From the NCBI RefSeq assembly GCF_004010195.1, contig NC_057751.1:18415185-18479184 (forward strand): 64,000 bases of DNA, given 5' to 3'. The notes under the pieces were generated by a model. The model ran no database searches. It was not told where the DNA came from and saw only the letters and a list, made by a program, of their open reading frames with translations. The DNA comes from Chiloscyllium plagiosum. Taxonomy: Eukaryota. Position numbers and translations under genes: made by a program. Of this stretch, positions 1 to 64,000 are shown piece after piece. Numbering within the stretch: position 1 is the first letter of the stretch; each line of letters begins with the position of its first letter.

Positions 1-1032
1 AATTACTTTGGTGTGAGTGTTTTCAGCGACAACAAAGGTCCTCTACAGTCCAAATGTTACAGTGAAGAAGCAGGACATACTCAGACCGTACTCTGTGTTA
101 AACTTTGCTTGAAATTTATCTATATTACTGTTAATGCTATGTTGTTTAATTTTGTGCATGCCTGAGAGTATTTCGGATTTGTGGAAGGCGAAAAAAAGGA
201 AACACCAGTCATAAATTAACGTAAGTTCAGAAGAAACTAACGTTGAGAAAGTGCCGTGACAGAATTTGATCGGGAAGAAGACAGGAGGCACGTAGCTATG
301 TAGATATGTGTAGAGCGAGCAAGATTGGCAAGAGATTCGGAGAGAGCGAATGATGAAAAGATGATAGGGATACAGTGTAAAGAGACAGGGGAGGAAATAG
401 CTGTGGTTGGGAGGGGTGACTGAGTTTCACAAAGTTGAGACGGCGATGCGAAATCACAGTTTGGAGTTTGTAAGATAGAGTGACGGTGAGGGAGAGAGAA
501 TAAATGAGAGGAGACGTGGAGATGAAGATGTACTCAGATAGGAGGTGTAGCTGTGCAACAAATAAATCATTCACAGAAAATCGTTAGAGAATTTATGTTT
601 CTTTTTGCTGTCAGAATGCTATCTGATTGATTTATATTTCAGGTTGGCCTCGCTCCCTCTAACTTTTTCCTTTCAGTATTTCTCTTCCACCAATTTGTTG
701 CCATTCAGAACTTCGAAACTGCCTCTGTGATCAAAATAGAATCATTTCTTCACACCCAGGATTTTGAAACACCCTTAAAAGTTTGTTCCCACGGAAATTG
801 AGAAAGCGCAAGTCTGTTGGGCTGTAATGTAATTGAATTCTACAAATCAGTCTTGTGGAATTATTAAATTTGCTTTGCACCCATGGTTACTTCGTCAATA
901 ATATCAGTGGACAACGAGTTTGATGATTGAAATGGATCTTGAAGCATTTACTGGATATTAGATTTACTGAAACACTGCTACAATATTTCCCATCGCATAC
1001 CTATTTTCAGGCAAGCGAATTGTAAGTAAACG

Positions 1033-1290
1033 TGATGGCACAGTGGTAGCACAACTGATATGGTAATTGCAGAGTCTCTGACTGTGTCGGCATAGGTTCA
1101 AATCCCATTGCTGCGGGGTTAATTTGATTTCAATAATTAAATAAAGTTTCAAGCATACTCAAAAACATGTCTCCTTTAGTGAAGGAAATCAGTTGGCCAA
1201 TATGTGACTTCAGAAACGTGCTTCATTGTTAACTATCTTCAAAGAATTTCAAGTGACCAACAAAAGCTGGCACATGGTGATTTTCAATGC
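1033..1290 (+). mobile_element. Old tRNA-headed Deu-domain-type SINE (SacSINE1-like), degraded
   Basis: A-box-like TGGCACAGTGG and B-box-like GGTTCAAATCCC, followed by GAATTCAAT-like and CCTTTAGTGAAGGAAATC motifs shared with the copies at 25515 and 50305. Confidence 0.45.
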
Positions 1291-1434
1291 ATGAAATATT
1301 AAGGAAAGACTTATTCTGTACATCTATTATTCCGAACTAGCTGCTTATGTCAAATTGTGTTCATTTCAGTTTCATAAAGCTTCCTTTCTTTGCAAATGGC
1401 ATGTTCAGTCCAAACGTCTTACAAGTTATACAGC

Positions 1435-2678
1435 CATAGAGTCATAGAGATGCACAGCATGGAAACAGGCCCTTCAGTCCAACCCGTCCATACCGACTAG
1501 ACATCCCAACACAATCTAGTTCCACCTGCCTGCACCCGGCCCTTATCCCTCCAAACTTATCCTGTTTATATACCCGTCCAAATGCCTCTTAAATGTTGCA
1601 ATTTTACCAGCATCCAATACTTCCTCTGGCAGCTCATTCCATACATGTACCACCCTCTGTGTGGAAAAAGTTGTGCCATAGATCTCTTTATATCTTTTCC
1701 CTCTCACCCTGAACCCATGCCCTATAGTTCATGACTCCCCGCCCCAGGGAAGACTTTGCCTATTTCGCCTATTCCCCTCATAATTTGTAAATATATATAA
1801 GGTCACCCCTCAGCCTCCGACACTCTAGGGAAAACAGCCCCAGCCTGTTCAGCATCTCGCTATAGTTCAAATCCTCCAAACCTGGCAACATCCTTGTAAA
1901 TCTTTTCTGAACCCTTTCAAGATTCACAACATCTTTCTGATAGGAAGTAGACCAGTGGCCTAACCAATGTCCTGCACCCCCGCAACATGACCTCCCAACT
2001 CCTGTATTCAATACTCTGACCTATAAAGCGAAGCATACCAAACGCCTTCTTAACGGTCCTATCGAACTGCGACTCCACTTTCAAGGAGCTACGAACCTGC
2101 ATTCCAAGATCTCTTTGTTCAGCAACACTCCCTAGGACCTTATCATTAAGTGTATAAGTCCTGCTAAGATTTGCTTTCACAATATGCAACACCTCGCATT
2201 TATCTGAATTAAACTCCATCTGCCACTTCTCAGCCCATTGACCCATTTGGTCAAGATCCTGTTGTGAACTGAGGTAACCCATTTCACTGTTCACTACACC
2301 TCCAATTTTGGTGTCATCTGTAAACTTACTAACTGTACCTCTTGTGCTCGCATCCAAATCATTTACGTAAATGACAAAAAAGTAGAGGACCCAGCACCGA
2401 TCCTTGTGGCACTCCACTGGTCACAGGCCTCCAGTTTGAAAAACAGCCCTCCACCATCACTCTCTGTCTTCTAACATTGAGCCAGTTCTGTATTCAAATG
2501 GCTAGTTCTCCCTGTATTCCATGAGATCTAACCTTGCTAATCAGTTTCCCACGGGGAACCTTGACTAACGCCTTACTGAAGTCCATATAGATCACATCTG
2601 CCACTCTGTCCTGATCAATCCTCTTTGTTGCTTCCTCAAAAAAACTCAATTAAGTTTGTGAGACATGATTTCCCACGC
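1435..2678 (-). mobile_element. CR1 LINE, 5'-truncated 3' part (RT C-terminus + 3' tail)
   Basis: Minus ORFs contain SKFTDDTKIGG, WAEKWQMEFN, LERVQKRFTRML; the tail reads CTCTATGACTCTATG on the minus strand; near-identical in organisation to 50684-51818. Confidence 0.92.
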
Positions 2679-2679
2679 C

Positions 2680-3380
2680 ACTAGGATTCTCGTAACCCAA
2701 GATGAAGGACAGGAAACATTGCTGGCTGTAACAGTTGCTCCTTTTTTGAGATATTTTAGGAGTTGGAGCTGATTTCCTCGAATGCCAAGTGCAGCAATTA
2801 CTGTTTTATATGCTGTTGCATTGGTTTGGAACTTTGGAAAAAAAAGTCAAAACAACAGCAGTTTTAAAAGGGAGAATAACGACAAAGGAAACACATGATG
2901 AAGTCATTGCAGGAGAGGGAGAGAACTTGCACAGTTACGGCCTTTGCTGTTTGAATTCATGTACCGCTGAATATTGGAGTGCATCTGGGAAAATGAAAAA
3001 CAATGAAATTCACTACTGATCTTGGAGGAACTGTTGGGAAAATTTCATAGCACAGAATCAGATAAGTTAAGCACTGTTTTAATTGTGGCCTACAGAGAAT
3101 CTGCAGTAGTGAGTATAATGGGTTATTTCGTGATTTTATGTTTTTGGAGATATGTCTCTTCATTAAACATAAAATCTAAACAATAACTATTAATTTAACC
3201 TGGGGCAGTGTTTGTAGAGGAATGAGATGGTGTTATTTTCCGGGTCTGTAAATTGTGAAGGAAAAAAATGGTCTTTATTAGAGTGATATGTACTTCTTGT
3301 CAGATGGGGGAGTTTAAAGAGAGTTTAAGGGTTACTGCCGATTATATCTGTTTTAATGCTGTTGGCTGCGAATCTTATCT
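2680..3380 (+). mobile_element. 5' UTR and ORF1 N-terminal zinc-finger fragment of a CR1-type LINE
   Basis: ORF 3268: VICTSCQMGE...DYIC resembles the CxxC...CxxC start of the CR1 ORF1 at 28500 (ACSYGRMWQ...KICGKC). Confidence 0.5.
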
Positions 3381-3793
3381 TTATTCCATACCTATTTTCC
3401 GCATGCATTCTGTCTTTGTGTACCACTTCCTCTCAATTTACTTAACAATCGACTCAATCAGATTTCCACAGCAATCACTCTGGTTGCCGATTAGACTTGT
3501 TTATGAATGGATACCACATATATAAAACATCTTATCCCCTTCCTTCATTCACTGTGTTCTAAATCAGCCATTCAAATAGATTGCATGTGTATTCTTCTAA
3601 ATTCAGGTTTTGAGTAAATAAGTGGTAAACAACCTTATGTACCAAAGAAAATTGAGCTAATGCAATGAGCAAAATGGCATCTCCAATCATTGAAGGGAAT
3701 AAAACCAATGAAAATTTGAATCTCAGAATGTAAATTGTGCTTTACTCTGCATCTGATCCGAAAATTATATGATAATTTTTCTTTCTCTTTTAG

Positions 3794-4698
3794 TTAACCT
3801 CGTTGCAATCGTCATCCTGTCCCGCAGAATGTGTTCTTTGTCCAAATGCATCATTCGCTATCTATTTGGTATGGCAGTGGCTGATCTCCTCGTCGTGGTC
3901 ACGGAAGTAATACTTAGGTGGATGGCTGCAATGTATTTCCGAGATTCATTCCTGCTCATTACACCTGTTTGTTGCCTCACGACCACTTTGAGTTTTGCAG
4001 CTACAGTTGTTTCTATCTGGCTTACTGTAGCTTTCACATTTGATCGATTTGTGGCCATTTGCTGTGAGAAGCTAAAAACAAAGTACTGCACTGAAAAAAC
4101 AGCAACTGTGGTTCTAACAACAGTGAGCATACTGAGCTGTTTGGAAACCCTTCCCTGGTACTTTACACAGGAAGCTCGATTTATGATTGGCAGTGTTCCC
4201 TGGGAATGTAGGTTGAAACTAAGTGTTGTTTTTTCCACGTCATGGACCGCATTTATAATGTTTCATTTCGCATTAACTCCAATTCTCCCATTCTTTCTTG
4301 TCTTTCTCCTCAATATTCTGACTGTCAGACGAATTGTAGTGACAAGTAGAGTTCGACATGGGTTCCAGGGCTGCAGCATTGGAGAAAATCACAAAGATCG
4401 AGAGATGGAGAAGCGAAGGAGATCCATTGTTCTACTCTTCAGTATATCTGGCACTTTCATTATTTTATTGGTGACTCGTCTTGTTTATAATATTTATTTG
4501 CGAATTGCAAATATTGCATTTTATACCTCCCGCTCAGATCCCCGTTATATAACAGAACGGGCATCAGTCATGTTACAGCTTCTCAGTACCTGCACCAACA
4601 CTTTCATTTACACTGTGACTCAGCAAGAATTCAGAAATGAGCTCAAAAATGGTATAAAATACCCACTCAACCATATTGTAAAATTAATAAAACATTGA
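3794..4698 (+). CDS. Main coding exon (TM1 end to C-terminus) of a GPR139/GPR142-like class A GPCR
   Basis: Open frame with NLVAIVIL (TM1), MAVADL (TM2), FTFDRFVAIC (TM3), ECL2 Cys (WEC), RRRSIVLLFSISG (TM6), STCTNTFIY (TM7), helix 8 QEFRNEL. Polypyrimidine tract + TAG acceptor at 3776-3793 (phase 1); the ORF-track start MIIFLSLL is intronic. Confidence 0.9.
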
Positions 4699-5473
4699 AC
4701 CCTATTACAGCAACAGTAGACTTGACCCTAGTTAAATTATGCTGAAAGTAGAAAAATTCCCAGGACAGAATAAGCCTAAATCTGCAAGTGAGTTCACATA
4801 TCATTGCAGTCATAAACTGTTGGATCTTGTATCGAGTTGCGAGGATCATTGGTGAATGGTAAAAATGACAAAATGTAAGAATAACCACACAGTGTGCTAC
4901 TATGCATTGTGTGTATTACATTCGGCTCTCCAGTGTGTCATTAATTCACTTCTTTTATTCTGAATGATAACGACTTGAAAAAGAACTTAAATATTCTTGT
5001 CTGTATAATCAATACCCCCGGCTCCTTCCCCTCACTTTCGACTTCGCCATTTATTTTTTTCGTGTCAACTCTCCAGAGACAATTGCATGATGATCTATTA
5101 CATTTGGAGGCTCGAGAACACCGGGATTTCTTAAGGAGAAGGATCTGATAGCATGGAGAGCCGTTTCTGTCTGAGCTGAGGCTTCCTTGAGTACAGCTAA
5201 CATCAGTGCTGACATCAGGGATGGCAGCATCAAAAAGGCCCAGAAGTAGCATGTAGAACGATTGTTTTCACCACATTCTTGATGCCCAACTCCTCCTCCT
5301 ACCACTGTAAATATCTCTCTTGTAATTTTAGAACCCCTAATCATCCCACATCGACAGAACAACTTCAGGAGATCAATTTAAAATCATGTCACTCTCATGT
5401 TCAATGTGAGACATGGGTTGATATTTTTCACCACAAGCTTGCCAATTCTGCACCTTCGAAACAGCATGAGAAT

Positions 5474-5785
5474 TGGCTGCACAGTGGCTCAGTGATAATT
5501 ACTGCTGCCTCACAGCACAAGGCAACGGGGTTTATTTCCATCCTTGGGCGATGTATTTGTGGACTTTGCATGTTCTGCCATGCCTGTGCGAGTTTCGTCC
5601 GGTTGAACTGGTTGAACACTCAAAAAATCGGCAGATTAGGTGGATTGACCATGATACATTGCATCTTGTGTGCATGCTCAGCAAGTTACCTGTGCCAATT
5701 TCAGGGTTACAGCGATTCGATGGGGTGATCTTCAGTGGGTTAGTGTGAACTGTATGGACCGGGTGGCCTACCTGCACACCGCAAG
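5474..5785 (+). mobile_element. HE1-type (V-SINE) tRNA-derived SINE, diverged
   Basis: CAGTGGCTCAGTG..ACTGCTGCCTCACAGC head and GTGGACTTTGCATGTTCT body, matching the copy at 48731-49012. Confidence 0.65.
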
Positions 5786-5848
5786 AATTCTAATAATTGA
5801 AGTAAAGGTCTTTGCTCATCACTCCACAAATAATTCATTTGTCATTTA

Positions 5849-6589
5849 TGTTATGAAGTAGTAGGCGTGTACTGTACCTTTAGGAGAGAGATAATGCAAT
5901 TTTGCACTGAGAGCTTATACGCACTTGCCATTAGACTAACGAGCAGTCTCAGAGTGAACTGGGAAATTAAAAATATGCAGCATTTGGCTGTGGAATAGAT
6001 ACCTGAGTTGTTTTGACAACAATTCGAATTTAACCAATGAATTTAGTTGTGCCTCAGGATGATGAAACCAAATCGAATTTGAATTTGTTGTGTTTGTCAA
6101 CCTCGAACCAATGAGATGATGCAATGTGTCGGGTTCAAAGAAGCAGACAGTTTGACAGCTAGGCAGAGAGAGACCAACTGCTAACTTCCGGCAAACATTC
6201 TGTATCAAAGGTACTGTTTATATGTGAAGCATCTTTGCAGTAAAAGACAGAAGGTGACACAGGGAAATCTGCGGCCAGAACAAGACAGTCATCAATGCTC
6301 TGTGGTGTTAAACCTAAATTGATGTCATGTTCATATTTTCTTTATGGGAACATTATGTGATTATAGAATTAGAGGCAGAGAACAATCATTTAAGAAAAAG
6401 GAGCTGTATAGTTAGTTGTTGTTGTTTAATGCACACTTTTAGATTTCATGAAAAAATTGATATGTTTTCTTTAAATGGTGGAATTTAGCAGTTGTCTATC
6501 ACTCATACTTTAACAGATTAAGAGACGAGGTGAGTTTTCTTTTGGTGTTTGGGTTAATTAACAGAAGGGATCACTGCTGTGTCGTAACA
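5849..6589 (+). repeat. 5' LTR of Gmr1-like element
   Basis: Starts TGTTATGA and ends TCGTAACA (terminal inverted repeat); a homologous LTR lies inverted at 16070-16581. Confidence 0.8.
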
Positions 6590-9500
6590 GTTTCTTGGTT
6601 CTTCTGGTAATTGGTCAGGTATAGACAGATCCAGTCTGAGATTTGGACAGTTGTGAACAGATTTGGATTGCTAAATATCCCAGCAGATTTAAACACTTTT
6701 CGATTGGTGTCCCACATCTTTAAATAACCGTAGGGTTTGACGATTTGTTGAATTTTAGTCACTTGTAATGTTTAAATTAAAAGTGAGAGAAGCGGCTCTT
6801 AAGATTGCTCAAAAGCTTTTGGGGTTTGAAGGTGATTCCTAAATTTGCCAAGAAAATTTATGATCACAGAAAGAAAAAGCCATACATTTAGAATTAGCAA
6901 AGAGGTTGGAATTGGTTTTAACCAAGAACAAAAGGTAAAGCAGCGATTGTAAGCAAGTTACTTAGTCAAGCACTGACAACGAAACAACCAAGTACAGCAG
7001 AGTTAGAGAAACATAAATTTCATTTGAGGAATTTGAAGTTAGAAGACAAAGAAAGATAAAGAGAGAGATAAAGAGAGAGCAAAGAGAGAGAAAGGGCGAG
7101 AGAGAAGAAAGAAAGAGAGGGAAAATGAGACAGAGAAGAGAGAACAAAGACAGAGAGAAGAAAGGTAATGAGAGGAAAAAAGAGAGAGAATTTTCTTAGC
7201 TGAGCAAAGATATAGAGAGAATAAAGGGAGAGACAAAGAGAGAGAATGGAGATGGAAAATTGGAAAGGATATGAACTTCAGAATTTGCACGTTAGTCAGG
7301 ATACACAACTTCACAGATTGGAGATGAAGAGACCGGGTTCTGATATATACAAATATGTTAAAACATTGTCACATTTTGATGAGAAAGATGTCCACGCCTT
7401 CTTTATTTCATTCTTAAAAATGGCTAGTCCGATGAAGTGATCAGAGAACTGGTGGGTAATGCGAGATCAGTTTAACCTGGAAGGCAGAGTTATGAGCTAT
7501 TTCTTTGCTGTCATATGAGGGGTGAAGCCATTATGAAGATGTCAAACAGGCTATTTTGAATGCTTATGAATTTGTACCAGAAGCGTTTAGCCAGCAATTC
7601 AGAAAATTATAGAAGGAACCAGGTCAGATTTAGGTTTAGTTGGAAATAATTCATCAATAGTTTTGATGGATGGTTGTGGGTCGTAAAAATAGATAACAGA
7701 TATAAGGCTCTCAGAGAGATTATTATGCTGAAGGAGTCCAAAAACTCATTTCCAGAGATGTTAAGAAACCATGTGGATGAACAGAATGTTGAAGAATTGA
7801 GAAGAGCGGCAGAGATATTTGATGAATATGCATTGGTGCATAAGGAAAAGTTTAACTTCTGGCGAGCATTTCATCCTATGAGAGACAGAAATTGGGAGAA
7901 GAGCAGACCATACAATAGAAAACAAAGAGTATACAACTGGCAATAGTTTACCACAGTTTTAAAAAAGAAGCCCAAGAGTGGGAAAGGGACGTGAAAAGCA
8001 AGTTTTTCTTTTCGCTGTAACATAGTGTGTAAAATTTCAGTTGTGGTGGTTTAAGAAAAGATATTTTCGCTGTCTGAAAGTGGTACAAGTAAAGTCCCAG
8101 TACTGGTCAGTAAAGAAAGGCAGTGTGGGAAAAGATGCGGTAAAAGAAGCTAAGTCAGTGGCATTAGTGAATATAGTAAAAGAAACCTCAAGAAAAAGTC
8201 GTGGAGTGGCTGGCGAGTACACAGACTATGCAGGATGTTGGATATGGAGATCGTGCCTGATTTCTATACAGACCTCGCCTCTGTGGGTAAGGTTTAATTA
8301 GAAAGAGCAGAAGGAGATGACAAAGAAGTTATACTTCTGAGCGATTTGGTATCTGATCAGGCTCTAGCCTTAAAAGATTAATGTATTTTCACTGTTTCTG
8401 ATCTGCTTACTGAAAGAATAGTGATTTGTGTGGGAAATGGACAGAAGTTCAGCGTTCCCCTGTGTAAAATCGGGTTTGAGAAACAACTCAAGACTGGGAA
8501 GAAACAGTGGAAGTGATTGACACACTGCCAGTTCCAAGCATGCTATTTGCTCATGAGAACGATTTAGCAGGATCCAAGGTGGGAGGGACACCCCATGTTG
8601 TGGAGAAATCATAGATAGACCAGAGAATTGAGTAGTTAAAAGAAGCATACACTGAAAATTTTCCAGACTGTATAGTATCAAGATCCCACCATCATAAGTC
8701 ACAGCACGAAGCCAAAACGAAAGAGAAACATGGAAGAGTTGAGGTTCAGTTAGCGGACACACTGTTTGAAATAATGACAGGAAAAATAAATCTGAACCAG
8801 CAGAGGGTCAGACAGAAGTGTTTCATCCTGAAAGGCTAATGTTCTTGCAACATAAAGACGAGTAATTAAAAGATATATATGAGGATGCAAAATCAGAAAA
8901 GGAATCACAATATATCACCGAAGGTTATTATCTAAAAGGTAGAATTCGAAGACAAAAATCATGCTACAGCAGGTTACTGCAAGAGTCAAAATGGTCAGAC
9001 GTGCACCAGATTATGTTTCTGGAAACATATAGCCAGGGAGTGTTATGGGTAGTGCATGTTTTACCAACCGGAGCTCATCAATGTGTAAGGAAGACGCAAG
9101 ATAAGATACAAAAGCTTTTCTCTTAGCCACGAATGCAAAAGGACATGACTAATGTTTGCCGTATATGTCATCTGCCCAAAGTTAGGTAAGCCACAGGCAG
9201 TAATAAAATAACAATTCTGTTGCCAATTCCCACATTCGAAGAAGCGTTCAGGCGAGTTGTGACTAATTTGGTAGGTACGTTCCCGAAAACTAAAAGTTGG
9301 AAGCAATAACTGTTAACTATAATGGATGTGTCTATCAGATCTCTGGGAGCAATTCCATTATGGATTATCAAGGCAAAACGTGAGATAGACACGTGAATAG
9401 CTTCCCGAGGTAAGAGCAACCCAGAGAGTTTCAATCAGACCAAGTATGTAATTAAACTGCTAGGCAGTTTAAGGAAGTCATGGATAGCTTAGACATGCAG

Positions 9501-10850
9501 CACTTTGAATCAAGTACATACCGTGCTGAAACTCAGGAAGCTTCGGAAAGATAGCATCAAACCCTCAAGACCATGTTGAGAGCATACTGTCAGGATTACC
9601 TGAATGAATATGATAAGGGAATCCCATTCGTATTGTTTGACAATAGGAATGCCCAAAATGAATTTACTCCGTTTGTTCCCTTTGAGTTAATATTTAGACA
9701 TGAAGTAGGAGGACCTCTGAAATGAATTAAAGAGAAATTGACAGAACTAAAGTCGGAGACCTCAGACTTGGATCATGTATCGGAGGTGAGGGAGAGGTTA
9801 AATCGGGTAGGTTGTTTAGCTAAACAGCATCCGAAGAGGGCACAGCATAGAATGGATGTGTGGCAGATATAAAGTCTGAAATTTGGACGTTTTCCTGTAG
9901 GGATGAAGTATTAGTATTGCTGTCAGTGGGAGAAGCCCATTCAAAGAAAGGTTTAGTGATCCCTATCAAAATGAGAAAACAAAATGAGTCAGATAACTAT
10001 CTAGTAAAGATTTCGGATGAAAAAAAGAATAAAATTATGCCATTAGTTAATATGTTGAAACGTTATTATAATAGAGAACGGGAACGTGAGAAACAGTTGT
10101 TCGTTACTGCCCTGCAGAATGAGGAATCAAATGCAAACGTCGTGGATAATACGTAAAACAATGAGGAAGTCGTTGAGGAATGACATCGGTTCGTGAACCT
10201 TCTGTTTCAAGAGCAAAGAACCCAGTTGAAAAGATTGTTGCAGCAATATGAGGACATGTTCAGGAATAAGATGCAGAGGAGTAATGCTGTTCAGCGTGAG
10301 GTAGATAGAGGGAATGCTGTTCCGATAAAACAACACCCTTATACCCTTCATCCTTTCAAAGCCACACAGGTCCAGGAGCAAGTGAATGCGATGCTCAGTG
10401 AAGATATGATCGAAACGAGTCAGAGCGAGTGGATTTTACCGATTGTGTTAGTAATCTGAGAGGACTCAACGATTTTGTGTGGACGATCAGAAGTACAACG
10501 CCATTTCAAAATCGGACTCATACCCAATGCCGAGATTCGAGGCCTTGGATAAGGCAATTGCATCACAAAGTTGGACTTACTGGGTGGTTATTGGCAGGTC
10601 CCTGTATCAGAGAAAGCAAAAGAAGTTTCTGCGTGTGTAACCCCAAATGAGCTATGTCAATGCAAAATAATGCCTTTTGGAATGAAGAATACACCAGCCA
10701 GATTATCTTGTCCAGAGTTGTGGCTGGGTTAACAAACGGCAGTCTTTTTGGAAGATGTAGTAATCTTGAGTGAAACTTAGAAAGATCACATGGTACAGTT
10801 GATAGAACTGCTTGAAACATTAAGAGAAGTAGAACTTATAGGACGTAACT
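5849..10850 (+). mobile_element. Decayed Gmr1-like Ty3/Gypsy retrotransposon (LTR-gag/SCAN-like-PR-IN-RT), 3'-truncated
   Basis: Frameshifted motifs in order: FDEKDVHAFF, AYEFVPEAFSQQFRK (~7562), LREIIMLKESKNS (~7710), knuckle remnants (~8005-8120), protease-like ILLSDLVS (~8331), integrase QSDQ (~9432) and ER*HQTLKTMLRAYC (~9546), then RT PIKQHPY (~10322), TKLDLLGGYWQVP (~10565), MPFGMKN (~10670). Confidence 0.85.
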
Positions 10851-11289
10851 AAAGCATTATGCAGCTGCATATGACTTGCCAGCCTTTGAACTGCGTGCTG
10901 CAATTGATGAATGCAAGCATGCTATTTGTCATTATTACCTCCTTACGCAATCGCACTGTTGCTTTGAAGGGGCTAAGCAATTGCAACACCAGGCCACTCT
11001 GTTTGTCTGTGGTCTGTGGTCTGTCAGGTTCTACCATTTATTTCTCCTTTCCTCAGCTTGCGCAGGTTAAACCATCCACCTGTTCTATACCCATCATTCG
11101 AACTAATCTCTCCCCTGCTCTCTTTTGACAATCACTACTCACAACTTTATCAATTCTTGTTTCATCTACAAGTGCATATATACTTATTTATGTGTGCACG
11201 CACAAAGATAAATCTATATTATATAACATGTCAACACAAATATATAAACCAGACAGATGATAATAGTGGGAAGATGTTTTTCGGAAAGT

Positions 11290-12312
11290 TATGATTTGGA
11301 GATGCCGGTATCGGACTGGGGTGTACAAAGTTAAAAATCACACAAAAACAGGGTAGAGACCAATAGGTTTAATTGGAAGCACACTAGTTTTCGTAGCGCC
11401 GCTCCTTCATCAGTTGGCTGTGGGGACAGAAGTGTATGACACAGAAGTTATGCAAAAGTGTACAGTGTGGTGTAACTGAAATTATACATTGAAAAATACC
11501 TTGATTGTTGAGTGTTTCATCTGTTCGAATCCCATGACAGTTTCACTTCTTTCATGTGTAAATCACAATTTTTTTTAAATGTTGCATTCTCAGGTTAACT
11601 GCAACAATTAGTGTTAGCTAGACAATATGTTGAAGATATTAGCCCCCGTGTTCTCTCTCTGTGTCATAATGTTTAGACTGATTCTAATCTAAAAGCTGAG
11701 TTAACATAGTCTTACATGAAATCATGCAACTCTGCAAGTACAAATTCACCCTACAAACACATATGTATATGTGTGAATGCGGCTTTTGAGCGTGTGCGTG
11801 TTTGTCTGTCTGTCTGAGTTGGCGTTTGTGAGTGTGGGAGAGTATATATGTGTGTGCGTGTGAGTGTAGAGTGTCTTAAGGCTGTGAAGGGGTGCATGTG
11901 TGGGTGTGGCAGTGTGTATGTCTGTAGGAGTGCTGTGTGAGTCTGGGGTTGGGATTGTGATTGTCTGTGAGTGAGAGTGTATATGAGTGTGCGTGAATGC
12001 TGCGTGGTCTAAGTCTCTGAGAGGATACATGTGTGATTGTGGGAGTGTATGCGTCTGGAAGGCTATGTATAAGTGTAAGTGTGCATGACTGTGCATAAGT
12101 ATGTTCGTGTGTAAGTGTGTTTTTGTCTGTGTGTTGGGGGGGAGTGGCTTTGTGTGAATATAGAAGTACAATGGTGGTCACCTGTCGTGTGACATGAACC
12201 CAAGATCCAGGTTGAGGTCCTCCCTATGGGTACGGAACTTAGCTATCAGCCTCTGCTCGGCCACTTTTCGTTATTGCCTGTCCCCGAGGTCCACCTTGGA
12301 GGATGGTTATCC
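11290..12312 (-). mobile_element. Penelope-like element family 2, 3' fragment (GIY-YIG C-terminus, CA-rich UTR, hammerhead-like tail)
   Basis: Reverse complement of 28900-29900 over its length, including the TG/CA-rich tract and the CTGATGA..GAAA core at ~11380-11415. Confidence 0.75.
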
Positions 12313-12514
12313 GGTCATGTTTCTGTCTTCTGTTGCATATATTTGAAGAAGATCTTGCTTTACAACTGGATATTTCTTCACCACTTACTTTTTCTTTCTT
12401 TTTTGTTTGATCTTTGTGGGTTTCAATACTTTCCCTAACTTTTCTCTTGTCGTGAATATTTACCAGATTGCAGTCTTTAGCTGTATTCTCTTTGAATTTC
12501 CCTGGCTACTCTAT

Positions 12515-12697
12515 TCGTGTCATTGAGTCATTGAGTAATAGAGATATGCAACATGTAAACCTTCGGTCCAACCCATCCACGCCGACCAGATATCCCAATC
12601 CAATCTCGTTGCACTTGCCAGCACCCGGCCTATATCCCTCCAAACTCTTCCTATTCATATACCCATTCAAATGCCTCTTAAATATTGCAATTGTAGG
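12515..12697 (-). mobile_element. CR1 3' end fragment
   Basis: IAIFKRHLNGYMNRKSLEGY on the minus strand plus the CR1 3' tail. Confidence 0.85.
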
Positions 12698-13272
12698 CAT
12701 CCCAGACCACGAATTTGCAATTCGTTTCAGTAAGTGTCCAGTGGAAGTGACCTAGAGTGAATCAGTTCGGGTGACTACCAGGTTTTAAAGCAGAGAAAAA
12801 AAATCAAAAAAACAAACGCAATGAACAGAATAAAGATCCCCTACAGAACGCAGTATGTCCTAACTGGGCGTAGTCATCCTGTTCAGAGTATGCACAACAA
12901 TCCCAATAATCAAGCCGACTTTTACAAAAAGATAGAACAGGTGCTTAGAGGTTGAAGTTAGAAGGGCAGAAGGAGAGAGAGAGAGAGAGAGAGACGTTCC
13001 TGACAGCTGAACTCCTTACTAGTTCTCGGGCTGATCTGCTCAGTTAGAGAGCTGACCACTCCCCTTTCATTGTACAGGTCACTTCTAAAACATGACCACT
13101 TTGGCCTGAAGTCTCATCTTATAAAAGGGTTTCTCAATACTCTATACTCTCTGGACCAAACCAGAATTGGAACTGGGTGCAGTTTATGATCCCTCTGAAA
13201 AAAAAAACAAGGACACAATATTCTTGAGAAAAGGAATAGCTTTTGGGAAAGAAAGGGGCCAGATTTGTGACA
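12698..13272 (-). repeat. Probable LTR fragment
   Basis: Ends in TGTGACA (TGTCACA start on minus), contains a (GA)n tract, sits between two CR1 pieces; family not identified. Confidence 0.35.
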
Positions 13273-13289
13273 GCACGTGATCACTTTAG

Positions 13290-15416
13290 CGATGGAATGG
13301 GATAACCATATATACTGTAGGGCAAGGGTTATAAAAGGGGGAATGGCAATTATGATGCTATTAAGCAAGATGTAGGATGCATAGGATGAGGAAGAAAACT
13401 ATAAGGGATGGGCAAAATTGAAGTGTAAAGCTAATTCAAGGAACAGCTCCTGCGTGTCTTTGGTAAGTATGCATCCGTCAGGCAGGGAGAAAGTTGTCGA
13501 TCGAGGGAAATGACGTTTACTAAAGAGGTTTTCGCTCTTGTCAAGAGGAAGAAGCAGGCACATGTAAAGATGAGATGTGAAGGCTCGGCTAGGGTGTTTG
13601 AGATTTACAAGAAGGACTAAAGAGAAAGCTAACAAAGAGCCAGGAGGGGACAAGAAGCTTGTTGGCGAATAGGGTCAAGGAAAACACTAAGGACTAAAAG
13701 AATGACTCGAGTAAGATTATGACCAATGAAGGATAGTAATAGAAAATTGTGCGTAGAGTCAGATGAGATGGAGAAGCGATAAATTAATATGTTTCGTCAG
13801 TATTCTCACTGGAATGAGACAATTCTGTTAAGGAGAATACTGAGATTCAGGCTCCTAGTTTAGATGGGATTGAGGTTCACAGGGGAAAACTGTTAGCAAT
13901 TCTGGAAAGTTTGAAAATCGGTAAGGCCCCTGGGCTGGATGTGATTTATCCTCGATTTCTCTGGGAAGCCAGGAGGAGATTGCAGAGCCTTTGGCTTTGT
14001 TCTCTATGTCGTCATTTTCTACAAGAATAATGCCAGAAGACTGGAGGCCAGCAAATGTCATCTCCTTTTTCAAAAAGGAGAGTAGAGACATCCTGGAAAT
14101 TACAGACCAGTTGTGGGTAAAGTGTTGGAAAATGTTAAAGGAGAGATGACTTATAATCATCTAGAAAGGAATAAGTAGATTCGAAATAGTCAATACGGTT
14201 TAGTAAAGGGTAGGTCGTGCCTCAGAAACCATATTGAGTTATTTGAGAAGGTGACAAAACAGGTGAATGAGGGTAAAGCGTTCGATGAAATGCATATGGA
14301 TTTCAACAAGGCGTTTAGTAAGATTCCCCACGGTGGGCTATTACACAAAATTGGAAAACATAGGATTGAGGCTGATTTAGCGGTTTGGATCAGAGTTTTC
14401 CTAGCTGAAAGAAGTCAGAGCGTGGTGGATCATGGGAAATATTCATCCTGGAGTTCAGTTACTCGTGACGTTATGCTCGAACGCTTTTGGGGCCACTGCT
14501 GTTTGTCGTATTTCTGAGTGACCTGGATGAAAGCTTAGAAGGATGCATTAGTAAATTTGCGGATGACACTAAGTTTGGTAGTGGGTAGTGCCGAAACATG
14601 CTGCAGGTTACAAAGGCAAGCAGATAAGCTGCAGAGCTGGGCTGAGAGGAGCTGAGTGCGGAAAAGTGTGAGGTGATTCACTTTGGAAGGAGCAGCAGGA
14701 ATGCAGTGTATTGGGTTAATGATCAGATTCTTGGAGCGTAGATGAGCAGAGTGATCTCTGTGGACATGTACATAGATCGCTGAAAGTTGCCACACAGGAT
14801 GGTAAGGTTGTTAAGAAGGCATAGAGTGTGCTATCTTTTATTAGTAGAGGGATTGCATTCCATAGCCGCGAGGTATTGCTGCAGCTGTAGAAAACGCTGG
14901 TGCGACCACACTTGGTGTATTGCATGCGGTTCTGGCCACCGCATTACAGGAAACATATGGAAGCTTTGGAAATGGTTCAGACGTGATTGACTCGAATGTT
15001 GTCTGTGTGGAGGGAAGGTCTTACGTGGAAAGGCTGAGGGTCTTGCTGCTGTTTTTCGTTGGAGCGAACAGATTTGAGAGTTGACTTAATTGAGACATAT
15101 AAGATAATCATAAGATGCTCTTTAGAGTGGAAAGCCTTTTCCTCAGATCGTGATGGCCGAGAGGGAACAAAGCTAAAAATTTAAATGTGATAGATACAGC
15201 ACAGATGTCAGAGGTAGTTTGTTTACTCGGAAAGATGAAGTGGCGTGGAACTGCCTGCAACAGTAGTAGACTCACCAACTTTCTGGACATTTTAAATGGT
15301 CAATGAATAATTATTGGGATGAAAGTGGACCAGTGTAAGTTAGATTGATTTCGCAGGTTGGTGCGACATTCTGCGCTGAAAGGCTGCACTGTAATGTTCT
15401 ATGTTCTATGTTCTCT
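13290..15416 (+). mobile_element. Decayed CR1 LINE (ORF2 linker, RT, 3' tail)
   Basis: MDFNKAFSKIPH, KFADDTK (AAATTTGCGGATGACACTAAG ~14553), tail TTCTATGTTCTATGTTCT ~15398-15415; many stops. Confidence 0.9.
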
Positions 15417-16069
15417 CAATGTGCAGTGAAGCCTCTGAACTAACTGTGTTGTTAATGTAGAATCCCCTTACCCAAAGGTATGAAAACAAGGGGAAATCGT
15501 CAAAAGTATGAGTGGCCTGTCGCTCTATAAAAGTCGTTATATGGTCAGGCAAAAAATATATCACGAGATAAGGGAGCACTTTAATCATGATTAAATCTAT
15601 TCCTCATGTAGGTAACAATATTCAAGTTGCCAGGGGTCTGGGAAAATTTCCCAAAACCAAACATTCTGGATCCATCCTACGAGCAGCCTAGTTTGAATCT
15701 GGGGAAGACTGCTTGACTGCAGAGTTTCACAAAATGACCACAAAACAAATATCCTTTAGGGAACTGTGTCCGTAACATGGGACACTTTAGCATTCAGTTT
15801 GAGAGGGATAAGCTTGCCTTGGAAAAAATTGTGCTCAGCTTAAATATGGAGAACTTCAACGAAATGAGGACAGAACGAAGAAAGACAATAGCACCAATGA
15901 TGTTTGAGGAAGATTGACAGACATTCAAAAAATACTCATGGCACAACGCAAAGCTTTATCTCAGAATTTCTTTTAATTGTACCCAGAAGAGACCTAAGGG
16001 GCAACGTTTTCACACAAAGTGTGGTACGTGTCTGGAATGAGCTTCCAGAGGAAGTGGTGGAGGCTTTTA

Positions 16070-16581
16070 AACATTGGTTATGCATCTCCTACGCATTAAC
16101 AATATGCTGATCTGATAAAGCCCCTATTAAACTTACAGCAAATCAATTTTCAAAACCTGTTCATAGCAGCCGATTCTCTTCCATGTTTAGATCTTCATGG
16201 GTCATCTTCTGTGCTCTGCTTCACAGATATTTCATATGAGAAAGGTATCTTTCAGAGAGGGTTAGCAGAGAATCTATCGACAGCAGTCGGTGCTCTTTCT
16301 GTCGCTAACTGTATAAAACGTTGGCTTTTTTTTCACCAAAATGTAGAATCGTCTCATTGGTCAATGTTGTCAAAACAGTAAAATTCAAATTCGATAGAGC
16401 ATAATTTAAACTGGTTAAATCCGAACTGCTGTGAAAACATATCAAGTTCAGGTATTTGTTTCACAGCCAAATGTTACATACTTTCAATTTTCCAACACAC
16501 TATGACTTCTATCAGTCACAAGGCAGGTGCCTGCATTCACTCTCTCTTAAAGGTATAGTGTACGCCTTCAACTTCATAACA
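16070..16581 (-). repeat. Partial solo LTR of the same family as 5849-6589
   Basis: Reverse complement starts TGTTATGAAGTTGAAGGCGTACACTATACCTTTAAGAGAGA versus TGTTATGAAGTAGTAGGCGTGTACTGTACCTTTAGGAGAGA at 5849; internal TTTGGCTGTG..ATACCTGA and ATCGAATTTGAATTT blocks also shared. Confidence 0.8.
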
Positions 16582-16934
16582 ATTCAGATTTAGAATGTTG
16601 TGTCTAATGCATATTTAGTTCAACTGCAAATTCAGGATTTTAGTCCAGTGATAACTGTGGCAATTGCTATAAAGTGGACTAAACCCCCTCAGAACTTTCC
16701 AAGGATGTACCCCAGACATTAACTTTTATTGATTTAAAGGAATGTGCAATATTCCATATGTGATTCAATAGGTCGAACTAATAGACGTTGTACAAAACAT
16801 GCTTTATTTTTACCCCACAGATAAAAATATTTGACATAGCTTTAATTCTGTTGAAATGCTTAACAAAAGAATATATATTATTCCATTATTAATCATCAAA
16901 TGTCCCCATATAACAGCATCACATAAACACATGA

Positions 16935-17065
16935 GTTGTGACATAGTATCACTGGGCACGAAACGGTTACATCAGATTTTTCTCCACAGGCGTTGCTAGA
17001 CTTGCTTAGAGTTTTTCAGCAATTTCTATTGTTGTTCCCGTAAACACCGATGCAGTTTTTTTTTC
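16935..17065 (+). mobile_element. Degraded Penelope-type terminal fragment
   Basis: CGAAACGG..TTTCTCCACAG..GCTAGACTTGCT..GTTTTTCAGCAATTTCT resembles the PLE tails elsewhere; a related inverted piece lies at ~25270-25345. Confidence 0.45.
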
Positions 17066-17994
17066 AACTCTATCTCCAGTTATGGAAAAAGGAACATCTA
17101 AAAACCAACTCACTCGCAGCAGAGAGCTAACACAGCTTTTTTTGTTTGGCAGAAGAAACATAGCTGTATCTATTATCTTCAATCTCGCTCCAAGCCCCAT
17201 CATCAACTTATGTTCAAAGCAAACTGAATACTTTGGTTCTGTGAGATCTTGGCTCTGTCCACACATGTTGCTTTTGTTTTATTGAAGCAAACATCTTACC
17301 GAGCTCAACGCTTTTTAACCACTGCTTCTGGAACAGAAATTCCAGTAGTATTCCAGCAACACCTCCCTGAAAAAGAAATACCACACAAAAAATTGCCTTA
17401 AACGCATAATACATTACAAAGAGACAGACAATGAACTTTCTTCACATTGCTCAGTGCCTGAGTTCACCACATCTGTCACATATTTACTGGATATTAACTA
17501 AACATTCTTGTGAAGTTTCGTCAAGGTCATATTACGTATCCGTTGCTTGCACATACTGAGGCACTTCATGCCCAAAAGTAGCAAAGACTGGATAATACCT
17601 CGTCATGATGTGGAAATTGTCAGTTCACATTCGCTTCACACAAATGCCAGGAAATGACCAGATCCAACAAAGTGGGATCCGACTATTATCTTTCGAACAT
17701 CTCCAAATCACCTCGCCATCAACATCGTGGTTTTACCTTTAAAACAGATTTTACAATCGCCCCGAGGCATTCACTGCCATCACCGAATTCCCAGAATAAT
17801 AATGTAGATTAAGTTTGATCAGAAACTGAACTGGATTTGCCATCTAAATACACTGACTACCAGAGCAAACAGTGAATCATGCAGTGCCGAACATGCCTTC
17901 CCACTTGACAAAGTCTACCCACTATTGACAAAACACAATCTGCAATACTTCGTATATGATTGAACGCTTGTTCAATAATATTTAAGCAATTTCA

Positions 17995-18445
17995 GCGATA
18001 TGCTGGTACAACAGTTAACACTGCTGCTTCACAGTGCTATAGACTCAGCATGTGCTCCCTGTGTTTGCATGCAATTTTTTTTCTGGGTGGTCTCGTTTCT
18101 GACCACATTCCGAAGATGTGCAGTCAGTTGAAATACACATTTTTAAATTGCCTATAGTGTTCAGGGATGTGCCTGCGGGAATAGATAGGTAGCATAATAG
18201 GGTAAGGAATGAGGTAGGTTAAAACAAGGACTACAGATGCTGGAAACCAGAGTCTAGATTAGAGAGATGCTGGAAAAGCACAGCAGGTGAGGCCGCATCC
18301 AAGGAGCCGGAAAATGGACGTTTCGGGCAAAAACTCTTCATCAGGAATAGAGGGTAAGGAATGAGTATAGGATGGGTACTGTTCAGAGTTTTGATATGGA
18401 TTTGTTCGGATAAATGGATTGTTTCCACACTGCATGGATTCTATC
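17995..18445 (+). mobile_element. HE1-type SINE split by a PLE-tail insertion
   Basis: GTTAACACTGCTGCTTCACAGTG head, CCGAAGATGTGCAG body, TGTTTCCACACTG tail; interrupted at 18214-18350. Confidence 0.7.
18214..18350 (-). mobile_element. 137-bp Penelope family-1 tail insertion carrying a hammerhead core
   Basis: Perfect 15-bp TSD AGGGTAAGGAATGAG (18199-18213 / 18351-18365); minus strand reads ATTC-CTGATGA-AGAGTTTTTGCCC-GAAA-CGTC; homologous to 44915-45049. Confidence 0.85.
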
Positions 18446-18966
18446 ACTACGTATGTTTGATGGCATCCAGGTCAAAGTAGTTGGCTTCTTTGTCAACACT
18501 TCCATTTAATTCAACCCCCCCCCCCCCCCCCCAACGCCAGTGCTCAGTAGCAGCATTTTGAAGTGCAGATATTCATCGAAATTGTAAAGACAGAATTTTC
18601 CAAATCCTTCTATATCAAAAACAACAAGTCTGATGGATACTTGAGAACTCCACACATAGGTTCCCTCCAAGCGTTGCATAAATTGCATTTGCAAATCAAT
18701 TAATGTTCCTTAACATTCAATGGATGGGACACTGCATTGGCTTTGAGCAGTGTACTTCATTCTGATTTAGTTTTATATGAATTAAGGTTGCGATGGAGGT
18801 GGCAAGTGCTCTGCTTCAGGCCAATGAAATAAACTTTGTATGCGCTCTTGTATTTATTTTGAAACAAGAGAAAAAGTCTGAAAGGGTGAGATAAAGTTCC
18901 CACAGACCACAGTTTTAGTTTTAGATTTCAGTAGCTGTTGTGCTGTTGTGGCTGTGCAAATCACAA

Positions 18967-18968
<2 letters not shown>

Positions 18969-19015
<47 letters not shown>
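18969..19015. repeat. (CT)n microsatellite
   Basis: Pure CT run seen directly. Confidence 0.95.
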
Positions 19016-19017
<2 letters not shown>

Positions 19018-19142
19018 CCCCTCCCCACCCCTCATCTAAGAGCTGGGTTCACGTTCTGCTGCCAGAATTGCGAGTGAGGCAATCTATGCTATTGGAAGTG
19101 GTTTTGTCCAGGTTATGTTTGAATAGTTAATCACAGTTTATT

Positions 19143-20510
19143 TGTAGGTCAGCCAGTTGGACGTCATAGAATATAAATAAATCTGGTCCAGCCAGGGAGC
19201 CCTGGCTGACAGATACCAACAAAAGTGTGAGAGATTCTTTTCACTCTGAGAACTGGCTCTGAATAGTGTCAAGTGTAAGACATCTATAATAAAGAGTGAT
19301 GTTGTTGACAGGAGACTGGCCTCGATGAACAAATTTCAGTGCCAAAAAAAATGATTGCTAAATAAGACCGGATGTAGGTTTGTTCACTGACCTGGAAGGT
19401 TCACTTTCAGGCGTTTCATCACCATACTAGGTAATATCATCAGTGAGCCTCCAGATGGAGGCTTCATCCAGAGGCTGATTGATGATCTTACCTGGTTTGG
19501 TGAAAACGAACCTTCCAGCTCAACGAGCAAACCTACATCTAGAACCTCAACCTGAGCTACAAATCTTCGCAAAACTCACTACCTAAGACATTCGCATAAA
19601 CAGTAGTCCTTTATTTGGGGGAAGCATTTTAAGTATCATGCCAATATTTGGAAACTTGACAAATTAGAACTTGCATTGGAAGAATCGGCTCAGTAATCGA
19701 AAAGCATGCGTTACAGTTTCTGGGCAAATGACATTGGGGAAGATGTAAAGCAGAGAGTAATTCACCTCGACAGCTGGCAGCCCCATCGCATTTTGCGGTA
19801 TTCGGAGCCTAACCCTCCCTGAGGAAGCAAGCACTGAAGTTTTTCCAGAGTTGACATGTTTACTTCAGGAATATCACGACACCAAGTGTCCTCTAATTCT
19901 AAGACCCAGATGCTTAACTGTTTAGATCGAGAAGTCAGAAAATCCATGTCGAGATATGTGACGAGTATGAGAAGACTGTCAGAGGCATTTGACTTCGATT
20001 TAAACATTAATGAGATGATGAGATAACGGTTGGCATGTCGGATTAATGATGTAAGCATGCAAACGCTGCTACTAGCTGAAGGCCAACTCGACATTAAACA
20101 GGCACTACAATTGGTGGCATATGGAGTATGTGCATACGGGTATGCTGAAAGAAGTGGTCGCCCTTGTCAGTCCAAATGAGCTGGAGCGAAAGACAGTTGC
20201 TTACCCTCACTCAGGACCAATCCTGAACAGAGGAACTTCAGGTCAGCACACATCACAACCCCAAAACAAAGCCAAACCTCAGCTAAATTGTGTGCACACT
20301 TCCGTGCAAGTGGCACCAGTAGGTGGGACCAGGCCCTGTCATTTCGTCTTGCTTTTCCAATCGCTGATCTCAATAACTCGCGGCCAGACATTGCCAAGAC
20401 AACAACTCCATTCGGGCGAACATAGTTTGTCCATTACACACGGGAAACAAAATGGCAGCTTTCCCAACAGAGGAAAGGGTGCGGGGAAGGGTGTTTATGA
20501 CTAAATATGA
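19143..20510 (+). mobile_element. Second Gypsy-family LTR element fragment (short LTR + decayed gag)
   Basis: TGT..TTTCA LTR-like block (~19143-19338) with AATAAA; gag-like MPIFGNL (~19638) and RRLSEAFDFDLNINEMMR*RLACRIND..LLAEGQLDIKQALQL (~19970-20115). Confidence 0.6.
19369..19578. mobile_element. Palindromic Penelope family-3 terminal element with hammerhead-like core
   Basis: Inverted arms GATGTAGGTTTGTTC..CTGGAAGGTTC / GAACCTTCCAG..GAGCAAACCTACATC; imperfect TSD CTAAATAAGAC/CTACCTAAGAC (19358-19368 / 19579-19589). Confidence 0.7.
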
Positions 20511-20529
20511 GCTGAATGATCTCAATTTA

Positions 20530-21049
20530 AATTCACTCCTTCCTATCGGAAGGATGTTGTGAATGCTGAAATGGTTCAGAAAGGATTTACAAGAATGTTG
20601 CCAGAGTTGGAGGATTTGAGGTATAGGGAGAGGTTAAATAGGTTGTGACTGTTTTCCCTGGAGTGTCGGAGGCTGAAGGGAGACACTATGAGGATTTATA
20701 AAATCATGACAGGCTTGGATTAAGTAAATAGACAAAGTATTTTCCCTGGGGTGGGGGAGTCCAGAACTCGAGGACATATGCTGAGGCTGAAACGGGAAAG
20801 ATATAAAAGAGACATAAGAGGCAAATTTTTCACGCAGAATGTGGTACGTGTATGGAATGAGCTGCCAGACGACGTGGTGTAGGCTAGTAAAATTGTAACA
20901 TTTAAAAGGAATCTGGATGGGTATATGAAATGGAGAGATATGGGCCAGGTGCTGGCAAGTGGCACTAGATTAGGCTGGGATATCTGTTCGGCATGGACAG
21001 GTTGGACCAAAGGGTCTGTTTCCGTGCTGTACATCTCTATGACTCTATG
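20530..21049 (+). mobile_element. CR1 3' fragment
   Basis: Colinear with 34850-35375; ends CTCTATGACTCTATG. Confidence 0.9.
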
Positions 21050-22124
21050 GTCCAGTGCCATCTTCCACGAATTTTCCTTCCCTTGCCCTCTGGTGGTAAT
21101 TGGGAGTTCGTCACATTGACCTAATGTGGTCTGAACCATCGATTCACCTATTATCTTCTACAAACAGACAACTTTGCGAATGGATGTGGTTATTGGAACG
21201 TCTCTCAGTCATTCTGTTCAACTGCTTGTACAAGTTGGTGCTCCAGATGGGAAAAGCTGAACGCTTAGTGAGAAATGGTGGTTGCCTCAAAGTCTTGGGA
21301 GGCCATTAACGCTGAGTTACCTTTGGTTGTGGATGACCACAGCCGGATCCAAACTACAACAGCTAAGGCAGAATGCATCCCTCCAGCAAGCAGCTTCGCT
21401 TAACAACAAGCTGGGATGCAACTTTTAACATCGGTTCATCTCGGGCTAGACTGATAACTAAATGGATGGTCTGCATTTCTTCAACTGGATTGTGAGACTC
21501 TGAGTAAGCAGCAGTGAACTGTGAAACCCATATTATTAGTAGGCATTGCTCATCAAAGCCAGCATTAAGGAAACGATGATGAACACGTTGGAAACTCACA
21601 GAAGTGATTGCAGCAGTTGATAAAATGAAAGAACCTGTCTCATCCAAATTCCGTTTCTTTTACTTTTATAGGACACATCTTGTTCAGGTTTCAATCCTCC
21701 TCTCCCCTGTCATTCTATTTGAAACCGTCCCTAAAATTGCCCATGGTAATATCTCCTGCGTTATCAGCCCCTGCCCGGTTCTGACGATTCCACTCTGTGT
21801 TGGACCCATTTCACCCAGAACTGTTACCAGGATTGTCAAACTCGCACACACACCCCTCCCCCCTTCACTCTCATGCTTTTTCTTGGCCCAATATGTCCTT
21901 CTGTTTCTACACTTACTGGCAAGTGGCAGGTGGCGTCATCCTGGGATCATGTCCTTTGGGATCTCACTGCTTTCCGAACCCTCATTGTACGATTTTACGG
22001 ATTCGTCCCATTTTTGTATCCATTTCTTTGGTGCCAATGTGCCCCATAACCATTGGCTGTTCACACTCAACCACCCCCTCCCCATTGTTTCAGATTATCC
22101 TACAGCAGCTTTGAGACATCCTTT

Positions 22125-23278
22125 ATCTCGGCCTAAAAGTAGGCCTTTGATAAGCTTTGGCATATTAGGCTGTTCTGGATAGTTGGATGGCACGGAATCC
22201 TGGTAGAGCTTGCAAATTTGATACATAATTTGCTTGATAGTCGGATGCAGAGGGTAATAGTGGAAGGATGTTTGCGGGACTGGTGGCGTGTGACTAGTGG
22301 AGTGCCTTATGGATCGGAGTGGGCCCACTGCTGTTTATTATGCATATCAATCATTTGGATGAAAATCTAAAAGGCATGATTCATAACTTTGCAGGTAACA
22401 CTAAAATAGGAGGTTTCGTGGACAGTTAGGAAGATTATCAGAAATAGCAGCAGGTTCTTGATCAGCTGTGGAAGTGGGGTGAGAAATGGCACACGGATTT
22501 TATTATACACATGTGAGAGTTCTTTCAGTTTAGAAAGTCAAATCATGTTAGAATATTCATGGTGAATCAGTGCGTTGCAAGGAATGGAGTGGAACACAGA
22601 TTTCTTCAAGTTCAGATTCACAGTTCTCTGAAAGTGTTTTTGCAGACAGTTAAGAAGGCTTTGGTACCTTGGGTTTCATCAGTGAGGGCACTGAGTATCG
22701 AAGTTGGGAAATTATGTTATATTTGTATGTGAAGTTGGTGAGACTGTACTTGTAGTATTGTGTAGTGTTTCGGAAACCTTGCTTCTGTAAACATGTTATT
22801 GAACTGGAAAAAGTGACAAGAAATTAACGACGATGTTGCTCGGATTTAACGGTCTGAGTAATGGGGAAGTTCAGACAAGCTAGGACTTTTCTTTTTCAGA
22901 AGTAAGGAGACTGGGGGGACCTTATAAAGGTGTATAAATCATGACAGGCATGGGCAGGATGAATGCTTTTGTCCCACGTTTGGGAACACAAGGACTACAG
23001 GGCATCAATTTAAGGTTTAGGGGAACGAATAAAAGGGAACCTGAGTGTCAATATTTAATGAAGGTGATATGTATATGGAATGAGCTGCAAGCAGGAGAGG
23101 TAATGTGGTATATTAACAATAAGTAAAAGACATTTGTGCACATACATGCATAAAAATATTTTGGAAGGATATGGGACCACTGCAGGAAATAGGGATAGCG
23201 GTGATGAACGTTTTGCTCGGTCTGGGCTAGTTTGTAACAAGGGACCTATCTCCGGGCTATACACCCCTGACTCTGTGA
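22125..23278 (+). mobile_element. Older CR1 RT-3' fragment
   Basis: Degenerate KAFDK, SGVP.GS.VGPLLF, FAGNTKIGG; tail CTGACTCTGTGA. Confidence 0.75.
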
Positions 23279-24994
23279 CCAGTGGCCTCATACCTGCTTG
23301 GATCCTGGTTTGTAAACTTGGAAACGGCTGTGAATTGGAACACTGTTGCATTTCCCAAACATTTAACCCTTTCTCCCTGCAGCAGAGTAAACGATGAGGA
23401 ACGTTAGCAATTGACTGTTGCTTTTTTCGCCGTGAGACCCCATTGGCACTGCAACAGGATCCAACCTGCTTTCTGTATTTATGGGTTGCCGCGATCCTGC
23501 CTAGTCTTCTCACTCTGCCTGGTGGTTAACCACTTCCCTTCCTGCCCGTGCATTCTTACCCTGGTTTGTAATCCATTACCACACCCCTGTCCATACTACC
23601 CATGATTCCTTCAGCTTCAAGGACGGACCACCATTTAACTTGCCGCTGCTTCAGTTCCAATACCCTGTTCTTCCAAGAGCTGAAATTGTAGACACATCCT
23701 GCTTTCGTGATAAACCCTGAAATATTCATTGTTTCCTCCACATAGACTGGGAGGAGCTCCCCATCGCTTTCAGCTCTCCTGCCCCGCCTTTGCACTAACC
23801 TATAAAAAGTAGATCTTTAAATTAAACAATATGATTAGTTAATGGCCCCATCTTCCTTTGATCCTACACGCGATGATCCACAAAGTAAAGACTTCAGAAT
23901 TTCTATCGAAGGGCAGACCCTGAAAAACCGTTGCCTCAATTCATTCTCTCCCCAGCCAAGCCCCTCTGCCCTCGACGAGAATTCTTATTTTCAAGATGAG
24001 ATGGAAGTCGTCTTCTTTATCAGGCACGGATTTTGAAGGGGACATTGGAGCATGTGTCATCTCCCTCCCTGCAAAAACAATGCCCGAATTACAAAGCAGG
24101 GCAGAGGTGGGGAAACTAACCCCACTAACCATCAGACAAAGTGAGAAATCATCATTAGCTAGAAGGGTACAAGTCGCCAATTCAACAAGGGCTCGTAATT
24201 CGCTTTGATGATTAATTCTGAGGCAATGAGTGAAATGTCGCATCATCTTCAAAATGAAAATCTTGGATCAACCTGTCTGTCGGAGTAATATCAGCTGCAT
24301 ACGAAGAAAGGCAAGGTTTCTATTGATTATCATTCCCGTTTTGCTCTGCTCACTATTATTTCACTAGAAAGTGAAGATTTTTCTCAGAGTTACCTCCTGC
24401 TGTATAATCATGGAAGTCCATGTGCTTCTGATAGTCAGAAAGCAGCGAGGCCCATCTTTCTGTCGCTCCTTCTCTGCTTCTATCTGGGTAAGGTGCTAAG
24501 CCGTTTTAAAACTTTTTTTTTGTTTTTCATACATTAACAGGGTGGAAGGAGAGTGAGGAGATGTCCAGAGAACGCCTTGACAATCAACATTTGTCACTTA
24601 CCAATGCTTTGATGCTGATGGGAACTCATTGCTCTGTTGCTGCTCAGGGTGTAATCTCAAATGTTACCCGCTCAGTGACACTGATGGGAAAGTTGCCTGA
24701 CATTAAAGGTGTTTTATGATGCCAAGTTGTTGTTGTTTTATTTGATGTATTGCAGGCTCAGCCCATAATCCTTTTTTCTCTGGCTTGTCTGGAGATAAAG
24801 AAAGTACTTCAGCTTTGAGAGCAAATCATTGATTCGACACGGGACGACCAATAGCCTCTCTCTCTAATAACAAGAGAGTGAGTGATCCTTAGGCATGGTA
24901 ATAATATGGCAGATGGAGGGCCCACTCCACAACAACGTGGTGCGCTTCATACAAATGAAAATACTCAAGATAATGTAGGTCGGCAACGAAGATC

Positions 24995-25262
24995 AGCACA
25001 GTGGCGAGTACGGCTGTCTCACAGCACCAGGGATCAGTATTCGATTTAACCTTTGTGAGACTGACTGCGTGGAGTTTGTAATTCACCCCTTGTCTACCTC
25101 AGTTTTCTCCTTGTGCTCCAGTTTCCTCCCACGATCCAAAGATCTGCAGGCTTATTTGCTTGACCATTGGAATTACACGGTCACGGGAATAGAGTGGGAT
25201 GATATTTATAGGGTCAGTGTAGCCATGACGGGCCAAATTATCTCTGTCAACACAGTAGGGAA
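24995..25262 (+). mobile_element. HE1-type SINE
   Basis: GCACAGTGG..GCTGTCTCACAGCACCAGGG, GTGGAGTTTG, GTTTCCTCCCAC..TCCAAAGA. Confidence 0.65.
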
Positions 25263-25514
25263 TCAAGGACAACCAAAACTGCTGGAGAAACTCAGCCGGT
25301 CTGGTAGCATCTTTTCAGCAAGAAAGCAAAGTTAACTTTTCCGAAGGGGCACACATATGAAAATTTGTCTATCCTGCAGGGAATGCAGTGAATTAATAGC
25401 AAACCCTCCTGTATTTCTGTCGATATAAGTGGGCTTAGAAACTCCTTCAGATGTGGCATCAGAATAAACCTTCCATAAAACCCACGTAAAGAAATGTTTA
25501 ATATCCCAGTATAA

Positions 25515-26878
25515 GGGGCTGCGATGGTCCAGTGATATTACCTCTCCACTATTAATCCAGAATAATGTTCTGAGTATTTGGGTTTGAATCCCACCATTCC
25601 AGATGGTGAAAATTGAATTCAATAATTTAAAACGATGGCTTTAAGATTCAACTGATTACCATGAAACCACTGTCATTTGCCAGAAAAACCCACGTGGTTC
25701 CTTAATGCTTTTCAGGGCAGTTCTTACCTTGTCTGGTCTCCATGTCACTCCGGAACCACAGCAACTTGGTTGACTCTCAACTGTCCTTTGAAACGGCATA
25801 GCAGCCCAGTCAGTTGTATCAATTTCTAGAAAGTCACAACAAAGAAATGAAACCGGACGGAACAAATTGGAACCAGAACAGACAACAGCAAAAATGCAAA
25901 CAGGCCTGTCGACCATACAAAGTCCTCCTTACCAACATCTGGGAGCGAGTGCCGAAACTGTCTCACTGACGAGTACAACAGCACCCTGACAGTCATTCTT
26001 ACAGAATCATAACTTACAGGTAACAGGTCAGACGCCACCGTTACAATCACTAGATATCTAATTTTCCAGCGACAAAACAGACAGGACAGGTGGTGGTGCA
26101 GTGGTATACAGTCGCGAGGGAGTTCACTGGGAATCCTTGACATTGGATTCCGGACTCCATTAAGTCTCAGGGCTTCAAGTTAAACATGGGGAAGGAAACT
26201 TCTTACTGGTTTCTATGTACCATCCTCGTTCGTCTGATAAATCAGTACTTCTCCATGTTGAACAAAAGTTGGAAGTGGCAAGTGATTCAAGGGATTCGAC
26301 CAACAGGAATGGTTCGCACCCATTATTGCTGATCGAGTTGGTAAGATCATAAAGGACATAACTACTGGAAATGGTCTGTGGCAGATGGAGAAGGAACCAA
26401 CGAAAGGAAGATACGTACTTGACCTCATTCTGACGAACCTGCCTGAACGGGAGTAACTGTCCATGACAGTAGACGTAAAAGTGCCCACCCTACTCCACTG
26501 TGGAGATGAAGTCCCACCTTCACATTGAGAATAAACTCCATCGTGTTGTGTTGCACTATCATCGTGTTAAATGGGACAGGCTTCGAACCGATCCAGCATA
26601 TCGGGATTGGGCATCCATGAGGCGCTGTGGGCCATCATCAGTAGCTGAACTGTGCTCCAGCACAATTTGAAACATCATGGCCTGGCATATCCTCCATGCA
26701 ATCATTACCATTAAGCCACGGGATCAACGCAGGTTCATTAGATATTGCAGTAGGACATGCCAGGAGCAGCGTCAGGCGTACCTAAAAATGAAGTGTCAAC
26801 CTGGAGATACTAACAAACAGCACTACTTGCGTGCCAAACGGCATAAGCAGCAAGTGATAGACAGAGCTGCGCGATCTT
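25515..26878 (+). mobile_element. tRNA/Deu-SINE-like head joined to a decayed APE-endonuclease ORF (CR1/L2-group LINE 5' part)
   Basis: 25515-25790 matches the SINE at 50305-50600; downstream frames give QQHPD/VILTES, GGAVVYSREG, NFLLVSMYHP, EPTKGRYVLDLILTN, and SAH for SDH. Confidence 0.65.
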
Positions 26879-26909
26879 GACTGACCTTTGCGTGCTTTCA
26901 GCTATACTT

Positions 26910-27190
26910 ATCCACTCACTCACCATCACCCTTAATTCATTCACTTTTCAGAAATCTATGTATTTTTGTTTTTAAACACACCCAAGCAGAAAGCCTCAAC
27001 TGATTCAATGGGCAGGGAATTCCACAGATTCGCAAACCTTTGTGTGAAGATGTTCCTCTTCAACTCAGTCCTAAATATGTTACCTCTTTTTTTTCCCGCA
27101 ATGCCCCTGAGTTTAAGCTTCATCCGCCAATGGAAATAACCTCCCTGCTTCGATCTTATCAATTTCCTTCACAGCTTATTATTTTTTACA
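26910..27190 (-). mobile_element. CR1-type 3' fragment
   Basis: RTELKRNIFTQRFANLWNSLP on the minus strand. Confidence 0.75.
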
Positions 27191-28041
27191 AGACAAGAGA
27201 GTACAGAGAAAGTATATTCCTGTTAGGATGAAAGGAAAGGCTGGTAGGTATAGGCAATATTGGATGACGAAAGAAATTTAGGGTTTGGTGAAGAAAACGA
27301 AGGAAGCATATGTCAGGTAGTGACAGAATACATCGAGTGAATCCATGTAGAAGGATAAAAGCAGGGGGTAGGAGTATACTTAAGAGGGAAATCAGGAAGG
27401 CAGAAATGGTCACGAGATAGCTTTGGGAAATAGAGTTAAGGAGAATCCAAAGGGGTTTTACAAATACATTAAGGACAAAAGTGTAACTAGGTAAGGAATA
27501 GGGCCCCTCAAAGATCAGCAAGGCAGGTTTTGTGTGGAGCCGCAGAAAATGGAGATGATAGTATTGGAGTATTTTCCATCAGTATTTACTGTGGGAAAGG
27601 ACATGGAAGATAAAGAATGTAGGGAAATGGATTATAACATCTTGAAAAAGGTCCATATTACAGAGGGGGAAGTGCTGGATGTCTTGAAACTCATAAAATC
27701 CCCAGGACCTGATCAAGTGTACCCCAGACCTCTGCGGGAAGCTAGATAAGTGATTTGTTGGGCTTCTTACTGAAATATGTGTATCATGGATAGTCACAGA
27801 TTAGGAGCCAGAAGACTGGAGATTAGCTAACGTGGTGCCATTGTTTAAGCAAGGTGATAAGGACAAGCTAGGGAACTATAGACAAACGAGCCTGACGTCG
27901 GTGGTAGACAGGTTGTTGGAGTGATTCCTGAGGAACAGGATATACATGTATTTGGAAAGGCAAGAACTGATTAGGGACAGTCAACATAGTTTTGTGCGTG
28001 GGAAATCAGAGCTCAGAAACTTGATTGAGTTTTTTGAAGAA

Positions 28042-28331
28042 GGAGCGAAGGACTTCTGGGAAGGTGAGTCTAACTCTTTAAAGCACTTACTTCAGCGTCG
28101 GGGCCTTCATTTGCCGAGAGGTGTGAAGGAGAAGTGAAAGACTGCTGGGAGGTAAGACTAACTGTTAAAACAGTTACTTCAGGCGTCGGGGCCTCCATTT
28201 GCCGAGAGTTGTGAGGGAGGAGCAACGGACTTCTGGGAAGGTGAGTCTAACTGTTAAAAACACTTACTTCAGGCGTCGGGGCCTCCATTTGCCGATTGGT
28301 GTGAGGGAGGAGCAGAGGACTTCTGGGAAGG
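28042..28331 (+). repeat. ~89-bp tandem monomers (3 full + partial) at the CR1 5' end
   Basis: GAC(T)TCTGGGA-type motif recurs at 28051, 28140, 28228, 28318. Confidence 0.9.
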
Positions 28332-28822
28332 TTTTAAGAGGGTAAGATCTAAACACGAGAACCTCCACCTTCGGGCCGCACTCCTACCCACATCCTCTAA
28401 ATTTACTAGGAGTCTGTAAACTAGGTAAGTTTTCAGGTTGTCATTTTTTCCTTTCTCTTCCTTTGTATCGTCCTGTGCGGGCTTTCAGTGTAGCGGGATA
28501 TGGATGGTAGGGCTCTTGCATGTTCCTACGGCAGAATGTGGCAGGTGAAAGACACTTCACATGTCTCTCCTGACAAAATCTGTGGAAAGTGCACCCAACT
28601 CCAGCTGCTCAAAAACCGAGTGAGGGAACTGGAGCTGGTCTGGATGAACTACGGAACATCCGGGAGGATGAGGAGGAAACTGATCGGATGTACAGGGATG
28701 TGGTCACTCCGCAGACACAGGATAAGGACAGCTGGGTTGCTGTCAGGGGAGGAAAGGGAACCGACGGTCAATGCAAGGATCCCCTGTCGCCGTTCCCTCG
28801 GCAATAAGTATATACCATTTTG

Positions 28823-29900
28823 TGTTGGCATTGCACAACAAAAGACAAACAGGATTGTTCCCTCCCAGTTGGGGAACACTTCAGCCATCCAGGACATTCC
28901 AACTCGGACGTTCGGGTGACCATCCCCCAAGGTGGACTTCGGGACAGACAACAGCGAAAAGTGGCCAAGCAGAGGCTGATAGATAAGTTCCGTACCCATA
29001 GGGAGAGCTTCAACTTGGACCTTGGGTTCATATCACTCTACAGGTGACCACTATTGCACTGTCCACACACACAGACACTCCTACACACGCACAGAGACAC
29101 TCCTACACACACATGCACATGGATGCACACATACACAGAAACGCACACAGACACTCACACACACCCTTACAGACACACACAGTCCCACACTCACACATGC
29201 ATCCTCTCAGAGAGTTAGACTACTCTGCACTCACGTGCACGCATATACACTCTCTCTCACAGACATTCTCAACCCCCCACCCCACCCCAGACACAAACAC
29301 ACTCCCAAACTCAAAAATGCAACCCCCACAGACTTAAGACACTGGACACCCACACACACACACGCACACATGCACACACACAAAGACCCTTATGCACACA
29401 TATGCATATATGTTTGTGGGGTGAATTTGTACTTGCAGAGTTACATTGTACTTTGCTCAAAAACTGCATGAATTCATCTAATCTCACATTTTTTGATTAG
29501 AATCAATCTAAACATCATAGCATAGACAGAGAACACAGGGTGATAACACATTCAACATATTGTCTCGCTAACACCAATTGCTACAGTTAAACTGAAAACA
29601 CAACTTTTTTAAAAAAAATGTGATTTACACATGAAAGAAGTGAAACTATCATGTTATTCGAATAGATAAAAGACTCAATAGAAAATCAAGGCATATTTCA
29701 AGGTATAATTTCAGTTATATCACACTGTAAATGTTTGCTATTAATTCTGTGCCTTACAGTTGTGTCCTCCACAACCACCTGATGAAGGAGCGGCGCTCTG
29801 AAAGCTACTGTGCTTCCAGTTAAACCTGTTGGATTATAAGTTGTGTTCTGTAATGTTTAACTTTGTACACCCCAGTGCAACATCATCATCTCCAAATCAT
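28823..29900 (+). mobile_element. Penelope-like family 2, 3' fragment inserted into CR1 ORF1
   Basis: PVGEHFS..RQQRKVAKQRLIDKFRTH..FNLDLGF (GIY-YIG C-terminus), CA-rich UTR, hammerhead core at 29779; imperfect 15-bp TSD GTATATACCATTTTG / GTCTGTACCGTTTTG (28808-28822 / 29901-29915). Confidence 0.8.
29774..29812 (+). ncRNA. Minimal type I hammerhead ribozyme motif (PLE family 2)
   Basis: CAC-CUGAUGA-A-GGAGC(GGC)GCUCU-GAAA-GCUA; palindromic AGCU in stem III, CUA triplet; first stem I pair is mismatched. Confidence 0.6.
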
Positions 29901-31624
29901 GTCTGTACCGTTTTGGATACTGCTAGTGGGGACAACCTACCGGGGAAAACCATAGTTGTCAGGTCGCTGGCACTGAGCCTGGCACTGTGGCTCAGACATG
30001 AAGTGGGGAAAATAGAAAAGCGTTAATGGTAGGCGACTGAATAGTTTGACGGATTTACAGGCGATTTTGTGGTCAGGAACGGGACTCTCGGAAGGTATAT
30101 TGTCTCCCCGGTGACAGGGTCTGGGATGTCGCCAATTGGGTTTACACGATTCTGAAGAGGGAGGGTGAGCAGCCAGACTTTGTGGTACACATTGGCACCA
30201 ATTATATAGCCAGGAAAGGGATTGAGGATCTGAAAAGTGACTACAGCGAGTTAGATTGGAAGCTGAAGAGCAGGAAGAGTAGAGTAGTGATCTCAGGTTT
30301 GCTGCAGATGCCACGCGATAGTGAGATGAGGAAGAGTCAGCGAATGCAGTTTAACACGTGGATGCGAGGCTGGTGCAGGAGGGAGGGCTTCAGATATCCA
30401 GACCATTGGGATACCTTCTAGGGAAGGTGAGGCCTGTACATGAAGGACGGGTTGCACCTGAACTGGAGGGTCACAAATGTCCTGGGTGGGAGATTAGCTC
30501 GTGTGATTTGGGACAGTTAAAACTAGTTTGGCGGGAGTGGGGTGGGGGGGTGGGGGCGGGAATCACAGCCACATGTCTGTGTGGGGTTCAGTTGCAGATG
30601 GGGCAGCGACAGGATGATTTCAGTCTATCAGGAAGGTTTCTCATTCGATGAATCAAAGGGATCGGTTAAAACGTGTCTGCTTTAATGCAAGGAGTGTCCG
30701 GAATAAGAGTGATGAACTTAGAGCATGGATCAATACTTGGGCCAACGATGTTGTAGCCATAACAGAGACATGAGTTTCACAGTGGCAGGAATAGTTGCTT
30801 GATGTTCCAGGGTTTAGAACGTTTAAGTAGAACAGGGTGGGTGGAAAAAGAGGAGGGGTGTAGCATTGGTTATCAGACAATGCATCACAGCTACAGAAAC
30901 GAAGGTTGTTGAGGAAGGTTTGTCTACTGACTCAGTATGGGTGGAAGTTAGGAACAGAGAGGGAACAGAGGTTTTCTACAGATCACCTAATAGCAGTAGA
31001 GAGATTGAAGAACTCACAGGCGTGCAGATTGTGAAAAAATGCCGAAGTCGCAGGGTTGTTGTTACGGGTGTTTTCAACTTGCCCAATATCACTAGAACCT
31101 CCTCAGTGCAGATGGTTCAGATGGAGCCGTTTTTGTCAGGTGTGTTCAGGTGGGTTTCCTTACTCAGCCTTCGAGGGGAGAGGCCATTTTGGATTTGGTG
31201 CTTGGCCACGAGCCAGGACGGGTGTCAGATTTCGCCGTGGGAGAGCACTTTGGTGAAAGTGATCACAACTGCCTCACATCTAGCAAAACCTTGGAGAGTG
31301 AAAGGAGCAGTTCCAGAGGGAAGATATTTAATTGGGGAAAAGCAAATTATGACGCTATCAGGCAGGAGTTGGGAAGTACAGACTGGGAGCAATTGTTCCA
31401 CAGAAAGAGCACAGCAGACATGTGGAGACTATTTGAGGAGCAGTTGTTGCGAGTGATTCACGAATTTGTTTCTGTGAGACAGGTAAAAATGGCAAAGATT
31501 AAGGAACCTTGGATGACGAGAATACTGGAACATCTCGTCAAAAGAAAGAAGGCAGCTTACGTAAGGTGGAGGAAGCAAGGATCAAGCACACCTTTAGAAG
31601 ATTACAGGCTTGATAGAAAAGTAC

Positions 31625-32000
31625 TCTGACTTTTTTCATTGGAAAAAAAGAAGGAAGAGAGGAGACCTAATTGCAGTGTACAAGATAATGAGAGGCATAT
31701 ATAGAGTTGATAGCCAGAAACTTTTTTCCCAGGGCAGAAATTGTTATCAAGTTTTAAGCTGTTTGGCGGAAAGTATACAGGGGATTTCAGAGGCGGGTTC
31801 TTTACGCAGAGAGTTGTGAGAGCAGGGAATGTGTTGCCAGCAGCAGTTGTGGAAGCGAGGTCATTGGGGATATTTAAGAGACTGCTATGGTCACAGAAAT
31901 TTGAGAGTTCATACATTTGGTTTACCTCACATGAGGATCAATGTTCGGCACAATATCGTGGGCTGAAGTCCCTGTTGTGTGCTGTACTGTTCTATGTTCT
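31625..32000 (+). mobile_element. CR1 3' fragment nested in CR1 ORF2
   Basis: RGDLIAVYKIM, FFTQRVVRAGN, tail TTCTATGTTCT; host ORF2 resumes NGLRKARKGH. Confidence 0.85.
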
Positions 32001-32117
32001 AAATGGACTGAGGAAAGCCAGGAAGGGACATGATATAGGCTTGGTAAGGAGGATTAGGGAGAACCCAACGGCATTTTACTCATACACGAGGAATAAGAGA
32101 ATGATCAGGGAGATAGT

Positions 32118-32407
32118 AAACTTTTTCCCCGGGTACAACAGAGTGTTACAAGGGGACATAAATTTAAGGTGAAGGGTGGGAGGTATAGGGGAGATGTCAG
32201 GGTAGGTTCTTTACCCAGAGAGTGGTGGGGGCATGGAATACGCTGCCTGTGGGAGTGGCAGAGTCAGAATCATTGGCGAACTTTAAGTGGCAATTGGATA
32301 GGTACATGGATGGGTGCTTAAGCTCGGACAAATATTCGGCACAACATCGTGGGCCGAAGGACCTGTTCTAAGCTGTATTGTTCTATGTTCTATGTTCTAT
32401 ATTCTAT
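32118..32407 (+). mobile_element. CR1 3' fragment nested in CR1 ORF2
   Basis: FFTQRVVGAWN, tail (TTCTATG)n; ATAGTA duplicated at both junctions. Confidence 0.85.
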
Positions 32408-35389
32408 AGTAGGTCCAATCAGGGACACCGGAGGGAACTTGTGCATTGATTCTGAGCAGATTGGGGAAGTCCTAAATTAGCTTTTTTGCTTCAGTTTTTA
32501 CCAAGGGAAGGGAACATGTTGTAAATGAAAACTTTGAGGAGCTAGGATACAGGGTTGACCAGATCAAGATTGATGACATTGATGTTTTGGAAATTTTGGA
32601 AAACATTAAGATTGATATCCCCAGGGCCAGACCAGATTTATCCATGTCTGCTCCAGGAAGCGAGAAAGGAGTTTGCTAAGCTGCTGGCGAGGATGTTGGC
32701 CTCCTCACTCTCCATGGGATTCGAAGGAGGTGAATTTTGTTCATCTTTTCAAGAGGGGTAATAGAGAATTCCCTGGCAATTGCAAACCAGTCAGTCTTAC
32801 GTCTGTGGTCAGCAGAGTTTTGGAAAGCATTCTGAGGGATAGGATTTATGACTATTTGGCAAAGCAGAGTGTGATTAAAGGCAGTCAGCCTGGCTTTGTG
32901 AGGGGCAAGTCATGCCTCACTAATCTTATTAAGTTTTTTGAGGAGGTGTCAAGACAGGTCGACGAATGTCAAGTAGTGGATGTGATGTATCTGGACTTCA
33001 GCAAGGCATTTGATAAGGTTCCCCATGGTAGGCTCATTCATGAAGTCAGCAAGTATGGCATACAGGGAAACTTGGCTATCTTAGTTCAAAATTGGCCGGC
33101 TGACAGAAGGCAGAGAGTGGCTGCAGATGCAAAGCATTCTTCCTGGAGGTCAGTGTTGAGTGGGGTGCCGCACGGCTCTGTTCTTGTGCCTCTGCTCTTT
33201 GCAATTTTTAAAAATGACTTGGATGAGGTTGAGGGGCGTGTTAGTAAATTTGTAGTTCACTCAAAGGTTGGAGGTGTCGTCGATAGTATAGAGGGCTACT
33301 GCAGGCTGCAGTGCGACATAGACAGGATGCAGAGCTGGGCTGAGAAATGGCAGATGGAGTTCAACCTGGATAAATGCGAAGTGATGCATTTTGGAAGTTC
33401 GAACCCAAATGCTGAATAAGACAGGATTCTTGGCAGTGTGGAGGAACAGAGGGATCTGGGTGTGCAAGTACATAGATCCCTCAAAGTTGCCACTTAAGTG
33501 GATAGGGTTGTTAAATAAGCATATGGCGTTTTGGCTTTCATTAATGGGGGATCAAGTTTAAGAGCCGTGAGGTTTTTCGTCATCTCCCCAAGTCCCTGGT
33601 GAGACTACACTTGGAATATTGTGTCCAGTTCGGGTCGTCCTTCTATAAGAAAGATATAAAGGCTTGGGAGAGGGTGCAAAGAACGTTTACCAGAATGCTG
33701 CCTGGACTGGAGGGCTTACATTATGAAAAATGTTTGAATAAACTCGGACGTTTCTCTCTGGAGAGAAGGAGAAAGAGAGGACACCTGATCGAGGTATACA
33801 AAATAATGAGTGAATTAAGAGAGAATCAATAACCAGAGACCTTTCCCCAGGGGATTGACTGTTACGAGGAGTCATGGTTAGAATATATTGGGAGGAAGTT
33901 GAAAAGGAGATGTCAGAGGTAGGTTCTTTACGCAGAGAGTTGTGAATGCATGGAATGTTTTGCCAGTTGTGATAGTAGAAGCAGAGTCATTGGGGACTTT
34001 AAAGCGACTGCTGGGCATGAACATGGATAGAAGTGAGTTGAGCGGTGCATAGTAAAGTTACTATATTTTACATTAGGATTAAACATCGGCACAACATTGT
34101 GGGCTAAATGGAATGTTTCGTGCTGTACTTTTCTATTTTATTTGTCTCTAAATAAGAAAGAAGTTTGATGAGGGCAGCGAGGTAGATGTGATCTAGATGC
34201 ACTTCAGTAAGTCATTCGACAATATTCGCAATGGGAGACTGATTAGCAAGGTTAGATCTCACGGGATACAGGAAGAACTAGCCATTTGGATACAGAATTG
34301 GCTCAAAGGTAGAAGATAGAGGTTGGTCGTAGAGGGTTGCCTTTCACTCTGTAGACCTGTGACCATAGTAGTGCCACAATGATCGCTGCTGGCTCCATTA
34401 CTTTTTGTCATTTATATAAATGATTTGTGTATAACTGTAAGTTACCGTTTGTAACTTGGCAGATGACACCAGAATTGGAGGGTTAGTGGACAGTGAAGAA
34501 GCTTACCCCAGATTGCAACGGGATCTTGATCAGATGGGCCAATGGGCTGAGAGGTGGTAGATGGAATTTAATTCAGATAAATGTGAGGTTCTGCATTTTG
34601 GGAAAGCAAATCTTAGCAGGACTTATTCACTTAATGGTAATGTCAGGAGGAGTGCTGCTGAACGAAGACACTTGCGAGTGCAGGTTCATAGCTCCTAGAA
34701 AGAGGAGTCGCAGGTAGATACGATAGTGAAGAAGACATTTGGTACGTTTTCCTTTATTGGTCAGAGTATTGAGTACGGGAGTTGGGAGGTCATGTTGCGA
34801 CTGTACAGGACATTGGAATGGCCTCTGTTGGAACGTTGCATGCAATTCTGGTCTCCTTCCTATCGGAAAGATGTTGTGAAATTTGAAAGGATTCAGAAAA
34901 GATTTACAAGGATGTTGACAGGGTTGGAGGATTTGAGTTTTCGGGAGAGGGTGAACCGGCTGGGACTACTTTCCCTGGAGCGTTGGAGGCTGAGGGATGA
35001 CATTATAGAGGTCTACAAATTCATGAGGGGCATGGATATGGTAATTAGACAAAGTCTTTTCCCTGGGGTGGGGGAGTCCATAACAAGAGCGCATAGGGTT
35101 AGGATGAAAGGGGAAAGATATAAAAGAGACTTAATGGGCAACTGTTTCATGCAGAAGGTGGTACGTGCATGGAATGAGCTGCCAGAGGAAGTGGTGGTAG
35201 CTAGTACAATTGCAACATTCAAGAGACATTTGGATGAGTATATGAATAGGAAGGGTTTGGAGGGATATGGTTCGGTTGTTGGCGGTGGGACTAGATTGGG
35301 TTGGGATATCTGGTCGGTAGGGATGAGTTTGACCAAAGGGTCTGTTTCTATGCTGTACATCTCAATGTCTCTACGACCTCCCCTCATTC

Positions 35390-36200
35390 CTTGAAAATTC
35401 AATTAGTGTAATCTCAGCTATTCAGTCTGCCCTCATAAGCCAACTCTCTCCTTAATAAACCTAGTGAACCTTCTCTGCACCCAATGCTTGTACATCCTTT
35501 CTGAAATAAGGAGAACAAATCTGGAAACAATACTCCAGCTATGACCTTACTTGCATCCTAGACAACTGCAGGATGTTCTCAATATTTTTACACTTCGTCC
35601 CTCTCGCAATGAAAGACAATGCAGTATATGTCTTCCTAATTAAATGCTGCACATGCAGTGATTCATGCAGAAGGTTACGCAGGGTCCTTTGCACAGCAGC
35701 ATGCTGCAATTTTTCAACATTTACATTACAGGATAGTTTTCTGTTATTCAACCAAAATGGATGACTTCATATTTATCAATGTTGTACGGTATCTAATCAA
35801 AGCTTGCCCACTCACTGAAGCTATCTATATCCCTCTGCAGATATTCAGAGTGCTATGCACACTTTGCACTACCATGCATCTTGCATCATCTGCGAGCATT
35901 GTCATTCTAGACTTAGTCCCAATTCTTATTCATCGATGTAACTTGGAAACATGTCTGATCCCAACACTGATCCTTGAGGCAAACCGTTAGCCCCGATTGA
36001 CAAAAAGAAAAACACCCATATCTGTGCATTCTTGCTTTCTGTTAGTTAGACAATCCTGTATTTATGTTCATGCGTTACCCATCTCTATCTGTAGCAACAG
36101 ACTTTTGGGTGGTTCCTTTATCAATGCTATCTGGAAATCGAGATACACCACATCAACTGGTTTCCCTATTGTCCAACGCACTTGCAATACCCTCAACAGA
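35390..36200 (-). mobile_element. Old CR1-type RT/3' fragment
   Basis: DVVYLDFQIAL and LSFIARG on the minus strand. Confidence 0.7.
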
Positions 36201-36774
36201 TTCCAGCGCATACTGTGTGTCATGTGAATATGCTTAGACACATTTAAGTTGGCAAGAGTGAAAGGATAATGTGACACTGGGCACAACTCAGACTGAAGAG
36301 CCCAATCCATATGATTCTCAATTTGACGTTCTACAAATTGACTTCGTCAATAAGGAAGTTTTCAAAATTTGGGACATATTATGGTGTTAGCTTGCAGAGA
36401 AACATAAAAATATACTGAAAGCGTTATTTCAACTACCTGGAGACGAATGAGGGAAGCAGGTGGGAACTGATTATGCCTGATGTCGACATGGGAAATGCTC
36501 GACCAATGAAGCATATCCTTATAGAGTCAACCCTCTAAAATGGATGCTGCTTCAAAAATAAATGTAAGTATTCCACTGAAGGCAGGAAAGTTGAGTGCAG
36601 CGATTCCAGTCCACTAATTCCCCTATCCTGGAAAAGCAGCGTGGTGTTTTCGCTGTGTGGTTGACCAGGGTTGTGCTTCTGTTAAAGTTACCTTTTTGGA
36701 TCTACTCGCAGGAACGTGGACTCTGCGCTATTTGGATGATGCCCTTTGTGTCATGTATGTCTACACTTATTCAC

Positions 36775-36874
36775 TGTCTAGATTAGAGTTGTGCTGGAAA
36801 AGCACGGCAGGTCAGACAACATCCGAGAAGAAAAATCGACATTTCGGCCAAAAGACCTTCATCAGGACTTTTGC
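36775..36874 (-). mobile_element. 100-bp Penelope family-1 tail insertion
   Basis: Perfect 14-bp TSD CTACACTTATTCAC (36761-36774 / 36875-36888); homologous to 44915-45020. Confidence 0.85.
36833..36870 (-). ncRNA. Minimal type I hammerhead ribozyme motif, best preserved copy
   Basis: Minus strand: AAGUC-CUGAUGA-A-GGUC(UUUU)GGCC-GAAA-U-GUC-GAUUU; stems I and II fully paired allowing GU; conserved core intact. Confidence 0.7.
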
Positions 36875-38309
36875 CTACACTTATTCACGACTATTCGTTG
36901 CATAGGGTTTGGCACATTATGGGCCGTAGCCAGGCACCAAAACATACTATAAGGACCGATGTTGTTTTGTTTATGAAAGGTTAGAGCATTACGGGATAAC
37001 TGGATTGGATTGGTTCTAACTGGGAAACAATGTTGGCATGGACGAGTTGGTCTGTAGGTCCAGTTTTTTTGAGCTGTACTCTCCAGGACACTCCAGGATC
37101 CATCCATTGATCTTCGCCTTGCAGCAATATGAGCGATGAGTGATGGAAGCTGCATTGTGGTCGTGCCCTGATTGAGTTCAACAAACCAACACCAATCTCC
37201 TGTGGCTGCGGTTTAGTTCTACATTTCGAGGAGGAAACCCATCACAATTTTCAAGTCACCGCATCTTTCCCAGGCGGTGACAGCTAAAAGTCGAGTCAGT
37301 GACAATTAATGCAAGGAAACCAAGGTACAGTGTGATACGTGAGTTGATTTTGCCCCAGGCACCCGACTGCCCACCCTTCTTGGTGCAATAGGCAATAAAA
37401 TGTAATTGATTCAATGTAATTGGTGATTACCTTACAGACAACAGCCTGAGGAATGTTGCATACACGGGACATTACTCTACGCACTGCCGTTGAATACTTC
37501 AGTAATGAACTGGCACTAAGTCCTGCAATGGCACATCACTGTGGCCATTCCATCTGATACCAATGTTGTCACATCTCTAATATCTGTAGAAGCTTTTTCC
37601 CTCGTCCAGCAACACCAGTGTCAAGCTTCCCCCGAACCTCGTTAGTCGAACTGCCCGCATTTGACTATTTCTGTTTGCTTAATCTCTTGCAGAAATCTTG
37701 GGTCTTTGGAAAACTATTAGTGATTGGTTACGATGGTAACTGTGCTAGCATTTCTGATCGAACGGCTCAAATCGGCCTTATGCTCTTTGAGATATGTTAC
37801 TGCCTTTTTGCCCTCAATACCCTGACAGTCCTATCAACCCTGACATATCTGACGTCAACATGCACATTATCTCTGTAAACATGTAACGTGCCAACATCCC
37901 GCATCAGCCAGACTCTTTCAGCATTCCCATTGACATTCTTTCTTTTTGAGTCTCTCACTGTGGCCAACCCCATAGCATCGTGAATGCTGAATGCTCGAAT
38001 CCATCTACTAAATGCCGTTTGCTGCCCATCCCATGAGATTTACCCTGGAACCGGGCTGTACCCTCTGACTGACTCCATCACTCCACCTCCGACTGTGTAA
38101 CTGCGCCTTCCACAACTGTGACCTCTGACACAGGGGAGACTTGAAGATGACAGCGCCAACAACTTCCCCCCACACCTCTACTCAAGATCTCCATCGCTCT
38201 CTCCCCTTTAACATCCAATTCTGCATTCTCGCCTCTCATCCCGGAGCCCCAAAAAGCAATGTCACCTTCCCTGGTCTTCAAGCCGCAATCTGTGATTGTC
38301 ATTCATCAC

Positions 38310-38542
38310 CAAGCCCAGCATTGGAACGCCAACCTGTTTGACCATCTCGCCACCCCAACCCCTGTGCCATTTCTTACATTCCAAGAATTGCTCTGGAAAA
38401 AAAACTCTCCATCTCCTCAACAAGCCCAGCATTGGAACGCCAACCTGTTTGACCATCTCGCCACCACTCCTTCCACCCCAACCCCTGTGCCATTTCTTAC
38501 ATTCCAAGAATTGCTCTGGAAAAAAACTCTCCATCTCCTCAA
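38310..38542. repeat. Near-perfect tandem duplication (111 bp + 122 bp)
   Basis: CAAGCCCAGCATTGG...CCATCTCCTCAA occurs twice; the second copy has an extra ACTCCTTCCACC and one fewer A in the A-run. Confidence 0.95.
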
Positions 38543-40134
38543 TATGGTCGTGATTACTGCTGATCATTCACCCCAAGAGTACAACGTTTGCAAAACTTTC
38601 ACTTCAATGGAAACAATGTCCAACGACGTTGATGCCATAGATTTAGTTGAAGGGGACACTCGCTACCAACCCACCTCTGAAATGACCTTTCTATCTCTTT
38701 GGGGCCTAAAACGTGATCATTGTTCCCATATTATGGCACCTCCTAGACCAGTATTTCCGGCTTTATTCTCAAAACCCCAGATTTTCCCAGGTTTACCGCT
38801 CTCAAATCAGTTCCTGAATTTTTCACAGGTTATCTGCATTTTGACGATTCCTTTCTCTCTCATAAACCTTCTTTGACGAGGGCAGGGCTGACTTTAACAG
38901 TATCCTGCAAATTTAGAAACCCATTTCTCCAGCAATGTATTGCGAAGGCAGAGAAACAAAATGAAAAAAGAAAGCTCTCTTTACTTTGAACTCTCATGGA
39001 GGATCAACACCAATGGTTCTGTTCGTCTATTTTATATTTTTATTTATTTTCATTTGCCTGACCTTACAGTTTATGATTAATCACTCGCACGTTACACTCG
39101 CTACCGTTGTAACATTTGCAGTGAACATTGATTTGAATAAATATACTTTGCTAGCCATTCTTCCGAAACTGCAGGGTACGATTCTGGGCACTATGACTTT
39201 GGAAAGGTGTTGACAGAATGCAGTGGAGGGTTCAGAGAACACTTCGAAACTGAGATTAGAAAATGGAGGACTGTTTAACTTGGGGGAGAGCAGAATGCGA
39301 GACTAGATTAGATTGAGGTTTTCAAGACCGTGACACCTTGGTGCAAACTAGCCAGGGAAACGTTGTCTTCGTCGCTTGTAGAAGAGTCGGGTATGAGGCA
39401 GCTCAGATTTATAATGATTAGTGAGAGAAGTCGATGAGAGGGTAAGTTTTTCCTTGCATGTTGTGGAATGTAGTACCTGGACCTGTGGGGGAGGAGTTAC
39501 TTGAGGGCATTCAGGAGAAGATATTGGTTGCAAAATAGCAAGGTGTCATCCTGAGTCACCCTGAATTCACTCTGTTTGGAATGCAACTTTTGTGCTTGCT
39601 TCCTAATACCTTACTGTCTAATTTTAGCGTCCCTTGCCCGATTTTGCACCCATCCTGTTGGTGACAATGTGCCTCACGACCACTGTCAGTTCAACCTCAC
39701 CCCTTCCACTTCCTTAGAACATCCTGTTCTCAAACATCCTTGACGCTAACACCAGGGAGGCGTCATAATGTCCTAAGATCCGGTATGTAACAATGGAAAT
39801 GACTATCTACCACCATTACAATTGGATTACTGCTGCATTTTGCAGACTTCCTACCCTTTCCTCTGTGCAGCAGAACCAAGAATGAGTGCACTCGCAATTG
39901 GTAGTTACTACTCTTCCCTGTGGCAGTTCCGACTCACATTGGCTGTACAACTGGAACCAAAATGGTTTCTCTGCTAATCTGGGGAATGGCCACAAGGGGG
40001 CACTGTTCCTGTAAAGTCATCTCACTCCACCGTATCCCTTCCTGCCCGTGGACTTTTACCTAGGATAGAAACACCAACACTGAACAACCCTTGTCGGGCT
40101 CTTGTTTCAAATCGTTGTCCAAACATAATTAAGT

Positions 40135-40909
40135 AACAGAGGCATAGATTCATACAGCACATAAACAGGTGATTCGGAATAAACAGTCCATGTCGATCAT
40201 AATCCAAAACATCCTGTGCTTGGTCTGTATCATTTAAAATATTCCCTATTCATGTACTGAGCCATATATCTTAGGAATTTTGTAACTGTTGCGCATCCAT
40301 CACTTTATCCGGAAGTTCATCCCACACATGAATCTGTCTCAGTATATAAAGCTGTCCCTCATGTCATAATTAAATTTTTATCCTCGCACCTTAACAATAT
40401 CCCGAGTTTTAAACTGCCCCAACATAGGGTAAAGACCCTTGTCAATCACCTTTCTGTGGCCCTCGTGATCTTATAAACCTGAATAAGGTCACCGCACATC
40501 CTCCTGTGATCCAGGGGAAAATGTCTCAGCCTATCCAATCTATTTTTATATCGCAAATCCTGACATGAAATTTGTAGTATACTGAGACACCTAGGTAGCT
40601 TGGACGTGGAGAAGGTGTTTCCATTGGTAGGAGGTAGTGGGACGCGAGGGCAGAGACTCAGAGTGATGGGAATGCACTTTAGGACTGAGACATTCTTCAG
40701 CAAGAGGGTGGTGAATCTGTGGAACTCATTGTCTCAGAGGGCTGTGAAAGCCAAATCATTTACTACCTTTGCGACAGATGTGTACAGCTTCTTGATGAAT
40801 AACAGGATCAAGGCTTATGGGGTGAAGTCAGGATAATGTTCCTGAGAAACATATCAGCCATGTTGGAATCCGGAGCTAGACCGAATGGCCTATTTCGTCG
40901 ATATATATT
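40135..40909. mobile_element. Two divergent CR1 3' fragments (minus ~40135-40520; plus ~40570-40909)
   Basis: GDLIQVYKI on minus; FFSKRVVNLWNSL on plus. Confidence 0.75.
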
Positions 40910-43900
40910 TATGATGATGCTTTCCCTTTAACAAAGTAATGTTGTACTCGGTTTTTTCAAGGTGTCTCATAAATTGTGATATTATGAAAATATATGCTTA
41001 AGAATGTATTTTTTTTTAAGAATCACATAGACAATGAAAAGGCTGTCGCTAGTTTTCCAAGTTCAGGGCTTTTCTTTCTGGTTTGGTTTGGTTTAGCAGG
41101 CAGTCTGTTTAAAGCAGCTGTTCAAAGAAGGCTGCTGGGAGGAAAGATTTCTTTGTTTGAATACAAGTTTTCTGGCTGACCTTATCTATGAGATTTCTCC
41201 TGAATGAACCTGTGATTGACATTATTTGCCAAGGGCGTGTTATGGGGTGTTGCATGGCATTTGTAACTGCGTCATTAACTTGTTTAAGAGTCGATTGCGT
41301 TTTCAGATAGGTTAAGATGTTCTAAAGTCGAGAGCGTTGTGCTGGATACGCACAGCTGGTCAGGCAGCATCAGAGGAGGGGGAGAATATACGTTTCGGGC
41401 AAAAACCTTTCATGGGAAATGAAGCCTTTAGACGAGGGATTAGTAAGATAAATGGGAGCGGTGAGAGTGTAGGAAAGGTAACTGAGGGTGCGATAGATGG
41501 ATGGAGGTAGGTGTAATGGTGATAGGTCAGAGAGGAGGGTGAACTCAATAGGTGGAATAGAAGAGGGACAGGTAAGACAGGTCATGTGTGCAGTGTCGAA
41601 TTCGAGGTTGAGACGGAGATAAAGTGTGGCAGAGGAAATGACGAAACTGGTGAAACCCATGTTGTTATTGTGGGGTTGGAGGGTTCTGAGATGGAATTTG
41701 AGGCGTTCTTCCTCCGGTTGTCAGGTGATTAGGGAGTGGCGATGGAGGAGGCCGATGAACTACATGTTCTTGGTGGAATGGGAGGGGGTGTAGAAGTGTT
41801 CGGCCGTGGGGCAGTGAGGTTGGTTGGTGCGGGTGTCCCAGTGATGTTTTCTGAAGTGCTTTGCAAGTAACGTCCTGACTGCCCAATGTCGAGGAGACTG
41901 CATCAGGAGCAACGGATGCAGTAAATGACATGAATGGAAGTGCAGGTAAAACTCTGATGGATATTGAAGGCTCCTTTGAAACCTTGCACGGAGATGAGGG
42001 GGGAGGTGAGTAGGCAGGTTTTGCAATTCCTGCTTTGAGGGGTAAGGTGCTACGAGGGGATGGTGGGCTGCTGGGAGCTGTGGACATAGCAAGGAATTCA
42101 CGGAGGAAATGGACTTTATGGAAAGTGGATAGAGTTGGGAGGAACGTATATCTGTGGAAGTTGGTTCTGTGACTGCTGGCCAAACAATTATCTCCGCAAC
42201 CACCAGGCAGACAACCACCGCTGCTACTGCTATAAGATCCGCTGCTGTCGAAATTAACATGAGGCCAAACTGGAACATCACTTTTGCCCCCTTTGTTGCT
42301 GCTCCCCACCGACATCACCTACATAACGCACTCTACCACTTCCATCCACGTAGCTGCCACTGTCGCAACCACTTCCATGCCCACAGATGCCACTCACCTG
42401 AACACCACCAATAGAATCGCAGATGACTCAGCCCCCCCCCCCCCACACCACAGATCCCACAGTCACCACCTCGGTAAACGTCGGCATCCCCTGTTCCTCT
42501 ACAATCACGCCCACTCCAGTTAAAATCTCCAACCCCACTCCCATCTCCAGTTCAACACCAACACCTTTCTCCCATTGCTGCCGGTTTTTCACCATCATCC
42601 CAGACCTCCTCTTCACTAAGGACGAATGATCAGTACTCAGCAAAGGCATTCCCGTCATTTCCCTTCAGTTCTGGACCAACATATTCAATATGCATTATGA
42701 CATCGAACACTGCCTCCACCTCGAGGCTTATTTTATCCATCTAGAGTCACACACACCTTCCAGGGACCCGTTCTCCAGTCTCCAACACAGCCCATTCACC
42801 TGGATAACCTATGCCGGTCTGTTACCCGCCATTGATCTCTTTATATCTAATTGCCACTGCAACGTTGACCAGCTCAACCTGTCCACCCCCCTCATCTACT
42901 CCAACCTCGCAATGCGCAGCCCTTCGCTCCATCCATTCCAGCCACAACCTCATCATCAAATCAACAGATGGGGAGGTGGGTTGTGTAGTGGTAATTTGGC
43001 ACACTGACCCTTACATCGCTGAAGGCCGGTGCCAACTCGTAGACACATCCCCCTCGTGCCCCGTCGATCACGACTTCACCTCCCTTCACCAAAACATCAT
43101 CTGTCAGACCGCACACAACATCACTACCTCAGGGGTACTCCCACCCACAGCTTCCAACCTCACAGTTCCAGAACCCACTTCACCCAGTTTTGCCTCCTAC
43201 CCAATACCCACAAACCTGATTAATCCAGTTGACCCATTTTCTTGGCCTACTCCTGCTCCATCAAAATCACCTCCACATAAATTGATACTGTCCTATAAGC
43301 CCTGTAGCAGGAACACTGCATATGCATTCGAGACACCGCCCTTCGCCTCTCCTCATCTTCACCATGGGCATCCAGTCCCATACACCTCCATCCATCATGA
43401 CGAGCGCCTCCAAGCGCTCCATATCCTCCTGTCCCAAAGTTCTCACTACTACCCTCTACTGACACTCGTATTAGTTTGGCTGAACTGGTGCTCACCCTTA
43501 ATAATTTCTCCTTTGAATCATTCCACTTCCTCCAGATGAAAGGAGTACCCATGGGCATCTGCATGGGCCCCTGCCTGTCTCTTTGTCAGTTACGTGGATC
43601 AATCCATCTTCCTAAGTCACACTTTCACCATCCCCGCCGTTACTTTGATGACTGAATAGGAGTCACTTCGTGCCCCAAAGAAGACGTTGAACAGTTCATC
43701 GACTTCACTGACACATTCCACGCCGACCTTAAGTTCGCCTAGACCATATCAGACACCTCCCACCCCGCACCACCACCCGCACTTCCTAGATCTTCCCATT
43801 TACATCAACAGTAATTGACACCACACTGATATCTTCCTCAAATCCACCAACTCCCACAGCTACTTGGATTACACCTTCTCCCACCCTACCTCCTGCAAAA

Positions 43901-46900
43901 ATGCTATCGCTTATTCCCTATTCCGCTGCCGCCTCTGCTCCTAGGAGGACCAGTTCCACCACATAACACACCAGATGTCCTCCTTCTTTGAAGATCGCAA
44001 ATTCCCCTACCACGTCATTAATGATGCTGTCCAGCGCATCTCATCCGCTTCCTGCACCTGCGCCTTCGAACCTCACTGTTCTAACCACAACGAGGACAGA
44101 AACCTCCTCCCACCCCCCCCCCACCGATCCTCACGTTCTTACTGACTAACCACTGTATGCATCACATCATCCTCCACCATTTTTGCCAACTACAAACGGA
44201 CTCCACAACCAGAGATACATTTTCCAACCCACCCGATCCACTTTTCTTAAAGACCACGCCCTCCGTGACCCTCTTTTCAGATGCACGCTCCCCACCAACC
44301 CAACCTCCCCTGCCAGCACCTACACCTGCCACCACAATATTTGCGGAACCTCCACCCACACTTCCCTCTCACCTCGGTCCAAGGGCCCCATCGATCAGAG
44401 TTTTACATGCACGTCATTTTCTGCATCTGTTGCTCCTGATGTGATCTTCTCTACATTGGGAGACAGCATGCCTACTTGCAGAGCGGTTTAGTGGACAGAT
44501 CTGGGAAACTGATACCAACCAACCCCACTGCTCCCTGGACAAACACTTCAGCTCCCACTCGTACTGCGCCAAGCACCTGCAGATCCTAGGCCTCCTCTAC
44601 CGCCACTCCCTAGGCACCTGATCCCTGGAGGAAGAACGCTTCATCTTCTGCTTCATGAAACTGCAACCCCACAACATTAGTGTGGATTTCACCAGTTTCC
44701 TTATTCCCTCCCAACGTTATCCCAGATCCAACCTTCAACTCAGCACCGCTCTCATGACCTGTCCTATCTTTGCATCTTCCTTCCCACCCATCTGCTCCAT
44801 CTCCCCTCCAACCAACCACCATTACCCCCAACTCTGTCTACCTATCGCACTCTCAGCTGCCCTTACCCCCAGACTCACCCCCAACCATCTCTCTTACCAC
44901 CCCTGAGCTCAGAACTGTATTCCTGATGGAGGTTTTTTTGCCCAAAATGTCAATTCTCCTGCTCCTCGGATGCTGCCTGACCTGCTGTGCTTTTGCAGCA
45001 CCACACTTTCGATACTAATCTCCAGCATCTGCAGTCCTCACTTTCGCCTAAGTTACTCTAAATCCAATTCTCTTTAGTTCGTGTTTCATTCCGAATAAAC
45101 ACATCCCGTTTTCCTTAAAACTGAACGGTTGGTCCAGCAGCATCTCTCCTAAAATACCCACTTACACTAAAAAGAATTAAGAAAGTTATGGTCTGGACTA
45201 CCATTTTGAAATGATTTCAGGACTGATCCATAACAGCTTCCGGGCTCTTTGTGGGCTTAGTTTTATAGTTCAGATTTGGACTCAAAGGTGGTTTGTGTTA
45301 GTGTCTCATGTACAGGGTTTTGAATTTGCTTGGCTTATACAGTGCTTGTTGTGGCAATGGCTCTTTCAGCTTAGAGTTATTTGGGTGTAGAGGATGCGAC
45401 TTTGGCGAATTTATAAAATGTGAACAAGGCAGAGCTACTTGAATTGCAATTAATCTGGAGTTGGAGTTATTTTCGTTTGTAAGGCAAGAAATTGGAATTA
45501 CAGCAATGTCTCAGCATTTAAAATTTCCACAAACGTATGAACATTAGAATTTTAGTTTCAGGAGTAGGAGTAGGCTAACTGGCCCTTGCAGCCACAAGGG
45601 CTACACACTTTACTGTGTCACTCATCTTAGTATCTTCTGCTATGTGTGAACAACGCAAAGTCAATGCATTTATGAAATCTTATCCATATCCCATTTCACG
45701 TTTTGAAGACTGCATTTAAAAATTGGGAGAAGCAACGTATCTTTCCGAATGGGATTTGTTCAGAAGATTCTGGCAGATAAACTATTCCAAAAGCGCGAAG
45801 ATAAATTGCCTTCTGTGATGCCTAATGGACTGTGTCTATTAAAAATCATGCATTTTGGTATACAAATGTGCGAGGCTTATTTCAAAAATTAAACAGTGCG
45901 GTCAGTTCCGGAGTACCCAATTGTGTAATTTATATTGATGACGTGGTGATTTTGAGTCACACATCTGCATCATTTATCAGTGTTGTTCAATCGACTTCAG
46001 GAGGCAGACTTTGTGTTAAAACTGGCTTAGAGTGAATTTGCAAATGTTCAACGCATTTGTCTGAGCCGTGTGATTGGACATGGACAAATGACCCCACGGA
46101 ATGAAAACAAAGGTAATTGGGGAGTTCTAGTACTATCAACAAAAATTAGCAGTAGAGGAACAGCGATTCCTGGGATTGAGAGTATTTTATCGGTAACTCG
46201 CACCAAATTTTTGCAATGTGTTTACTCCTCTCACTGAGTTACTGAAGATAGGCAAGAAGTTAGTGGACAGCAGACTGTCAGGAGGCATTTCACAGCCTGA
46301 AATCTCTATTCACCACTGCTTTAGTGTTAACCACACCTCATGAAATGAAGCCATTTAAGGTGGCTGTTGAACTGACTGAAATGGGTTCGGTGTTGTGCTC
46401 TTGCAGGAAGATGACGAGAAGGTAGAAAGACCTATCTGGAATTTCGCAAGGAAGTTGAACATTCGTCAGCAGAAATATTCGACAATTGAGTAGCAGACCT
46501 TAACATTTCAACATTTGTGTTACCACGAATGTATCTGAGACAGTCATGTACACTAATCATAACCCTTTATAGTTTGTGGTGAAATGTAAGGACAAAAAAA
46601 ATCAGACTGTTTGGGTGAAGCATGTTGTTACAGCCAATCGGTTTGGAAATTACTCATGTGGCAGAATGCAAAAACATGATTTCCGCTGCATTGTCGAAAC
46701 TTGGACAAGAAACAGAGGCTTTTGATGTCAAGAGTAAATGATCTAATACAGAATGTAGTAGTGTATGTTTGCAAGTTTTTTAGTCAATGGCATGTATATG
46801 TATTGTAGGTTACTAACTGTTAGGTTTAAGGGGTTTTAATATGAATCCATTTTGGATATTAATGATTCAGCATTAAGGGGAAAGTATGATGATGCTGCTC

Positions 46901-47498
46901 CTTTAACAAGGTTATTCTGTTCTTTATTTTATTCACGCGGGGTCGTAATGGCAGAGGATCAGATATCTTCAGAAATATTTATTTGACACTGGTTTGAAGT
47001 CTTTCTTTTAAAACACTTGCACAATGAAGGTGCAGTGGCAGCGTCTTCCAATTTAGAATTTGGTTTGGTTTGGTGTTAGCACGCAGGCCTTTTGAAGCTT
47101 CTGGACAAAGAAATCGCTCCATTTTGATCCTCTCTTTCTCTCCCTCTCCCAATATCCTCTTCATCTCTCTCTCTCTCTCTGACACCTGTTCTGTAAGAGC
47201 CTGTATTAATTTTACCTTTACTTGCGCTGTTTATGAGGATGTTGCAATTGCTTGGAACAGCATCTCTGACTTGGGATAGAGTCTAGTGGCTTGTAAGATA
47301 GGTTAAGTTATTCTAAATTCGTTTCTCTTTTGTTCGTGTTTCATTCAGTAGTCTGTCGATAAATTCTGTTTTGTTTAAAACTGTGGAGTTGGGTCAGCTG
47401 CCTCACTTCTGGAATATGCACTATAACGTTACTTGAAACTATTAGAAAAGTTGTGGTCTGGGCTCCGTTCTTCAAATTTTCTGAGCTGGACCATAACT
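40910..47498 (+). mobile_element. Internally deleted Gmr1-like Gypsy element with two LTRs (5' LTR 40910-41326 + 45050-45235; 3' LTR 46885-47498)
   Basis: Both LTRs start TATGATGATGC and end CCATAAC(A/T); RT YPISRFEDCI and YIDDVVI; RNase H PFKVAVE, FARKLNIRQQKYSTIE, YTNHNPL; PPT AAGGGGAAAG at 46875-46884. Confidence 0.85.
41327..45049 (+). mobile_element. Large decayed Penelope-like element (family 1): RT + GIY-YIG, with an inverted copy of its 3' end at the 5' side
   Basis: QMKGVPMGICMGP (~43533), RYFDD (~43638), FLDL, LYIG (~44449); 41327-~42150 is the reverse complement of ~44250-45010; TSD-like AAGATGTTCTAAA / AAGTTACTCTAAA. Confidence 0.85.
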
Positions 47499-47904
47499 CT
47501 ACACTACATACTGCAGCTCAACTTTGAAATTGTTCTGCGAGCAATTGACCCATTTAATGGTTCCACTATGTATTCGGAGGAAGACTGCAGCCCCGATCTT
47601 GTTCCAGTAAAAGCTGTCTCGGGTCCTGTTCTCAGTTTGCTCCATGAGCATGGTCATATTTACCCCATTTCAACTCTTCCCCCATATCGAAGAGCCCCAT
47701 CCCACTTTCAAGTTTTCCAAAAGGAAGAGACTCCATCGCCGCTCCAAACCCAAATCTGTTCTCCCCAGCAGCAGATATCTGCCCCATTGCGACACTGTTT
47801 CCGCAGCAACCGTCTCCGGTCGCTCTCCATCATGATTCACTGAGCAAGAAAATTCGGTTACATCCTCACATTCCCTTAGCAACAGATACATGTTTCTAGC
47901 CTTG

Positions 47905-48072
47905 AAATGTGTTGATGGATAAGCACAGCAGGTCAGGGAGCATCAAAGGAGCAGGAGAATCGACGTTTCGGGTCGATTCTCCTGCTCCTTGGATGCTGCC
48001 TGACCTGCTGCGCTTTTCCAGCAACACATTTTCAGCTCTGATCTCTAGCATCTGCAGTCCTCACTTTCTCCT
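47905..48072. mobile_element. Palindromic Penelope family-1 tail insertion
   Basis: Inverted arms centred ~47970; 15-bp TSD ATGTTTCT(A/G)GCCTTG (47890-47904 / 48073-48087). Confidence 0.85.
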
Positions 48073-48730
48073 ATGTTTCTGGCCTTGCCGTGTTTCCTAC
48101 AAAAGGCTCTGACTAAACGCCAATCTATTCACTGAACAACATTATGCAGTCCGAATCCCACTCTGTTCCCCCATCAATAGACAAGACCCTACTCATATGC
48201 TTCACTTCGCTATAATAAGCAGCTCCAAGCCCACGCAGTTTATTGAGCAACAGTCTTCTGTTCACATGTGTCGCTCATTGCCGAGCAACATATTCCGCAA
48301 TAGCTCATGTCAGGTTCATCTCACAGATTACTCTAGCGCTCACAAGAAACAGGCATCAGCAACGGTCCCACAATCCTCCTAGAGTATCAAGCTCCAGTGT
48401 CAATACCACTTAGTTCCTTCAGTCACGGAATCCAGAAAAGCTTTATTTCTTTCACTGAAAATATGCCCCACCTAAACTCTGACTTTATTCTCCAAAGAAC
48501 AGTCTCCAACCCGAATGCCACTATGGTCTGCGACCACCAGAGTGCTGTTCCAATGACTCACGGTTCCCCTTTTATCCTGACTTCACATTTTTAAAATAAC
48601 TGTCTCAGGCCTCATTAACAGATAAACCATTTTGAGGCAAATTCATACACTGCCCGGAAAGATTTTCTTATTCTCTATTTTCATTTAATGACAGACAACT
48701 AGAGCCATGCCCGATTACCAATCTTACAAG

Positions 48731-49012
48731 GATAGATTTATTACAGTGAGGAAACAGGCCCTTCAGCCCAACGAGTCCACACCGACCCTCCAAAGAGCAA
48801 CCCACCCAGACCCCGACATTCACCCCTTCACTTGACACTACGGGCAATTTAGCATGGCCAATTCCCCTAAACTGCATGTCTTTGGACTGTGGGAGAAAAC
48901 TCACGCAGACACAGGGAGAATGTGCAAACTCCACACAGATAGATGCCTGTGGCGGGAATTGAACTTAGATCCCTGGCACTGTGAGGCAGCAGTCCTACCA
49001 CCGTGCCACCCA
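48731..49012 (-). mobile_element. HE1-type SINE, well preserved
   Basis: Minus strand: GGTGGCACGGTGG..CTGCTGCCTCACAGTGCCAGGG..GTTCAATTCCCGCC..GTGGAGTTTGCACATTCTCCC..CCTGTTTCCTCACTGTAA. Confidence 0.9.
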
Positions 49013-50304
49013 TCTTTTGGCAAGTAAATGCGCTCTCTTGTTTCCCTATTTTCTAATTTATCCAAATTGCCACAGACCCCAGCTCCCATTTCATTGTGTA
49101 ACTAAAGTAACAGTTTCCTGCTGTACACCAAATCCTTTTCCCATGAAAAGATTCCAACCACACTATCCAGCTGTTTCCATAGAAGCATATTCTGTCCCCA
49201 TTCCCCTCTGGACTGTCACCTGTAGCATTTCCAAGCTGTTCCCCGACGGCCTGCGGACCCACCCCAACGATGTTTTTCGTGCAAGAGTCTGTTCTCCAAC
49301 ACATGCTTCATTCCCCGAGCAACAGTCTGCTGCTCAACCCACACATTGTTCACCGAGGAATTGCCTGCAGTCCAAAAACTTACCTGCTTACCTGGCACCA
49401 CTCTGAAATCCTGCACCCACCCTGTTCTATTAACAATAGTCTGCAGCCTCTCTGCTAATGATTCCCTCGATGTTATTGACAACTACTTTGCCCAGAAACA
49501 GACGAAAAGTGTGAGGTCCAAAATTGCATATTCTTCAACAAGCCATTCATCATCCTGATTTGTAAATGAATCGCCATTTCTTTAATATTTTTGGCTCAAC
49601 ATCCTGGTAATCTATTTTTAAGTTCATAGGGGACGAATTGCAGCACATGGACTGAAACAGGTCAAAAAATCAGCTCACCATCTCCTTCAGGAAACTAGAG
49701 ACCGGCACTAAATGTCAATGATATGTTAATGCCGTCAGGTCTTCCAAAGTGTCATGTCCAGTCCAGAAAAAAAGAACAGGAAATCCAGGATTACTGAAAG
49801 GGTATGACTTTTCCTACAGTTTTGGGCATAAGGCCTGGAGTCAATGAACAAGTTGAATGGGATGTGAGGCGCTGCCACTCATGCACTACACCCGGGGTTC
49901 CAGAAGGAACATAATCACGATGGCAGAATGGGATTTCTAACCCACAGTAACTTGAGGACTTTGTCTATGAGGGTATGGAATATGGAGAGTGTGAGAAGGT
50001 GAGAGATGGAAAGAGGAAGAGAGCGACGGCGTGGGAGGCGGAGGCAGAAATGACATGAAAAATAATGGAAGGGATCTAACATGGAGAGAGAGAGAAAGGG
50101 ACCTGGAAGAGGGGATTGGAGGGGAGAAAGTGAAGATGACATAATGTGTGAGATTTTAGGAAAATAAACGGACAGAAAGGAAGAAAAGTGAAAGACACGG
50201 TCAGACGTTTCAAGGTGAAGAGAGAATGAGGAAATGGTGAATGAGAGTTGGTAGTTTTGGAGGCAGGGTGGAGAGCGAGACAGCGAGTGCAGGAGAGGCA
50301 ATTA

Positions 50305-50600
50305 TCGATTGGTACTTTGTTTTGGACTATTAATCCAGAGACTCAGTTAATGCTTTGGGAATCTGAGTTCGAATCTTCCCATGGCAGCGGGTAAAATTTG
50401 AATGCAATGAAAATCTGAAATTAAGAGCGTAATGATTATCATGAATGCATTATTGAGCGTCAAGGAAAACTCCAACTGGTTCAACAATGTCCTTTCCAGA
50501 AGAAAATCCGCCATTCTTACCCAGTACAGCCTGTACGTGACTTCAGGACCACAACAACATGGCTGACTCTTAAGTATTGTTTGGATAAGTAAGCCTAGCC
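50305..50600 (+). mobile_element. tRNA-headed Deu-domain-type SINE (SacSINE1-like)
   Basis: TGGACTATTAATCCAGAG, B-box GAGTTCGAATC, GTGACTTCAGGACCACAACAAC; colinear with 25515-25790. Confidence 0.7.
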
Positions 50601-50683
50601 AGCAACACTGGCAAATAATAAAAATCGAGAAATAAGGGTCCGATATTCAGTAAAGATGGCACGAAATGGAAGAGAGATAGCGT

Positions 50684-51818
50684 CACAGAGACATAGAGAT
50701 GTACAGCATGGAAACAGACCCTTTGGTCCAACCTGTCAATGCCGACCAGATATCCCAATCCAATCTAGTCCCACCTGCCAACGCCCGAACCATAACCCTC
50801 CAAACCCTTCCTATTCATATACCCATCCAAATGCCTCCAAATTGTTGCAATTGTACCAGCCTCCACCACATCCTCTGGCAGCTCATTCCATACACGTGCC
50901 ATCCTCTGCGTGAAAAAGTTGCCCCTTAGGTCTCTTTTATATCTTTTCCCTCTCACCCTAAACCTATGCCCTCTAGTTCTCGACTCCCCGACTCCAGGGA
51001 AAAGACTTTGCCTATTTATCCCATCCATGCCCCTCATAATTTTGTAAACCTCTATAAGGTCAACACTCAGACTCCGACGCTCCAGGGAAAACAGCCCCAG
51101 CCTTTCAGCATCTCCCTGTAGCTCAGATCCTCCAACCCTTGCAACATCCTTGTAAATCTTTTCTGAACACTTTCAAATTTCACAACATCTTTCCGATAGG
51201 AAGGAGACCAGAATTGCATGCAATGTTCCAACCGTGACCATTCTAATGTCCTGTACAGCCGTAACATGACCTCCCAACACCTGTACTCAATACTCTGACC
51301 AATAAAGGAAAGCATACCAAATGCCTTCTTCACTATCCTATCTACCTGGGACTGCACTTTCAAGGAGCTATGAACCTGTGCTCCAAGGTCTCTTTGTTCA
51401 GCAACACTCCCTAGGACCTTACCATTAAGTGTATAAATCCTGCTAAGATCTCCTCTCCCAAAATGCAGCACCTCCCATTTATCCGAATTAAACTCCATCT
51501 GCCACTTCTCAGCCCATTGGCCCATCTGGTCCAGATCCTGTTTAATCTGAGTTAACCCTTTTCGCTGTCCACTACACCTCCAATTTTGTTGTCATCTGCA
51601 AACTTATTAACTGTACCTCTTATGTTCGCATCCAAATCATTCATGTAAATGACAAAAAGTAGAGGACCCAGCACCGATCCTTGTGGCACTCCACTGGTCA
51701 CAGGCCTCCAGTCTGAAAAACAACCCTCCACCACCCTCAGTCTTCTACCTTTGAGCCAGTTCTGTATCCAAATGACTAGTTCTTCCTGTATTCCATCAGA
51801 TCTAACCTTGCTAATCAT
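50684..51818 (-). mobile_element. CR1 LINE, 5'-truncated 3' part
   Basis: [48 protein letters not shown]. Confidence 0.93.
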
Positions 51819-52128
51819 CCCACTTGTTTGTGTTTCGCCATTGTCCCTCTAAATTCTTAACCATTCATGGATCTTTTCAATGTTGTGAGTGCACTCATCT
51901 CCAGTACTTCTTCTGGCCGTTTGTTCCACACATGCGAGAACCTCGGTGTTAAAGAAAAATGCCCCTCAGGTTTTATAATGTTTTTAACCAAATAACCTTT
52001 AACCTACGCCATCTAGTTCAGATTTGCTGTGGCATTCTCACCTCACCTGATGACTAGTATCTGTGGCCTTGTCTGTCTCTCTCCAAGTCAGTTCCTTACA
52101 CATGTCGGCAACCAATTTCCAACCTCTG

Positions 52129-52327
52129 GATTAGTGGTGCTGGAAGAGCACAGCAGTTCAGGCAGCATCCAAGGAGCAGCAAAATCGACGTTTCGGGCAA
52201 AAGAGATCTTTTGCCCGAAACGTCGATTTCGCTGCTCCTTGGATGCTGCGTGAACTGCTGTGCTCTTCCAGTACCGTTAATCCAGAATCTGGTTTCCAGC
52301 ATCTGCAGTCATTGCTTGTACCTCGTT
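52129..52327. mobile_element. Palindromic Penelope family-1 tail insertion
   Basis: ~75-bp near-perfect inverted arms around AAAAGAGATCTTTT (~52199-52212); 15-bp TSD AATTTCC(A/T)ACCTCTG (52114-52128 / 52328-52342). Confidence 0.9.
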
Positions 52328-53361
52328 AATTTCCTACCTCTGTCATTTGGTAATTACACTGCATTTTTAGTATTGAAAACAATATAGATTCAGTAATTAA
52401 GATGATGAAATTTAAAATTAGATTGGGCGTTTATCATTGTCCAAATCAAATGAATGGCGACCAAGCCAGACAACGTAACTGGGTTTTTTCTCCAGAACTG
52501 TTGTGTTTTTACAGCAAATTCTGGTTTTGTTTCAGATATTCATAACCTTCAGTTATTTATATTATACTGGTATTGCTAGTTAGAAAATCAGGCAACCTAA
52601 TCAATCTATGATAGATAGGCCGTTTCACTGCTGACATTTTGAATTAAAATGAGAGAAACCTTGGACTTACTAATTAATTGTTGCATTTGATTGTTTTATT
52701 TGAGTGAAAGGGCATTTCAGCACATCCCTCAGTTTATGTCAAAATTTCGTCTGTAATCGCATAAATTGTGCTGACATTGCAGCAATTGATGAGCTCCAGC
52801 ATGAAGCCCAATTCCATCACACACCAATCTAGATACACATACTGGGATCACAAACTATGTGTCCGGCTCCCATTCAATGAAACGTTAAAGTTGACCATAA
52901 CAGGATGCAATTGGTCATGATCACAAATTTTAAAATTATGATTTTCGTCTGCAACCCAATGCTGTGTCTGGGTGAGATTATCCACTTTTCAGAGCACAGT
53001 CTCATGCAGACTCTTGTAATCATTAAAATATGCCAGACGTTTTAAAATCTAGCAGCAAGATGATGAGAAATTGGATATTTGAGGTTGGAAATTGGTGGAG
53101 GAAATCAATTGTGGTCCAGACTCGAAATTAATAAATATTGACTGTTACAGCATAGCAATGTCCGTAAAATACCGGAAATGTCGTTAAAACAGCTCAGCAC
53201 GATTAATATTTTCAAAACCACCGCCTCTGTTTTCACTGCTACACCGAATATTCAGCTGCTAGCCAAAATCAGGAGCATTGAGTTAGAGAGACAAAAAAGA
53301 CGGTGACTGTGTAACGCAATATGCCTGGGTATTGCATTCCATTATATCTCAGGAAAATAAG

Positions 53362-55132
53362 ATTTTTTTTCCAAAAATATACCTTAATCATAAAATATTT
53401 TGATGATCTGTACAATTGATCATGCCATACATCCATAAACATTCCATTTCTTAGTAAATAGAGACAGAGTAATCATTACATATTTAGCTGAGGCGTCAGC
53501 AGAACTCAAATGACTGCGTGGGCCCCCTGTTCTTCTTAGGCAGGCAGATGTTACACGGTGGTCTTTCCCCATCGTGCCTTGGCGGCAGCGGCCCCAAGCT
53601 TCAGCGCGTCCCTCAACATGTAGTCCTGGACCTTGGAATGTGCCAGTCTGCAACACTCAGTCGGGGTCAACTCCTTCAGCTGGAAGGTCAACAGGTTTCG
53701 GACCGCACAGAGAGCGTCATTCACCGAGATGGTGATCCTCCAGGCAGAGTTAGATTAGATTAGATTACTTACAGTGTGGAAACAGGCCCTTCGGTCAAAC
53801 AAGTCCACACCGCCCCGCCGAAGCTGAACCCGTGCCTCTAGCACTGTGAGGCAGCAGTGTTAACCACTGTGCCACCGTGCCGCCCACAGAGTTGATATTC
53901 AAAGTCTGTGAGAAGATTTGTAGCTCGGGTGCTCGTTTTTGTAGCTCGGCGAACAGAACCACGGCGCTGCTCAGGATGAACTTCGACAAACACCACTGCA
54001 TTCCTCTCCAGACTTCTTCTGCGTAGGCACATTCCAGAAGGAGGTGTCTGACAGTCTCGTACCCCCGCAGCCGCTTCGAGGGCAGCGTGCAGTGCGGCTG
54101 AGAGTTCGGGTGGCATAAAGGATCTCACAGGCAGAGCCCTTCTCACCACCAGCCAAGCCATGTCTTGGTGCTTGTTGGAAAGTTTTGGCGATGAGGCATT
54201 CTGCCAAATGGCTTTGACAGTCTGCCCAGTGAACCACTCGATAGGATCCGCCCTCTCCTTTTCCCGAAGGGTCTCAAGGACCCTACAAGCTGACCACTTC
54301 CTGATGGACTTGTGGTCAAAGGTGTTTTTCTTCATAAACTTCTCCATGAAGGACCGGTGATACGGAATGGTCCAACTATTCAGAGCGTTCCGCGGCAGCG
54401 AGGCCAAGCCCATCCTTCGCAACACCAGGGACAGGTAGAACCTCAGTACGTAGTGACACTTGGTGTTTGCGTACTGGGGATCCACGCACAGCTTGATGCA
54501 GCCACACACAAAGGTGGCCATCAGGGTGAGGGTGGCATTGGGTGTATTTTTCCCCCATTGCCCAGATCTTTATACAGCGAGTCCCTTCGGACCCGGTCCA
54601 TCTTTGACCTCCATATAAATTGGAAGATGGCCCGGGTAACTGCAGCGGCACAGGTTCTGGGAATAGGCCAGACCTGTGCCATGCATAACAGTAATGACAG
54701 TGCCTCACACCTGACGACCAGGTGTTTTTTTCCTGCGAGGGAGAGCGACCGTAGCTACCATCTGCCCAGTTTCTGCCTCACGTTTCTGATACGCTCCTCC
54801 CAAGACCTGGCGCATGCCCCAGCACTCCCCCCCCCCCCCGAACCAAATACCCAGCACCTTTAGGTAGTCAGTCCTAATGCTGAAGGAGATCGAGAATTGC
54901 TCAGCCCAGTTCCCTAAGAGCATGGTTTCGCTCTTGCCTCGGTTCACCTTGGCCCCCGAGGCCCATTCGAACTGGTCACATATGCACATGAGTCTGCGCA
55001 CGGACATCGTATAGGAGCAGAAAACGGCGACGTCTTCCATGTGTAGGGAGGCCTTAGCCTGCAGGTCCCTGCTGCCAGGAATAGTCACCCCGCTCAGGCT
55101 GGCATCCTTCCTGATGGACTCGGCAAATGGCT
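53362..55132 (-). mobile_element. Tx1/L1-clade LINE, 5'-truncated (RT C-terminus, CCHC zinc finger, A-rich end)
   Basis: ASLHMEDVAVF, ASGAKVNRGKSE, YLKVLGIWF, HQDMAWLVVRRALPVR, CPRSGCGG; T-run at ~53363-53370. Confidence 0.85.
53752..53885 (-). mobile_element. Internally deleted HE1-type SINE inserted in the Tx1/L1 element
   Basis: Head GGGCGGCACGGTGGCACAGTGGTTAACACTGCTGCC joined to the 3' tail (TAATC)n; TSD CAGAGTT. Confidence 0.85.
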
Positions 55133-55482
55133 CTATAAGAATCCCCACAGAGCAGAAGGAGGCCTATCAGCCTTTCACGTCTGCACTGACCTTCTAAAGA
55201 CCATCCGACCCAAACAAAGCTCTCTCCCCATAACATTGTAGTTGGGAAAACAATTCCACCCAGACTGTTCATCATTGGACTCTATTAAACAATTTCACAC
55301 GGCTAAGCCACCCGAAACTGGGCAGCAGTCGGCCATGGGAGGAAACTGCAGCACCCGAGGAAAACCACCGCAGAATTGGGGAGAAAATGCAAACTCCACT
55401 AGAGCAGTCACCAAATGTTGGAATGGCTCTCGGGTTCCTGGCGCTGTGCCCCAGCACTGCTAACCACTGTCCCTGAGTGCGA
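55132..55482 (-). mobile_element. HE1-related SINE
   Basis: Minus strand: CAGTGGTTAGCAGTGCTG..CACAGCGCCAGG..GTGGAGTTTGCATTTTCTCCCC..tail CTGTGGGGATTCT. Confidence 0.75.
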
Positions 55483-58400
55483 CACAAATTCATTGTGAAG
55501 GATCAGAATGTGCCTCAATACCAGATCGAGGATAACAACCAGAATATCCGCTGCTGTCACGGAGCACACGACTGACACATGGAGATAATCCACAGTATTG
55601 ATAGAACAAGTGGAAGATAGTTACTATTTTATTGGTGAGGAAAGGGAACAAACGAACGAAAATAACTGATCGTCAGGCAGAAGGGAAAGATAATGATTGA
55701 GTTGATATTTCAATTTGTGTGCCACTGTGTTCATCATTTGTTGAAAGAATTGGAGTTGAAATAACAAAGCCAATTCACTGAATCATTAAAACGGTGAGTT
55801 AAGACACAAAAACATCCTCTGTCCACGTACAGTTTTTGTTTCAAAACCATCCAATGTAGTAGAACACTCACGATCAAACATAGCTCACCACATCGCTGAT
55901 ATTAATAGGAAGGGACAGAATGTCGGTCTCCTGAGTCTCTGCCAGTTCCTTGACGACAAATTAGTATGGAAATTTCTATTGGCTAGTCTAAATTGTGTTT
56001 TATCCTTTACATCACTGAAAAATTGCAAATGCGAGGAAAATGTCTTCACCACTTTAATTGCCATAGTTTTATTCACAGCAGTGTCACCTTCCCGTGGAAT
56101 GCATTTCTTCTTTTGTGTCTCATTTTCTATTCAATTAGATGGCATTCTGTCTTTCAATTATAATAATGATGATAGAGTAAAACAGTAATATTTGATCACA
56201 AATGGTTCGGCATTATGTAAGTTATCGAATTTTCTTCAGAATGGCAGTTACAGAATGTTCTAGAGAATGCCCACAGTAGAATGTACTACATAATGTTTCT
56301 CATACAATGATCCAGAATCGGGCAGTCGCAGAATTCCAGAGAAATCCAGGAGCAGGAAGGTTCACTTGGTGAAGACCCAAACACGAAATGGGTCCCACTC
56401 CCACACACGATACATGGGGTGCACAGAGAAGGTTTGTTGAAAACACAGAAACATGTGCTAAATCTACGTCAGAAGGTCATTCGGCCACTCAATTCTGTAG
56501 GAATATTCAAAATGAGCTTGGCACTTTAGATTGCTAAACTCCACATTCCCACTACATCCTGAATAACCATTGATTCTATTGTTATTTATGAATCTACCTT
56601 GCTGTGCATCAAAATATTCAATAATGCTGATGCCACCTCTCTCTGAGGAAGAGATTTCCAAAGACTCACAACTCTCTGAGTGGCAAATAAAAACAGTACA
56701 TCTAAAAGGTGAGCAGTACATGCATCTTTTTAAAAGAAAGCGGGAATGCATCTCAAATTCTAATCTCGACTTTGGCATTTGCTAAGAGGAGTTATCTTTG
56801 AAGGAAGCAATTGTTGTTGCACATGTCCCTAGTCGTACTGAGATACGCGTGGAAGATTATTGGTCATTGTTTTTTGTCTGTTTATTCTGCGAAAGTGTAG
56901 TATTAAATTGGAAGCAATTCAGAGAATGTTTACTTGACCGATTCCTTGGATTGAGATGTTGTTCTGTGCGGAAATGTTGAACGTTTTGAACACATATATT
57001 CGTTGTAGTTGCGAACAATGAGTGGCGACCTTATTCTGACATGAACAACACTGCAATAACTTAACATAGTGAATGCTGATAGGATATTTCTCAAAGTGGA
57101 GATGTCTTGAATTAGCGGGCACCACTAAAGAAAAAGGGCTTCCAGTTTAGACAGAGATAAGGACATATATATTGATGATTCTCCAAGGAACTGCAAAGCC
57201 CAAATATATGGATTGTTTGAACTAATAAAGAGTCAACGGTTGTGTGAAACCACAAGGCAACATTCAACCATTCAAAACCTTAAGAATGAGATAGGAGGAG
57301 ATAGTACAGCACCCCTGAAAAATCGAACAAAAATAGAGTGAATTCAATCAGCACTTTGTGTCCATTACAAAGCGCTAGAGAAGATATTCCAATGTTTCTG
57401 TGCTGCTACACAAGAACTGAGGAGTTCTGATTAATTAACAGGAAGAAGACAGTAGAGGTTTCCTTTCTATTTTCAAGTTGAAAAGCAGAAAATGTTAAAA
57501 CATTTTAGGAATCAATATGAGATCGTCAGCTATTTTTAACATTTAACAATGAATTAATAAAGGAACTGAATGCGTTCGAGTTCGAAATACGTAATGTATG
57601 CAGATCGTCGTTCAATAAATTGTCAAATAGAATGACAGTGCTTACAATACAACAGAAGAAAATGAAACAAATAAGCAAATGTTTGGCACAAACAAAATTG
57701 TGATTGAGATTTTTGGAAGATGTCCATATTGGCAGGAAGAAAAGAACAACAAAATCCATTTAAATGAATAGAGATTTGAGGACATGCTTTTCGAGAGAGT
57801 TAACTGCAGTTACAGTAAGTATAACCACATTGATATGTAGATGCAGCAAGGGATTGAAAAAGAAATTGTTTTTTTTTTATTTCTGACATAATGTGGTTTA
57901 AGAAAAAAAAGTTCAGACAAGTAAAGTATCAAAGCTCTCCTAAGATTTCTTCACTGTGTTGTTACAAGGCTTTGGAGAATCATAATTTGATGGAATGAGT
58001 GTACGTTTGATATTCTTAATGGAAACGAAGGCATAATTGCATTAGGAGCAATTAAAATATGACATAGTTTCTTTCAATGATACAATTTTCTTTCTCTTGA
58101 ATTGCATTTTTCACCTGCAAATTGGCTGGTCATGTTGGAATTTCAAATGTATTTTCTGACTGTTACAAGGGCAGTTTCTTTATTTGTCTTAATTTATGCC
58201 TTTCTATCTATCATTATTCATAAACATATCTTGATTTTCCGCTCTCACTCTCTATTTTCAAATTGTCCAACTGCAACTTTTCCCCTGAGCACTGTTATCC
58301 ATTCCAGCAGGTATGTTGCATTTTTTATTTGCTTTCACTGAATTCATCATTGGCACTTTATATTGTGTAAGTTTCTTTTCCGGCCATCATTCTACCACAT

Positions 58401-59106
58401 TCTCGAGAAACCCTCATGGAGAAGCCTCACTCTTTGTGCGCTGAAAGTGTAGTTTTGTGGAAAACGTTTCTGAGGAAATCATATTTGATCACAGGCTCAA
58501 TCTGTATGCATAGTAACATACAGCCCTGATAAACTTGTCCTAGTTTCTTTTTTCCTTCTTATCAAGGTAGTGTAAGTCACATTTTCATGAATAATGGCTC
58601 CTGAATTTCCATACAGATAATGTTTGGGTGAATCTCAGGTATTCTGTGAATATCCAAAGACACCCATCATTTTGTGCATTGAAACAGATCTCGGACTGAC
58701 GTAGAGCAGCAACAAACGAGAAACGTCAACATTTGCTTTGTAATTACTGAATGGCCATACTGTGATTTGAATATCTGAAACTTCATGAGATATACGGTTG
58801 AATCTGAATTGGTGCTGAAGGAATTACCTCAGCGTGTTGATTGCAATTAAGAAAAAAACGCATAATTAACTGTTGTGATCAGAGTTCAGCAGCTGAACCT
58901 CGTTACTAAATATATTGCATCTCTGTAGGGACTTGACTGTCAAGGCATGCCTGTCCTTTTTAATGCTTCACCTTATCATCTTAATGTTCTTGTCAAGATC
59001 AAACAGCTTATGAATTGAATGCTTTGAGTGTCGCCTGACTCAGAGTTTAACGTAGTTAGCATCGATATTTCCTGCAGCAAAAAGCAGCAAATCATTTGAG
59101 ATAGAA

Positions 59107-59173
59107 ATGCATTATCCAATTGACAATGTCGTGAAAATATATTACAGTATCCTTGCTGTTATTGGCGTACCTG
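59107..59173 (+). CDS. Predicted first coding exon of a second GPR139/GPR142-like GPCR paralog
   Basis: ATG in GAAATGC context, upstream in-frame TAG at 59053; encodes MHYPIDNVVKIYYSILAVIGVP + G, then donor GTAAGT at 59174; its phase 1 matches the phase-1 acceptor type at 3794 (..GVP|VNL..). Confidence 0.8.
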
Positions 59174-62100
59174 GTAAGTGGATCATAAATAATGGAACCT
59201 CTGTCAATTTGATTGAGAGCTGATCCCTGACTTTCGTTCTGTGATGAGTAAGGTTATATCTGCTTCTACTATTTACCGTTACACGGGTACCAATCTATGA
59301 TAACGTTTTTGTAGAACCGAATGTACTGAATTCCTTTTCGTGTTATATTGTGAGCCATCAAAATGATCATATGTTTTCACCTCACGATTGTTCTGAGCAA
59401 TCAAACTATTCCATTCCTTGAAATCGAGTACTAATAGCCATTTTTATGTATTAGTGATGGTAGAATGCTGTGAACTATAGAAATTTATCGACTTGAAGCA
59501 ATAGCACACTCTAAACGATAGCCATGGTGTGCTATGGTAGTATCCCACGTGCGGTTTAGTTAATTTGAATTGAATACATGAATGAGAAATATTCAGAAAT
59601 CCACTGAATATATCAGGAGACAATAATATACACCTGAGCTAGAGAGTATATTTTATTTTCAACATCTGTCCTTAACATATTTTTAAATGTATGTTAATTC
59701 CTGGAATTAAACAAGCCGTGTTCCATTTTCAGAGTAATCTTTAGGCTCTCCCAATCAATGCAGCTGCCTTTGCGTGTTTACTCAAGTAAACATTGCAGAG
59801 ATATTAACGTTTCTTTTGATCGTTTGTAAATATACTAATGAAACTCAATCCTTCTTTGTCTTGCATTTTCGGCTGCAATAAAGAAGCTTGCTAAAAACTT
59901 ATTAACAAATAAGCATTTGCACAATGTTGCTATTGTGCTCGCCTTCACCAGTGTATGAGAAGATGTTCTGACGGGGCAGTATGTCGTTTCAGCTCTGCTG
60001 AGATGTTCTATCAATACTTTAACAAAGACTGTCCAGTCAATTGCAAATCTGAAGACTTAATTCCAACGAAAAACCAAAGACCAATCGATATGTCCATCAT
60101 CCATTATTAAACAGACAGGTTAAAAACATAAAGGAAATTAAGGAAGACCGATGTAATTGTCCATACATGGAACGCTGGTCAAAAAATTGGAGAATATATA
60201 TGAAAAAAGACACAAAAGAGAACCAAAGATAAAATTGACAGCAATGTATAATTGATAGTAAGAGACTATATTAAAATGATGAAAGAAGAAAACATTTCGC
60301 AAGATGGTCGTGGGCTCTCTGTAAACATGAGACTTGAGAGTAAATATTGGAAAGCATGAAAAGACAGGTGAATTGAATTGATATTTTCGATCAGCCTTCC
60401 CTCTATTGGACCGAAATTACATTGAATAAATAACAATGAAATAATAAGAGAAGACATTGAGCAATTCAGAAAAGGTGCAAAGACCAGTTCCATGGCACAG
60501 AGGTAAAAATTACGTGTGAAATAGATAATGTATTGTTTTAAGTATTCACGTTATCCTTGTTCTGGGGAGGTCCAATGTTATTAGAAGATAGCTATTGTGA
60601 CTCGTTCATTCCAAAAGGGAGACATAAATTTGCAAGTTAGTGTACAGTTGGCTCCAAACAGCCGATAGGATTCTCTGACATGGAAAGTGTATTTGACAAT
60701 TGACATAAAGATCAAAATAGTTAATGTTTGGAGGGATATGGCCAAGCGTTGGCAGGTAGGAGTAATTTAGTTTGAGATGATGGTCGGTGTGGGCTGGTTG
60801 GACTGAAGGACATTTTTCTCTGCTGTATAACACAATGTATCAATCACATGTAGTGCTTTGTGATGGGAACTGATGTTGTGGTCAGAGTGACTGAATGGAT
60901 GGACTGAATATTGACTTGTAGAAGAGACTTCATCATAATGTATTGCCGAAATTAACCTCTCAAATTACAGTTGTTCATATGGATTTATAATTGGCTGGCC
61001 ACAAGTAGAAATGTATGTTCAATTGTGTATTTCTCATTGTAGCAAGACATAATGAGTTACTTGTGCAGGAAATGGGATCCCAACTGCTTATAATCTATAT
61101 AAGTGAAGAGATGAACACAGCAACAATACAATAGTCAAATTTCCTGCTGACTGAAAGTTGATCGTGTGAAGAGGATATAAGAAGGCTAAAAAGAAGTGCA
61201 GATAGGCAACATGAATAGGCAATGATATGGGAAATCGCATACAATATTCAAAATTTGTGGTTGTCAAATTTAGCAAGAGGTATACAAAGAACTGCGCATT
61301 TTCCGAATGCTTAGAGCTTGCAGGACACTGAGAGGCAGATAGTGGTGATTGTCCTCATTTACGAACCACAAATTGTTCATGTGCGTTTACCACATGTATT
61401 TTCGGAATGATGGTGATATATCATCTGCACTGGTCGCATTTGTTTGTTTTGCGTGTGTGAATATTATGGATGAAAGAGACAAAGGACTGTTTTAAATCAC
61501 TGAAATTTAAGAGGTGGCTGAAAGTAACAAACCTGGCAGGCATTGCAGGTATTGTCCAAACAATACTTTTGAACAGACATCACTTGAACTTTGAGTTGCA
61601 GATGATTTGTATGCAAGCAGCTATAGAGATACAGCTTTCTCTGGCAATCAGAAGTCCATTGATTTCTGGACGAGTGACCATTTGTAAATTGCAGAGATCT
61701 TTTGTCTGTCAACAAAGTTGTAACTGATTCGAATGTGTTGATCCTCTTGGGGCTAGGAAGAAATCGCAAAGGACAGTTCTTCACCAGCTCAGAGAAGACG
61801 TTTTTAATTACTACTACCACAATTCACTGGAAATCCGAGGACAATAAGTAATATTTATTGCAATAATTGCTTTAAACTCTGAGTTTAGCTGACGAATCAG
61901 AGAAGTTTAAATAAGTGATCTGGCTACCTTGTTTCTGTTACCAAGCAGTGAAAGCATTAAGGTGAAGATAGCTGTAGAAATACGCTGGACAGCAGAAGAG
62001 TCATACTCGTCATCGCACAACACATGTGAGATCAAAAACAACTGGACTGTAATATCCGTTCACTAGCTATTTCTGAAAACTATGTGTTCTGTTGTGAATG

Positions 62101-62199
62101 TAAACCTAAATTTATAAATTGTTAATACGAGATTATAGTGTTCATTCGTCATCTTAAGTACTGACTGCGTATAAATTTTACCTGTAACTTGCATCCATT

Positions 62200-62490
62200 T
62201 CATAGAATGCATGCAGTACAGATGGACGCAATGCTATTTACTGACCGTTCAAAGTGCCTCCTGTCACCTTTCCATAGTTTAATCCACATGCACATTCCTG
62301 GATTAGACTCGGAAATTTAGAGTGGTCAATCTACCGAAACTGTACATCTTTCCAGTGTGGGAGCAAACCAAGCACCCATGCAACCACATATAAATTCCAC
62401 ACTGATACTCATGCAAAGCTGGAATTGAACCTGCATTCCTGGTATTGTAAGACAGGTAATGTGCTGCGCAGGGCACCCCGTTATGAAACA
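62200..62490 (-). mobile_element. Old HE1-type SINE
   Basis: Minus strand: GGTTCAATTCCAGC, GTGTGGAATTT, TGCTCCCACACTGGAAAGATGT. Confidence 0.55.
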
Positions 62491-62533
62491 ACACTCCCTT
62501 TCACAAGAGAAACTTTGTCAGTGATTTATAATA

Positions 62534-62660
62534 GGAAAAAGTGAGGATTGCAGATTCTGGAGATCAGAGTCGAGAATGGGGAACTGGAAAAGCACAGCAT
62601 ATCAGGCAGAATCCGAAGAGCAGGAGAATCGACGTTTCATGCACAAGCGCTTCATCAGGA
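62534..62660 (-). mobile_element. ~127-bp Penelope family-1 tail insertion with hammerhead core
   Basis: Minus strand: ATC-CTGATGA-AGCGCTTGTGCAT-GAAA-CGTC-GAT; imperfect TSD TGATTTATAATA / TGTTTTATATTA. Confidence 0.75.
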
Positions 62661-62789
62661 TGTTTTATATTAACCTGGGTTTGAAAATCAGGCAAACTGG
62701 GTAACATTTCGTATGTTCCAACATCTTTAAATCGTATGTTGACACTGTGAACAGGGGAGTTTCATTGCCAGTGAATGTGACACATTATA

Positions 62790-63390
62790 TACTGAATCCT
62801 ATTGCATCATGTTGAAATCTGTAGTTATACAGAGCATTGATGAGACTACACTATGATACTGGGCTCATATTGTTAACATTGTTCAAGGCAGGAGTAAATG
62901 CAAAGAATACCACTTAATAAGTTTTATCATATTAATACCGAAAAAGAGTGGATTATCCATTTTGGACACATCTTGTACACTAAAAACTTAATTGTTGCAG
63001 TAAGATATGATATAATTCTGAGATTTATGACATTCTGGCGTCTTGATTGAAACATGCACTATCCTTGACGGCAGTTTAGAGGAATAAAGGTGAAGAGAAT
63101 ATTTTCACTTACAGGCACTTCTGCAGCCTAAATGACTATGTTCTACAAATTAGGGTTTCACCTATTTAAAGAAAAACAAATGGTGTTAACCCTCTTAACT
63201 CGTTAATATTTGGATTTGTCTTTCTGAAGATATGGTGAAAGTGAATTCCTTAACTGTGGATAAAATCTCGTCAAACAAGTGGAGACAATAACGTTGATTT
63301 AAGTTACAACCAGATCAGCCATATACCGAATGAATGACAGAGCAGCCTGCACGATCTGAATATAATGGGGCTGATTCCGATTCCTATATC
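62790..63390 (+). mobile_element. Very old CR1-type 3' fragment
   Basis: Degenerate LYRALMRLH, LIETCTIL and tail GATCAGCCAT..GAATG..GAGCAG. Confidence 0.5.
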
Positions 63391-64000
63391 TTTAAATTCC
63401 AAGGGACAATTTGATCTCGGATCATTTTAAAAATTGACAGGATATTTTATGTTTTTTTTTATTTTCAGAACACACCTTGCAAAAATTGCTTGATATCGCA
63501 GGCAGTTGTTTCATTTTCTCTCCATGTAAAGCATCATTTCAATTTGCAAGTATCAGTTCATGTTGACAATCTGTTTCTCTGCTTTTCAGTTTCATACTGT
63601 TTATGGAACTTGCAAAGGACAATGGATTCATCGCCATTCCTTGCAGAACAGAACATCTTATTTCCTGTCAAGCAGATTGTGTACAGTTAAAGCCATTTCA
63701 CTCTGTGTTGTTTTTGGATTAACGATCAGTTCATTTTAACATATCCTTCTATCGCATATTTTTGTCATAACTCATGAAGGTTTCATAAATAAGAATAAAC
63801 TACAATCACTCTATTAGTTCTCTTCACTCATTATCATGTTCAAACAAATAAATTAAGGTGAACGCTACCTTCTACAGGCTCTCAAAACATCACCATGAAT
63901 GACCCTGAACATAAGAGAATCAGCTTTCACTGTCTAGGCCTTGTATAGTATACAATTACAATCTGAAAACGTTTCACTTTATTCTGTTAATGTGTGTTTC

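Follow-up and report, generated by a model that had tools for sequence, protein, structure and literature searches.

The closest described relatives of the copies analysed here are the endonuclease-positive (EN+) Penelope-like elements (PLEs) of the Neptune and Nematis groups. As far as the accessible parts of two accounts of them go (Arkhipova 2013, PMC3846280; Craig 2021, PMC8557442), their insertion units match ours in having a reverse transcriptase (RT) with a C-terminal GIY-YIG domain, a Zn-finger-like linker, heavy 5' truncation, an inverted partner arm, a 30-40-bp tail on one arm, target duplications and junction palindromes; those same parts report no pile-up of 5' ends at a constant position beside the hammerhead. 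Minimal hammerheads with a type-I core and no stem III loop, as in our copies, are known from the pLTRs of metazoan PLEs (Cervera and de la Peña 2014, PMC4209133). In the sections of that paper available to us, most motifs stand alone and are put down to truncated PLEs, and some form opposite-strand pairs separated by 100-700 bp; these sections contain no breakpoint mapping and propose cleavage and circularisation, whereas the copies described below came from uncut RNA. In vitro, the Poseidon element PAc of Anolis begins synthesis internally at two sites that define the tail, near the start of its ORF, where the hammerhead also lies; it extends both target strands on uncut RNA, and a shorter RNA 5' end yields a shorter product (Frangieh 2024, PMC11167929). 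PAc belongs to another clade, and the main text of that study has no genomic 5'-end analysis, although its Fig. S2 (genomic coverage) may show a step. The element class, the motif, the tail, the inverted arms and solo hammerheads are already published; for a constant 5' breakpoint at the hammerhead we found no report in the accessible literature. The PLE transposition cycle and the role of the hammerhead are described as open questions in the available portions of PMC8557442 and PMC11167929. Here we find that this constant 5' end is genuine and genome-scale, in a class of elements already known; the mechanism behind it is unproven, and the one we favour differs from that preferred in the initial annotation of this locus.

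The window, i.e. the whole 64-kb stretch of vertebrate DNA analysed, contains a GPCR gene and many old repeats besides its Penelope-like copies. Positions are numbered with the C of CUGAUGA as +1, the predicted cut falling after +28. The parts of a minimal type-I hammerhead (CUGANGA, stem II, GAAA, a palindromic stem III and NUH) are present in the copies and in the consensus of their loose ends; an Rfam search at the gathering threshold returned no match. A profile scan run without a filter assigned six insertions with nine arms to family 1:

42160..45049, + strand: long decayed arm with RT, C-X4-C-X2-C linker, GIY-YIG, 3' UTR, hammerhead core at 44923 and tail; tblastn matches to 1e-69
41328..42157, - strand: tailless inverted partner of the arm above, continuing past the hammerhead
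18214..18350, - strand: tailed stub beginning at -6; target duplication 18199-18213 / 18351-18365, 15/15 identical
36775..36871, - strand: tailless stub beginning at -6; target duplication 36758-36774 / 36872-36888, 16/17 identical
62533..62660, - strand: tailed stub beginning at -2 to -4; target duplication doubtful
47905..48072, no strand assigned: head-to-head pair; the left arm starts at +18 and has no tail, the right arm starts at +26/27 and has one, and a single G at 47972 is common to both; target duplication 14/15
52129..52327, no strand assigned: head-to-head pair, both arms from +12, tail on the right arm only, four filler bases at 52204-52207; target duplication 14/15

The class of these elements can be read from the long arm. 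An 84-residue piece of it matched four proteins among 27 candidates, three of them named from a bamboo shark; identity was 80-83% for three of the four matched shark and skate proteins, the alignment running along 42480-44806. The matched proteins contain DKG, YIDD and a GIY-YIG-like core (identified by eye, a regular expression having missed it), with Pfam PF00078 in two of the four and PF26215 in all four. In protein P0002 the linker CHRRNCKTC, corresponding to CX2-5CxxC before GIY-YIG, lines up with decayed versions in each of the two long arms. Direct Pfam scans of nine and eight pieces of the window, with their broken reading frames, recovered no RT or nuclease family, and a PDB sequence search gave a single chance match. 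On its sequence, 42160-45049 is a decayed EN+ PLE: like such elements it has one ORF joining RT to a C-terminal GIY-YIG, and the tail is confined to one arm in all four inverted insertions. The linker, which marks Neptune and Nematis, together with the vertebrate range, suggests that family 1 is Neptune-type, a label that has replaced that of 'Poseidon'.

The 5' ends of the nine arms lie at -6, -6, -2 to -4, +12, +12, +18, +26/27, about -740 and about -2760, such that seven of the nine arms, from five of the six insertions, end within -6 to +27 of CUGAUGA; the insertion at 41328-45049, which supplies the two upstream values, is a counter-example to the clustering. All six features cited in the initial annotation were recovered in their places on re-scanning the window, and its placing of the inversions of the two family-1 palindromes in the stem II/III region agrees with the arm ends given above. 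It had put the starts of the simple stubs about 6, 9 and about 2 nt upstream of the core, of which the first and last stand and the second moves to -6, given a target duplication of 17 bp; as this duplication proved longer, a 7-nt inverted piece entertained for the same 36.8-kb stub was dropped. Measured against a null for target duplications (99th percentile 8, maximum 12 in 300), the score exceeded the 99th percentile in four of the nine insertions tested and did not in the other five; at 62533-62660 the duplication is 10/12 by eye and its score of 6 does not pass the null 95th percentile of 7. The tailed and tailless forms have two fixed 3' ends, 35-40 nt apart, yet stop at the same 5' place, which implies that the 5' end is fixed by sequence rather than by length.

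These ends are not plain cleavage products, as had been proposed from the start: six of the seven short arms retain at least 10 bases ahead of the predicted cut. The remaining one, the arm beginning at 47973, starts 2-3 nt before the cut and could derive from cut RNA, though it is a single case. The pair to which it belongs is informative in another way. Its tailed arm lacks +18 to +25 and its other arm lacks the tail; with each arm holding bases absent from the other, neither can be a self-copied cDNA, and two synthesis events are needed. This palindrome therefore misfits the simple form of the self-priming from which Arkhipova 2013 (PMC3846280), in its accessible text, derives junction palindromes. 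The other inverted insertions are compatible with either twin priming or snap-back.

Under the best-case null of exponential truncation, the probability of at least seven of nine arms falling within -9..+27 is 0.0003-0.003, and that of at least five of six insertions doing so is 0.0006-0.003. Because the -9..+27 interval was picked after the data had been seen, two alignments of reads and contigs, for families 1 and 2, serve as independent tests. Four of the 24 listed public runs were aligned to 44600-45080 at 80% likeness, the input being 3,374 raw RNA reads and, from three organisms, sets of 75,121, 103,322 and 12,814 contigs; one of these sources may be that of the window itself. Tail depth was 78, 109, 436 and 91 times that of the deepest upstream bin in the four runs, ratios that may be inflated by the decay of the reference across the hammerhead and the preceding 50 nt, and in which summed contig depth does not equal copy number. 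Upstream depth is similar at about -150 and about -300 (the ORF end), and this flatness marks a step rather than a steady decay. Clip positions at 44936-44953 were rejected as breakpoints, being artefacts of the decayed reference. Inversion joints fill 140 rows of this alignment, and the 15 listed are too few to give a distribution. The consensus of the loose ends, drawn from the 24 rows listed of 1,277, runs through the core to -5, and to -8 in four of nine rows; beyond this it turns A/T-rich and differs between runs, the element's own upstream sequence being C/T-rich. Fitted agreement is 0.57-0.63 inside the element, 0.42-0.49 upstream and 0.37-0.38 in the outer 3'-end rows, and the upstream value, lying above baseline, indicates that some copies continue. 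Most family-1 copies end just upstream of the core and a minority continue.

The remaining copies of the window are as follows:

28913..29901, + strand: family-2 long copy with its core at 29779, serving as reference in the family-2 alignment
11291..12313, - strand: family-2 long copy, core at 11413
19369..19583, no strand assigned: family-3 head-to-head pair, arms ending at -18 and -17, centre at 19461/19462, tail on one arm
25280..25342, - strand: low-confidence stub, decayed and from a related family, with its 5' edge close to stem II

For family 2, whose reference holds true upstream sequence, the same four runs were aligned to 29620-29910. Depth falls 1.7-4.6-fold across the hammerhead, which is mostly read through, and both window copies, extending about 870-900 nt upstream, are counter-examples to the clustering. 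Nevertheless, a discrete pile of ends stands at 29770/29771 (-9/-8) in three of the four runs (103, 106 and 26 contigs), and is absent from the six rows listed for the raw-read run. Agreement in the flank of the pile is 0.35, 0.34 and 0.39, i.e. random-like, and matches that of the 3'-end rows (0.35-0.40; 713, 563 and 75 contigs among the rows listed); all these figures come from the 24 rows listed of 754. Clips at 29766/29767, 3-4 nt off the pile, have upstream letters in common (agreement 0.47-0.89) and are mismatches to other subfamilies, not ends. The family-3 palindrome inverts just upstream of its core, as initially noted. The 5' offset thus varies by family, from about -5 in family 1 through -8/-9 in family 2 to -17/-18 in family 3. 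Taken with the depth step and the family-2 pile, the clustering of breakpoints at the hammerhead that the initial annotation had asserted is upheld.

Our preferred reading, to which we give a probability of roughly 0.55, is that the stubs are dead copies whose 5' ends are set by run-off at the front of the RNA after internal priming. Under this reading the hammerhead would lie near the very start of the element RNA, and RT, primed internally about 90-130 nt downstream, would run off the RNA 5' end. Priming on the first start-site copy in the transcript would give a stub, and only priming on a downstream, read-through start-site copy would allow the ORF to be copied. Where both cut target strands are primed, the two cDNA ends would be trimmed and joined head to head, producing a palindrome. 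The uncut templates of the stubs, the family-specific offsets and the pile-up are observed here. The transcription start sites of Penelope and Chlamys lie in the pLTR, according to the available parts of PMC2377424 and PMC8557442. The L1 insertions described in PMC11702581, full-length or twin-primed, are alike in 5' run-off and in inversion via second-strand priming; in what is accessible of that work, L1 priming takes place at the poly(A) tail and an extra cap G is gained, whereas in the families analysed here priming is probably internal and a terminal G occurs in few consensus rows. Family 2 has a C-A at -9/-8, i.e. at its pile of ends. The family-1 consensus has an A at -4 within a match to the initiator motif, YYANWYY.

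Several observations sit uneasily with run-off. Families 1 and 2 show no pile of molecule starts in one poly(A)-primed raw run, of which 2% was read, and the family-2 pile is wanting in the raw-read run, as noted above. Read starts do not gather at the predicted cut either, in a library ill-suited to revealing cleavage. The G at -5 that might derive from a cap occurs in one of nine consensus rows and none of the three window stubs of family 1, and a terminal G in one of three rows of family 2. Moreover, in family 1 all four palindrome arms stop within the motif (+12 to +27), so that extra trimming or stalling would be needed, and the upstream agreement above baseline means that part of the family-1 copies continue. 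A more specific version, which we advance only tentatively, is a strong-stop-like product: the ribozyme would stand at the front of a capped mRNA, cis priming would fall mostly on the first start site, and stubs would outnumber ORF-reaching copies by about 100:1. If this is true, each stub pile marks the transcription start of its family, and the hammerhead cuts off the cap-proximal 30 nt rather than freeing a unit-length RNA.

The initial annotation had favoured the fold itself as setting the stop or template switch. In the form weighed here, a hammerhead (as monomer, dimer or protein-bound) would stall RT or trigger template switching. The palindromes speak for this in part: their four family-1 arms end in or beside stems II/III, and with junctions lying inside the motif either trimming or a real effect of the fold must act there. 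The Anolis ribozyme does fold with the help of protein (PMC11167929), and the step in family 1 is about 100-fold. However, RT would meet the 3' side of stem I (+29 to +33) and then that of stem II (+17 to +20), and the simple stubs and both family-3 arms cross the whole ribozyme with offsets that vary by family, to which a roadblock is a poor fit. Depth in family 2 drops only 1.7-4.6-fold, the family-1 stem II is of 4 bp, and minimum-energy folds of three decayed stubs yielded no hammerhead, which is weak evidence. Hence, a stop set by the fold is unlikely for the stubs and possible at the palindrome junctions inside stem II, and we infer that run-off at the RNA 5' end is likelier than a roadblock.

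The second class of explanation offered at the outset, a self-propagating non-autonomous element (a ribozyme-SINE or retrozyme monomer) arising from short master copies, fared worse. The very high ratio of stubs to long copies and the clean target duplications would suit it, and non-autonomous Penelope derivatives do exist, as the accessible parts of PMC8557442 and bioRxiv 10.64898/2026.07.22.740005 attest. The non-LTR retrozymes of the latter, so far as its available text describes them, resemble the stubs in being non-coding and pLTR-related, in carrying type-I hammerheads and in occurring also as dispersed monomers, but their defining trait is a tandem array in which every unit holds a hammerhead, whereas the window insertions are single or head-to-head. 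Against short masters, the five short family-1 insertions carry at least three tail types and include no tandem array, the palindrome centres differ and the ends lie away from the cut site. A ribozyme-SINE would be expected to form its own clade. In a tree of nine rows two short copies fall on the side of the long copy with split support of 53/95; with one of six inner branches well supported, nine short sequences give this tree little power. We regard such an element as improbable.

Ordinary smooth 5' truncation compounded by bias in detection or alignment is very unlikely. The window sample is small, the family-1 reference is decayed and heavy truncation of Penelope copies is already known, all of which would favour it, but the probabilities of at most 0.003, the flat upstream depth after the family-1 step and the discrete family-2 pile in a well-matching stretch contradict it; further, the filter-free profile scan of the window found no stubs shorter than those known above noise. 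A splice acceptor immediately ahead of helix I would likewise make copies seem to begin there. This account recalls an intron ending at helix I in Drosophila virilis (in the accessible part of PMC4209133) and would suit the AG, preceded by a pyrimidine-rich tract, that both long family-1 arms have 10-12 nt ahead of the core, but it has scarcely any probability left, given loose ends of family 1 with no common upstream exon, no AG at the family-2 pile, and target duplications that adjoin two stubs at -6 with no exon between, on which the account fails.

Returning to run-off, a 5' end fixed in many thousands of copies would predict both where transcription starts and that uncut RNA is copied. 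For annotators, repeats of 100-230 bp of this kind would be by-products, not SINE families. Among minor observations, the decayed stub at 25280-25342 was matched in the filter-free profile scan with E 9e-5 and 17.6 bits, versus 6.6 for the best of 10 shuffles. A 21-letter tail pattern had no loci in viral contigs and 14 in metagenome contigs, none of these flanked by element sequence. The fixed 5' end would also bear on the origin of inverted pairs and of partial tandems, and the family-1 alignment contains a few head-to-tail joints, which land at +40 or later.

The long family-1 insertion, a head-to-head pair of Neptune-type Penelope-like elements (41328-45049), interrupts another repeat, the parts of which lie at 41240-41330 and 45049-45234. 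An uninterrupted copy of this split repeat is found at 47231-47497, and comparison with it implies an overlap of ~18 bp between the parts on either side of the insertion. This overlap is likely to be a decayed target duplication. In the public sequencing runs, opposite-strand joints of 45009 to 45045/45050 connect a tailless family-1 end to a tailed one, tail-to-tail; among the joints listed, they are represented by 13+6 contigs in run X1, 9+3 in X9 and 1 in X15. These are possibly tandem palindromic units or products of self-insertion.

When the raw, poly(A)-primed RNA run was compared with the family-2 reference, poly(A) was seen at 29833 (+) in 360 reads and at 29839 (+) in 402. Both sites lie closely 3' of an AATAAA in the family-2 consensus and ~60 nt upstream of the element 3' end, so that the outer priming site is missing from RNAs ending there. 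Such transcripts may originate from a small number of host genes employing the family-2 AATAAA signal.

The family-3 breakpoint coincides with the 5' foot of a 5-bp hairpin (19448-19461, minus strand), which is situated at the arm start, directly upstream of stem I. Other features of the window are:

25280-25342 (-), putative decayed stub of a further, related family, with its 5' edge close to stem II
3757-4698 (+), GPCR reading frame, open over 313 aa, with a hit to PF00001 (rhodopsin-family GPCRs) at E 9e-18
1432-2674, 20536-21050, 34154-35377 and 50682-51823, further abundant repeat family, 5'-truncated, presumably CR1/HER1-like

Follow-up and report, generated by a model that had tools for sequence, protein, structure and literature searches.

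A 100-bp hammerhead-bearing insertion in Chiloscyllium plagiosum, probably a truncated pLTR copy of a Penelope-like element

The closest described relatives of the sequence studied here are the minimal hammerhead motifs (min-HHR) of metazoan Penelope-like elements (PLEs) (Cervera and de la Pena 2014, PMC4209133). An unmutated minimal motif was reported there to show no cleavage as a monomer and low cleavage as a dimer; the dimer model is also backed by PMC6765202 and PMC6155905. Frangieh et al. (2024, PMC11167929) described cleavage of a PLE hammerhead only when protein was present. An extra Zn-finger-like motif between RT and EN characterizes the Neptune/Nematis clades (PMC8557442), and pLTR promoters with initiator-like motifs have been described (PMC3846280, PMC2377424). 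A survey of non-LTR retrozymes (bioRxiv 10.64898/2026.07.22.740005) includes one chondrichthyan genome and may bear on the first family described below. The text of PMC4209133, supplements being outside the scope, does not name cartilaginous fish. Our literature search, with subscription papers, Repbase/Dfam and supplements outside its scope, returned neither a paper on this Penelope family in cartilaginous fish nor a report of a truncation pile-up at PLE hammerheads.

The window, i.e. the whole stretch of 64,000 nucleotides that was analyzed, contains a short insertion with a hammerhead motif on its minus strand. This insertion is very probably a 5'-truncated pLTR copy of an endonuclease-bearing (EN+) Penelope-like element, likely made by the nuclease and RT of the element itself. 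It has likely decayed neutrally since then, and its hammerhead probably no longer cuts.

The insertion and its hammerhead motif

A repeat comparison within the window revealed identical 14-mers at 36761-36774 and 36875-36888, which enclose exactly 100 bp; the perfect 14-bp target-site duplication (TSD) described in the earlier note is thus borne out. The parts of the insertion are as follows.

36761 to 36774, no strand: left TSD, an exact repeat of 14 bp, probably 15 bp with T36775
36775 to 36830, minus strand: pLTR sequence 3' of the hammerhead, with the shorter of the two preferred 3' ends of the family
36831 to 36837, minus strand: 3' strand of stem I; the first two pairs alone are conserved in the family, and the outer end has a private C>U and a 3-base deletion
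36838 to 36845, minus strand: GAAA of the core, the minimal stem III and the GUC triplet at which cutting would occur; position 36841 carries U, the family base being C
36846 to 36857, minus strand: stem II and its loop, GGUC/GGCC here versus GGGC/GCCC in the family
36858 to 36867, minus strand: CUGAUGA core, extra A and, from the 5' strand of stem I, two bases of family sequence; the copy is truncated 5' at 36867
36868 to 36874, plus strand: fold-back copy of loop II and stem II, 6-7 bases, at the truncation junction; provides the apparent outer stem I and a competing hairpin
36875 to 36888, no strand: right TSD, an exact repeat; one substitution at 36876 in a related species

The contigs of this related species cross from both flanks into the insert, and the flanks of the two species diverge by about 4-7% (27/687, 37/839 and 34/463). 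The insertion is present in both species and therefore predates their split. A search for the empty site in the relative, which the earlier note had proposed, consequently found an occupied site: the insertion is old, and its TSD status is inferred from the repeat and from the sister copies. The original duplication was probably 15 bp, judging from a T at 36889 in the related species that matches T36775.

On the minus strand the motif reads CUGAUGA (36865-36859), an extra A, stem II (36857-36854 paired with 36849-36846), GAAA (36845-36842), U and GUC (36840-36838), with the predicted cut between 36838 and 36837. The letters first written for it were confirmed on re-reading, and the statement that all core nucleotides are present holds for the invariant core (CUGA-GA, GAAA, U16.1 and C17). 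The motif, at about 36872-36831, makes up only about 40 of the 100 bases; the remaining 56 or so are further pLTR sequence, so that the insert is not essentially a hammerhead as had been claimed. Its 3' end lies at about +68 from the G of GUC and is devoid of a tail of about 34 bases.

Applied to the window together with 60 random stretches of 10 kb (647,425 bases in all), a descriptor of the minimal hammerhead found 33 matches, including the window copy, versus 0 after reversal of that DNA, which indicates that the motif is not due to chance. An Rfam scan of the window with covariance models gave no hammerhead, and the same holds for four loci with unmutated minimal motifs; these models are thus blind to the minimal motif. 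The hammerhead scan suggested earlier is therefore positive with the descriptor and empty with Rfam.

Over 95 columns, 39 of which are fixed by the search pattern, the window copy departs from the majority of 30 close copies by 9 substitutions and a 3-base deletion. The substitution at position 15.2 (36841) converts the ACGU palindrome of the family into AUGU. The palindromic 15.2-16.2 is hence absent, and the computed self-duplex energy is +2.6 kcal/mol for AUGU versus -1.7 kcal/mol for ACGU. With this change the motif is not the intact ribozyme that had been described, and the tiny stem-III palindrome on which dimers were thought to depend is lost in this copy. Private substitutions at 36855 and 36848 alter both bases of one stem II pair to U·G; the hairpin energy of stem II is -3.8 kcal/mol here versus -6.5 kcal/mol in the family. 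A U at this position occurs in 203 of 33,908 copies. The opposite base, in the 100 of them listed, is C in 96, U in 4 and G or A in none. A master subfamily with U·G in stem II was rejected on these numbers.

Only the inner two pairs of stem I have the family sequence, while five of its seven pairs come from the fold-back bases of the junction. The statement that stems I and II pair fully is thus correct on paper, yet it requires G·U wobbles and counts five outer pairs that are junction bases. This accidental stem I has 7 bp versus 2-4 bp in the family. The fold-back bases (36868-36873/4) pair better with stem II, to which they are complementary by construction, and the minimum-energy fold is the fold-back hairpin engaging CUGAUGA and not the hammerhead. 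The predicted share of the hammerhead fold is about 1e-3 in the window copy and 5e-5 to 0.14 in eight near-consensus copies. A low share was rejected as a sign of a dead copy, because near-consensus copies are equally low. Junction bases often lengthen stem I by accident in other copies as well, for instance at L102:2865, L119:6413, L128:6015 (6 bp) and L116:9230-9243. The window copy offers a useful caution: where a truncation junction has folded back, stem I can look deceptively long and a decayed motif can pass for intact, and a long stem I in such stubs should be compared with the family before it is trusted.

Judging from its bases, the hammerhead of the window copy is likely inactive. 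The core is retained, and U·G is a permitted wobble pair both at 15.2/16.2 and in stem II; some residual cleavage might therefore persist. On the same strand of the window, the nearest core matches of the first family lie at distances of 18.5 and 25.8 kb; there is thus no close dimer partner.

The family of origin

Within the window, eight further places resemble the insert with 75-81% identity. Genome-wide there were 3,365 first-look candidates; a 39-mer is matched exactly at 3,594 places and a 24-base pattern spanning the hammerhead at 33,908, with 0 matches for the controls. In 583,425 random bases we counted 116 arms (about 200 per Mb). This amounts to roughly 700,000 arms genome-wide when extrapolated to the 3.56-Gb assembly from the 17 largest contigs after C1.

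In each of the 11 long copies that were fetched, the same pLTR immediately follows RT and GIY-YIG frames. A coding body also precedes the pLTR in a decayed element of the window at about 41.3-45.1 kb:

41324 to 45050, plus strand: decayed coding relative with an RT-GIY-YIG body, pLTR at 44919-45050 and an inverted truncated copy at the 5' side

By eye this 3.7-kb element, at 41313-45062, has a possible degenerate TSD (41313-41326 and 45049-45062, 11 of 14 bases alike). Four of 12 frames from the long relatives match RVT_1 or GIY-YIG in Pfam: RVT_1 occurs in three (best E 4.9e-8; one above the cut-off and two weaker) and GIY-YIG in one (E 5.6e-4, short of the Pfam cut-off). Eight decayed frames of the window at 41-48 kb gave no Pfam domain match. 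A CxxxxCxxC-type motif is present ahead of the nuclease in one long copy (L041) and degenerate in another (L038).

From these comparisons the insert is identified as the minus-strand pLTR end of an endonuclease-bearing (RT plus GIY-YIG) PLE. The earlier note had proposed a retrotransposed unit consisting of the ribozyme only. A retrotransposed piece with a Penelope-type minimal type I hammerhead stands; the ribozyme-only unit is not supported, given that the same sequence follows RT/GIY-YIG frames in all long copies fetched and in the decayed copy of the window, and the insert is best read as the 5'-truncated end of a coding element. The window copy is an ordinary stub, one of several hundred thousand.

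Other stubs of the family are found in the window. One is flanked by a TSD (18199-18364, with an exact 14-mer at 18199 and 18351) and has its minus-strand core at 18344 and a broken stem II. The stubs at 52125-52286 and 47913-48073 are palindromic and two-armed. Rfam matches to mir-2024 and mir-761 at 52167-52244 were far below the gathering score and were rejected as microRNAs; they represent the palindrome of the two-armed stub. A further first-family arm on the minus strand, at 62532-62660, has the long 3' end with the tail and a disrupted stem II.

Among 59 random copies that span the hammerhead, position 7 is the most variable core column (T27/A26); it is the sole free core position in the numbering of PMC4209133. 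Across the same copies stem II is maintained while loop II occurs in 7 variants. The genome contains a second hammerhead family, which differs from the first by AGCU instead of ACGU, GGAGC/GCUCC instead of GGGC/GCCC and A-U instead of U-A in stem I. Decayed copies of this second family are located in the window at 29779 (plus strand) and 11413 (minus strand). The covariation in stems I-III between the two masters is convincing support for a minimal hammerhead, with two families representing few independent events. The covariation check proposed earlier is thus positive between the families and negative for the changes of the window copy, where none of the 100 listed copies with U is compensated.

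The stem-III CpG reads CG in 44, CA in 34, TG in 19 and TA in 3 of the 100 copies listed. CA, which breaks the pair, occurs as freely as TG, which leaves a wobble; this suggests that copies decay neutrally after insertion and without regard to the motif. An AUGU master subfamily is not supported, as CA is commoner than TG.

Insertion ends, proposed origin and alternatives

We inspected the first 30 matches of the 39-mer, 16 of which are clearly flanked by a TSD of 10-19 bp. Relative to the G of GUC, seven of these 16 terminate on the 3' side at +66 to +74 and nine at +96 to +104. The two ends are about 34 bases apart and correspond to a pLTR with an optional tail. A subfamily-aware map assigned 119 random arms to 97 events, of which 26 are inverted; inverted 5'-truncated copies with a TSD, as known from Penelope-like insertions, are frequent.

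The 5' ends of these events are unevenly distributed. With the cut site at +3, three lie at +9 to +40, four at -3 to +9, seven at -15 to -3, 50 at -41 to -15, ten at -100 to -41 and 23 beyond -100. Hence 50 of the 97 insertions end in the 26 bases over the 5' half of the hammerhead, and 90 read through the cut site. The loss rate per base is 0.023 in the peak zone versus 0.005-0.0065 on either side; local alignment misplaces the ends by a few bases, and any subfamily that lacks two long partners in the library would inflate the peak. Independent support for the peak comes from seven copies bounded by a TSD, whose 5' ends lie at -24 to -36. A sharp single 5' end at -29 was rejected as partly an artefact of a single reference (subfamily bias); on the subfamily-aware map the zone is broad, from -41 to -15.

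This family pattern bears on the part that the hammerhead plays in transposition and predicts either a start of the element transcript or a pause of the enzyme. Read-through by 90 of 97 events, with four ending near the cut site, fits the in vitro evidence for an uncut RNA template. We tentatively propose, as a reading with perhaps a minority chance of being correct, that the hammerhead region sets where Penelope copying stops in this genome and that stubs of 95-135 bases are the main product. The element RNA may start just 5' of the hammerhead, so that reverse transcription runs off; alternatively, the folded uncut ribozyme may stall the enzyme. The sequence CATTC/TATTC just 5' of the hammerhead presumably resembles the initiator consensus. 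If this proposal is true, minimal hammerheads that are intact by the descriptor number in the order of 10^5 in the genome, many of them as inverted pairs, and the motif acts as a boundary signal and not as scissors.

For the window copy, the origin that we favor, a truncated pLTR copy of an EN+ PLE, would comprise these events. The GIY-YIG nuclease would make a staggered target cut of 14-15 bases. Reverse transcription would begin internally on the element RNA, some 65 bases 3' of the cut site, as suggested by PMC11167929 together with the two clusters of 3' ends. The copy passes the GUC site, which implies a template of uncut or rejoined RNA. It stops two bases 5' of CUGAUGA, in the zone where about half of the insertions stop. 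The cDNA end would then fold back via a 3-base microhomology, copy 6-7 bases of stem II and join the second target end. The substitutions and the deletion, including those at the stem-III CpG and at both bases of one stem II pair, would represent later decay. The family motif is a minimal type I hammerhead, and cutting would need a dimer partner or the element protein.

The junction of the window copy occurs 30 times in the genome, and in 20 such loci that were fetched the arms measure 6-88 bases. A close analogue (L152) is 108 bp long with a 15-bp TSD. In most of the 20 loci the arms end near two preferred start points, one short and one long. This would fit priming on both strands, and the Anolis protein is described as cutting and extending both strands (PMC11167929). 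Long two-armed insertions are better explained by priming from both cut strands, given that their outer ends lie near the two start points. By the same logic the short inverted end of the window copy could be a second arm that was primed on the opposite strand of the cut DNA and then aborted, instead of a snap-back of the cDNA, which we consider unlikely while granting it an appreciable chance. The outer end of its 6-7-base arm is in stem II, off any preferred start point, and two other short arms (L137 and L148) run into scrambled element pieces, as transient template switches would. This alternative alters the fold-back step alone; the identity of the insert is unchanged.

A more different origin would be a dedicated short non-autonomous element, SINE- or retrozyme-like, in which a hammerhead RNA of 100-135 bases comes from its own masters and is copied in trans by the Penelope protein. 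Ending within 100 bases 5' of GUC, 74 of the 97 random events would suit it, as would several simple TSD-flanked copies of 95-135 bp. There are precedents in non-autonomous PLE derivatives such as MRC1 (PMC8557442) and in retrozymes as relatives of pLTRs (bioRxiv 10.64898/2026.07.22.740005). It is nevertheless improbable: the 5' ends are spread over about 25 bases with junctions that vary from copy to copy, including the few occurrences and diverse arms of the window junction; no match elsewhere in the genome, of the 40 that were scored, is better than 91%; and 23 of the 97 events continue at least 100 bases into the coding body. Furthermore, the window insert is a single unit, with one copy between the TSDs and no tandem array. 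Even less credence, very little indeed, can be given to the idea that the ribozyme is still active or has been co-opted and cleaves a transcript, be it antisense or intergenic, in a GPCR cluster. The GPCR sequences concerned are:

3757 to 4698 in the window, plus strand: single-exon GPCR ORF, rhodopsin family (7tm_1, E 8.9e-18)
L159:121-1026 and L161:1549-2454, downstream of the window, plus strand: GPCR paralogues, 48% and 57% identical
L155:4379-4809, upstream of the window: GPCR fragment

The GPCR cluster to which the earlier note referred exists, on the plus strand; its nearest ORFs are about 32 kb upstream and about 27 kb downstream of the insert. Activity would be consistent with intact core bases, a possible 7-bp stem I, retention of the insertion in two species and the finding that a PLE hammerhead can cut with protein help (PMC11167929). 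Against this stand the loss of the palindrome, the weakened stem II, the competing hairpin, the distance to same-strand cores and to the GPCR ORFs, and the poor cleavage reported for unmutated minimal PLE hammerheads in PMC4209133; neutral DNA would be retained in two such close species in any case.

Comparison with known systems

The first family resembles the min-HHR of metazoan PLEs (PMC4209133) in the CUGANGA core, the extra base before stem II, the G10.1-C11.1 pair, the palindromic 15.2-16.2 and the location in a pLTR, and in occurring mostly as dispersed single motifs of truncated elements. It differs in that stem II has 4 bp versus 7-8 bp in the Schistosoma families, and in its number, with 33,908 exact 24-mers versus about 4,000-9,000 motifs given for coelacanth and Xenopus; in the window copy the palindrome is lost. 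The window copy belongs with the truncated PLE copies of these widespread single minimal hammerheads.

With insertions of EN+ PLEs of the Neptune/Nematis type (PMC8557442, PMC3846280) the family shares the order RT then GIY-YIG, apparently a Cys-rich linker before the nuclease, and a pLTR, as well as 5' truncation, an inverted 5' copy, an optional one-sided tail of 30-40 bp and a TSD. In contrast to the EN+ PLEs of Adineta described there, the TSD is mostly 12-18 bp here versus 8-10 bp; unlike the insertions in these reports, the window copy retains no more than the final 92 or so bases together with an inverted end of 6-7 bases.

Two internal RT start points 3' of the hammerhead, which define the tail, and uncut RNA as the template are features in common with Poseidon PAc of Anolis (PMC11167929). 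PAc belongs to another clade, the evidence there was obtained in vitro while ours is inferred from insertion ends, and that report is not known to mention a pile-up of 5' ends at the hammerhead. Non-LTR retrozymes (bioRxiv 10.64898/2026.07.22.740005) are similar in being non-coding and related to pLTRs and in having a type I hammerhead; they are tandem with at least two hammerhead units, whereas the window copy is solitary and truncated and has a fold-back end.
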